From the NCBI GenBank assembly GCA_946615975.1, contig CAMOID010000003.1, positions 1 through 51,448 of the forward strand: DNA of 51,448 bases. Reading direction: 5' to 3'. The notes under the pieces were generated by a model, which was not told the origin of the DNA, did no database searches, and saw only the letters and a program-made list of their open reading frames with translations. The position numbers and the translations under genes are program-made. Positions 1-51,448 of this stretch are shown here, piece after piece. Every line of letters starts with the position of its first letter. Positions within the stretch are counted from its first letter, which is position 1. Source of the stretch: an uncultured Bacillales bacterium (GTDB lineage Bacteria > Bacillota_I > Bacilli_A > RF39 > UBA660).

Positions 1-3
1 GAT

Positions 4-78
4 GTCCTCATAACACAATGGATAGTGTAGCAACCTCCTAAGTTGTTAATGCAGGTTCGATTCCTGCTGGGGACACCA
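4..78 (+). tRNA. tRNA-Arg (anticodon CCU)
   Basis: Hand-folded cloverleaf: acceptor GTCCTCA/TGGGGAC (one G-U pair), D stem ACAC/GTGT, anticodon stem GCAAC/GTTGT with loop CT-CCT-AA, T arm GCAGG-TTCGATT-CCTGC, discriminator A, encoded CCA at 76-78. Confidence 0.9.
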
Positions 79-97
79 TATATATGTTGGTGATAAT

Positions 98-553
98 ATG
101 AAAGAGTTAACAATAGTATTTGATAAACTTGGTCATAAAGAATTAGAAGAATATTTATTAACTGTAAAAGGTATTAAAGAAGTTTCTATTAATAATGATG
201 ATAAGTTAGAAATAAATGTTAAATATGATCCTAAAGAGACTAATCCAATTGTTATAAAAACAGAAATATATATATTCTTAGATATAGCTAATACACCTAA
301 TATGTATTCTTTTGATAAACATGAAAAGAATATGAAGAAGTGTGAAGTGTCTAAGAAATCTGTTTGTTGTGATTATTGTTATATGGGATTTATTGAAGAT
401 TTATTTGATATGGAAGGTATTACAAAAGCAGATTCTAACTTTACTGATTTCTTTATGAGTCAAAAAGAAGAAGTTACTATTAAAGTTGAATATAATCCTG
501 AATTATTAACTGAAGAAGAAGTAATAGAGAAATTAAATAGTTTATATGAATAG
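98..553 (+). CDS. Hypothetical protein with two HMA-like (heavy-metal-associated fold) halves; the second half carries a CCDYC motif
   Basis: 151-aa ORF. Both halves show a beta-alpha-beta-beta-alpha-beta-like pattern. Only the second half has a Cys cluster (SVCCDYCYMGF) where HMA domains carry MxCxxC. A terminator follows. Confidence 0.4.
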   Translation: MKELTIVFDKLGHKELEEYLLTVKGIKEVSINNDDKLEINVKYDPKETNPIVIKTEIYIFLDIANTPNMYSFDKHEKNMKKCEVSKKSVCCDYCYMGFIEDLFDMEGITKADSNFTDFFMSQKEEVTIKVEYNPELLTEEEVIEKLNSLYE

Positions 554-580
554 AAGAATTACTTGTGTAATTCTTTTTTT
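554..580 (+). terminator. Rho-independent terminator
   Basis: Stem AAGAATTAC (554-562) / GTAATTCTT (567-575), loop TTGT, then a T-run. Confidence 0.75.
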
Positions 581-650
581 ATGTGTGGATTTAAGAACAT
601 TAATATGTGTGGATTTTTTTACTATAATAATTCCCATGAGGTGAATTATT

Positions 651-2030
651 ATGTTTAATATTAAGGCAAATTCAAGAAGAGTAGAACCTGGTGACATATT
701 TGTTGCTATTAAAGGACATACTGTAGATGGCCATAAATATATAGATGATGCAGTTAAAAGAGGAGCTAAAGTATTAGTAGTATCTGAAGATATTCCTGAA
801 ATAGAAGGAGTTAAAATAATTAAAACAGAAGATACTCAAAAATGGTTAAATGCATATCTATTAGATACATATAAAGATAGATTTAAAAATATGAAGTTTG
901 TTGGAGTAACAGGTACAAATGGTAAAACAACAACTTGTTTCTTAACATATGAAACATTACTAAGTATGGGTGTTAATGCTTGTTATATTGGTACAATTGG
1001 TTACTATGATAAAAATACACATTATGAATTACCAAATACTACACCAAGTATGATTGATTTATATGAAATATTAGAAAATGCATATGAATCTGGAATTGAT
1101 ACAGTTGTCATGGAAGTTTCTTCACATTCATTAGTAGAAAAGAGAGTAGCTGGTCTTCAATATGATACAGTTGGTTATACTAATATTACTCAAGATCATT
1201 TAGATTTTCATAAAACAATGGATAATTACTTAAATGCTAAGTTATTATTATTAGATCAAGTTAAAGATAAGAGTAAAGTTATTTATAATCAAGATGATCC
1301 ATATTTAGGAAAAGAAGAAAAATTACAAGATGGTATATCATATGGATTTAAAGGTAAAGATTTAAAAATGTTTGAATATCAAGATACAGATTTTGGTACA
1401 CATTTAGTTTTTAAATATAAAGATAAATTTCATTATGTAGATACAAAATTAAAGAATAGATTTAATGTTTATAACTATGTTATGAGTGCTATTCTTACAA
1501 GTAATTTAGGATATGATTTAGATGAAGTATTATCTCATTCTATGGAAATAGATCCACCTGCAGGTAGATGTGATGTAGTTCCATATAATCAAGGTAAGAT
1601 TATAGTAGACTATGCTCATACGCCAGATGCAGTTGAAAAAATAATTACTTCGTTCCAAGAAAATAATGATGGTAGAATTATTACTATAATTGGATGTGGT
1701 GGAGATAGAGATAAAACTAAAAGACCTATCATGGGTAATATAGCAACATCTAATTCAGATTATGCTATTATAACTTCTGATAATCCAAGAACAGAAGATC
1801 CTAATAAAATAATTGAAGATATTATAGCTGGTATTAATAGAGATAATTATATTGTAGTACCTGATAGAATAGAAGCTATTCATAAAGGTATAGATATGTT
1901 ACATCCAGAAGATACTTTATTAATATTAGGTAAAGGTCATGAAAATTATCAAATAATTGGAACTGTTAAACATCATATGGATGATAAAGAAATAGCTAAA
2001 GATTATATTGAATTAAAAAAGAAAAAATAG
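651..2030 (+). CDS. murE: UDP-N-acetylmuramoyl-L-alanyl-D-glutamate--2,6-diaminopimelate ligase
   Basis: Mur ligase layout: GVTGTNGKTT P-loop and central and C-terminal domains. The DNPR motif (TSDNPRTEDP) is typical of meso-DAP-adding MurE. RBS GAGGTGA lies upstream. Confidence 0.93.
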   Translation: MFNIKANSRRVEPGDIFVAIKGHTVDGHKYIDDAVKRGAKVLVVSEDIPEIEGVKIIKTEDTQKWLNAYLLDTYKDRFKNMKFVGVTGTNGKTTTCFLTYETLLSMGVNACYIGTIGYYDKNTHYELPNTTPSMIDLYEILENAYESGIDTVVMEVSSHSLVEKRVAGLQYDTVGYTNITQDHLDFHKTMDNYLNAKLLLLDQVKDKSKVIYNQDDPYLGKEEKLQDGISYGFKGKDLKMFEYQDTDFGTHLVFKYKDKFHYVDTKLKNRFNVYNYVMSAILTSNLGYDLDEVLSHSMEIDPPAGRCDVVPYNQGKIIVDYAHTPDAVEKIITSFQENNDGRIITIIGCGGDRDKTKRPIMGNIATSNSDYAIITSDNPRTEDPNKIIEDIIAGINRDNYIVVPDRIEAIHKGIDMLHPEDTLLILGKGHENYQIIGTVKHHMDDKEIAKDYIELKKKK

Positions 2031-2050
2031 GAAGTTAACTTCCTATTTTA
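2021..2050. terminator. Bidirectional terminator between convergent murE and the Sel1-repeat gene
   Basis: Perfect palindrome TAGGAAGTT/AACTTCCTA (2028-2045), flanked by A6 on the left and T4 on the right. Both stop codons lie in the hairpin arms. Confidence 0.65.
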
Positions 2051-3560
2051 TTATGTCTAAATTAATAGATTTATTTTCTTTAATATCTTTTAATATTTTA
2101 TCTATTTTATCTTTTAATTCAGTTGTATATTTTTTATTGTTTTCAATCATATATACAATTCTTTTTAATTTAATAAATATATCTTCTTGTTTATTTTTTA
2201 TATACATAGAAGCATATATATTTAATAATTCTATTTCAGCATCTAATATATTAAAATCAGCTGCATGTTCAAAGTATTCTATTGCTTTATTAATATCTTT
2301 ATCTATATATACATATGGATTTCCATTTAAGTAATAATATTTAGCTAGATTATAATAAGCATAGTTACAAACATTATCAATTGGAACATTTATAGCATCT
2401 GAATAATATTTGAATGCTTCTTTATAATTACCTTGTTTTCTTTCTCTTTCACCAAGTTTATTTGCTGCCCATGAATTGTCTAATTCATATGATTTTTGAT
2501 AATAATCATATGCTTTATCTATTTCACCTTTATCTTCATATATTTTACCTAAATTATTATATGCATATGAATATGATTTACTAGCAGCTTCTTCAAAATA
2601 TTCTATAGCTTTATTAATATCTTTTTTAACTGGACTATAACCATTTAAATAGAATAAACCAATTTCATTTATAGCAGCTATAGAACCAAGTTCTTTTGCT
2701 TTAGTTGCATTGTTAAATGCAAATTCATAATCTTCTTTAGATTTAGTACCAACTAAACCTTGAGAGTATATTTTAGATATTACGTAATATGAACCAGCAT
2801 GATTTGAATTTGCTGCTTCTTGAAAATATTGAAGAGCAATATTATATCTAGGATATCCTGCAAATAAACCTTTCATTTCTTCTAGTCCTAATTCATAACA
2901 TGCATATGCATTTCCTTCATTAGCTAGTTTTTTAAGATTCATATTAAAGTTTATTTCTTCAGCTAGTTTAATATTTAAATATTCTTTTAAATCATTAGCG
3001 GATATATTAGTATCACTTAATATATTTTCCATGATTTCAACTTTTATTTCTTCTTCATATAAAGGTTGTTTTTTATCTAATATTACAAAGAATAATATAT
3101 TACTGATAGCTTCTATTAAATTATTACTATTAATTAATGCTGATAATTCTTTAGTGAATTCTTCTTTACAATCATGATCGTTTTTAGATATGTTATATAA
3201 TTTTAAGCATAGATTTTTTAAGGATTCAGATTTATTAATATCATATTTATCATCATATAATCTACCATCCATGATTGATATAAGATTTATAATAACATCT
3301 TTTAATATATTCTTATCATTTATATATTTCTTTTGATAATTAATATATATTTGTTTATAATCATCATTTATACCACGTACTCCAACACAGTAATTGTTTA
3401 TAGTAGTATCATTTATACTATCTACATCAAATAGGGTACAGAATACTTCTGATTGCATTGCTGATGATTTGTTTTTTGCTTGTGATTTTATTAATCTACA
3501 TAGATTACCAAATGATAGATGATTATCATCTACATTTAGTTTAATAAACTTTTTTTTCAT
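2043..3560 (-). CDS. Sel1/TPR-like repeat protein with a distinct N-terminal region
   Basis: 505 aa. The C-terminal half has repeated Sel1-type units (A..YF..AA..G...A...LG..Y..G), for example AIEYFEEAASKSYSYAYNNLGKIYEDKG. It is the only real minus-strand gene in the window. Confidence 0.8.
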   Translation of the reverse strand: MKKKFIKLNVDDNHLSFGNLCRLIKSQAKNKSSAMQSEVFCTLFDVDSINDTTINNYCVGVRGINDDYKQIYINYQKKYINDKNILKDVIINLISIMDGRLYDDKYDINKSESLKNLCLKLYNISKNDHDCKEEFTKELSALINSNNLIEAISNILFFVILDKKQPLYEEEIKVEIMENILSDTNISANDLKEYLNIKLAEEINFNMNLKKLANEGNAYACYELGLEEMKGLFAGYPRYNIALQYFQEAANSNHAGSYYVISKIYSQGLVGTKSKEDYEFAFNNATKAKELGSIAAINEIGLFYLNGYSPVKKDINKAIEYFEEAASKSYSYAYNNLGKIYEDKGEIDKAYDYYQKSYELDNSWAANKLGERERKQGNYKEAFKYYSDAINVPIDNVCNYAYYNLAKYYYLNGNPYVYIDKDINKAIEYFEHAADFNILDAEIELLNIYASMYIKNKQEDIFIKLKRIVYMIENNKKYTTELKDKIDKILKDIKENKSINLDIIK

Positions 3561-3693
3561 AATAATCCCTCACATAATGTGTATTATACTCGAAAGTGTG
3601 GATTTCCGCAAATAAATAACTAATATGTGTGGTTATATGTGTATTAAATATGTAAACATCTGGTTTTATAATGTGGTTATGAAAGGAGTAATT

Positions 3694-4977
3694 ATGAAGA
3701 ATTTTCTTAAAAATTACAAACAAACAATTATTTTATTAGCTAGTATTATAGTTGGTGCTATTGTTGGTTTAATCTTTAAAGAAAAGACCGCTGTACTTAG
3801 TCCATTAGGTGATATATTCATCAATATGATGTTTGTTATAATAGTCCCTCTTATATTCTTAACTATAACAACATCTATTGCTAAGATGAAATCTGGTAAG
3901 AGATTAGGTAAAGTATTAGTTACTATATTTGGAATATTTTTTATTACAAGTTTAGTAGCATTAGTAGTTGGTTTCTTTACAACTTTTAAAACTAACTTAG
4001 TATCTCCAAGTGATACTGAAGCTATAAGAGCAAGCTTTGTAGAACCAGATGCAGCTCAAGAAGAATTAACAATCTTAGAAAGAACAGTTAAGACTATAAC
4101 TGTAAATGATTTCAGTGGTTTATTATCTAAGAGTAATTTAATTGCTTTATTAGTTGTATCTTTAATTACAGGATTTGCTATTAGAATGAGTAAAGAGAAA
4201 GGTGAAAAATTTAGAGAAGTACTTGAAAGTGCAAATGATGTTTTAATGAATTTCATTAAAATAATTATGTATTATGCACCTATAGGATTAGGTTGTTATT
4301 TTGCAGCATTAGTTGGAACATTTGGAAGTGAAATAGCAGTAGGATTCTTAAAAGTATTTATTTTATATATTGTAGTATCAGTTTTATATTATATTATTGT
4401 TTATTCAATATATGCTTATATTGCTGCAGGATTAAATGGTGTTAAAAAATATTGGGCTAATATTATACCTGCAACTGTTACATCACTTGCAACATGTTCA
4501 TCTGCAGCATCTATTCCAGTAAATGCAAAATGTGCTAAAAATATAGGTGTATCAGAAGATATAGCAGATACTATGATTCCATTAGGAACAAGTTTCCATA
4601 AAGATGGAAGTATAATTGGTTCATTATTTAAAATAATGTTCTTAGTTTGTTTATTTGGAACACCTTTAACAAGCTTTGGTGATATAGCTAAAGTATTTGG
4701 TATTGCATTTGTTGCTAACTTACTTATAAGTGCTGTACCAATTGGTGGTGGAACAATCTCTGAAATGATGATTATAACTCTTATGGGATTCTCACCAGCA
4801 TGTTTACCTGTATTAACAATTATAGCTACTATAATTGATCCACCAGCAACAATGTTAAATGTTGTAGGTGACTCAGCATCTAGTATGTTAGTTGCTAGAA
4901 TAGTTGATGGTAAATATTGGATTGAACCAGAAGATAAGAAAACCAAAAAGACTACAAAAAAGAATAAGAAAAAATAA
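3694..4977 (+). CDS. Dicarboxylate/amino acid:cation symporter (DAACS family)
   Basis: Polytopic membrane protein with DAACS-type segments (SSAASIPV, MIPLGTSFHKDGS, NVVGDSA). I moved the start to ATG 3694, behind RBS AAAGGAG (3682-3688). The track start at 3625 has no RBS. Confidence 0.85.
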   Translation: MKNFLKNYKQTIILLASIIVGAIVGLIFKEKTAVLSPLGDIFINMMFVIIVPLIFLTITTSIAKMKSGKRLGKVLVTIFGIFFITSLVALVVGFFTTFKTNLVSPSDTEAIRASFVEPDAAQEELTILERTVKTITVNDFSGLLSKSNLIALLVVSLITGFAIRMSKEKGEKFREVLESANDVLMNFIKIIMYYAPIGLGCYFAALVGTFGSEIAVGFLKVFILYIVVSVLYYIIVYSIYAYIAAGLNGVKKYWANIIPATVTSLATCSSAASIPVNAKCAKNIGVSEDIADTMIPLGTSFHKDGSIIGSLFKIMFLVCLFGTPLTSFGDIAKVFGIAFVANLLISAVPIGGGTISEMMIITLMGFSPACLPVLTIIATIIDPPATMLNVVGDSASSMLVARIVDGKYWIEPEDKKTKKTTKKNKKK

Positions 4978-4992
4978 TCTTATTCTTTTTTT
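4961..4992 (+). terminator. Rho-independent terminator
   Basis: AGAATAAG (4961-4968) / CTTATTCT (4979-4986), followed by a T-run. Confidence 0.6.
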
Positions 4993-5017
4993 ATGTTATA
5001 ATTATTATGTGATAGAT

Positions 5018-6352
5018 ATGGAAAAAATATATAATAACAAAATTATAACTATTTTTTTCTTAATACAACCAATTGTAGATATATTAACTAGTTTACTTAA
5101 TATAACTGCATCAGTTGGTATTTTATTAAGAGGTTTATTTGCTTTATATGCTTTATCATATTGTTTTATAAAAGGAAATAAATGGACATATATATATTTA
5201 GCTGTATCAAGTATTTATCTTTTAACTAATTTAATTGGTCATGCACATTTAAATGATGGTTTTATTGTAGGAACTCAAATGAATAGTTTAATTCATTTAA
5301 CATATTTTCCTGTAGTATTATTATTCTTTTATAAATATTTTACTAATAATAAAGCAAAATTATTAGATAATAAAACATTTATATTAAATTCATTAATAAT
5401 AGGATTATCATTAGTTTTAAGTATGGCTACTAAAACTAATTTATGTTCTTATGAAAAATGTATAATGCATGGAACAACAGGTTGGTTTAATTCTGCTAAT
5501 GAATATGGAATAATACTTGTATTTTTATTAAGTATATCCATGACATATATGATGAAAAGTAAATCTATATTACCAGTTTTATCATATTTATTAACTAATG
5601 CATTTATGGTATTAATTGGTACTAAAACAACTTATATAGCAATGTTATTTATTAATATAGGATATGTATTATTTTATATAGTATCTTGTTTTATTGATAA
5701 GAAAAGAATAAAAAAATATTATAGATATAATATATTATTCTTAGTAATGGGTATATCTGCTATTATATTCTTTCCAATGACTCCTCTTAAATATAATATT
5801 GATTTAAGAGCTCAAGATGGAATAGAAAAAGTAGTAGATAATAATGTAGAAGAAAAAGTAGATATAGATATTAGTAAAGAAGAATTACATGATAATTATC
5901 AAATAGTTATAGATGATCATAAAAATGAAGTAGAAGATAGTCAAAAAAGAACAGTTGCTTTTAATGGTAGAGATGAATTCTTAAGTGCTAATAAACAATT
6001 ATATAAAGAAGCATCTTTATTTGATAAATTATTTGGTATAACAACTCAAGCAAAAGGATATGAACATTTAACTGAAATGGATATGTTTGATGTATTATTC
6101 TTATATGGTATATTTGCAGTTATATTAGATATAGTATTGATGGCTTATATAATTGTTAAAATATTAATTGGATTAATAAAACATATTGATTTATTATTTG
6201 ATTCTGATGTAGCATTACCAGGAATGACTTTATTTGTATTCTTATTAGTTATTTGGTTTGCAGGTCATGTTTTATTACAACCAGCTGTTTCAATATATTT
6301 AGCTTATTTATTAATCTACTTATATAAGAAAGTAGGTGTTAAAAATGAATAA
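5018..6352 (+). CDS. O-antigen ligase/polymerase-like (Wzy_C-type) polytopic membrane protein
   Basis: At least 10 hydrophobic segments plus a long loop. It sits in a glycosyltransferase neighbourhood. Start set at ATG 5018 (MEKIYNN), downstream of the symporter terminator. Confidence 0.6.
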   Translation: MEKIYNNKIITIFFLIQPIVDILTSLLNITASVGILLRGLFALYALSYCFIKGNKWTYIYLAVSSIYLLTNLIGHAHLNDGFIVGTQMNSLIHLTYFPVVLLFFYKYFTNNKAKLLDNKTFILNSLIIGLSLVLSMATKTNLCSYEKCIMHGTTGWFNSANEYGIILVFLLSISMTYMMKSKSILPVLSYLLTNAFMVLIGTKTTYIAMLFINIGYVLFYIVSCFIDKKRIKKYYRYNILFLVMGISAIIFFPMTPLKYNIDLRAQDGIEKVVDNNVEEKVDIDISKEELHDNYQIVIDDHKNEVEDSQKRTVAFNGRDEFLSANKQLYKEASLFDKLFGITTQAKGYEHLTEMDMFDVLFLYGIFAVILDIVLMAYIIVKILIGLIKHIDLLFDSDVALPGMTLFVFLLVIWFAGHVLLQPAVSIYLAYLLIYLYKKVGVKNE

Positions 6353-7181
6353 AGTAGGAATAGTTATTGTTAATTATAATGATTATAAAAATACTTCTAC
6401 TATCATAGATGATATTTATACTTTTAATAATATAGATGAAATAGTAGTTGTTGATTCTGGATCGACAGATGATTCTTTAGAAATAATTAAAAGTATTAAA
6501 GGTATAACAGTAATACCTACAGATAATAAAGGTTATTCACATGCCTTAAATGTAGGTAGTAAATATTTAGTTGATAAGTATAAAGATATTAATATAATTG
6601 AATCAAATGCAGATATATTAATAGGTAAAGAAAGTATTATTGATGAATTAAATAAAATGATTACTGATGATACAAAAGTAGTAATGCCTGCTATAAATGA
6701 AAATGGAATTATAAAATATGGATGGAGAAATAGAAATAAATATATTGATTTATTAGTTAATATTCCATTTATAAATAGATTATATAGAAATAAATTAATT
6801 TACTATAAAAAGGATTATTATAAAGATATAGTTAATGTTGATTGTGTATATGGTTGTTTCTTTATGATAGAAGGTAAAACATTAGAAAGTATTAATTATT
6901 TTGATGAAAATGTATTTTTATATTATGAAGAAGATATATTAGCTAAAAAGTTAAAAGAAAAGAATTTATTATCTAAATGTAATTGTAATATTCAAGTTAA
7001 ACATATGCATAATGCAACTATTGGTAATAATGTTTCTAATTTAAATAAATATAAGATACATGCTAATTCTAAATTTTATTATGAAAAGACATATAATAAG
7101 GCTAGATTAAGTATGTTATTATTTAAATTATTCTATTTAATTAACTTAATACCATATAAAATAAAAGCAAAGAAGAAGTAA
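6345..7181 (+). CDS. Family 2 glycosyltransferase
   Basis: N-terminus VGIVIVNYNDYKNT...VVVDSGSTDDS is the classic GT-A/GT2 fold signature. Start ATG 6345 lies behind AGGTG and overlaps the upstream stop. Confidence 0.85.
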   Translation: MNKVGIVIVNYNDYKNTSTIIDDIYTFNNIDEIVVVDSGSTDDSLEIIKSIKGITVIPTDNKGYSHALNVGSKYLVDKYKDINIIESNADILIGKESIIDELNKMITDDTKVVMPAINENGIIKYGWRNRNKYIDLLVNIPFINRLYRNKLIYYKKDYYKDIVNVDCVYGCFFMIEGKTLESINYFDENVFLYYEEDILAKKLKEKNLLSKCNCNIQVKHMHNATIGNNVSNLNKYKIHANSKFYYEKTYNKARLSMLLFKLFYLINLIPYKIKAKKK

Positions 7182-7200
7182 AAACTTCTTCTTTTAATTT
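7170..7200 (+). terminator. Rho-independent terminator
   Basis: AAGAAGAAGT / ACTTCTTCTT with loop AAAA, then a T-rich tail. Confidence 0.7.
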
Positions 7201-7256
7201 GCTTTAAAACGTTTTTCGTGTTATTATTGTATTTCATTAAAGAAAGGGGTTAAAAC

Positions 7257-7892
7257 ATGAATGGAACTGAATTAAAGTTAAATGATAAAGCATTTGATGA
7301 TATCATGCTTAAACATAGCTTAGCCTTAAAAATGTTAGAGACAGAACTTAAAATCATGATTCAAAACTATGAATATACAAATAATTGTAATCCAGTTGAT
7401 CATGTTAAGTCTCGTTTAAAATCTAAAGAAAGTATTATTCATAAATTAGAGAAAAAGAATTATCCTATTACTTCTGAAAATATAGTTAAACATGTACACG
7501 ATATAATAGGTGTAAGAATAGTATGTTCTTTTATCAATGATGTATATGACATCATTGATTTAATTAAACAAAATACTAAATATACTATTACAGAAGAAAA
7601 AGATTATATTTCTAATCCTAAAGATACAGGTTATATTTCATATCATATTATTTTAAAGATGCCTATATTCTTAGATGGAGAAGAAGTAGAAATAGAAGCA
7701 GAGATTCAAGTAAGAACAATTGCCATGGATTTCTGGGCATCATTAGATCATAAAATTGGTTATAAATTAGATGATATGCCTGATGAATTAAGAAAAGAAA
7801 TGTATCTATGTGCAAAAGAAATTAAAGAATTAGATAAGCAAATGTTTAAGATAAAAAAGAAAGCTGAAAAGTATAAAAGAGAACATAAATAA
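7257..7892 (+). CDS. Small alarmone synthetase (GTP pyrophosphokinase, RelQ/RelP type)
   Basis: A single RelA_SpoT synthetase domain of about 210 aa: HVKSRLKS, DIIGVRIVC, GYISYHII, EIQVRTIAMDFWASLDHK. RBS AAAGGGG. Confidence 0.88.
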   Translation: MNGTELKLNDKAFDDIMLKHSLALKMLETELKIMIQNYEYTNNCNPVDHVKSRLKSKESIIHKLEKKNYPITSENIVKHVHDIIGVRIVCSFINDVYDIIDLIKQNTKYTITEEKDYISNPKDTGYISYHIILKMPIFLDGEEVEIEAEIQVRTIAMDFWASLDHKIGYKLDDMPDELRKEMYLCAKEIKELDKQMFKIKKKAEKYKREHK

Positions 7893-7907
7893 TTGTTCTC
7901 TTTTTTT
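7876..7907 (+). terminator. Rho-independent terminator
   Basis: AAAGAGAACA / TGTTCTCTTT with an 8-nt loop and a T-run. Confidence 0.75.
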
Positions 7908-7981
7908 ATTCTATTTTACTAAAATATACTTTTTTATACTTTATTGTATGTTAATTATATATTTGTGAAGGAGGGGTTAAT

Positions 7982-8110
7982 ATGTATAAAAAGAGATTAG
8001 TAATTGATAAATATAGAATAGATACCAATTTGCCTGTAATGAATAATCTTGATAATAAAATAATATTACTACTTATATCATATTTAATATGTTTATTATT
8101 AATTTTATAA
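7982..8110 (+). CDS. Unlisted 42-aa small membrane protein
   Basis: ATG at 7982 lies 5 nt after a near-perfect SD, GAAGGAGGGG (7967-7976). My translation is MYKKRLVIDKYRIDTNLPVMNNLDNKIILLLISYLICLLLIL, stop TAA at 8108-8110, with a hydrophobic C-terminal helix. It is too short for the supplied ORF track. Confidence 0.5.
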   Translation: MYKKRLVIDKYRIDTNLPVMNNLDNKIILLLISYLICLLLIL

Positions 8111-8153
8111 AAAATTTACAAATATATGTTATACTATGTATAGGTGGTAATAT

Positions 8154-9194
8154 ATGAAAAAAGTTGCTATATTTCAAAGAAATCTGAATATAGGTGGTAT
8201 TGAAAGATCTTTAATTAATCTATTAAATTGTATAGATTATAGTAAGTATGAAATAGATTTATATTTATTTCATCGTGAAAATGTTTTTATTAAAGATGTT
8301 AATGAACATGTTAATGTTTATTATTTAGATAGACTACCTCAATTTACAAAAGTAATTAGTTTTAATATTGTTAAAGCCTTCTATAAATGTAAGGTTAATA
8401 AAGAATATGATATAGCAATAGATTATAATTCTTATTCTGTTGATTGTGCACTTAATGCTATTATGTGTCCTGCTAAGAAAAGAATTATATGGGTTCATAA
8501 TGATATAGATATTAAATTAAAAGAAGAATTTAAATATAGAATTCTTTATAGAGCTTTTAAAGCTAAATATAATTATTTTGATACTTTCGTATGTGTATCA
8601 CAAGGTGCTAAAGAAGCATTTGAAAAAGTTACACACATTAATAAAGAATATAAAGTTATACCAAATGTAATTGATACAAAGAAAATAAAAGAATTAAAAG
8701 ATGTTGAAACTAAATTTAAAGTTAATGATGATGTAGTAAATATTTGTTCAACAGGTAGATTAGTTCATCAAAAAGGATTTGATTTACTAATAAGAGAATT
8801 TGCTAAAGTAATAAAAGAAGATGCTGGATATCATTTATATATAATAGGTGATGGTAGAGAAAGACAAAATCTTAAACATTTAATTGAAGAATTAAATATG
8901 GAAGAATATATTACTTTAACAGGAAAATTTAATAATCCATTTAATGTAATGAATAAATGCGATGCATTTACTCTTATGTCTAGATATGAAGGACAAGGTA
9001 TGGCAATCTTAGAAGCTAAAGCTTTAGGATTAGATATCGTTATTCCTAAACATCTAGAAAAATATATAGATGATATTGAAGGATATGATTCAGTTAAAGA
9101 AGGTATTCTTCATTTATGCAAACATGAAAAAAGAGATTTTGATGATTTAAAGAAATATAATGACCATATAATTGAAATGATAAATGAACTTTAG
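8154..9194 (+). CDS. Family 4 (group 1) glycosyltransferase
   Basis: GT-B layout. The N-terminus NIGGIERSL and the C-terminal EGQGMAILEA (E-x7-E region) are typical of GT4. Confidence 0.85.
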   Translation: MKKVAIFQRNLNIGGIERSLINLLNCIDYSKYEIDLYLFHRENVFIKDVNEHVNVYYLDRLPQFTKVISFNIVKAFYKCKVNKEYDIAIDYNSYSVDCALNAIMCPAKKRIIWVHNDIDIKLKEEFKYRILYRAFKAKYNYFDTFVCVSQGAKEAFEKVTHINKEYKVIPNVIDTKKIKELKDVETKFKVNDDVVNICSTGRLVHQKGFDLLIREFAKVIKEDAGYHLYIIGDGRERQNLKHLIEELNMEEYITLTGKFNNPFNVMNKCDAFTLMSRYEGQGMAILEAKALGLDIVIPKHLEKYIDDIEGYDSVKEGILHLCKHEKRDFDDLKKYNDHIIEMINEL

Positions 9195-9203
9195 GAGTTT
9201 TTC

Positions 9204-9674
9204 ATGAAGAAGAAAAAAGTAATATTTGTTGCTGGAGTAGGAGGACATCTAACTGAATTACTTCAATTAGATTCTATCTTTAATGATTATGACTATACTT
9301 TAGTAACAGAAAAAACAGAAGTAACTAAAGATTTAAAGAATAAATATAATATTAGATATTTTATTTATAATAATAAAAAGAATTTTATTAAATACTTATT
9401 TGTAAATGGATTTAATTTATTAAATAGTATTTATACATATTTTAAAATTAGACCAGATGTTGTTGTAACAACTGGACCTAATACTGGTGTTTATTTATGT
9501 CAATTAGCGCATATGTTTAAAAAGAAAGTAATATTTATTGAAACATATGCTAATGTTACTAATTCTACTAAATCAGGTAGAATAGTATATAAATTTGCTG
9601 ATCATTTTGTTGTACAATGGGAATCTTTAAAGAAAGAATATCCAAAAGCATTATATTTTGGAGGTATTAATTAA
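9204..9674 (+). CDS. Alg14-like membrane-anchor subunit of a split glycosyltransferase (Cps14F/PssD type)
   Basis: VIFVAGVGGHLTELLQL N-terminal signature, about 155 aa, located directly upstream of the Alg13-like partner. Confidence 0.75.
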   Translation: MKKKKVIFVAGVGGHLTELLQLDSIFNDYDYTLVTEKTEVTKDLKNKYNIRYFIYNNKKNFIKYLFVNGFNLLNSIYTYFKIRPDVVVTTGPNTGVYLCQLAHMFKKKVIFIETYANVTNSTKSGRIVYKFADHFVVQWESLKKEYPKALYFGGIN

Positions 9675-10141
9675 TGATATTAGTTACACTTGGAACACAA
9701 GACCAAAAAATGTATAGAATATTAGATATGTTAGAACATAGTAATATTAAAGATGAAATAATTGTACAAGCAGGAGGATCATCTGATTATAAATCAGATA
9801 AAATGAAAATATTTAAATTTGTTTCAATGGATGAAATGAATGAACTATTAGATAAAGCTGATATAGTTATTACTCATGGTGGTTCAGGTTCTATATTATC
9901 TGCTATTAAAAAAGGTAAAAAAGTATTAGCTATTCCAAGATTGTCTAAATATGGTGAACATATAAATGATCATCAAACTGAAATAGTATCTGAATATGTT
10001 AAAGAAGGATATATCCTAGATATAAAAGAAAATGATAATATAGAAGATAAAATAAAAGAGCTAAAGAAATTCAAACCTAAGAAGTTTGTAAGCAATAAAA
10101 AACATTTTATTGAAGAAATAAAGAAATTAATTGATGAATAA
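9674..10141 (+). CDS. Alg13-like catalytic subunit (Glyco_tran_28_C; Cps14G/PssE type)
   Basis: MILVTLGTQ...ITHGGSGSILSAIKKGKKVLAIPR...DHQ motif set. It has a TAATG overlap with the upstream gene. Confidence 0.8.
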   Translation: MILVTLGTQDQKMYRILDMLEHSNIKDEIIVQAGGSSDYKSDKMKIFKFVSMDEMNELLDKADIVITHGGSGSILSAIKKGKKVLAIPRLSKYGEHINDHQTEIVSEYVKEGYILDIKENDNIEDKIKELKKFKPKKFVSNKKHFIEEIKKLIDE

Positions 10142-10168
10142 AGGAAATATTTAATATTTTCTTTTTTT
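10141..10168 (+). terminator. Probable rho-independent terminator
   Basis: AT-rich stem of about 10 bp (one G-U pair), 3-nt loop, then a T-run. Confidence 0.45.
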
Positions 10169-10198
10169 ATTGTATAATTGAACTAGGAAGTGATTTAT

Positions 10199-10534
10199 AT
10201 GTATAGAATGCATTTAGATAAGGAACATTTTGAAAATGTAAAAGTAGGAAATAAGACTGTTGAAATAAGACTAAATGATAAGAAAAGAAGAGAATTCAAA
10301 GTAGGAGATAAAATTGAATTTGAAAATAGAAGTGATAACTCTAAATTAGAAGTTACCATTACTGAATTAAATATATATACATCATTTGAAGAATTATATA
10401 AACATGAAGATAAATTATCTATGGGTTATAAAGAAGATGAAGTTGCTTGCCCAGATGATATGAGCATTTATTATTCAGAAGAAGATCAAATTAAAAATGG
10501 CGTAGTTGCTATTCATTTTACTTTAAATAATTAA
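10199..10534 (+). CDS. ASCH (PUA-like) domain protein
   Basis: Pattern HFENVKVGNKTVEIRLNDKKRREFKVGDKIEF, about 110 aa. Start set at ATG 10199, behind AGGAAGTGA. Confidence 0.65.
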   Translation: MYRMHLDKEHFENVKVGNKTVEIRLNDKKRREFKVGDKIEFENRSDNSKLEVTITELNIYTSFEELYKHEDKLSMGYKEDEVACPDDMSIYYSEEDQIKNGVVAIHFTLNN

Positions 10535-10548
10535 CAGGGTGGTTTTAA

Positions 10549-11253
10549 ATGAAAAGAAGTAAGAAAACTTTAAGAGTTTTTGCTTTACTATTTGGTATCA
10601 TTGGTATATTAGTTACATTAATATTTGGTATTATAGGTTTTAGATATTTCTTAGTTTATAATAATAGAGAAATATCATATGCTAGAATAATGGAAATTAA
10701 TCATAAAGAAGGATATACAGTAGTAAGATATACAACTAATGAACAATCATATAATAGAAAATTAAGAATGATTGATTCTAGTTGGTATGAAAGCGGATAT
10801 ATTACAGTTATATATGATAAAAATAATCCTAATAAAAGTTTTATTAAGAATCAAGCAATAACTGCATTATCATTAACAATTGTAGGTATAGTATTTAGCA
10901 TCATTGGTTTTATAGCTTATATGATGTTACGTTCTTATAATAAAAGAAAGAATTATTTATTAAAGAAAGGTAAAAAGATAGAAGCTAAAATAGAAAAAGT
11001 TTCTATTAATAATGCTATTCATTTTAAAGGAAAGAATCCTTATCAAATAGAATTAAGTTATACTGAAAATGGTAAAGAGTATACTTTTATACATAAAGAG
11101 TTATGGTTTGATGTTAATAAAGTAATAGAAGATAATAACTTAAAAACTATAGAAGTATGCGTAGATAAGAAGGATTATAATAATTACTATATTAATTTAG
11201 GAAAATATGGTAAAAATACTAATAAAAATAAAAATGTAAAAAAGCGTAAATAG
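10549..11253 (+). CDS. DUF3592-type membrane protein
   Basis: TM helix, a beta-rich domain of about 75 aa, a second TM helix, then a second soluble domain and a basic tail. RBS GGGTGG. Confidence 0.55.
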   Translation: MKRSKKTLRVFALLFGIIGILVTLIFGIIGFRYFLVYNNREISYARIMEINHKEGYTVVRYTTNEQSYNRKLRMIDSSWYESGYITVIYDKNNPNKSFIKNQAITALSLTIVGIVFSIIGFIAYMMLRSYNKRKNYLLKKGKKIEAKIEKVSINNAIHFKGKNPYQIELSYTENGKEYTFIHKELWFDVNKVIEDNNLKTIEVCVDKKDYNNYYINLGKYGKNTNKNKNVKKRK

Positions 11254-11270
11254 TTTACGCTTTTTATTTT
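11241..11270 (+). terminator. Rho-independent terminator
   Basis: AAAGCGTAAA / TTTACGCTTT with the stop codon TAG as the loop, then a T-run. Confidence 0.8.
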
Positions 11271-11319
11271 ATCTTTTACAGTAAATAGTGTAGACTATTA
11301 ATAGTAGGAGAGTGATAAA

Positions 11320-11526
11320 ATGATTTATCCATCAATAGATAAAATTTTAAATAAAGTAGGTTCTAAGTATGTATTAGTACATGTTGCTTCAATGAGAAGT
11401 AAACAAATGCTAGAAACTAAACATTATCAAATGAATGAAAAAGATTATGTTTGTAAAAGAGAAATTGGTAGAGCTTTAGAAGAAACTGAAAAAGGATTAA
11501 TCAAGGTTATTAAGCTTGAAGATTAA
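11320..11526 (+). CDS. rpoZ: DNA-directed RNA polymerase subunit omega
   Basis: 68 aa. PSIDKILNKVGSKYVLVHVASMRSKQM matches the RpoZ N-terminal signature. RBS AGGAGAGTGA. Confidence 0.8.
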   Translation: MIYPSIDKILNKVGSKYVLVHVASMRSKQMLETKHYQMNEKDYVCKREIGRALEETEKGLIKVIKLED

Positions 11527-11567
11527 TTCTTCTTTTTTATTTTGTAAAATAAGGAGTTGGTTTATAT

Positions 11568-14147
11568 ATGTTTTTTAATAAAGATATTAAGGATGTATAT
11601 AAAGAGTTAAATACTAGTGAAGATGGTTTAACTTTAGAAAAAGCAGAGTCTTTATTTGGTGAAGTAGGTCCTAATGAAATTGTAGAAGGAAAAAAGAAAT
11701 CAAAGATTGTTAAATTTTTAAATCAATTTAATGATATGATGATTATCATATTGATTATAGTAGCAGTATTAATGTTAATATATGGTTTACTATATTCAAA
11801 TGATTATACTGATTCTATAGTAATTGCTGTTGTAGTATTAATAAATGCAATCATGGGATTTATTCAAGAAGAAAAAGCAGAAGTAACACTTGAAGGTTTA
11901 AAAAAATATGTTTCTTCAACTTGTAAAGTAAAAAGAAATGGAAAAGTAGAATTAATTGATACTAAATTATTAGTTCCAGGAGATTATATTATTTTAGAAG
12001 CAGGAGAAAAAGTACCTGCTGATGCAAGAATAATATCATTATCAAATTTACTAGTTGATGAATCACCTTTAACAGGTGAATCAAATCCAGTTAGTAAAAG
12101 AGCTAATAAAATAAATGGAACTAAATTACAAATACAAGATCAATTAAATATGCTTTTTAGTGGTACTAATATAACTAATGGAAGAGCTGAAGCTATAGTT
12201 ACTGCTACTGGTATGTATACTGAATTAGGTAAGATAGCTGTATCTCTTAATACACCATATGAAGTAAAGACTCCGTTAGAATTAAGAATAGAAGAAATAA
12301 GTAAGAAATTAACTTTCTTGGTATTTTTAATATTAATATTTATTTTTATATATAGTTTTATTCAAAAATATGAAGTAATGGAAATAATAATGTTATGTTC
12401 ATCACTTGCAGTAGCTGTTATACCTGAAGGGTTACCAGCAGTTATTACAATTAGTTTATCTAATGGTGCTGGAGCACTTGCTAAGAAAAAAACTATAGTT
12501 AGACAAATGACTGCTGTAGAAACATTAGGATCAACCGATGTTATTTGTTCTGATAAAACAGGAACTATTACTCAAAATAAAATGAATGTTCAAAAGAACA
12601 TAGTTTTAAACCAAGATTGGTTAGATTATGTAAAAATTCTTTGTAATGATGCTATGTATTCTAAGGGTAAGTTTGTAGGAGATCCTACAGAAACTTGTAT
12701 GTTAGATGAATTAGGATATAAGAAAGTATCTACTATCGCTAATGACTGTCCTAGATTAATAGATGTACCTTTTGATTCAGATAGAAAAATGATGTCTACA
12801 GTAAATGTTATAAAAGGTAAAACATATTTATTAGTTAAAGGTTCTTTAGATAGTTTAATGAAGAAATGTTCTTATATGTATAAAGATAATAAGAAAATTA
12901 AATTAACTAAAGAAATGCAAAGAGTAATAAACGAAGAAGAAGCTAACATGGCAGAAAATGCATTAAGAGTTATTTCTTTTGCTTATAAAGAACTTAAGAA
13001 AGTTCCTAAAAATATAGATGAAATATTAAAAGAAGAAGAAAACTTAGTTTTAGTTGGATTATCAGGTATGATAGATCCTCCTAGAGTAGGTGTTAAAGAA
13101 TCTGTTTTACAAGCAAAGAATGCTGGTGTAAGAACAATTATGATAACAGGCGATTCTTTAATAACTGCAGGAGCTATAGCTAAACGTGTAGGTATAGTAG
13201 AATCTAGAGATGAATGTTTATTAGGTTCTAAACTAGATGAATATACAGATGAAGAACTTATTGATGTTGTTAATAAGTATTCAGTATATGCAAGAGTAAG
13301 TCCTATACATAAAGAAAGAATAGTAAAAGCATTACAAGCTCAAGGTAAAGTAGTTGCTATGACTGGTGATGGTGTAAATGATGCACCTGCTATTAAAGAT
13401 GCTCATGTTGGTATAGGTATGGGTATAACTGGTACTGAAGTAACTAAAAATGTAGCTGATATTATTTTATTAGATGATTCATTTAGTACTATAGTTACAG
13501 CAATTGAAGAAGGTAGAAGAATATTTGCTAATATTAGAAATAATGTTATATATTCTTTATCATCAAACTTTGGTGAATTATTTACTATATTAATAGCAAT
13601 GTTTACTGGTACAACTATATTATTACCAATACATATATTATTTATTGATTTAGTAACAGATTCTATTCCAAGTATATGTTTATCATTTGAACCTTCTGAA
13701 AAAGGTATAATGAATAAACCTCCTAGAGGAATAGATAAACCAATGTTTACACCATTTGCTATTTCAAATATAGTATCTTCTGCTATTGTTGAAACAGTTG
13801 CAGTATGTATTACATTCTTTATAGTTAAAAATAGCTATAATGCTGAAGTAGCTATGTCATGTGCATTATTAACATTAGTAATGCAAGAAATAATATATGC
13901 TATTACTTGTAGAAATTTAAAACAATTTGTATTTAAACAAGGATTATTTAGTAATAAACAATTTAATATAGGTATATTTATAATATTATTAGTAGAAGCT
14001 ATATTCTTCTTAACTCCATTAAGACAATTTATTGGAATAGTTAAGCTTCCTATATCATTAATGTTAATAATAATAATATGTAATATGGTAGTATTCTTTA
14101 TATATGAATTATTAAAACCTGTATTATTAGGATTATTTGATGATTAA
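11568..14147 (+). CDS. P-type (P2) cation-transporting ATPase, Ca2+-ATPase-like
   Basis: TGES, phosphorylation motif CSDKTGTITQN, MITGD, GDGVNDAPAIK, and PEGLPAV in M4, in a 10-TM architecture. Confidence 0.92.
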   Translation: MFFNKDIKDVYKELNTSEDGLTLEKAESLFGEVGPNEIVEGKKKSKIVKFLNQFNDMMIIILIIVAVLMLIYGLLYSNDYTDSIVIAVVVLINAIMGFIQEEKAEVTLEGLKKYVSSTCKVKRNGKVELIDTKLLVPGDYIILEAGEKVPADARIISLSNLLVDESPLTGESNPVSKRANKINGTKLQIQDQLNMLFSGTNITNGRAEAIVTATGMYTELGKIAVSLNTPYEVKTPLELRIEEISKKLTFLVFLILIFIFIYSFIQKYEVMEIIMLCSSLAVAVIPEGLPAVITISLSNGAGALAKKKTIVRQMTAVETLGSTDVICSDKTGTITQNKMNVQKNIVLNQDWLDYVKILCNDAMYSKGKFVGDPTETCMLDELGYKKVSTIANDCPRLIDVPFDSDRKMMSTVNVIKGKTYLLVKGSLDSLMKKCSYMYKDNKKIKLTKEMQRVINEEEANMAENALRVISFAYKELKKVPKNIDEILKEEENLVLVGLSGMIDPPRVGVKESVLQAKNAGVRTIMITGDSLITAGAIAKRVGIVESRDECLLGSKLDEYTDEELIDVVNKYSVYARVSPIHKERIVKALQAQGKVVAMTGDGVNDAPAIKDAHVGIGMGITGTEVTKNVADIILLDDSFSTIVTAIEEGRRIFANIRNNVIYSLSSNFGELFTILIAMFTGTTILLPIHILFIDLVTDSIPSICLSFEPSEKGIMNKPPRGIDKPMFTPFAISNIVSSAIVETVAVCITFFIVKNSYNAEVAMSCALLTLVMQEIIYAITCRNLKQFVFKQGLFSNKQFNIGIFIILLVEAIFFLTPLRQFIGIVKLPISLMLIIIICNMVVFFIYELLKPVLLGLFDD

Positions 14148-14172
14148 AACACAGAATTATCTGTGTTTTTTT
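14147..14172 (+). terminator. Rho-independent terminator
   Basis: AAACACAG / CTGTGTTT, loop AATTAT, then a T-run. Confidence 0.75.
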
Positions 14173-14240
14173 ATGTAAATCAAAAGGTAATTAAGTGTTA
14201 TATATTATTTATGTATACTATAATTAATATAGGTGATTAT

Positions 14241-15338
14241 ATGGAAATCAGAAGATTGAATGGAAAAGATATTCAAGAAATAATAATTGAAGCTAATCCT
14301 GAAAGAGGTTTTAATTTTCCTTTTACTTTATTAGTACCAGTAGATTTATGTGATGATTATTATATGATATATAAATGTAATTTACCTAAGAATTATATTA
14401 AGGGTAGTAATAGTTTAGAAGAAATACAAAAAAAGACTTTAGAAGATAAAGGAAATATTGATCCAATAGATAAACATTTTTTATGTGAATTAGATTTTCC
14501 TCTTTTATTACCAGCTATTCCAAGAGGTTATGAGTGGAGACCTAATTTTTTAGGTAAAGATTTTATACATGGAATAAATTTTAAAGATGAAAGAGATGAT
14601 ATTCTTGATAAAGATAAATATGTAGGTTTACCTGAACAAATCAAGAATATGATTCAATATGGATTAGAAATATTAAATGAAATGAAACCAACTATTCATA
14701 ATAAGGCAATTATAACAGGTTATTCTGAAGGTGCTAAATGTGCATCTCATTTTGCACTTTTACATCCTGAAACAATTGAAGCAGTAGTAGCAGGTGGAAC
14801 AGGTGGAGCAATGTCTATGCCTATAAAAGAAAAAGATGGATATGAATTTATATATCCAACTGGTATTGCTGATTTACCTTATTTTGATGAAGAAGAATAT
14901 AGAAAGATAGCTTTCTTCTATTATATGGGAGATAAAGATGTAACAGATTCAGCAGCTCCATATTTTGATGATGTTCATTATATAGATGAAAATGGAGAAG
15001 ATAGAATCTTATGTGATGTAAATGGTAACCATATACCAGCAGTTGATGAATATGGTAGACAAGTATTTAAATTAGATGAAAATGGTAATTATAAAGCAAA
15101 ATATTCTTTATTTACTGATTCAGAAGTAAATGCTATATGTAAGGTATTTGGTGCTGAAACACAAGATAGATTTGTTAATCAATCTAATCAGTTAAAAGAA
15201 TTAGGTTTAAATGTTATGTGCAAAAAATATCCTGGTGATCATCATACAGTATTTGATAGTAAAGAAGAAATAAAGAAAGATATAGATAATTTCTTAGGAG
15301 AAGTATTAAATAAAACTAGTGGAAAACAAATGAAATAA
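14241..15338 (+). CDS. Hypothetical alpha/beta-hydrolase-fold protein
   Basis: Nucleophile-elbow-like GYSEGA followed by AVVAGGTGG. Start set at ATG 14241, behind AGGTGA. The track start at 14163 lies inside the upstream terminator. Confidence 0.55.
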   Translation: MEIRRLNGKDIQEIIIEANPERGFNFPFTLLVPVDLCDDYYMIYKCNLPKNYIKGSNSLEEIQKKTLEDKGNIDPIDKHFLCELDFPLLLPAIPRGYEWRPNFLGKDFIHGINFKDERDDILDKDKYVGLPEQIKNMIQYGLEILNEMKPTIHNKAIITGYSEGAKCASHFALLHPETIEAVVAGGTGGAMSMPIKEKDGYEFIYPTGIADLPYFDEEEYRKIAFFYYMGDKDVTDSAAPYFDDVHYIDENGEDRILCDVNGNHIPAVDEYGRQVFKLDENGNYKAKYSLFTDSEVNAICKVFGAETQDRFVNQSNQLKELGLNVMCKKYPGDHHTVFDSKEEIKKDIDNFLGEVLNKTSGKQMK

Positions 15339-15351
15339 TGTATAAAATATA

Positions 15352-15379
15352 TTGACAAATAATTTATATTTGATATAAT
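15352..15379 (+). promoter_or_regulatory. Sigma-A-type promoter of the infC operon
   Basis: TTGACA (15352-15357), 16-nt spacer, extended -10 TGATATAAT (15371-15379). Confidence 0.65.
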
Positions 15380-15385
15380 CATATT

Positions 15386-15540
15386 GTTTTAAAAAGGAAA
15401 GCGATGTATCCACATCCACCCGAGATCAGATAGTACTGGGTAAAGAGCCAAATAAAAATTAATATAATTAAATTATTAATTAGTATTATTTTATATGTGG
15501 TTTTTAAAGTGGATACGTATGTATTCACTTTTTAATTGAA
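15386..15540 (+). promoter_or_regulatory. Ribosomal protein L20 leader (transcription attenuator upstream of infC-rpmI-rplT)
   Basis: The position matches the Firmicute L20 leader. Hairpin ACCCGAG...CTGGGT (15418-15441). GTATCCAC (15406-15413) is exactly complementary to GTGGATAC (15509-15516), which also forms the terminator stem GTGGATAC-GTAT-GTATTCAC followed by a T-run. This gives two mutually exclusive folds. Confidence 0.7.
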
Positions 15541-15545
15541 AAATA

Positions 15546-16118
15546 TTGGAGGTGCTTACCATAGCAAATTTTAACAATAAGAAAAATGATGATTTACCTA
15601 TCAACGATAGAATAAGAGTTCCTGAACTTATGCTTATAGGACCAAATGGAGAACAAATGGGTACAAAACCATTAGTGTTTGCAATGCAAATAGCTACAGC
15701 TGCTGGTTTAGACTTAGTTCTTATGAATCCAGGAGCAGATAGACCTGTTGGAAAGATTATGGACTATAATAAGTTCAAATATGAAAAGAACAAAAAAGCA
15801 AAAGATGCATTAAAGAGACAAAGAGAAAACAACAAAGATATGAAAGAATATCAATTATCATTAAAGATTGATGTTCATGATTTTGAAACTAGAAGAAAAA
15901 ATGCTAGAGAATATCTTGAAAAAGGTCATAAGATAAAAGTTACTATCAGATTTAGAGGTAGAGAAATGGCTTTTACTGATCAAGGTAAAGATGTTATGCA
16001 AAGATTCTTTGAAGCATTAGAAGAAGTATGTACTATCGAAAGTAATCCATCATTAGAAGGTAGAACTATGACAATGATTTTAGCACCTAAAAAAGAGAAA
16101 GAAGTAGGAGGAAATTAA
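15546..16118 (+). CDS. infC: Translation initiation factor IF-3
   Basis: INDRIRVPELMLIGPNGEQ and the C-terminal domain KEYQLSLKIDVHDFETRRKNA are IF3 signatures. The track start TTG 15546 overlaps the SD GGAGGTG (15548-15554). The in-frame ATA at 15561 is 6 nt after the SD and is the more likely non-canonical start. Confidence 0.9.
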   Translation: MEVLTIANFNNKKNDDLPINDRIRVPELMLIGPNGEQMGTKPLVFAMQIATAAGLDLVLMNPGADRPVGKIMDYNKFKYEKNKKAKDALKRQRENNKDMKEYQLSLKIDVHDFETRRKNAREYLEKGHKIKVTIRFRGREMAFTDQGKDVMQRFFEALEEVCTIESNPSLEGRTMTMILAPKKEKEVGGN

Positions 16119-16119
16119 T

Positions 16120-16308
16120 ATGCCAAAACAAAAAACACATAAAGCAACTGCAAAAGTTTTAAACAAACATAAAAGTGGATTAATCACTTATAAAAAATCA
16201 GGTGGAAACCACAATACTGCTGGAGATTCATCTAAGCAAGTAAGACAAAGAAGAACAAAAGGACAATTAGCGAAAGGAATAGCAGATAGACTTAAAAAAG
16301 TTATCTAG
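16120..16308 (+). CDS. rpmI: 50S ribosomal protein L35
   Basis: MPKQKTHKATAKV..., 62 aa, located between infC and rplT. Confidence 0.93.
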   Translation: MPKQKTHKATAKVLNKHKSGLITYKKSGGNHNTAGDSSKQVRQRRTKGQLAKGIADRLKKVI

Positions 16309-16325
16309 TTATATGGTGATTTAAG

Positions 16326-16871
16326 ATGACAAGAGTTAAAGGTGGATCTGTTGCAAAAAACAGAAGAAGAAAAGTATTAAAAGCTGCTAAAGGATATTTT
16401 GGATCTAAACATAGATTATTCAAAACAGCTCAAGAACAATTATTCCATTCAGGAGTTTATGCTTATAGAGATAGAAAAGCAAACAAGAGAAACTTCAGAA
16501 AATTATGGATTACAAGAATTAACGCTGCTTGTAGATTAAATGATATTTCTTATTCAAGATTTATCTCAGGATTATCTAAAGCTGGTGTTGAAATCAACAG
16601 AAAGATGTTAGCTGAAATCGCTATCGATAACGCTGCATTATTTACTTCATATGTAAATATCGCTAAAGATGCATTAGCAGGAAAAGTAGTTGCTGCTAAA
16701 GCTGAAAAAGCAAACAAAGAAGTTGCTAAAGCTGAAAAAGAATCTTCAGTTGAAACAACTGATATCTCAAAATTAACTGTTGCTGAATTAAGAGAAATGG
16801 CTACAGCTAATGGTATTGAAGGCGCTGCTTCAATGAAAAAAGCTGAATTAGTAGAAGCTTTAAATAAATAA
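16326..16871 (+). CDS. rplT: 50S ribosomal protein L20 with a ~60-aa C-terminal extension
   Basis: [29 protein letters not shown]...WITRINAA is canonical L20 (about 119 aa). It is followed by a lysine/alanine-rich linker and [30 protein letters not shown]. Confidence 0.92.
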
Positions 16872-16873
16872 TA

Positions 16874-16903
16874 AAAAGGGTATAAAAAATATACCCTTTT
16901 TTT
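16874..16903 (+). terminator. Rho-independent terminator
   Basis: GGGTATA / TATACCC with an A5 loop, flanked by A- and T-runs. Confidence 0.8.
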
Positions 16904-16972
16904 GTTGTAAAATTGATGTATTTTTTATATATATAATTTATATAATTTTATATAATAAATTAGGTGATATAA

Positions 16973-17521
16973 ATGATAAGAACTTATGTGGGTCCAATGT
17001 TCAGTGGAAAGTCTGACTCGTTAATTACAATTTACAACAAAATATGGAATAAAAAGCTAGTATTAGCTTTTAAACCTAAATGTGATTCTAGGGATGGAGC
17101 ATCAATAAAATCTAAGAATTATGATGTTGAAATTCCTGCTATTTATATAAAAGATTTGAAGGAAATTAAAAAGCATATAAAAAATAAAAATATTCATACA
17201 ATTTTTATAGATGAAGCTCAATTTTTAACGGGTGATGTTAAAGAATTAGTTAAATTATCGGTAGTAGAAGAAATAGATTTTTATATTGCTGGTTTAAATA
17301 TGACAAGTGAACAAAAACCATTTGGTATTATGCCGGATATATTAGCTGTATCTGATACAGTTCATACTATCACTGGTTTTTGCCAAGAATGTAATAAACC
17401 ATCAACTTTTACATATTATGAAGCTAAAAAGAAAGATGATGTATTAGTAGGAGATGATGGTTATATATCATTATGTCAAAGATGTCTAAAGAAACATTTA
17501 TTGAAAGGAAAAAAGAAATAA
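16973..17521 (+). CDS. tdk: Thymidine kinase
   Basis: GPMFSGKS P-loop, FIDEAQF Walker B, and a C-terminal zinc ribbon (CQECNKP...CQRC). Confidence 0.88.
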   Translation: MIRTYVGPMFSGKSDSLITIYNKIWNKKLVLAFKPKCDSRDGASIKSKNYDVEIPAIYIKDLKEIKKHIKNKNIHTIFIDEAQFLTGDVKELVKLSVVEEIDFYIAGLNMTSEQKPFGIMPDILAVSDTVHTITGFCQECNKPSTFTYYEAKKKDDVLVGDDGYISLCQRCLKKHLLKGKKK

Positions 17522-18357
17522 TGAAAAAAGGTAAAATTATCGTTATCGAAGGAACAGATTGTAGTGGTAAAGAAACACAAAGTAAAATGTTAATTAATAG
17601 ATTAACTAGAAATGGTGAAAAAACACATTATTTGTGTTATCCAGATTATGAAACACCAACTGGTAAAATAATAGGTTTACCATACTTAGGTAAATCATAT
17701 ATTGCTGAAGACTTTATTAAAGCTACAAGAGAAAAAGTTATAGAAAGATTAGAAGAAAAAAATAAAGTAGTAGATGAATCTACAGTGGATACTATTATTG
17801 ATGCTGTAGCATCAGAATTTGGACATGGTTGGTTCCCTGAAGGAGCTCCACAAGTACCTGGAAAAATTGCTTCTTTATATTATGCTGCTGATCGTGCTTA
17901 TAATAAATATAAAATTGATGATTTAGTATCAAAAGGAGATAACGTTATACTTGATAGATATGTATATTCTAACTTTGCTCATCAAGGTGGAAAAATGGTT
18001 GATGAACAAGATAGAATTGATATGTATGAATGGTTATATGATTTAGAATTTAATAAAATGGGATTAAATGAACCTGATATTAAAATCTTCTTACATATGC
18101 CAACTGAATTTGCTGCATTATTAAAAGCATTAAGAGAAGAAAAATTAGATGAACATGAATTAAATGGTGATTATCTAAAAAGAGCAGAAAATGCATATAT
18201 TGAAGTAGCAAACAGATATGATTTTATTACAATAGAATGTGTAAGAGATATGAATGGACCTGTGTCTTTAGAAAACATAAAAACTAAAGAAGAAATAAGC
18301 GAAGAATTATATAAAATTGTTAGAGAAAAAATGGATCAAATAAAGTTGACTAAATAA
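17521..18357 (+). CDS. tmk: Thymidylate kinase-like protein (long form, 278 aa)
   Basis: IVIEGTDCSGKETQ P-loop and DRYVYSNFAHQG (DRY motif). Start ATG 17521 shares one nucleotide with the tdk stop (TAATG). There is an extra segment of about 60-70 aa between the P-loop and the DRY motif. Confidence 0.75.
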   Translation: MKKGKIIVIEGTDCSGKETQSKMLINRLTRNGEKTHYLCYPDYETPTGKIIGLPYLGKSYIAEDFIKATREKVIERLEEKNKVVDESTVDTIIDAVASEFGHGWFPEGAPQVPGKIASLYYAADRAYNKYKIDDLVSKGDNVILDRYVYSNFAHQGGKMVDEQDRIDMYEWLYDLEFNKMGLNEPDIKIFLHMPTEFAALLKALREEKLDEHELNGDYLKRAENAYIEVANRYDFITIECVRDMNGPVSLENIKTKEEISEELYKIVREKMDQIKLTK

Positions 18358-18371
18358 TAGTCAACTTTTTT
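18342..18371 (+). terminator. Rho-independent terminator
   Basis: GTTGACTA / TAGTCAAC, loop AATAA, then a T-run. Confidence 0.75.
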
Positions 18372-18403
18372 AAGTTTTACTTAACATTTTTAGTACATTT
18401 TGG

Positions 18404-18433
18404 TTGATAATATTGTATGTTTTATATTATAAT
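18404..18433 (+). promoter_or_regulatory. Candidate promoter of the T4SS operon
   Basis: TTGATA (18404-18409), 18-nt spacer, TATAAT (18428-18433). The AT-rich background makes this weak evidence. Confidence 0.3.
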
Positions 18434-18506
18434 TATTGTAGTGTATTATAGGGAAAACTAAAAATTAGTACCAATATATTTAAATATGACAATTGGAAGT
18501 GAGACT

Positions 18507-21188
18507 ATGTTATTAACCAGTGTTTTAAGTTGGGTTCAAACAGCTATTACAGAAGTATTTATGTTAGTATTCGATACTATTGTATATGGTATAGCAATTG
18601 CAGCTATATGTATTTTTAACGGTATTGCACGTATGGACTTTTTCTCAACAAAAGCCGGTGCATATATTTATTCAGATATTACTTATAGAGTGTATGGTAT
18701 TATTGGAATCATAATGATATTCTTCTTCACTTATCAATTGATAATGATGGTTATAAATCCTGATGGTAAAGAAGCTGGTGCTTCTTCTCAATTAGTAAAA
18801 AGACTTATTACTTCAATTATTATGATAGCTTTCTTCCCAACATTGTATCATTATATGGCAGTGTTCCAAGAACATGTATTAACTGAAGGTACAATATTTG
18901 GTATTGTTACAGGAACTGCTTCGGGTGGCGATTCTGATACGATGGGTAGAAATACAGCATTGATAGTTTATTTATCAATGTACCATCCAGTAGGTGGTGG
19001 ATATCAGTCACTGGTTGAAAATGCTGCTGATGAAAATGGTAATATTGTATTAAAAACGGCGGAAGAATGTGTGAAAGATAGTAATGCTTCTTTAGATACC
19101 TGTAAATTGTGGGTTGAAGCTGTTGATAATTTTGTAAATAAAAAGGAAAATGGTATTCTTGGTGGAATAACAGCATTTACTTTGAATTGGTCTTTGACTG
19201 AAACGATTTTTGAAGATGATGGTAGTGAATATTACTATGTAGTCATTGTTATATGTGGTGCTGTATTAGCATGGTTCTATATTTCGTATGCTATTGATTT
19301 AGGATATCGTACTGTTAAACTTGGATTCTTACAAATTATAAGTCCTGCTCCATTGGTAATTAGAATATTTGAAGGACCTGGTGGAGTAATGAAGAGTTCG
19401 AATGTATATGGCAAATGGAGACATCAATTGTTTGTTACATATGTTGAAGTCTTTGCAAGAGTTGCTATTGTTGCATTTGTAATTACTTTAATTCAATATG
19501 TTCCGATAATTGTGGCTGGTTTATTTGAAAATTTACTTATGAGTAGAGCATACATTGGCTTTGCTGTTGTAGCATTAATCTTTGGTATTTTTAAATTTGG
19601 AAAAGAATTACCAAAACTTGCTAAAGACTTATTCAATACAGGATCTGGTATATTTGATAACATTAATTGGAAACCAGGAGTTGGTCACAGACTTAAAGCT
19701 GGTACAGATGAAGTTGTTGGATTTGCGAAGAAAGCCGGTACATGGGCTGCTTCTAAAGTTATAAAAGGAGCTGCTACAGTAGGTGGTATTAAGAAAGTTG
19801 TAAGAGGAGTTAAAGGTGCTGCTGAAGGTATTAAGTTAGGCGCTGAAGCATTTAAGAAAGCAAATGGTTCTGCTAAAGGAACAAGTGCTAAAATTGGACA
19901 AGCTGTTGCAGGAGCTAAAGGTGCTGCAGCTGCATGGAATGCTTCTAAGAATATTTCTACCAAGACTCCATGGAATATAGCAAGACAAATAATGAATTCT
20001 GCATCATCAAATGCAGGTGGTTCTGTTAAAGCTCAATCTTTAGGTGAAATCGTTATGGATGGAGCTGACAAACTTGTTAATGGTGGAACAATGAATGCTA
20101 ACCAATTAAAAGTTGGTGAACTTGTTGCAGATAATAAAAAGATGGTTAATGGTGTTGATGACGAATTAGGAATCAGTGATAAAATTAAAAAGATTAAAGA
20201 ACGTGGACAACAAGCAGAAGCTGCATTCTACGCAGGCGGTGGAAAACCTGTTAAAGGTGCTAAACTTAATAGTAAGGGTGAAGCGATTGGCGATATTGAA
20301 TTTAGTTCATCAGATGAATTAAGAAAATATTACAAGGATATGGAAAAACAAGCTTACTTAGATACATTTAGAGAAAGACTTAATGAAGGTGTAGAAAGCA
20401 GAAACTTTGATGGCTTACTTAAAGCTTTAACTGGATCTGGTTTTGACACTTTAAGTGGCATTCAAGCTTTAGACTTACCAGATGGTTCTAAGGAAGCATA
20501 TGCTAAGAAGATATCAAGCAACTTTGATAGTTCATCTATTGAAAAAATTAATGAATTACTTGGTACTAGTTTTGATCCTGAAATGGCACTTCCAAAGATT
20601 AAAGCTCATAACAAAGAAATAGATTTAAAAAATAAAGATTTAGAAGCTGAAATTGCTGAATTAGGAAATGCAACGGTTGAGTCATTAACTGCTGCAATTA
20701 ATGAAGCTAAAGCTTCGGGCATGAAAAATTTCCAAGGACATGCTATTGGTGATAATATTAATGTTTCAGCTATGGCTAATCAAATATTTAATGATAATCA
20801 AACACGTATTGCTGAAAAGCAAGCACAAATTGAAACTAACAATTCAGGTAGAATTGATGAAAGCAATGCTGTTCACTTGTCTATGGATGATATTAATACA
20901 TTAGTTTCTAAAATTGGAAATAATGCTAAAAATGTATTCACAATTCCAGATAAGATTGAAATTAAAGATGGAGCTGGAAATCTTGTTTTAGATGCAGATG
21001 GAAAACCTGCTACAAGAGATCTTACTCCGGATGAAAAAAATCAAATGTTAGAACAAAATACTCAATTAATTAAAGATATAAGAGATATGATTAATACAAT
21101 GAGTTCTAATGGCGCTAGAGATATTCTAAGAGAATTCGAAGCTCCAAAAAATGAAAAATCAGATAATAAAGGCGATGCGAAAGCATAG
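18507..21188 (+). CDS. VirB6/TrbL-like polytopic T4SS channel protein (ConG/TcpH/Orf15 analogue) with a long soluble C-terminal region
   Basis: The N-terminal ~380 aa hold at least 6 hydrophobic helices separated by a large loop. The C-terminal ~500 aa are Lys/Ala/Gly-rich and coiled-coil-like. The gene is first in a VirB4/VirD4 cluster. Start set at ATG 18507, behind GGAAGTGAG. Confidence 0.7.
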   Translation: MLLTSVLSWVQTAITEVFMLVFDTIVYGIAIAAICIFNGIARMDFFSTKAGAYIYSDITYRVYGIIGIIMIFFFTYQLIMMVINPDGKEAGASSQLVKRLITSIIMIAFFPTLYHYMAVFQEHVLTEGTIFGIVTGTASGGDSDTMGRNTALIVYLSMYHPVGGGYQSLVENAADENGNIVLKTAEECVKDSNASLDTCKLWVEAVDNFVNKKENGILGGITAFTLNWSLTETIFEDDGSEYYYVVIVICGAVLAWFYISYAIDLGYRTVKLGFLQIISPAPLVIRIFEGPGGVMKSSNVYGKWRHQLFVTYVEVFARVAIVAFVITLIQYVPIIVAGLFENLLMSRAYIGFAVVALIFGIFKFGKELPKLAKDLFNTGSGIFDNINWKPGVGHRLKAGTDEVVGFAKKAGTWAASKVIKGAATVGGIKKVVRGVKGAAEGIKLGAEAFKKANGSAKGTSAKIGQAVAGAKGAAAAWNASKNISTKTPWNIARQIMNSASSNAGGSVKAQSLGEIVMDGADKLVNGGTMNANQLKVGELVADNKKMVNGVDDELGISDKIKKIKERGQQAEAAFYAGGGKPVKGAKLNSKGEAIGDIEFSSSDELRKYYKDMEKQAYLDTFRERLNEGVESRNFDGLLKALTGSGFDTLSGIQALDLPDGSKEAYAKKISSNFDSSSIEKINELLGTSFDPEMALPKIKAHNKEIDLKNKDLEAEIAELGNATVESLTAAINEAKASGMKNFQGHAIGDNINVSAMANQIFNDNQTRIAEKQAQIETNNSGRIDESNAVHLSMDDINTLVSKIGNNAKNVFTIPDKIEIKDGAGNLVLDADGKPATRDLTPDEKNQMLEQNTQLIKDIRDMINTMSSNGARDILREFEAPKNEKSDNKGDAKA

Positions 21189-21217
21189 TTAAATAGAATA
21201 AAAAGGAAGATGATGAT

Positions 21218-21535
21218 ATGGATCGATATTTAATTCCTGCAAACTCTAAAAGATCAATGCTGATCTTAAGTTTGTTTGCTCCAATTGATTTAGTTATTGC
21301 TGGTGTTGGTGGATTTATTACGGTAATCTTATTAATGATTATCAATATTGAAACCACTACAGACATTTTAATAGTTTTGACTCCGGTATTAATTTCATCT
21401 GCGATGGTAATACCGGTTCCAAATCATCGAAATGTTTGGCAATTAACTGCAAATGTTTTGTATTATTTTACAAATCAAAGAAAATATAGATGGAGAGGTT
21501 GGTGTATGTTACGTGGCAAAGAAGGAGAAGAATAG
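21218..21535 (+). CDS. PrgI/VirB3-like small two-TM T4SS protein
   Basis: 105 aa with two hydrophobic helices, located immediately upstream of the VirB4 ATPase, as PrgI-type proteins are in enterococcal and clostridial systems. Confidence 0.6.
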   Translation: MDRYLIPANSKRSMLILSLFAPIDLVIAGVGGFITVILLMIINIETTTDILIVLTPVLISSAMVIPVPNHRNVWQLTANVLYYFTNQRKYRWRGWCMLRGKEGEE

Positions 21536-22109
21536 TGCTCAATCTGCTAAAACTACTGAAGATTGGTTACCAATAATAGATATTAAAGGTAGCTATATTG
21601 AAGTAAAAGGTGCAAATGCACTAGAAGGTAATCAATATGTTACAGGAGTTAGAGTAGAACCAAAAAATATATTTATATTAGATGAAATAGTTCAAAGACA
21701 AACTATTAATGGATTAACTAATTTCTATAATACATTAGATTTTGAATTCTGGTTAATGTGCTGTGATAGACCTGTTGATATTAATTTATATAAATCTCAA
21801 CTAGAAATAATGTATTCAGAAGCTACTAGCCAACAACAAAGAAAATTAATAACAGAAGATATTAGAAAAGCAGATAAATTCATAGGACCTGAAATAAATG
21901 CGGTTGATACTGAATTTTATATATTATTTAAAGCACCAGTTAAACAAACAGAATTAATTCAAAAGAGAATTTCAAATATGATTTCTGGTTTAGCAAGTGC
22001 TGGGTTAAATTGTAGACAAATAACAGAAGAAGATATTAGAGTTTTATTAGATAGTATTTTTAATGATAGTGAAAGAGTAGAATTTGGAACGGTGATGAGC
22101 GATGTCTAG
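21513..22109 (+). CDS. VirB4-family ATPase, N-terminal domain fragment (separate ORF)
   Basis: TEDWLPIIDIKGSYIEVKGAN...VTGVRVEPKNIFILDE...FYNTLDFEFWLM matches the N-terminal domain of Gram-positive VirB4 proteins (PrgJ/TcpF/Orf16 type). The start is uncertain: GTG 21513 or ATG 21453. Confidence 0.65.
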   Translation: MAKKEKNSAQSAKTTEDWLPIIDIKGSYIEVKGANALEGNQYVTGVRVEPKNIFILDEIVQRQTINGLTNFYNTLDFEFWLMCCDRPVDINLYKSQLEIMYSEATSQQQRKLITEDIRKADKFIGPEINAVDTEFYILFKAPVKQTELIQKRISNMISGLASAGLNCRQITEEDIRVLLDSIFNDSERVEFGTVMSDV

Positions 22110-23895
22110 AAGTACAATGAAAAGCGAAATAGCACCTAAAGGGTTGAATTTTAAAATTAAAGAATTTGATATTGGTGGTAAATATGCTACTATCCTTACA
22201 GTATTAGAGTTTCCTAAAGAAATTGGTACTGGATATTTAAGTAATTTATCTTCAATACCTGGAGTTAAAGTTATTGTTAAACATACTCCAATCGAATTCT
22301 CAACAATGTCTAAAACTATCAATAAAGAAATAGCTGAATTAAAAACTGAATATCAAAAAGAAAACGATTTAACATTAAAAGAAAGATTAAGATTAGACTA
22401 TGAATCTATGGAACAATTTGTTCAAATGTTAGCTGCAACTGGATCAAAGATATTTGACTTCCAATTACATGTAATGATTACAGCTGATACTCAAGATGAA
22501 TTAGATTCAAGAAAAGTTGAAATTAAAAATTACATGATGGGTATTGGATTACGTGCTATACCTATGATGTTTGAACAAGAAAAAGTATTAAAGAGTATGA
22601 TACCTATCTTCCCTAAACAAGATGTAGAAGATAGAATTGGTATACCTGTTCCAGCACCTACATGTGCTGCTATGTATCCATTTGTATTCGATAGTATTAA
22701 AGACCCTGGATTATCAAGTTTATTAGGTATTGATTTTTCAGGTGGTGTAGTATTATTTAATCAATTTGCTTATCAACAAAGAAGTAGTGATAACAGACAT
22801 AATGCTAATATGATTATTTTAGGTACATCTGGTAGTGGTAAATCTACTGCTGCTAAGTTATTACTTAGAGGACATATTAGAAATGGATATCAAATTGTTT
22901 GTATCGATCCTGAAGGTGAATTAGAATTCATGGCTCAAAAGAATGAAGGATCATTCATTGATTTAGGTAAAGGTGGATCATATGGTATGATCAACCCATT
23001 AGAAATTGTTACAGATACAGATGAAGATACTCCTGGTGCAACTGCTGGTACTGCAGTACTTGCAAGCGCATTACAATCATTAAAAGCATTTATGAAATAT
23101 TATTCTCCAGAAATTGAAGATGATGTTTTACAAATGTTCAGTGAAGTAGTACAAGAAACATATAAGAGATTTGGTATCGATTTTGATACTAATTTCGAAA
23201 CTTTCCAACCTGAAAGCTTCCCAGTATTTGATGATGTTTACTCAACAATTAAAGGTAAATTATTATCAATGCCTGAAGCTACTCGTGAAAGAGATGTAAT
23301 GGAAAGACTTGAATTAAGAGTTAGACCATTCGTTAATGAATTAAGATATTATTTCAATGGTCATACAACTATTAATCCTGATACAAACTTTATTGTATTT
23401 AGTATTAAGAATGTTATGAACAGTGATGAAAATATTAGAAATGCATTATTCTTCAACATATTAAAATATGCATGGAGTTTATGCTTAGATAGAAGTAAGA
23501 ATACTGTAATGATGGTTGATGAAGCACATATCTTATTACAAGGAAGTAATGAATTAGGTGCTGAATACTTAGCACAAATGCAAAGACGTGCTCGTAAGTA
23601 CAATACAGGTACAATTATCATTACTCAACAACCTACAGACTTTGCTGCAGATAAAGTTATCATGCATGGTAAAGCTATTTTCGATAATGCTGCTTACTAT
23701 TTAGTAATGGGATTAAAGAAACAAGCTGTAGAAGATTTAAGTAAATTAATAGACTTAAATGAAAATGAAAAAGAAAGCATTAAAACGTATACACAAGGTG
23801 AAGCGTTATTCGTATGTGGATCTAGAAGAATGCGTATTAATATAATTTTAACTCAAGATGAGTTAGATTCCTTCGGTTCTGGTGGAGGACTATAA
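22102..23895 (+). CDS. VirB4-family T4SS ATPase, middle and C-terminal ATPase domains
   Basis: Walker A ILGTSGSGKSTAAK, CIDPEGE, Walker B VMMVDEAHILL, RRARKYNTGTIIITQQPTDF. Start ATG 22102 overlaps the upstream stop (ATGTCTAG), with GGTGA 8 nt upstream. Confidence 0.88.
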   Translation: MSRSTMKSEIAPKGLNFKIKEFDIGGKYATILTVLEFPKEIGTGYLSNLSSIPGVKVIVKHTPIEFSTMSKTINKEIAELKTEYQKENDLTLKERLRLDYESMEQFVQMLAATGSKIFDFQLHVMITADTQDELDSRKVEIKNYMMGIGLRAIPMMFEQEKVLKSMIPIFPKQDVEDRIGIPVPAPTCAAMYPFVFDSIKDPGLSSLLGIDFSGGVVLFNQFAYQQRSSDNRHNANMIILGTSGSGKSTAAKLLLRGHIRNGYQIVCIDPEGELEFMAQKNEGSFIDLGKGGSYGMINPLEIVTDTDEDTPGATAGTAVLASALQSLKAFMKYYSPEIEDDVLQMFSEVVQETYKRFGIDFDTNFETFQPESFPVFDDVYSTIKGKLLSMPEATRERDVMERLELRVRPFVNELRYYFNGHTTINPDTNFIVFSIKNVMNSDENIRNALFFNILKYAWSLCLDRSKNTVMMVDEAHILLQGSNELGAEYLAQMQRRARKYNTGTIIITQQPTDFAADKVIMHGKAIFDNAAYYLVMGLKKQAVEDLSKLIDLNENEKESIKTYTQGEALFVCGSRRMRINIILTQDELDSFGSGGGL

Positions 23896-23913
23896 TATCT
23901 GCGAGGTGAGTTT

Positions 23914-26205
23914 ATGAGAAAAGGTAAAAATAATAAGATGTTATTGCTAAAAGATATTGCAAAAGTACTTTTAGCAATAACACTTTTTTCAGTTATAGTA
24001 TATGTTCCAGATAAGGTAAATGGAGCATCATTCGAATATAAAGATTTTGATTTTGATAAATTTCAAGCTAATAGAAATTTCTTCTGGGATGGAAATTGTA
24101 AAGAAGGAGATACTGAATGTAAAAATAAAGTATTAGAATCTCAAAAGAAATTTTATAAAAAGTTATATAAGACTTTAGCTGCTTATGATAAAAAACAAGA
24201 TAAAGCAGGAGATAGATTACATATTAATGATAATATTATTCTTGAAACTGTTTTCTTTGAATTAACACATGATGTATTTAAAGATGATGGTACAGATTAT
24301 GAAAATAAAGTTGGATCTAATGATCCTGGTTATTCAGTAAATGAAGAATCAGATGGATCTGGTGCTGCAGATATTGATTATTCAACAGTTCCTGAAGATT
24401 ATTTTGAAACTGAAACAGATACTCTAGAAACATTAGCAGATAATATGATTGCATATGAAACTATTTGTTGGGGTGATAGAGGACCTGCTACTGAAGAAAA
24501 AGATGATGAAGGTAATATTCATTATTCATGTCCTGAAGGTGGACAAGTATACAACAAAAAATGTGTTGATAAATTAAGCGATAATGAATTAGGTTTCTGG
24601 GAATATTTCGCATCTAAATTAATGCATGATACAGGATTAGGAAGACTAACTGGTCCAATATTCTTCTTAGGAAAAGCTGTAGATGATCAAGCTTACTATG
24701 ATTGCAAGGCAGTAGAAGGATATGCAGATGGTACTAGATACGAATATACAGATGATAGATATGTAAGTACAGATAGATATTTTGATTTCTTAAAAGATAA
24801 TCTATATTTTGATAAAAAAGCTCATTTACAAAAATTCTTTAGAAAAGATGTATTAGAAAAAGCAACTGAAAAATATGGAACTCCAGTTAAGTGTATGACA
24901 TCTAATATATGTGATGAATCACTTGAAGCAATTGATGGAGGATATGAAGAATTCTATGGAAATATAGTTGCTGATAGATTAGATATTATTGAGTATATTA
25001 TTTCTAATTTAAGACAATATGGAATAGATATACATTATATGGATGATTTTAATTCGGATTTAAATGATATAACTAATACTCAACAAAGAAAGAGTTTCTA
25101 CTGGCCAATTGGTAGCAATGAAACTGAAGAAAGAAATGGAAGAGTATTTGCTGATAAAGATCCAGCAAGTACTGAAATTATTAGACAATTCGGAACTAAT
25201 GCAAATCCAAGAACTGGAGAAATGCAAATGCATTATGGTATAGATATTGCTGGTGTAGAAGGTTCTACAAATGTTATATCTGTATACTCTGGTACAGTTT
25301 ATTCGGTATATAGTTCATGTACTAAAGGTGATTATACTTGTAATGAAGGATATGGTAATATGATTATCATTTCTCATCCAAATGGAGATTATTCAGTATA
25401 CGCACATTTAGCATCAATTGAATCATATATTGTTACTGGATATGATGTTGTTAAAGGTGAAGTAATTGGTAAAGTAGGAGCAACAGGTGATGTTGATACT
25501 TCTAAACCATGTTTACATTATGAATTAAGAGTAGGTGGTAATTCAGTAGATAATGCTCAAAATCCAGAAGATAATACTGACCCAAGTGATCCAAGACCTA
25601 CAATTCCATCTGGAGATTTCTCAGTTCATGAAACTTCATTAACAAAAGAACAATTCTGTTCTGGATTAAGAAATTATTGTAATAATCATGAATGTGGTTC
25701 ATTCTCAGTAAATTGTGAAACAGTATATGATTCATCAATTGATAATAATGTTAACCCTGAATTAGTTGTTGCAAGAGCTATGTGTGAAGGATTCTCACCT
25801 GGTGGTTCTACATATAATTATTGGGGTATTGGATGTTCTAATACTGGTGGTGGTAGAGACTGCCATTCATATTCAAGTTTATCTGATGGTATTCGTGGTT
25901 TTGCATCAGTTGTAGCTAAATATAATACCGCAAGCGATATGATGAAGAAATATGCTTATATTGGAGCATATTGGTATAATCCTGGTTCTTGGCCAACAGG
26001 TGGATGTATTTACTTTAATTACATTAAACAATATATGAGTAATGGTAGACAATCTACTGTAACTAATGTATGTAATAGTGGTAATTATTGTGATACAGCA
26101 GGTGGTGTTTGTACACCAACTACTGATGAAGACCAAACTGCATATGCTACATGGCAAGTTGCAAATAAGATGGGTCCAATTAGAGCTAATATATGGGGAT
26201 TATAG
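23914..26205 (+). CDS. Secreted or anchored cell-wall hydrolase: M23 (LytM) peptidase domain plus a C-terminal glucosaminidase/muramidase-like domain
   Basis: N-terminal anchor helix. M23 motifs HYGIDIAG, GNMIIISHPNGDYSVYAHL and LHYELRVGG. The C-terminal ELVVARAMCEGFSPGGSTYNYWGIGC resembles the FlgJ/LytD-type glucosaminidase catalytic region. RBS GAGGTGA. Confidence 0.8.
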   Translation: MRKGKNNKMLLLKDIAKVLLAITLFSVIVYVPDKVNGASFEYKDFDFDKFQANRNFFWDGNCKEGDTECKNKVLESQKKFYKKLYKTLAAYDKKQDKAGDRLHINDNIILETVFFELTHDVFKDDGTDYENKVGSNDPGYSVNEESDGSGAADIDYSTVPEDYFETETDTLETLADNMIAYETICWGDRGPATEEKDDEGNIHYSCPEGGQVYNKKCVDKLSDNELGFWEYFASKLMHDTGLGRLTGPIFFLGKAVDDQAYYDCKAVEGYADGTRYEYTDDRYVSTDRYFDFLKDNLYFDKKAHLQKFFRKDVLEKATEKYGTPVKCMTSNICDESLEAIDGGYEEFYGNIVADRLDIIEYIISNLRQYGIDIHYMDDFNSDLNDITNTQQRKSFYWPIGSNETEERNGRVFADKDPASTEIIRQFGTNANPRTGEMQMHYGIDIAGVEGSTNVISVYSGTVYSVYSSCTKGDYTCNEGYGNMIIISHPNGDYSVYAHLASIESYIVTGYDVVKGEVIGKVGATGDVDTSKPCLHYELRVGGNSVDNAQNPEDNTDPSDPRPTIPSGDFSVHETSLTKEQFCSGLRNYCNNHECGSFSVNCETVYDSSIDNNVNPELVVARAMCEGFSPGGSTYNYWGIGCSNTGGGRDCHSYSSLSDGIRGFASVVAKYNTASDMMKKYAYIGAYWYNPGSWPTGGCIYFNYIKQYMSNGRQSTVTNVCNSGNYCDTAGGVCTPTTDEDQTAYATWQVANKMGPIRANIWGL

Positions 26206-26214
26206 GAGGATAAT

Positions 26215-26757
26215 ATGAGTAGAAGAAAATTAAATGATTCAGAAAAAAAAGTATTATCTTTTTGGGTTATCCTTGCTATTGTAATTATTTCAGGATTACT
26301 AGTTTTTAAACTAGTAGCTCCTGAAAAATTTGATAAATTTTTTGGACTAGGTGAATATGATAGAAAGTATACACTTGTAAAAGATAGAACACGTTATTAT
26401 ACTGTATCAAATGCACTTGTTAAATATTATTCATATTTAAATGAAAAAAATAGTGAAGCAATTTTTAACATTTATAATGATACATATAAAACTAACAAAG
26501 GAATAACAAGTCCTTCAAATATTAGTTTTTCTGATGATGCTGAAAAACAAAATTTAACATTTAATACTAGATTAATGTGCAAGAAAAAACTTGATAAAGG
26601 TATTTATAGTTTCTATGTAACAGGATTTGAATCAAAAGCAAATGTATCTGGTAGATTAGATAATAAATACTATGAAGTAATTTTAGATGATAATCAATTT
26701 GTATTTAGTATTCAACCAATAGATGAAAAATCATTTGGAGGTGAATGCCATGAGTAG
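26215..26757 (+). CDS. N-terminally TM-anchored T4SS accessory protein (VirB8-like candidate)
   Basis: One TM helix (FWVILAIVIISGLLVF), then ~140 aa arranged as helices followed by beta strands. RBS AGGAGGA. Confidence 0.45.
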   Translation: MSRRKLNDSEKKVLSFWVILAIVIISGLLVFKLVAPEKFDKFFGLGEYDRKYTLVKDRTRYYTVSNALVKYYSYLNEKNSEAIFNIYNDTYKTNKGITSPSNISFSDDAEKQNLTFNTRLMCKKKLDKGIYSFYVTGFESKANVSGRLDNKYYEVILDDNQFVFSIQPIDEKSFGGECHE

Positions 26758-27289
26758 AGTTATTGAATATATTAAAAAGAATTATTTATTTGTTGGAATT
26801 ATATTATTAGTTATTATTCTTTTAGTAGTACTAGTTACAGTAAGACTAAATAAAAAAGAATTAACTTGGGAACCTATTGAAGGTGAAGTATCATATGATA
26901 TTAAAAGACATGAAGCAAATGAATATAAAATAATTTCTGTTGAAGATCAAGATATATCTATAGCTTATTATAAGAATTGGGTTTATTTATTAATTAATAA
27001 TCCTGAAGAAGCTTATACAATGTTATCTAAACGTTCTTTAAAAGAATATCCTACATATGAAAAATTTAAAGAATGGGTTGATAGATATGTTACAGTTAAA
27101 ACTAAAGATAGTACTTTAACTGGATATAAATATGAAGAAAAAGGTGGACACAACGAAATAGTTGTTTCTACATCAGAACATATGAGATATCGTTTTAACG
27201 AATATTCTGTATGGAATTATAAAGTTGATATTATTGGACAAGAAAGAGTAATTGAAAAAACAACAACAATTACTACTAAGAAAAAATAA
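26750..27289 (+). CDS. N-terminally TM-anchored T4SS accessory protein (second VirB8-like candidate)
   Basis: Start ATG 26750 lies behind GGAGGTGA and overlaps the upstream stop (ATGAGTAG). One TM helix, then a ~140-aa alpha+beta domain and a Thr/Lys tail. Confidence 0.45.
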   Translation: MSRVIEYIKKNYLFVGIILLVIILLVVLVTVRLNKKELTWEPIEGEVSYDIKRHEANEYKIISVEDQDISIAYYKNWVYLLINNPEEAYTMLSKRSLKEYPTYEKFKEWVDRYVTVKTKDSTLTGYKYEEKGGHNEIVVSTSEHMRYRFNEYSVWNYKVDIIGQERVIEKTTTITTKKK

Positions 27290-27327
27290 TATAAAATAAA
27301 AAAATAAAGTGAAAGGAGGTGCGTCTT

Positions 27328-28992
27328 ATGCCAGTACCTGTTATTATTGCCGGTGGAGCTGCTGCTGCCGCTGCTGCCGGAGGTGGAGCTGCTGCTGGTG
27401 GTGCTGCTGCTGCCGGTGGAGCTGCTGCCGCTGCTGGTGGAGCTGCTGCTGCTGGTGGTGGAGCTGCCGCTGCTGGTGGTACTGCTGCCGCTGCTAGTGG
27501 TACTGCTGCCGCTGCTAGTGGAACTGCCGCTGGTGCTGCAACTGCGACTGGTGCCGGAGCTGCAACTGCAACTGGTACCGGAGCTGCAACTGCAACTGGA
27601 GCTGGAACTGCTGGTGCTGCAACTGGAACTGGAGCTGGATCAACTGCTGCTTCTCAAGCGGGAACTCAAATTGCTCGTCAAGGATTACAAGAAGGTGCAA
27701 AACAAGGAGTAAAAGAAGCGGGCAAAGAAGCTGCTAAGGAAACAGCAAAGGAAAGTGCAAAAGAAGCTGCAAAAGAAAGTGCAAAAGAAACAGCCAAAGA
27801 AAGCGCTAAAGAAAGTGCAAAAGATACTGTTAAAGAAGAAGCTAAAGAGCAAGCAAAAGAGCAAGCTAAGGAACAAGCAAAAGAGCAAGCAAAAGAACAA
27901 GCTAAGGAAAAAGAAAAAGAAGATTTAAAAAAGAAGCTTGAAGATGAGCTTGAAGATCAAATGAATCAAAATGATGAAGATGATGATGACGCACCTCAAG
28001 AAACTACTTCTGGTGGTGTTTCTGATGGAAGAGTTCCATATGATAGAAATCAATCACAAGGAAGCGGACAAAGAAGAACAACTCCTAATAGACAAGAAGG
28101 GGTAGTTAATAATAATGGCTCTCAAGGAGCTCAATCAAATGATAATGAATTAAAAACTGACGAAGAAAAGAAAGCAGAACAAAAGCAAAAAAAGGCTGAA
28201 CAAAAAAATCAAACTAAAGAACAAAAGAAAGAAGCCAAACAACAAAAGAAAGAAGAAAAGAAAGAAAGCGGTTCTGGTGGAGGAATCGTAAGTCGTTTCA
28301 TAAGTAGAAAAATTATGGCTTTTGTTATTAGTGGTATTCTTGGATTTGTTGGATTAATGATGCTTATTATAATTATTTTGTTGCCAACTTTAATAATTGC
28401 TGGTGCAATTATGGAAGTTACTGATTGGATTAAAGATGGAGTAAATGCAATTGGTGAATTTGTTGGAGATTTAATTGGTGGAATAGGTTCTGATGATTTA
28501 GTTATAGAAATAGATCCATCGGATATTCCAGAAGATTTTGATTTATCTAAAAATAATCCTGCATGGGATAAAGCAACTCCAAATGGACGAGCAATTGCTG
28601 TTGCTGCTGTTAATATTGTTAGATTAAATAAACCATATTTATATGGAGGACATCCAACTGGGCCATATCCTGATGGTATACCAGATACTGGTCTTGATTG
28701 TGCTGGTTTTGTACAAGCATCTATTTGGACTGGTATTGGAAGAAATCCAGGATATTTAACAACACAAGCTATATCTGATGGTATAGGTTCTACGTTTATG
28801 CAAATTGATTGTAGTGATTTACAAGTAGGAGATATTGGATTAAAACGTAGAGGTGGAAGTGTAGATGGTAATACAAATCACACAGGTGTTTATATCGGAA
28901 ACAATCTGTGGGCGCATGCTGCTGGTAAAAAGACAGGTATGGTAATAAGTACTTATTCTAATTTTAAAATATGTTTAAGATATAATGGGTGA
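27328..28992 (+). CDS. NlpC/P60 cell-wall endopeptidase with a ~320-aa low-complexity N-terminal region and a central TM segment
   Basis: C-terminal GLDCAGFVQASIW (catalytic Cys) and NHTGVYIGNNLWAHAA (His). A hydrophobic stretch (FVISGILGFVGLMMLIIIILLPTLIIAGAIM) precedes the domain. Start ATG 27328 is 6 nt after AAGGAGGTG. Confidence 0.85.
   Translation: MPVPVIIAGGAAAAAAAGGGAAAGGAAAAGGAAAAAGGAAAAGGGAAAAGGTAAAASGTAAAASGTAAGAATATGAGAATATGTGAATATGAGTAGAATGTGAGSTAASQAGTQIARQGLQEGAKQGVKEAGKEAAKETAKESAKEAAKESAKETAKESAKESAKDTVKEEAKEQAKEQAKEQAKEQAKEQAKEKEKEDLKKKLEDELEDQMNQNDEDDDDAPQETTSGGVSDGRVPYDRNQSQGSGQRRTTPNRQEGVVNNNGSQGAQSNDNELKTDEEKKAEQKQKKAEQKNQTKEQKKEAKQQKKEEKKESGSGGGIVSRFISRKIMAFVISGILGFVGLMMLIIIILLPTLIIAGAIMEVTDWIKDGVNAIGEFVGDLIGGIGSDDLVIEIDPSDIPEDFDLSKNNPAWDKATPNGRAIAVAAVNIVRLNKPYLYGGHPTGPYPDGIPDTGLDCAGFVQASIWTGIGRNPGYLTTQAISDGIGSTFMQIDCSDLQVGDIGLKRRGGSVDGNTNHTGVYIGNNLWAHAAGKKTGMVISTYSNFKICLRYNG
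27349..27654 (+). repeat. GC-rich imperfect triplet-repeat tract (GCT/GCC/GGT/GGA/ACT) encoding an Ala/Gly/Thr low-complexity region
   Basis: Reads as (GCT)n-GGT/GGA blocks, two copies of ACTGCTGCCGCTGCTAGTGG, and repeated GGAGCTGCAACTGCAACTGG units. My hand count for 27361-27420 is 43 G+C out of 60. Several reading frames on both strands are open here. Confidence 0.9.
27694..27924 (+). repeat. In-frame 12-nt periodic repeats encoding (A-K-E-x)n
   Basis: The protein reads AKQGVKEAGKEAAKETAKESAKEAAKESAKETAKESAKESAKD..., followed by five EQAK/AKEQ units at 27841-27906 (GAGCAAGCAAAA / GAACAAGCTAAG). Confidence 0.85.
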
Positions 28993-29000
28993 TGTGTGAT

Positions 29001-29648
29001 ATGAAAAAAGTATTAAGTTTATTTATAGTAATTTCATTATTTATTTTTATGCCTGTAGTTAAAGCAGAAAATTTTAGTAGATTTACTATTAGAACATCTG
29101 TTTCAAATAGTATAAATATTAATGAATTATCATCTATTATTGTATATATGGCTATACCAGGTGAAGATGATTTTAGAGAAATAGAATTAAATAGAAGAGA
29201 TCTATTTAACTATGAAACATTTGATATGCCTGATGGAAGTGAATTTGATAATGCCATTGTATATGGTGATAAAATTGGAAAATATAATATAAAAGGTGAA
29301 TTAACAAAAAAAGAAGGACCTAATGTAGCTACATTATATTTAACTGTACATCTAAATGGAGAAAATCCAATGATTACAACAACTACTACAACTACAACAA
29401 CTACAAAATCTCAACAAGTTGTAGCAGACGATGATATTATAATTGTAGATGATGATGGTAATGTAAAAACTACTGCATCAAATGATATTCCAACAGTAGT
29501 AATCACATCATCTCAATCTTCAATTAGTAGTGCTGCTAGAAATAGACTAGAACTATATAAATATGTATTAATGATAGTTGTAGCTTTACTTGTCATTGTT
29601 GGATTAATGATAGTTGTAAAGATTATAAGAACTTCTAACTTAATGTAG
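29001..29648 (+). CDS. Secreted surface protein with a poly-Thr stalk and a C-terminal TM anchor
   Basis: Signal peptide MKKVLSLFIVISLFIFMPVVKA/ENF, a ~100-aa globular part, T10 (ACA/ACT x10 at 29376-29405), a Ser-rich segment, a C-terminal hydrophobic helix and RTSNLM. No LPXTG motif. Confidence 0.6.
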   Translation: MKKVLSLFIVISLFIFMPVVKAENFSRFTIRTSVSNSININELSSIIVYMAIPGEDDFREIELNRRDLFNYETFDMPDGSEFDNAIVYGDKIGKYNIKGELTKKEGPNVATLYLTVHLNGENPMITTTTTTTTTTKSQQVVADDDIIIVDDDGNVKTTASNDIPTVVITSSQSSISSAARNRLELYKYVLMIVVALLVIVGLMIVVKIIRTSNLM

Positions 29649-29712
29649 CAAAAAAATAATATATATACTATAATTTTAATAGATAATAGTAAAAGAAAGT
29701 GAGGGGATAATC

Positions 29713-32493
29713 ATGAAATTAAATGTTAAAGTTACATCAAAAGATTTAACTATTTTTATCATATTTTCAGTTATATTATTTTATGTATGTTCTATAACTG
29801 TACTTAACATTATGTCTATGGTTAACGAAGGCGAATTTGCTGGTTTAAATCCATTTCCTGCATTATTACCTCCTTATGTTCTATTTACTGTAATTATTTT
29901 TGTATGTGTAGAAATAGGTATTATTTTAAGCGTAAAAGATACTATCTTTGACTTTGGTGATGGAATTGGTTTAACAATCGGTGAAAAAGAATCTAAAGGT
30001 TATTCAAGATGGTTTACTGAAAAAGAAATGAAGAAAGCCTACAAAGTATATAAAGTAGGTGTTAAAGATAAAGATGCAGATCAAGCTGGTGTAGTATTTA
30101 TCAATGATGGTAAAGATATGTGGGTTGATGATTCTGAAAACCATACATTAGTTATTGGTACTACTGGATCAGGTAAAACTTCTGCAGTAGTTAATCCATT
30201 AATCTATAGTTTAATTAAACATAGAGAATCAATGGTTATAACTGACCCTAAAGGTGAAATTTATTCTGGATTTGCTAATTTACTTAAAGATAGAGGATAT
30301 AAAATAGTTGTATTAAACTTCCGTAATCCTAATTTAGGTAATGCATGGAATCCATTAACATTACCTTATAGATTATATAAAGAAGGTAATGTTGATAAAG
30401 CATCCGAATTAATTGATGACGTTGCATCAAATATTATTAAAGATAAAAAATCTCAAGATCCATTCTGGGAAAATTCATCAGCTGACTACTTTGCTGGTTG
30501 TGCTCTTGGATTAATGGAAGATGGTACTGAGGAAGAATGTAATATTAATTCAATTAACTATATGACTACTGTCGGTGAAGAAAAGATAGGTAGTAAAACG
30601 TTTATTCAAGAATATTTCACTATGAAAGGTGAAAATTCAAATGCATATGTATTTGCATCAAATACAATTAATTCACCTAATGAAACAAAAGGTGGTATTT
30701 TAGCTGTATTTAGATCAAAAATAAGATTATTTGCATCACGTGAACAATTATCTGAAATGTTATCACATTCAGACTTTGATATGGAAATGATTGGTAAAGA
30801 ACCAACTGCTGTATTTATTGTTATACATGATGAAAAGACAACATACCATGCTTTAGCAACAATCTTTGTTAAACAATGTTATGAAACATTAATATCTGTT
30901 GCACAAGCTAATGGTGGACCACTTCCAGTTAGAACAAACTTTATTCTTGATGAGTTTGCTAATATGCCAGCGTTGAAAGATGTTACAACAATGGTTACTG
31001 CTGCTCGTTCAAGACAAATAAGATTCACATTCATTATCCAAAACTTCTCACAATTAAATGAAGTATATGGTAAAGAAGATGCTGAAACAATTAGATCTAA
31101 CTGTCAAAACTTAATATATATCTTAACTACTGAGTTATCTGCTCTTGAAGAAATATCTAAGTTATGTGGTGAAGTAAAGAGTAAGAAAGATGATAAGACT
31201 GAATCTCATCCATTAATTACTGTATCTGATTTACAAAAATTAAAGATGAATGAAGTTATTATTTTAAGAAATAGATTACATCCATTTAAGACTGTATTAA
31301 AACAAGGATTTAATACAGACTGGGGTGATTCAGAATTCGATAAACATGCTGAATTCGTAGAAAGAGAAAAAACAGAAATCAAATATTTTGATTTAAAGAA
31401 TTTTGTTACTGTTAGAAAACGTAGTAAAGGTGAAGATATCACTCAACAAAAATCTCCATTTGGAGGAATGGGTGGTAATCCATTCGGTGGAGGAGCTAGT
31501 CCATTTGGTGGAGGAGCTAATCCATTTGGCGGTGGAGGTGGAGCGAAGATTCCATCATTTGAAGAATTCATGGCTCAACGTAATAAAGAAAAAGCTGAAA
31601 GAGCTAAAATGGAACCTGTTAAACCAGATATGGGTAAACCAAATTTTGATATCGATGATTTAGTTAAGAGAATAGATGCTAAGATAGCAGAATTAGAAGA
31701 AGAACAAAGAAGAGAAGAAGAGGAACAAGCAAGAAAACTTGGAGGGTCTGCTGCACCTTCAGGAGCACCTGCTATTCCAGTTAATCCTTTAGATGTATCA
31801 TTAGATACTAAAGAACCTTCTCAACCATTTGTTGAAAAGAAACCATTTATTGATCCAATTATGGATGAGGAAATATCTGAAGTTCCAGTTAATAATACAG
31901 GTATTAAAACATTTGAAGATATTATTAGAGAAGCAAATGCACCTGCTATGGAAACTAAGAAGGAAGAACCTAAACCATCTGTAATGATTAGTACTCCAAT
32001 TGATGAAGTACCAAATACTAGAGTATCTGATGTTGATGATAATGTTTCAAATAAACCAACATCTCCTACAAGTGCTCCTGATACAACTCCTCCAAAAGAA
32101 GTTGATAAAACTAAGTTATCTGGAATTGTTGATCCAACAAATATGACATTTGAATCATTTATGAATAGTAATGGAGCAAATATTCCAACTAATAATACTA
32201 TTCCAAGTAATATAAATGTTAATCAAGCATCAACTGTTTCAACTATGGAAGTACCTGATGCTCCAGTAACACCAGATGTACCAACACAAGTTGTTAACAA
32301 TGATACAGTTGTTACACCAATTATTCATCAACCACAACAACAAGTTGTTATTAATACTACAGTTAAAAAACCAATTCAAACTCAAGTACAAGTTGATACA
32401 GGTGTTAACAATATCAAAGTTGATACTCAATCACAAGTTGTTCCACAACAACCTGAAGATGAAGATTTCTTTGATGATTTCTTTGAGGAATAA
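29713..32493 (+). CDS. VirD4/TraG-type type IV coupling protein with a ~350-aa disordered C-terminal extension
   Basis: Two N-terminal TM helices, Walker A VIGTTGSGKTSAVVNP, DPKGE, DPFWENSSADYF, Walker B NFILDEFANMP, RSRQIRFTFIIQNFSQL. RBS AGTGAGGGG. Confidence 0.88.
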   Translation: MKLNVKVTSKDLTIFIIFSVILFYVCSITVLNIMSMVNEGEFAGLNPFPALLPPYVLFTVIIFVCVEIGIILSVKDTIFDFGDGIGLTIGEKESKGYSRWFTEKEMKKAYKVYKVGVKDKDADQAGVVFINDGKDMWVDDSENHTLVIGTTGSGKTSAVVNPLIYSLIKHRESMVITDPKGEIYSGFANLLKDRGYKIVVLNFRNPNLGNAWNPLTLPYRLYKEGNVDKASELIDDVASNIIKDKKSQDPFWENSSADYFAGCALGLMEDGTEEECNINSINYMTTVGEEKIGSKTFIQEYFTMKGENSNAYVFASNTINSPNETKGGILAVFRSKIRLFASREQLSEMLSHSDFDMEMIGKEPTAVFIVIHDEKTTYHALATIFVKQCYETLISVAQANGGPLPVRTNFILDEFANMPALKDVTTMVTAARSRQIRFTFIIQNFSQLNEVYGKEDAETIRSNCQNLIYILTTELSALEEISKLCGEVKSKKDDKTESHPLITVSDLQKLKMNEVIILRNRLHPFKTVLKQGFNTDWGDSEFDKHAEFVEREKTEIKYFDLKNFVTVRKRSKGEDITQQKSPFGGMGGNPFGGGASPFGGGANPFGGGGGAKIPSFEEFMAQRNKEKAERAKMEPVKPDMGKPNFDIDDLVKRIDAKIAELEEEQRREEEEQARKLGGSAAPSGAPAIPVNPLDVSLDTKEPSQPFVEKKPFIDPIMDEEISEVPVNNTGIKTFEDIIREANAPAMETKKEEPKPSVMISTPIDEVPNTRVSDVDDNVSNKPTSPTSAPDTTPPKEVDKTKLSGIVDPTNMTFESFMNSNGANIPTNNTIPSNINVNQASTVSTMEVPDAPVTPDVPTQVVNNDTVVTPIIHQPQQQVVINTTVKKPIQTQVQVDTGVNNIKVDTQSQVVPQQPEDEDFFDDFFEE
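31453..31545 (+). repeat. Tandem 21-nt in-frame repeats encoding PFGGG(A/G)(S/N)
   Basis: CCATTCGGTGGAGGAGCTAGT / CCATTTGGTGGAGGAGCTAAT / CCATTTGGCGGTGGAGGTGGA, preceded by a degenerate copy (SPFGGMGGN). Confidence 0.85.
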
Positions 32494-32522
32494 AAAAAGG
32501 AAATTAAATTTTCCTTTTTTTT
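32493..32522 (+). terminator. Rho-independent terminator ending the T4SS block
   Basis: A-run, AGGAAA...TTTCCT hairpin, then T8. Confidence 0.65.
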
Positions 32523-32553
32523 ATTTATATAATTTTATATAATAGTAATGTGA

Positions 32554-33150
32554 TTGAATATGTTAGGTAGTATAAGTGATATAAGTAATTATTTGCAAGA
32601 TTTCCTAATTAGTATAGGTATATGGGGAGGATTATTAGGTATTTTATTAATAGTAGTAGAATCTATTTTACCTTTTCTTCCTTTATGTGTTTTTATTACA
32701 TTAGTGTTTTTAACATTTGGTAATATAATAGGCTTTTTTATATGTTGGATTGCAACAGTAATGGGATGTTTATTATCTTTTACTATAAGTAAAAAAATGA
32801 AGAATTGGATTCATAAACATATTAAAAAGAGTAAATATCATAAAAAAGTAGATGACATGATGATGTATATAGGAGAAATGAAAATATCTAGTTTAGCTAT
32901 GTTAGTAGCTGTTCCATTTACTCCTGCATTTGTTGTTAATATTGCTGCAGGTTTATCTGATATGTCATATAAAAAGTTTTTAGTATCTATGCTTATAGGT
33001 AAAACATTTATGGTTTATTTTTGGGGATATGTTGGAGTAAATATGATTGAATGTTTTACTCATCCAATATATTTAGTAAAAATATTATTAATGGTATTTA
33101 TTGCCTATATATTAGGTAAAATTGTTAATAAATATGTTAAAGTAGATTAG
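32554..33150 (+). CDS. TVP38/TMEM64 (DedA-related, SNARE-associated) family membrane protein
   Basis: VVESILPFLPLCVF...GNIIGFFICWIATVMGCLLSF pattern with 5-6 TM helices. The start could be TTG 32554 or ATG 32560. Confidence 0.7.
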   Translation: MNMLGSISDISNYLQDFLISIGIWGGLLGILLIVVESILPFLPLCVFITLVFLTFGNIIGFFICWIATVMGCLLSFTISKKMKNWIHKHIKKSKYHKKVDDMMMYIGEMKISSLAMLVAVPFTPAFVVNIAAGLSDMSYKKFLVSMLIGKTFMVYFWGYVGVNMIECFTHPIYLVKILLMVFIAYILGKIVNKYVKVD

Positions 33151-33160
33151 AGGTATTTAT

Positions 33161-34324
33161 ATGATAGATTATATTATAATTGGTTTATTAGTAGTAGCTA
33201 TTATTTTATTAATAATTAACTTATTTAAGAAAAATAATAATACTAAAGAATTAAATGAATTAAAACAAGATTTAATAAAAGAACAAGGTTCTATAAATGA
33301 AAGTGTTGTTAAAAACTTAGGTGAATTTTATGCCAATATCAATAAAGAATTAGGTAATAATAATACTAGTTTTAGTAAAAACTTAAGTGCATTTAAATAT
33401 GATATGGCTAAAGACTTAAAAGAAGATTTTGAAAAACTTAATAAGTTAATGGAAGATCGTATTAATATGTTAAATGATAAAGTTAATGAAAAGATTGATA
33501 AAAACTTTGAAAAAACTAATAAAACATTTAATGACGTATTAGAACGTATTACTAAGATAGATGAAGCTCAAAAGAATATAGATGAATTATCTAAAGATAT
33601 AGTTAACTTACAATCTGTATTAACTGATAAGAAGACACGTGGTACATTTGGTGAGGTTAATTTAAATTATATTTTAACTTCCGTATTTGGAGAAAAGAGA
33701 ACAGTATATGATATTCAACATAAGATGTCTAATGGTAATATAGCTGATTCAATTATATTTGCACCTGAACCTTTAGGTACTATATGTATTGATTCTAAGT
33801 TCCCATTAGAAAACTATGAAAGAATGTCAAATAAGAAATTAGAAGCATCTGTAAGAGAACAAGCATTTAAATTATTTAAAACAGATGTTAAAAAACATAT
33901 TGATGATATAGCAGATAAATATATTATTGATGGAGAAACAACTGATCAAGCAATAATGTTTATACCAGCAGAAGCTGTATTTGCTGAATTAAATGCATAT
34001 CATGAAGATTTATTAAGATATGCATATTCTAAAAAAGTATGGATATGTGGACCAACAACATTGATGTCTACATTATCAACAATCAGTATGATATTAAAGA
34101 ATATTGAAAGAGATAAATATACTAAAGTAATTCATGAAGAATTAAATAAATTAGGTGTAGAATTTAGAAGATATAAAGATAGATGGGATAAACTATCTAA
34201 GTCTATTGATTCAGTATCTACTGAAGTTAAAGATATTCATACAACAACTGATAAAATATCTAAGAAATTTGAATCAATTTCAAGTGTTGATATTAAAGAA
34301 CTTGGATATACAGAAGAAGAGTAA
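33161..34324 (+). CDS. rmuC: DNA recombination protein RmuC
   Basis: N-terminal TM helix, long coiled coil, and a C-terminal nuclease-like region with TRGTFGEVNL, FAPEPLGTICIDSKFPLENY and MFIPAEAVF. Confidence 0.85.
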   Translation: MIDYIIIGLLVVAIILLIINLFKKNNNTKELNELKQDLIKEQGSINESVVKNLGEFYANINKELGNNNTSFSKNLSAFKYDMAKDLKEDFEKLNKLMEDRINMLNDKVNEKIDKNFEKTNKTFNDVLERITKIDEAQKNIDELSKDIVNLQSVLTDKKTRGTFGEVNLNYILTSVFGEKRTVYDIQHKMSNGNIADSIIFAPEPLGTICIDSKFPLENYERMSNKKLEASVREQAFKLFKTDVKKHIDDIADKYIIDGETTDQAIMFIPAEAVFAELNAYHEDLLRYAYSKKVWICGPTTLMSTLSTISMILKNIERDKYTKVIHEELNKLGVEFRRYKDRWDKLSKSIDSVSTEVKDIHTTTDKISKKFESISSVDIKELGYTEEE

Positions 34325-34348
34325 AGGTCTAGTAAATAGACCTTTTTA
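34323..34348 (+). terminator. Rho-independent terminator
   Basis: AAAGGTCTA / TAGACCTTT, loop GTAAA, then a T-run. Confidence 0.8.
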
Positions 34349-34392
34349 TATGTAAAAATTTCCTTCTAAGTATATAATTAGACTTGATATTA

Positions 34393-34401
34393 TGTTATAA
34401 T
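34393..34401 (+). promoter_or_regulatory. Candidate extended -10 element for ftsE
   Basis: TGTTATAAT (TGnTATAAT), about 25 nt upstream of the ftsE SD. No good -35 element. Confidence 0.35.
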
Positions 34402-34426
34402 TTCATTATAAGTAGGGTGATATCTA

Positions 34427-35128
34427 ATGGCATTTATTGAATTAAATAATGTTTACAAAGTTTATAACAATGGTGTATCTGCTTTAGCTGATGTCAATTT
34501 ATCTATTGAAAAAGGAGAATTCGTCTTTTTCATTGGTGAATCTGGATCAGGTAAATCTACACTTACTAAGTTATTATATAGAGAAGAAAAACCTAATAGA
34601 GGTTCAGTTATTGTAGGAGGTATAAATGTTGCTAGATTAAGAAATAGTAATGTTTATAAACTAAGAAGAAAGATTGGAGTAGTATTCCAAGACTTTAAAT
34701 TACTTCCTAAGTTAACTGTATATGAAAATGTTGCATATCCTCTTGAATCATTTGGTTTATCTAAAAAAGAGATTCATGAGAAAGTAATAAACGCAATTGA
34801 AAGAGTTGGATTAAAAGAAAAACTTAGAAGTTTTCCAAATCAATTATCAGGTGGAGAACAACAAAGAGTTTGTATAGCTAGAGCTATAGTAAATGATCCA
34901 AAATTAATTATATGTGATGAACCTACTGGAGACTTAGATCCTAAGTTATCTAGAGAAGTTATGGACGTAATTGATAAGATTAATAAAGAATTAGGTTCAA
35001 CTATTATAATGGCAACTCATGATAAAGAAATAGTTAATAGAATGAAAAAAAGAGTTGTATGTATACATCAAGGCGTTGTAGTCTCTGATAAAGAAAAAGG
35101 AGGTTACGTAGAAAATGAAGATCTTTAG
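34427..35128 (+). CDS. ftsE: Cell division ATP-binding protein FtsE
   Basis: ABC ATPase motifs GESGSGKST, LSGGEQQR and ICDEPTGDLD. It is followed by, and overlaps, ftsX. Confidence 0.9.
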   Translation: MAFIELNNVYKVYNNGVSALADVNLSIEKGEFVFFIGESGSGKSTLTKLLYREEKPNRGSVIVGGINVARLRNSNVYKLRRKIGVVFQDFKLLPKLTVYENVAYPLESFGLSKKEIHEKVINAIERVGLKEKLRSFPNQLSGGEQQRVCIARAIVNDPKLIICDEPTGDLDPKLSREVMDVIDKINKELGSTIIMATHDKEIVNRMKKRVVCIHQGVVVSDKEKGGYVENEDL

Positions 35129-36011
35129 AATATTAGGAAAAAGTATAAGAGAAGCTTTTAAATCTATATTAAGAAATTTCTCATTATCAGTAGCATCTAT
35201 ATCATGTACTACAATTACATTAATTATTGTAGCTATAGCATTAGTTGCTACATATAATGTTAATAGTGTTACTAAGAAAATAGAAGATGTATTAACTATA
35301 GTAGTATTTGTAGATAAGAAAGCTACAGATGAAGAAATAAAAACTTTAAGTGATAAAATTTATTCAACAGATAATGTTGATAAAAATAATACAATATATA
35401 ATTCAAAAGATAAATTAAAAGAAGATTTATCACAAGATGAAAAATTAAAAGTATTATTAGATACTGTAGATGAAAATCCTTTACAAGCTACATTTGTTGT
35501 TAAAGTAAATGATGTTAAAAAGTTAACTGATACAGCAGAAAAATTTAAAGAATATGATAAAGTAGCTAATGTTAAATATGGTGAATCATTAGTTAATAAA
35601 TTATTAAGAATGTTTAGTATTGTTAGAAATGGATGTGTTATTGCAGTTATTGCATTAATACTAGTAACAGCATTCTTAATTGGTAATACAATTAAAATAA
35701 CTATTTTCTCAAGAAGAACTGAAATAGGAATTATGAGATTAGTTGGTACAAGTAATACAGTTATTAAATTACCATTCTTAATTGAAGGTTTTGTATTAGG
35801 TGTAATTGGTTCAATTATTCCTATATTACTAACTATATATGGTTATTCATTCTTATATGATTATTCAGGTGGTAACTTATTTACTGAATTAGTAGTTTTA
35901 GTTAAACCATCAGAAATTGTATATTCAGCTTCAATAGTATTATTAATAGTAGGTGGAGTTGTAGGTATGTTTGGTTCAGTAAGAGCAGTTAGAAAGTTCT
36001 TAAAGGTGTAA
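35115..36011 (+). CDS. ftsX: Cell division permease-like protein FtsX
   Basis: TM1, a large extracellular loop, three C-terminal TM helices, and the FSRRTEIGIMRLVG motif. Confidence 0.9.
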   Translation: MKIFRILGKSIREAFKSILRNFSLSVASISCTTITLIIVAIALVATYNVNSVTKKIEDVLTIVVFVDKKATDEEIKTLSDKIYSTDNVDKNNTIYNSKDKLKEDLSQDEKLKVLLDTVDENPLQATFVVKVNDVKKLTDTAEKFKEYDKVANVKYGESLVNKLLRMFSIVRNGCVIAVIALILVTAFLIGNTIKITIFSRRTEIGIMRLVGTSNTVIKLPFLIEGFVLGVIGSIIPILLTIYGYSFLYDYSGGNLFTELVVLVKPSEIVYSASIVLLIVGGVVGMFGSVRAVRKFLKV

Positions 36012-36012
36012 T

Positions 36013-37206
36013 ATGAGAAAGAAAGTATTAATAACAATTTTAATTATATGTTTATTAATTCTTCCTGTAACACCTGTAAGTGCAAGTTCTAAAGCAAGAA
36101 CTTTAAAAGAGTTAAGATCTGAATTACAACAATTAAAAAATAAAAAGTCTAGTACTCAAAATCAAAAACAACAAACTAAAAATCAAATTTCAAGTGCAAA
36201 GAATAATATAGCTAATAGTCAAAATGAAATAGTTGATAATCAACAAAAAGTTATAGATGCTACAAATGAAATTGCTGAATTAGAAGAAGAAATAAAAAAT
36301 GGTAAACAAGAATTAGCAAACTTAATAGAATCATATCAAGTTGCTAATGGAGATAATATATATTTAGAGTATATATTTGAAGCTTCTTCATATGAAGATT
36401 TAGTTTATAGATATGCGATCATGGATCAAATAATGAATGCTCAAAATGAAAAAATTGAAACATGGTCTGATAAGGTTAAAAAAGATGAAGAATTAAAAGT
36501 TGAATTAGCCAATAGAGAAGTCGAATTAAATAATCAAATTACTAGTTTAAATAAATCTATTGATAATTTAGGTGATAAATTAGCAGAGTTAGATGAATTA
36601 ACAATGGATATCAATGATGAAATTTCATCTACTCAAGATTTAATTAATTACTATGTTACTATTGGATGTTCTGAAAATGAAGATCTAGATTTATGTGTAT
36701 CAGTAAAAGGTGATACAGGATGGACTAAACCTTTAACGAAGGGTAAGATAACATCATTATTTGGTTATAGAACTGATCCTATTACAGGAAGAGCTCAAAG
36801 TTTCCACAGTGGTACAGATATCGGTGGAAATGGTGAAGGTACAAATGTTTATGCTGCTGCAAATGGAACTGTAGGTAAAATAATTTATAAAGCTTCATGT
36901 GGTGGTAACCAAGTATATGTATGGCATACAATTAATGGTAAAAGATATACAACATGTTATATGCATTTATTAACAATAAATGTTAGTTTAGGTACTAAAG
37001 TTAATGTTAATACAGTAGTAGGAACTGTTGGTGGTGGTAGAGGTACTAGAGGATGGGAAAATTGTTCTACTGGTGCACACTTACACTTAGGTTTAGGTAC
37101 TGGATGGTATGGTCAAACATATACATCATATAGTACATGGAGAAGTAATTTATTATCTGCTAAAGAAGTAATGAAATTACCTAATTCATGGTCATCTAGA
37201 TATTAG
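36013..37206 (+). CDS. Secreted coiled-coil M23 (LytM-type) peptidoglycan endopeptidase, probable FtsEX partner
   Basis: Signal peptide, ~200 aa of coiled coil, then an M23 domain with FHSGTDIGG, YMHL and GAHLHLG all intact. Confidence 0.85.
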   Translation: MRKKVLITILIICLLILPVTPVSASSKARTLKELRSELQQLKNKKSSTQNQKQQTKNQISSAKNNIANSQNEIVDNQQKVIDATNEIAELEEEIKNGKQELANLIESYQVANGDNIYLEYIFEASSYEDLVYRYAIMDQIMNAQNEKIETWSDKVKKDEELKVELANREVELNNQITSLNKSIDNLGDKLAELDELTMDINDEISSTQDLINYYVTIGCSENEDLDLCVSVKGDTGWTKPLTKGKITSLFGYRTDPITGRAQSFHSGTDIGGNGEGTNVYAAANGTVGKIIYKASCGGNQVYVWHTINGKRYTTCYMHLLTINVSLGTKVNVNTVVGTVGGGRGTRGWENCSTGAHLHLGLGTGWYGQTYTSYSTWRSNLLSAKEVMKLPNSWSSRY

Positions 37207-37217
37207 GAGGATTATTT

Positions 37218-38006
37218 ATGAAATTAAGAATTATAAGTGGTGCAGTAATGGCAGCATTACTAATAGTAATTTATTTTTGTCCACCTATAGTATTTGATAT
37301 TGCTGTAGGTATTATTGCTGCTGGAGCATATTTTGAATTAACTAAAGTTAGAAAAGATTTAACTATTCCTAATTTAATGAAATTTGTAGGATTTGTATTT
37401 GTAGTATTAATTATGTATATGAATATAGATTCTATTTCATATGTATTTGGTATAGATTATACTTCATTATCAATTGGTTTTATTATAATGTTCTTACCAA
37501 CATTATTTATGCCTAAAAAATATAATACAAAAGAAGCATTTTATTTAGCTTCTACATCATTATTCTTAGGTGTTGTATTTAACTTATTAATGCAAACATT
37601 TAATATTAATAAACTTATATTAGTATGGTTAATTGTAATTGCATGTTCAACAGATATATTTGCATTATTTGGTGGTATGTTAATTGGTAAACATAAACTT
37701 ACACCAATTAGTCCTAAGAAAACTATTGAAGGTAGTGTTACAGGTTTAATTGTTGCTGTTATAATTGGATCATTCTTCTATTTAATGTTTATTAATAAAG
37801 AAGTTAGTATTCCAGTTATTATAATAATAACAGCATTATTATCATGTGCTGGTCAAATGGGAGATTTATTCTTCTCACTTATTAAAAGAGAAAATGAAAT
37901 TAAAGATTATAGTCATTTAATTCCAGGTCATGGTGGTATATTAGATAGAATTGATAGTACAGTATTTATATTATTATTCTATATAGTATTATCAAGATTC
38001 TTATAG
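37218..38006 (+). CDS. cdsA: Phosphatidate cytidylyltransferase
   Basis: Signature SLIKRENEIKDYSHLIPGHGGILDRIDS. Polytopic membrane protein. Confidence 0.92.
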   Translation: MKLRIISGAVMAALLIVIYFCPPIVFDIAVGIIAAGAYFELTKVRKDLTIPNLMKFVGFVFVVLIMYMNIDSISYVFGIDYTSLSIGFIIMFLPTLFMPKKYNTKEAFYLASTSLFLGVVFNLLMQTFNINKLILVWLIVIACSTDIFALFGGMLIGKHKLTPISPKKTIEGSVTGLIVAVIIGSFFYLMFINKEVSIPVIIIITALLSCAGQMGDLFFSLIKRENEIKDYSHLIPGHGGILDRIDSTVFILLFYIVLSRFL

Positions 38007-38016
38007 GAGGTTTTGT

Positions 38017-39315
38017 ATGGCAACAAAGAAAAAAGAAGATGAAGTAAAAACTAAAAAAGTAAAAGAATCTAAAGAAGTAGAAGTTAAAAAAGTTGAAGAA
38101 GAAAAAACTACTCCTTTAGCAATATTAGAATTCATTGGAATAATAATTGCTGTAATTATTATTGAAGTATTTTTTCAAGGTTCAGTTATTTGTAATATTG
38201 TAACATTACTATTAATGCTAACAGTATTAATAACTGTTCATGAATGGGGACATTTTATAATGTCTAAGAAATTTGGTGTTCATGTTTATGAATTTGCTAT
38301 AGGTATGGGACCAAAGATATTAGCATTTAGAAGAAAGAATGATCCTACATTATATACTATTAGAGCTTTACCAATAGGTGGATATAATCAACTTGCTGGT
38401 GAAACTGATGTAGATGATAAAGATTTACCTAAGGATAAATTCTTATGTAATAAACCAAAACATCAAAGATTAATAATCTTATGTGCTGGTGTATTTATGA
38501 ACTTTGTTACTGCAATAGTGTTCTTATTTATTATTGCATTTGGATGGGGTTATACAGAACAAAAGAGTTATATAGGTGAAATAGAAAGTAATTCTCCTGC
38601 AGCAGAAGCTGGTATGAAAGAAGGAGACTTAATAGTTGAATATAATGGTAAGAAAGTTTCTACATGGGATGAAATTACTATTATAGGAGCTCTTAAGAAA
38701 GATACTGATTATAATACTTATAAAGTAAAACATGAAGATGGTAATTATGATGAATATAAAATTACACCAGCTGACTATGTTATATATGATAATAAGTATT
38801 ATAGATTAAGCGAAGAAAATACAAAAGATAAGATAGCGTCTGATTTAAATGTAGATAAAGATAAATTACAAGATGCTAAAATAATTGGTATTAGTCAATC
38901 AAGTAAAAGATATACAGGATTTGTTAATGCATTAAAATATGCATTTACTAAGTTCTGGTCATTAACAAAATTACTTTTATTAACTTTGGGTTATTTAATA
39001 ACTGGTAAACTTGGTTTATCAGCATTAAGTGGACCTGTAGGTATGTATAAAGTAGTTGGTGAAGTTGCTAAATTTGGTATTGCTAATATTATTTATTTAA
39101 CAGCTTATTTATCAATTAACCTAGGAGTAATTAATATATTACCATTCCCAGCATTCGATGGAGGTCATGTATTATTCTTAGCAATTGAAGCTATTACTAA
39201 AAAGAAGGTTAGTCCTAATATAGAAAATGTTTTCCATATGATAGGATTCATATTAATCTTCTTATTAATGATAATAGTAACTGGTCATGATATATGGAGT
39301 CTATTTATTAAATAG
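38017..39315 (+). CDS. rseP: RIP metalloprotease RseP (site-2 protease)
   Basis: HEWGHF (HExxH), a PDZ segment (SPAAEAGMKEGDLIV), and C-terminal NLLPFPAFDGGH. Confidence 0.9.
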   Translation: MATKKKEDEVKTKKVKESKEVEVKKVEEEKTTPLAILEFIGIIIAVIIIEVFFQGSVICNIVTLLLMLTVLITVHEWGHFIMSKKFGVHVYEFAIGMGPKILAFRRKNDPTLYTIRALPIGGYNQLAGETDVDDKDLPKDKFLCNKPKHQRLIILCAGVFMNFVTAIVFLFIIAFGWGYTEQKSYIGEIESNSPAAEAGMKEGDLIVEYNGKKVSTWDEITIIGALKKDTDYNTYKVKHEDGNYDEYKITPADYVIYDNKYYRLSEENTKDKIASDLNVDKDKLQDAKIIGISQSSKRYTGFVNALKYAFTKFWSLTKLLLLTLGYLITGKLGLSALSGPVGMYKVVGEVAKFGIANIIYLTAYLSINLGVINILPFPAFDGGHVLFLAIEAITKKKVSPNIENVFHMIGFILIFLLMIIVTGHDIWSLFIK

Positions 39316-39378
39316 GCTTCTTTTATTTTGTAAATAAATATGATAAAATTATTGTATATAGAATAAGAGGTGTTGAAC

Positions 39379-40179
39379 ATGGGTGCTTTTGAAGAATTTG
39401 TCGAAAGCGATTTATTTTTTCCAGTACTTATTGGTTTATTATTACTTCTTATTTTAGTATTTGTTGTAGTACTTATTTCTGATAGAAAAAGAGAAAAGAA
39501 ATACATTAAAGAAATGAGAGAAGAATTTAAAAATAATCCTTCTAATCAAACAATACAAATACCAGTTCAACCACAAGTGATTAAACAAGTAGTTGTAACT
39601 AAAAAAGAAGAACAATTAGATAATATTAATAATGAAATAAAAGAAGAGAAAAAAGAAGAACCTATAATTGAAAAAGTAGATGAAGATATTTCTAAAGGTT
39701 TAGATTTAACTCATACTGTTGCACCAACAGTGATAAAAGAAATGAAAATAAAACCTAAAGCAGAGGAAAGAACAGAGATTGCCGATGATGCACCTGTTAT
39801 TGATTTAAAAATTGCTGATACTTCAAGTGATGAATCATTAGAAGCTACTCAAGTTATTCAAGTACAAGAATCTGAAGTTAATGATGATGAATTGATAGTT
39901 CCTGAACAAGCTAAACAAATAGAAGAAAAGGGTGAAGAAATTATTCTTCCTGAAAAAGCTGTTCAAGTTGATGATGAAGGAACTCAAGTAATTGAATTAC
40001 CAAAAGTAGAAGATGATGAAATTAAACAAGTTGAAATCAAACAACCTAATGCATTTGAAGTTACATCAGATGGTAATACTGATATAAATGAAAATATTAA
40101 GTATGAACCACCTAAAGAATATACAGGAGTTAAAACTGAAGTATTAGATATAAGTGATATAGTAAATAAGGAGGAATAG
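39379..40179 (+). CDS. Hypothetical N-terminally anchored acidic protein
   Basis: One TM helix (FFPVLIGLLLLLILVFVVVLI), then a Glu/Lys/Val/Gln-rich low-complexity region. Start ATG 39379 lies behind AGAGGTG. Confidence 0.5.
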   Translation: MGAFEEFVESDLFFPVLIGLLLLLILVFVVVLISDRKREKKYIKEMREEFKNNPSNQTIQIPVQPQVIKQVVVTKKEEQLDNINNEIKEEKKEEPIIEKVDEDISKGLDLTHTVAPTVIKEMKIKPKAEERTEIADDAPVIDLKIADTSSDESLEATQVIQVQESEVNDDELIVPEQAKQIEEKGEEIILPEKAVQVDDEGTQVIELPKVEDDEIKQVEIKQPNAFEVTSDGNTDINENIKYEPPKEYTGVKTEVLDISDIVNKEE

Positions 40180-40182
40180 AAT

Positions 40183-40383
40183 ATGGATCAAGAAAAAGAA
40201 TTTAAAAATGTTTACTTAGAATTCCCTAATGAACCTAAGAAAGAAAAGACAGAAGAAGAAAAGAAACAAGAACTAGAAGAATTTAGAGAAGAAGAAAATC
40301 AAAGAATAATTTCTAAGACAACTAGACTAAGTAAAGAAGAGTTACAAAGACGTCTAGAAGAAACTCAATCTTTACATTTATAA
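40183..40383 (+). CDS. Hypothetical small Glu/Lys-rich protein
   Basis: 66-aa ORF behind AGGAGGA, followed by a terminator. No recognisable domain. Confidence 0.4.
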   Translation: MDQEKEFKNVYLEFPNEPKKEKTEEEKKQELEEFREEENQRIISKTTRLSKEELQRRLEETQSLHL

Positions 40384-40408
40384 GACACTTTTAGTTGTCT
40401 TTTTTTTT
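40381..40408 (+). terminator. Probable rho-independent terminator
   Basis: A short 6-bp stem (AAGACA/TGTCTT) followed by T8. Confidence 0.5.
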
Positions 40409-40441
40409 ACAATGTGATATTTTTAATTAAGGTGATACTTA

Positions 40442-42361
40442 ATGGCAACTAAAAAGTATGATGCTGATTCAATTAAGATTTTGGAAGGTCTTGAAGCTGT
40501 TAGAAAAAGACCTGGTATGTATATTGGATCCACTGATAAAAAAGGATTACATCATTTAGCATGGGAAATTATTGATAATGGTATTGATGAAATTATAAAC
40601 GGATATGGTAATCAAATTAAGATTATTTTAAATAAAGATAAATCAATTACTATAGCTGATAATGGTCGTGGTGTTCCAATTGGAAAACATTCATCAGGTA
40701 AATCAACACCTGAAGTAGTTTATACAATTCTACATGCAGGTGGTAAGTTTGAAGAAGGTAACTATAAAGTTTCAGGTGGTCTACATGGTGTAGGTGCATC
40801 AGTAGTTAATGCCTTATCTGATTGGATGGACGTAATAATATATACAGATGGTAAAATATCTGAAATTAAATTTAAAGAAGGTGGAAAGGTAGATAAACCA
40901 CTTACTCAAGTTGGTACATCTAAAAACACTGGTACAGTTGTTACTTTCATGCCTAACTATAATATATTTAAAAACTGTGAATTCTCTTATTCAACTATAT
41001 GTGAAAGAATGCAAGAAAGTGCATTCCTTCTTGATAACATCACTATTGATGTAGAAGATAGAAGAGGAGAAGAAATTAGAAAAGTAAGTTATCATTATGA
41101 CAATGGTTTAATTTCATTTGTTGAATATTTAAATGAAGATAAAACTGCTTTAAATAAAATAGTTCCAATTCATGGAGAATCAAAAGGTATAGATGTAGAT
41201 ATAGCATTACAATATACTGATTCATATAATGAAACTATTCTTTCATTTGTTAACAATGTTAAAACACCAGATGGTGGATCTCATGAAGTTGGTTTTAAAA
41301 CAGGTATTACTAAAATCTTCAATGATTATGCAAAAGAACAAGGTATCTTAAAAGCTAAGGATACAAACTTTGATGGTTCAGATGTTCGTGAAGGTTTAAC
41401 TGCAGTTATTAACTTAAAAATACCTGAAAAATTATTACAATTTGAAGGACAAACAAAAGGTAAGTTAGGAACTCCTGAAGCAAGACCTGCTACAGAACAA
41501 ATTGTATATGATACATTAAAATATTATTTAAATGAAAATAAAGCTGAAGCTACTGCTATACTTACAAAGATGGGTAATTCTAAATATGCAAGAGAAGCAG
41601 CAAGAAAAGCAAGAGAAGAAGCAAGACTTGGAAAGACAAAGAAAAAAGAACAAGCATCTTTATCTGATAAGTTAACTCCACCTCAAGGACATAATTCAAA
41701 GATTAATGAATTATTCATAGTCGAAGGTACATCTGCCGGTGGATCTGCAAAACAAGGTAGAGATAGAAAATTCCAAGGTGTACTTCCATTAAGAGGTAAA
41801 GTATTAAATACTGAAAAAGCATCTTTAGCTGATGCATATAAAAATGAAGAATTAAATACATTAATCCATTGTATAGGTGGAGGCGTAGGTGCTGACTTTG
41901 ATTGTAAAGATATCAACTATGATAAAGTAATAATCATGACCGATGCCGATGATGATGGATGTCATATTCAATGTTTATTATTAACATTCTTCTATAGATT
42001 TATGAGACCATTAATTGAAGAAGGACATTTATATATAGCAATGCCTCCTTTATATAAGGTTAATTTCCCAAATAGTAAGAAAGATAATTATTGCTATACT
42101 AATGAAGAACTAAAAGAAATTACTGCTGGTAAAACAAGTTATACAGTACAAAGATATAAAGGTCTTGGTGAAATGAATCCAGAACCTTTAAGAGTAACAA
42201 CTATGGCACCAGATACACGTAATTTAATTAAAGTTAATATAAATGATGCTGCATTAGCAGAAAGAAGAGTATCTGTTCTTATGGGTGATTCAGTTGAACC
42301 TAGAAAAGAATGGATAAATGAAAATGTAGATTTCACTTTAGAAGATGATTTTAAAAAGTAG
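40442..42361 (+). CDS. parE: Type IIA topoisomerase subunit B, ParE-like (topoisomerase IV)
   Basis: GHKL ATPase N-terminus (LEGLEAVRKRPGMYIGS) and a Toprim region. RGKVLNTEKA...NEELNTLIHCIGGGVGADF resembles ParE (NTEKA) more than GyrB (NVEKA). There is no adjacent A-subunit gene. Confidence 0.6.
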   Translation: MATKKYDADSIKILEGLEAVRKRPGMYIGSTDKKGLHHLAWEIIDNGIDEIINGYGNQIKIILNKDKSITIADNGRGVPIGKHSSGKSTPEVVYTILHAGGKFEEGNYKVSGGLHGVGASVVNALSDWMDVIIYTDGKISEIKFKEGGKVDKPLTQVGTSKNTGTVVTFMPNYNIFKNCEFSYSTICERMQESAFLLDNITIDVEDRRGEEIRKVSYHYDNGLISFVEYLNEDKTALNKIVPIHGESKGIDVDIALQYTDSYNETILSFVNNVKTPDGGSHEVGFKTGITKIFNDYAKEQGILKAKDTNFDGSDVREGLTAVINLKIPEKLLQFEGQTKGKLGTPEARPATEQIVYDTLKYYLNENKAEATAILTKMGNSKYAREAARKAREEARLGKTKKKEQASLSDKLTPPQGHNSKINELFIVEGTSAGGSAKQGRDRKFQGVLPLRGKVLNTEKASLADAYKNEELNTLIHCIGGGVGADFDCKDINYDKVIIMTDADDDGCHIQCLLLTFFYRFMRPLIEEGHLYIAMPPLYKVNFPNSKKDNYCYTNEELKEITAGKTSYTVQRYKGLGEMNPEPLRVTTMAPDTRNLIKVNINDAALAERRVSVLMGDSVEPRKEWINENVDFTLEDDFKK

Positions 42362-42407
42362 ATTTTATATCTACTTTTTATTATTATATAAATAAGAGGT
42401 GATATAT

Positions 42408-51448: not shown

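Follow-up and report, generated by a model that had tools for sequence, protein, structure and literature searches.

A relaxase-less Gram-positive type IV secretion system, likely fixed in the chromosome and vertically inherited in an uncultured Bacilli lineage

The type IV secretion systems (T4SSs) of the Patescibacteria are chromosomal and mostly relaxase-less (PMC12102498), and in the Saccharibacterium Southlakia epibionticum the T4SS, which has no recognisable coupling protein, is essential for epibiotic growth (PMC10633639). Judged by analogy, these relaxase-less systems are the closest counterpart of a gene cluster that we analyzed in a 51,448 nt window of contig CAMOID010000003.1 (assembly GCA_946615975.1) from an uncultured Bacillales bacterium. 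We think it likely that this cluster is a functional T4SS of Gram-positive (monoderm, conjugation-derived) type, fixed in the chromosome and passed on vertically, that belongs to an uncultured lineage of Bacilli. It shares with the Patescibacteria (CPR) systems a monoderm conjugation origin, a chromosomal location, a widespread and conserved distribution in a reduced-genome lineage, and the absence of a relaxase from the cluster, and the window's relatives also resemble them in having several VirB2-like pilin genes of PF18895 in the cluster. In contrast, the window's host is in the Bacilli and not the CPR, its VirD4 is retained and strongly conserved, its VirB4 is made of two polypeptides, it has at least two wall hydrolases, and no pilin genes are present at the locus in the window's sub-clade.

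The Gram-positive conjugative T4SSs that we compared (Bacillus thuringiensis pBMB68, Trs/Tra of pSK41/pIP501, Prg of pCF10, and Tcp of pCW3) have the same core order as the window, namely a VirB6-like protein, a PrgI/VirB3-like protein, a small VirB4-N, the VirB4 ATPase, and a wall hydrolase, together with small TM-anchored proteins, a CD1115-family VirD4, and an NTF2-fold VirB8/TcpC-like protein. The window differs from them in that its VirB4 is just ~30% identical to theirs, it is without relaxase, oriT, replication, partition, ssb, and topoisomerase genes, its VirD4 is encoded last in the operon and not beside a relaxase and has a clade-specific tail, and the system is chromosomal, fixed, and co-diverging with core genes. 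The best-scoring curated VirB4 family for the window is that of the Mycoplasma ICEs (NF045975, Mbov_0397), whose single 894-position profile is collinear with three window ORFs, although the window scores under the cut-off (344 vs 590 bits) and the mycoplasma protein is one fused polypeptide. Those ICEs are mobile, whereas the window has no transposase and does have cell-wall hydrolases. Mollicutes are placed within Bacilli in GTDB, so the mycoplasma hosts are related to the window's host. The minimal streptococcal 'type IV-C' T4SSs (e.g. S. suis 89K), which have also been implicated in protein export, are Gram-positive VirB1-like/VirB4/VirB6/VirD4 sets like the window. Without a sequence comparison, we note that those systems are on recognisable mobile islands with a relaxase and an integrase and are patchy among strains, whereas the window's system keeps its synteny in at least several hundred species-representative genomes. 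All sequence relatives of known function are conjugative, an observation that goes against our main reading.

The cluster occupies 18486-32493 of the window and consists of ten plus-strand ORFs separated by at most 64 nt or overlapping slightly, in the order VirB6-like, VirB3-like, VirB4-N, VirB4-C, M23 hydrolase, two NTF2-fold proteins, NlpC/P60 hydrolase, surface protein, and VirD4 (Table 1). The original prediction, made from the sequence alone, described eleven co-oriented, tightly packed ORFs between two terminators. The orientation and packing are as described and the number of real ORFs is ten; the 5' one was recovered by our scanner as a terminator-like hairpin, while the 3' one is only an AT-rich hairpin and T-run that fell below the scanner threshold, with fewer than three G-C pairs in its stem. 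The promoter-like site is 53 nt 5' of the first T4SS gene and is a consensus match only, with no overall enrichment of promoter-like sites. Pfam and NCBIfam profiles agree with the predicted core-gene character of the neighbours, which are Mur ligase, glycosyltransferase, P-type ATPase, infC-rpmI-rplT, tdk, and tmk genes on the left and VTT/TVP38, RmuC, FtsE, FtsX, PcsB-like, CdsA, RseP, and ParE/GyrB-like genes on the right.

Table 1. Features of the T4SS cluster and its boundaries, in window positions
Feature	Positions	Strand	Basis
Terminator-like hairpin closing upstream tdk-tmk unit	18342..18368	+	Scanner match, 11-pair stem and T-run; sequence inspected
Promoter-like site TTGATA-18-TATAAT	18404..18433	+	11/12 positions, region's best plus-strand match
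VirB6/TrbL-like polytopic membrane protein, 900 aa	18486..21188	+	Orthologue matches, position, TM segments
VirB3/PrgI/TcpE-like small two-TM protein, 105 aa	21218..21535	+	TcpE, PrgI, NF045975 matches
VirB4 N-terminal-domain protein, separate ORF, 198 aa	21513..22109	+	NF045975 87-279; pBMB68 homologue
VirB4 ATPase domain protein, 597 aa	22102..23895	+	AAA_10, P-loop_TraG; Walker A GTSGSGKST, Walker B MMVDEAH
Membrane-anchored cell-wall hydrolase, 763 aa	23914..26205	+	Peptidase_M23 3.4e-21
Putative VirB8/TcpC-like protein, N-terminal TM helix and NTF2-fold domain, 180 aa	26215..26757	+	AlphaFold2, Foldseek
Second TM-anchored NTF2-fold protein (predicted), 179 aa	26750..27289	+	AlphaFold2, Foldseek; ORF opens 26723
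NlpC/P60 hydrolase, 557 aa	27319..28992	+	NLPC_P60 2.9e-5 at aa 438-547
Signal-peptide protein, Thr-rich stalk, C-terminal TM anchor, 219 aa	28989..29648	+	Hydrophobic segments aa 8-26, 192-210
VirD4 coupling protein, 926 aa	29713..32493	+	T4SS-DNA_transf (PF02534) 7e-58, TrwB_AAD_bind 1e-26, TraG-D_C 1e-24
AT-rich hairpin then T-run, likely terminator, directly 3' of VirD4 stop	32494..32526 (about)	+	Sequence inspected

The window's VirB6-like protein itself has no Pfam match, and its identity is supported transitively, through orthologues that match TrbL (4/42) and TrbL_4 (3/42), with a best E of 1.2e-8; its gene is 5' of VirB3-VirB4, the same placement as in pBMB68. A conserved multi-TM domain containing a large loop takes up the N-terminal ~400 aa, where hydrophobic segments span aa 25-43, 65-93, 252-270, 326-344, and 350-368; the C-terminal ~480 aa (nt 19748-21188) are hypervariable. 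Compared with the related locus L004, where IF3 has 99.5% identity, the protein is only 49% identical, and nucleotide alignment is lost over 19748-21192. The window's VirB3-like protein matches TcpE under the Pfam cut-off (E 7.8e-4) and aligns to positions 6-96 of the NCBIfam model NF045975; TcpE is matched by 16/57 of its orthologues and PrgI by 10/57, and hhalign against the PrgI-family protein of pBMB68 gave a probability of 75% (E 2.6e-5). The VirB6 and PrgI/VirB3 calls of the original prediction are upheld by these results.

VirB4 is encoded in two pieces. The ORF of the N-terminal piece opens at 21453, and, as orthologues are 184-199 aa long, we inferred that translation likely begins at the GTG at 21513; its NF045975 alignment has an E of 2e-16, and it is homologous to the 227-aa ORF preceding VirB4 in pBMB68 (E 4e-15). 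The second piece, predicted to be a VirB4 ATPase, is confirmed as such by its AAA_10 and P-loop_TraG matches, and it aligns to NF045975 positions 295-891 (the 344-bit match) and to the CD1110 family (178 bits), in both cases under the cut-offs. More than 7000 VirB4 homologues were found, and the 120 listed among them have lengths of 593-600 aa and identities of 73-94%. The three-ORF arrangement of VirB3-like, VirB4-N, and VirB4-C is conserved, with VirB4-N and VirB4-C in separate frames in 83/83 loci (overlaps of 1, 4, or 8 nt). Distant homologues of VirB4-N are for the most part free-standing proteins (200-240 aa), and a few form the N-terminal end of larger ones (800-890 aa). The split had been singled out as the one exception to the integrity of the ORFs, and here the prediction must be corrected, because an arrangement shared by the whole clade and by a conjugative Bacillus plasmid, pBMB68, is ancestral and not a lesion of decay.

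The coupling protein call is secure, with a PF02534 match and a score of 299.6 bits to NCBIfam NF045973 (the CD1115 family), above the 250-bit cut-off, and a PDB match to TrwB. VirD4 has two N-terminal TM segments, an NTPase domain at aa 110-498, a variable low-complexity linker of ~400 aa, and an acidic-aromatic tail, EDEDFFDDFFEE (nt 32455-32490). The motif of this tail, [FY][FY]DDFF, is found in 55/55 VirD4 orthologues (one with DAFF), nowhere else in 2.47 Mb of related loci, and not in the coupling proteins of pBMB68, pSK41, and pCW3. In the F plasmid, the acidic C-terminal tail of TraD docks the relaxosome protein TraM. The CD1115 family is named for conjugative elements, which is a second observation against our main reading.

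Two small TM-anchored proteins had been proposed as VirB8 candidates, and both are predicted to have an NTF2 fold. The AlphaFold2 model of the 180-aa protein (mean pLDDT 86) has TcpC of pCW3 (3ub1) as its best Foldseek PDB match (probability 0.98-0.99, E 0.02), and VirB8, TraE, and TrwG rank next, with low TM-scores (~0.35) and no match at E <= 0.001. The model of the 179-aa protein (pLDDT 72 overall, >82 over the folded domain) matched generic NTF2-like folds and not VirB8 specifically. The VirB8 assignment is a matter of best matches of predicted structures, with weak Foldseek statistics. The first hydrolase was predicted to be M23 plus glucosaminidase-like. Its M23 domain, at aa 418-549, is matched by M23 proteins in the PDB; the glucosaminidase is not confirmed, with one weak match among 13 orthologues (E 0.007), and for the Cys-rich C-terminal domain neither the PDB nor Pfam gave a match. 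The NlpC/P60 prediction held; this protein has a low-complexity N-terminus that is Ala/Gly/Thr- and Lys/Glu-rich, a TM segment at aa 328-361, and the NlpC/P60 domain at its C-terminus, and its gene has GCT/GGT-rich 9-nt periodic repeats at 27330-27660 and no nucleotide-level alignment with L004 at 27701-28686. The predicted surface stalk protein has the expected features and no family match in Pfam or NCBIfam; in relatives its slot is filled by analogous anchored proteins or lipoproteins (families c12 and c46).

As predicted, mobile-element functions are missing. Pfam and NCBIfam profiles, applied to the 51 kb window except for the ORFs at 42399-51416, detected no relaxase, recombinase/integrase, transposase, replication, or partition gene, and there were no mobilisation genes in an extra 10 kb leftward on the same genome's contig, so that no relaxase, integrase, or att repeats were found in 18 kb on each side plus 10 kb more on the left. 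No flanking direct repeats were found, also as predicted. Precomputed Pfam annotations around relatives have no mobilisation genes, and phmmer searches with MobP3, TcpM, Nes (MOBQ), MobV, RCR Rep, RepA_N, TopB, and ArdC exemplars gave 0 matches in the 2.47 Mb of related loci, where the positive controls gave 79 (VirD4) and 100 (VirB4). Relaxase searches that start from exemplars are limited in sensitivity, there are atypical relaxases, and a relaxase, oriT, or integrase elsewhere in the genome, beyond the searched region, is not excluded. The cluster might still be a working DNA conjugation pore whose VirD4 is fed by a relaxase from elsewhere in the genome or from resident mobilisable elements, a machine kept by the lineage for chromosomal or element exchange, as in the ICE-dependent chromosomal transfer of mycoplasmas. 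We rank this explanation second, as possible and on balance unlikely. It fits a VirD4 above the cut-off of a conjugative family, VirB4 pieces that best match a Mycoplasma ICE family, nearest systems of known function that belong to conjugative plasmids and share the gene order, a VirD4 tail that recalls that of TraD, and the DNA recombination gene rmuC as a conserved neighbour, although that adjacency may be plain synteny. However, a relaxase usually adjoins VirD4 in conjugative systems and is beside it in 0 of about 165 related loci, the cluster has no ssb, topoisomerase, anti-restriction, or partition genes linked to it, and a VirB4 that is conserved like a ribosomal protein and fixed in position would be unusual in a machine for exchanging genes.

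The idea that this is a domesticated T4SS, and not an ICE or its remnant, is supported by distribution, descent, and selection, and none of the three results named in the original prediction as refuting it turned up in the sequence searched. At least 509 stretches of species-representative genomes contain relatives of the block, and every one of them carries the label of an uncultured Bacilli, Tenericutes, or Firmicutes MAG. The block was not found in plasmids, where the nearest VirB4 is 30% identical, and it is in only 4 IMG/VR contigs, a conserved and syntenic distribution in place of the patchiness expected of plasmids or ICEs. Both junctions of the tmk-to-TVP38 interval recur in relatives: infC-rpmI-rplT-(tdk)-tmk is kept in the window's sub-clade, and VirD4-(rhodanese)-TVP38-rmuC is found in at least 22 genome loci, down to 56% RmuC identity. 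Among loci chosen by the RmuC gene alone and with enough upstream sequence, ~19 of ~37 have the latter junction, and, as a point against our main reading, about half of the RmuC-anchored relatives are without a T4SS at that site (this concerns the site only). VirB4 co-diverges with core genes, as vertical descent predicts (Mantel r of 0.92 with IF3, 0.86 with RmuC, 0.71 with L20, and 0.68 with TVP38; p = 0.0005 each), and its mean distance equals that of L20 (0.168 and 0.170). In comparison with L004, dN/dS is 0.087 for VirB4-C, 0.084 for VirB4-N, 0.15 for VirB3, and 0.18 for VirD4, indicating purifying selection, and 0.3-0.6 for surface parts, with 0.51 for the stalk protein. A decaying ICE remnant that has lost its relaxase and integrase and is heading for deletion would account for the absent mobilisation genes, the separate VirB4 ORFs, and an overall G+C slightly above the flanks. 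We give this almost no credence: ten of ten ORFs are intact and the ATPases and VirB3 are constrained, the block and its junctions are kept in species whose VirB4 is just 68% identical, co-divergence and the clade-wide split contradict it, and the G+C excess is confined to codon positions 1 and 2. GC3 is host-like (0.125 in the T4SS genes, 0.100 in the flanks), which we count as support for long residence.

Beyond the gene content, its conservation and synteny, the purifying selection, and the absence of cis-encoded mobilisation genes, all of which we observed, we infer that the T4SS no longer transfers its own element and serves a lineage-wide contact-dependent function. In our working model, for which there are no expression data, the ten genes would form one operon driven by the promoter-like sequence at 18404. 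The VirB6-like, VirB3-like, and two NTF2-fold proteins would make the membrane channel and scaffold, the two-polypeptide VirB4 (N-domain and ATPase) would energize it, and the M23 and NlpC/P60 hydrolases would open the peptidoglycan locally. VirD4 would recruit a cytoplasmic substrate, its conserved tail probably docking a conserved partner, and the fast-evolving parts (the C-terminal domain of VirB6, the N-terminus of the hydrolase, the Thr-rich stalk protein, and the NTF2 proteins) may interact with something that varies, in the surroundings or on another cell. The substrate is unidentified; our preferred guess, which could fall either way, is export of protein or other non-self-DNA cargo during interaction with a neighbouring cell, by analogy with what has been proposed for the Patescibacteria.

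A DNA-uptake or release device, like Helicobacter ComB or the gonococcal genetic island and not involving cell-to-cell transfer, would also be chromosomal and relaxase-less, and a reduced-genome host may depend on imported nucleotides or DNA. Most relatives have VirB2-like pilin genes and a pilus-ATPase module adjoining VirB6, which would suit such a device. We nevertheless consider it very improbable, since ComB-type systems function without VirD4, whereas here VirD4 is highly conserved with an invariant tail, gonococcal DNA release requires a relaxase, and no feature of the locus suggests DNA handling. Because the pilin and pilus-ATPase genes are missing at the locus in the window's sub-clade, its apparatus may differ or be partly encoded elsewhere. 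With its vertical inheritance in at least several hundred small-genome Bacilli and no DNA-mobilising genes nearby, the T4SS that we favour as fixed and domesticated looks like a cell organelle and not like part of a mobile element. The hosts are from gut or rumen, and the lineage is very AT-rich, with some assembled contigs that reach only 1.2-1.3 Mb and may be near-whole genomes.

Between tmk (17473-18357) and a VTT/TVP38-family gene (32554-33150), ten co-oriented ORFs follow one another with gaps of at most 64 nt or short overlaps. The original prediction had placed a type IV secretion system (T4SS) here, at 18372-32522 and between two terminators; these coordinates hold and terminator-like elements are found on both sides (Table), but we count ten ORFs, not eleven. 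In an Rfam scan, the region ahead of the operon showed no regulatory RNA. With 21-34% G+C and a GC3 of only about 10%, the window is very AT-rich, and its + strand holds nearly all genes, the only sizeable minus-strand gene being one for a 505-aa Sel1/TPR-repeat protein (2043-3560). Sense-codon reassignment has been reported for some uncultured Bacilli. Here, TAA or TAG is the stop codon in 44 of the 45 window ORFs, and no long ORF is broken by TGA under the standard bacterial code; the sole TGA stop (28990-28992) overlaps the next start.

Table. Features of the T4SS cluster and its borders, with their coordinates where available
Feature	Position	Size	Evidence or remark
Terminator-like hairpin	18342-18368		Precedes the ten-ORF cluster
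Promoter-like site	18404-18433		Best of the region, 11/12 positions; precedes the cluster
VirB4 ATPase	22102-23895	597 aa	Pfam AAA_10, P-loop_TraG, DUF87
NlpC/P60 hydrolase		557 aa	Pfam NlpC/P60, 3e-5; long Ala/Gly/Lys/Glu-rich N-terminal region ahead of a TM segment
VirD4 coupling protein	29713-32493		PF02534, 7e-58; NF045973 (CD1115 family), 299.6 bits, cut-off 250
AT-rich hairpin and T-run			Directly after the last stop codon of the cluster

Judged by its family profiles, the identity of the VirD4 coupling protein is unambiguous. The VirB4 ATPase call rests on three Pfam families and on a phmmer match to TrsE of the Gram-positive conjugative plasmid pSK41 (7e-39). NCBIfam VirB4 families match it below their cut-offs, the best being NF045975, a Mycoplasma ICE VirB4 family (344 bits against a 590-bit cut-off). 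Three ORFs of 105, 198/218 and 597 aa map in order to positions 6-96, 87-279 and 295-891 of this single 894-position profile, and from this collinearity we infer that they represent VirB3, the N-domain of VirB4 and its ATPase. For the 105-aa protein, previously called PrgI/VirB3-like, Pfam matches are sub-threshold but consistent: TcpE is matched by 16/57 orthologues and PrgI by 10/57, and hhalign pairs the protein with the PrgI-family protein of pBMB68, a Bacillus thuringiensis conjugative plasmid (E 2.6e-5, probability 75%).

The 900-aa protein that had been called VirB6-like has no direct family match in Pfam or NCBIfam, and its identity is supported only through orthologues, 7/42 of which match TrbL or TrbL_4 (best E 1.2e-8). 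Its topology, with five to six hydrophobic segments and a large loop, and its gene position fit VirB6/TrbL, and there is a weak hhalign match to one plasmid TrbL (E 0.005, probability 7%). A VirB2-like pilin hairpin at its N-terminus is not supported: although seven of the 42 orthologue N-termini match PF18895 and hhalign gave E 0.015, a pilin HMM from relatives matches no VirB6 orthologue and no window protein. Single-sequence queries with pSK41 TrsD and TrbL and with TcpC/D/E/H of pCW3, another Gram-positive conjugative plasmid, gave no matches in the related loci and are too distant to inform.

Of the proposed M23+glucosaminidase-like hydrolase (763 aa), the M23 part is sound (Pfam 3e-21, with M23 proteins in the PDB also matching), but the C-terminal domain has no PDB match and only one weak orthologue match, it does not resemble the Phage_lysozyme2 domain that more remote orthologues carry, and we leave its assignment open. 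The two TM-anchored proteins suggested as VirB8 candidates fared differently. For the 180-aa protein, the AlphaFold2 model (pLDDT 86) has an NTF2 fold and its best PDB matches are TcpC of pCW3 (3ub1), then VirB8, TraE and TrwG, with modest statistics for TcpC (E about 0.02); the model of the 188-aa protein is NTF2-like only in a generic way. The NlpC/P60 hydrolase is recovered by Pfam, and the 219-aa protein combines a signal peptide with a Thr-rich stalk and a C-terminal anchor, as a surface stalk protein would. With M23 and NlpC/P60 proteins, the dedicated peptidoglycan hydrolase (VirB1 analogue) is present. Gene content (VirB4, coupling protein, VirB3-like protein, VirB8-like fold and hydrolase; VirB6 has support only via orthologues) makes the cluster, as predicted from its proteins, a member of the monoderm T4SS superfamily. 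Within the NlpC/P60 gene, a GCT/GGT-rich tract with 9-nt periodicity (27330-27660; 42% G+C, against 25% for the genome) codes for an Ala/Gly/Thr run of the N-terminus and could be prone to length variation.

The split of VirB4 had been taken as the one exception to otherwise uninterrupted ORFs. We find that it is a conserved arrangement and not damage. The N-domain (VirB4-N) and ATPase-domain (VirB4-C) proteins are separate ORFs in different frames, overlapping by 1, 4 or 8 nt, in 83/83 loci, and VirB3 always lies in another frame; VirB4-C homologues, among those listed, have 593-600 aa. The nearest plasmid VirB4, that of pBMB68, is 30% identical. On this plasmid the order is MobP3 relaxase, VirD4 (CD1115 family), hypothetical, TrbL, PrgI, a 227-aa ORF, DUF87 VirB4 and NlpC/P60, and the 227-aa ORF is homologous to VirB4-N of the window (E 4e-15). 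In an exhaustive search of 1.84 billion representative proteins, VirB4-N homologues were mostly stand-alone proteins of 200-240 aa, and a few proteins of 800-890 aa matched at their N-terminus. Given the split in all 83 loci, the pBMB68 gene and the mostly stand-alone homologues, we infer that separate N-domain and ATPase polypeptides are the normal, ancient architecture of VirB4 in this branch of Gram-positive T4SS. An alternative genetic code behind the split was rejected, as in-frame TGA is absent from every ORF and each of the three VirB4-region ORFs has a frame of its own, with ATG/stop overlaps.

By Pfam and NCBIfam, the left flank encodes a Mur ligase, an SDF transporter, an O-antigen-ligase-like protein, glycosyltransferases, RelA/SpoT, a P-type ATPase, an alpha/beta-hydrolase-like ORF, infC-rpmI-rplT, tdk and tmk, and the right flank TVP38, RmuC, FtsE, FtsX, a PcsB-like M23 protein, CdsA, RseP and a ParE/GyrB-like protein. 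Both flanks therefore have housekeeping functions only, as expected of the core-gene neighbours originally described; no relaxase of any MOB class was found among the profiled window ORFs, and no integrase, recombinase, transposase or replication/partition module within 18 kb on each side, the ORFs at 42399-51416 being outside profiling in all three cases. Mobile-element families were also not found in a further 10 kb to the left, on an 85-kb contig with an identical Mur ligase that very likely belongs to the same or a near-identical genome. A repeat search confirmed that no direct repeats flank the cluster. No relaxase marks a nic site for an oriT. The inverted repeats in the window are short, AT-rich and unremarkable, and its only RNA gene, a tRNA-Arg, lies 18 kb from the cluster, beyond core genes. 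No near-identical DNA was found among 72,556 plasmids. A 391-aa ORF (14163-15338) was considered as a hidden relaxase or integrase and discarded, having a GYSEGA alpha/beta-hydrolase motif and no Pfam match. Two observations concern the core genes themselves: L20 (rplT, 16326-16871) has a C-terminal extension of ~65 aa, matched in NCBIfam as 'L20/unknown domain fusion' and 'sunset domain variant', and its orthologue in the related locus L165 matches Rho_N/HeH; and in the 294-aa dTMP kinase (tmk), the kinase profile matches aa 130-256 only.

The relatives gave the same picture. No relaxase appears in the Pfam annotations around four of them, no relaxase-like match was found in representatives of all their recurrent neighbour families, and the flanks of loci in odd contexts are housekeeping genes. 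In 2.47 Mb of related loci, phmmer relaxase exemplars of four classes (MobP3, TcpM, Nes/MOBQ and MobV) and RCR Rep, RepA_N, TopB, ArdC, ParM and IS257 proteins had 0 matches, and the positive controls had 79 (VirD4) and 100 (VirB4). Searches with single sequences can miss distant relaxases, and they covered loci only, not whole genomes. In cis, the cluster does not qualify as a conjugative element, because these searches found neither a relaxase nor a recombinase or att sites and because signs of mobility are lacking. Conjugation-like DNA transfer with a relaxase supplied in trans is the main rival to a role other than self-transfer, and both the retention of a conjugative-type VirD4 and the affinity of VirB4 to the Mycoplasma ICE family would fit it, but within the limits of these searches no locus has a relaxase beside VirD4, and we consider this explanation unlikely. 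The domesticated T4SS of the original prediction is instead supported by the absence of mobility genes in cis, together with fixed position, co-divergence and purifying selection; the relaxase status of the whole genome remains open.

When one GTDB genome per species was scanned, related stretches numbered at least 509. The best 80 of these are all from metagenome-assembled genomes of human, mouse, rabbit, ruminant and other guts, on contigs reaching 1.19-1.27 Mb, and are labelled Bacilli, Tenericutes, Firmicutes CAG:582 or Erysipelotrichales. Throughout the relatives, the core genes stand in one order: VirB6, VirB3, VirB4-N, VirB4-C, hydrolase(s), small anchored proteins, VirD4. Across the tmk-to-TVP38 interval, the right junction, VirD4-(rhodanese)-TVP38-rmuC, is found in at least 22 loci, down to 68% VirB4 identity, and the left junction, with infC-rpmI-rplT-(tdk)-tmk upstream, is common to the sub-clade of the window; in some relatives, the loci L001-L003 among them, different housekeeping genes border the cluster. 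Among metagenome contigs picked by RmuC alone, ~37 extend far enough upstream, and in ~19 of these the T4SS comes directly before; five have TVP38-rmuC without it, and one group (60% RmuC identity) has rmuC in another context, so the position is widely, not universally, conserved. TVP38 and rmuC (32554-34324 in the window) follow VirD4 in many species (~40 related loci), often behind a small rhodanese-like gene; this may be plain synteny or a functional link, and we cannot decide between them.

VirB4 distances track those of the neighbouring core proteins (Mantel r 0.92 for IF3, 0.86 for RmuC, 0.71 for L20 and 0.68 for TVP38, all p = 0.0005), and with mean distances of 0.168 and 0.170, VirB4 and L20 are equally conserved. 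Compared with L004, the closest relative (a rumen MAG, 95% VirB4 identity), dN/dS is 0.087 for VirB4-C, 0.084 for VirB4-N, 0.15 for VirB3 and 0.18 for VirD4, and 0.3-0.6 for envelope-exposed proteins. GC3 is equally extreme in the T4SS genes (0.125) and the flanks (0.100), and the cluster owes its slight G+C excess to codon positions 1 and 2. Conserved junctions, co-divergence, dN/dS and GC3 together speak for long residence and vertical descent under purifying selection and, likewise, against a recent insertion and, as originally proposed, against a decaying ICE remnant. We saw no sign of mobility in the junctions, in the co-divergence of VirB4 with IF3, L20 and RmuC, in the host-like GC3 or in the plasmid collection. 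Two stretches cannot be aligned to L004 as nucleotides, one encoding the C-terminal ~480 aa of the VirB6-like protein (19748-21192) and the other the low-complexity N-terminal region of the NlpC/P60 hydrolase (27701-28686), although flanking DNA is 83-88% identical and IF3 99.5% identical; the alignments suggest cassette-like replacement or strong diversification.

VirD4 has an acidic-aromatic C-terminal tail, …DD[EQA][FY][FY]DDFF with acidic residues, in all 55 orthologues (DAFF in one; aa 915-926, 32455-32490 in the window), behind a linker of ~250-450 aa that varies freely in length and sequence. We found the motif at no other place in the loci, and the plasmid coupling proteins lack it. 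Such invariance would imply a conserved docking partner. A second conserved motif, K-I/V-N-I/V-D-x-D-S-x-I/V-V, often lies ~15 residues upstream of the tail in orthologues from L001-L079.

Uncultured Bacilli with small genomes are common in the guts of humans, mice, rabbits and ruminants, and we know of nothing that explains how they get the nutrients they cannot make. They have been described without fatty-acid, amino-acid and vitamin synthesis (PMC6784871), and for RF39-type gut Bacilli small genomes and many auxotrophies have been stressed (PMC6784871; PMC10868615). For RF39-type or related uncultured Bacilli, full-text literature searches found no published description of a conserved T4SS. 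A survey of ICEs in Mollicutes demanded both integrase and relaxase and would therefore not register a cluster of this type (PMC12205969). The T4SS of Patescibacteria is chromosomal and relaxase-less (PMC12102498), and a Saccharibacterium cannot grow as an epibiont without a system of that type (PMC10633639). Like it, the window cluster is chromosomal, lineage-wide, relaxase-less and from monoderm conjugation machinery (definition in PMC12102498); unlike it, the cluster keeps VirD4, has a split VirB4 and is without pilin genes. PF18895 VirB2-like pilins, a Patescibacteria-type feature, are absent from the window and present in most relatives. By analogy, we take the window T4SS to work like the Patescibacteria system, the resemblance being functional and architectural; the two may be convergent, and common descent of their VirB4 is unknown. 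Our data support a co-opted, relaxase-less monoderm T4SS with traits of its own in a second reduced-genome lineage, which would provide a second natural experiment, beside Patescibacteria, on conjugation machines turned to other use.

In our working model, VirB6, VirB3 and VirB8-like proteins would form the membrane part and the two VirB4 polypeptides the motor, the two wall hydrolases would make a path through peptidoglycan, and VirD4 would act as substrate receptor. The anatomy of a Gram-positive conjugation-type channel is well supported; the cargo has not been shown. As to its role, we are about evenly divided on whether it is contact-dependent and serves something other than self-transfer, either delivery of protein or other cargo or interaction for a dependent lifestyle. 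We favor this role because no locus has a relaxase beside VirD4, because the level of conservation and the fixed position suit an organelle over a gene-exchange device, because the surface parts evolve fast, like interaction surfaces, because RF39-type gut Bacilli are described with small genomes and many auxotrophies (PMC6784871, PMC10868615), and because the best analogue is the relaxase-less Patescibacteria T4SS (PMC12102498) with its essential part in epibiotic growth (PMC10633639). A T4SS that is conserved like a ribosomal protein, chromosomally fixed and without mobility genes is a strong candidate for a key interaction device, and it would offer a concrete target for co-culture cultivation, imaging and genetics.

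In most relatives, the VirB6-like gene is immediately preceded by an additional module (for example, 3100-6200 in L001, 2-5800 in L079 and 26-6813 in L081). It contains a T2SSE-family ATPase (neighbour family c40, Pfam 8.7e-28) and two polytopic membrane proteins, as well as short pilin-like and pseudopilin-like proteins and a ~340-aa protein, none of which has Pfam support. A small two-TM family contributes two to six genes to it, and 14/36 of these small proteins match PF18895 (T4SS pilin, VirB2-like; best E 9.6e-8). The module also has larger proteins in which this pilin domain, at the C-terminus, is joined to an NlpC/P60, an amidase-like or another extracellular domain. Tad-pilus labels for the neighbour families c7, c5, c11, c30 and c31 lack Pfam support and were dropped, only c40 being solid. 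The relatives' pilin HMM and tblastn found no such module at the window locus, elsewhere in the 51 kb or in the additional 10 kb to the left, and there is none at this locus in the sub-clade of the window. A bolder and tentative reading, which we think doubtful at present, is that the T4SS defines the lineage as an organelle without which auxotrophic gut Bacilli with small genomes could not live on or from other cells, a second, independent Patescibacteria-like strategy, in the Bacillota. In most of the clade, the T4SS is accompanied by VirB2-like pilins, wall hydrolases fused to pilin domains and a pilus ATPase module. If this reading were true, some of the abundant uncultured lineages of the gut ('RF39/Tenericutes' in the literature) would be contact-dependent symbionts or parasites of gut microbes or host cells, and in the invariant tail of VirD4 there would be a handle with which to find the cargo or adaptor.

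Four contigs classed as viral in IMG/VR (L169-L172) have the same pilin-VirB6-VirB3-VirB4-VirD4 layout, with VirB4 64-65% identical, and are probably host fragments or prophage neighbours. Several bins with the cluster carry the labels Muribaculaceae, Phocaeicola vulgatus or Clostridium sp. (L008, L013, L024, L030, L036 and others); the content of their loci is that of the Bacilli clade, suggesting that these bins are mislabelled or contaminated.
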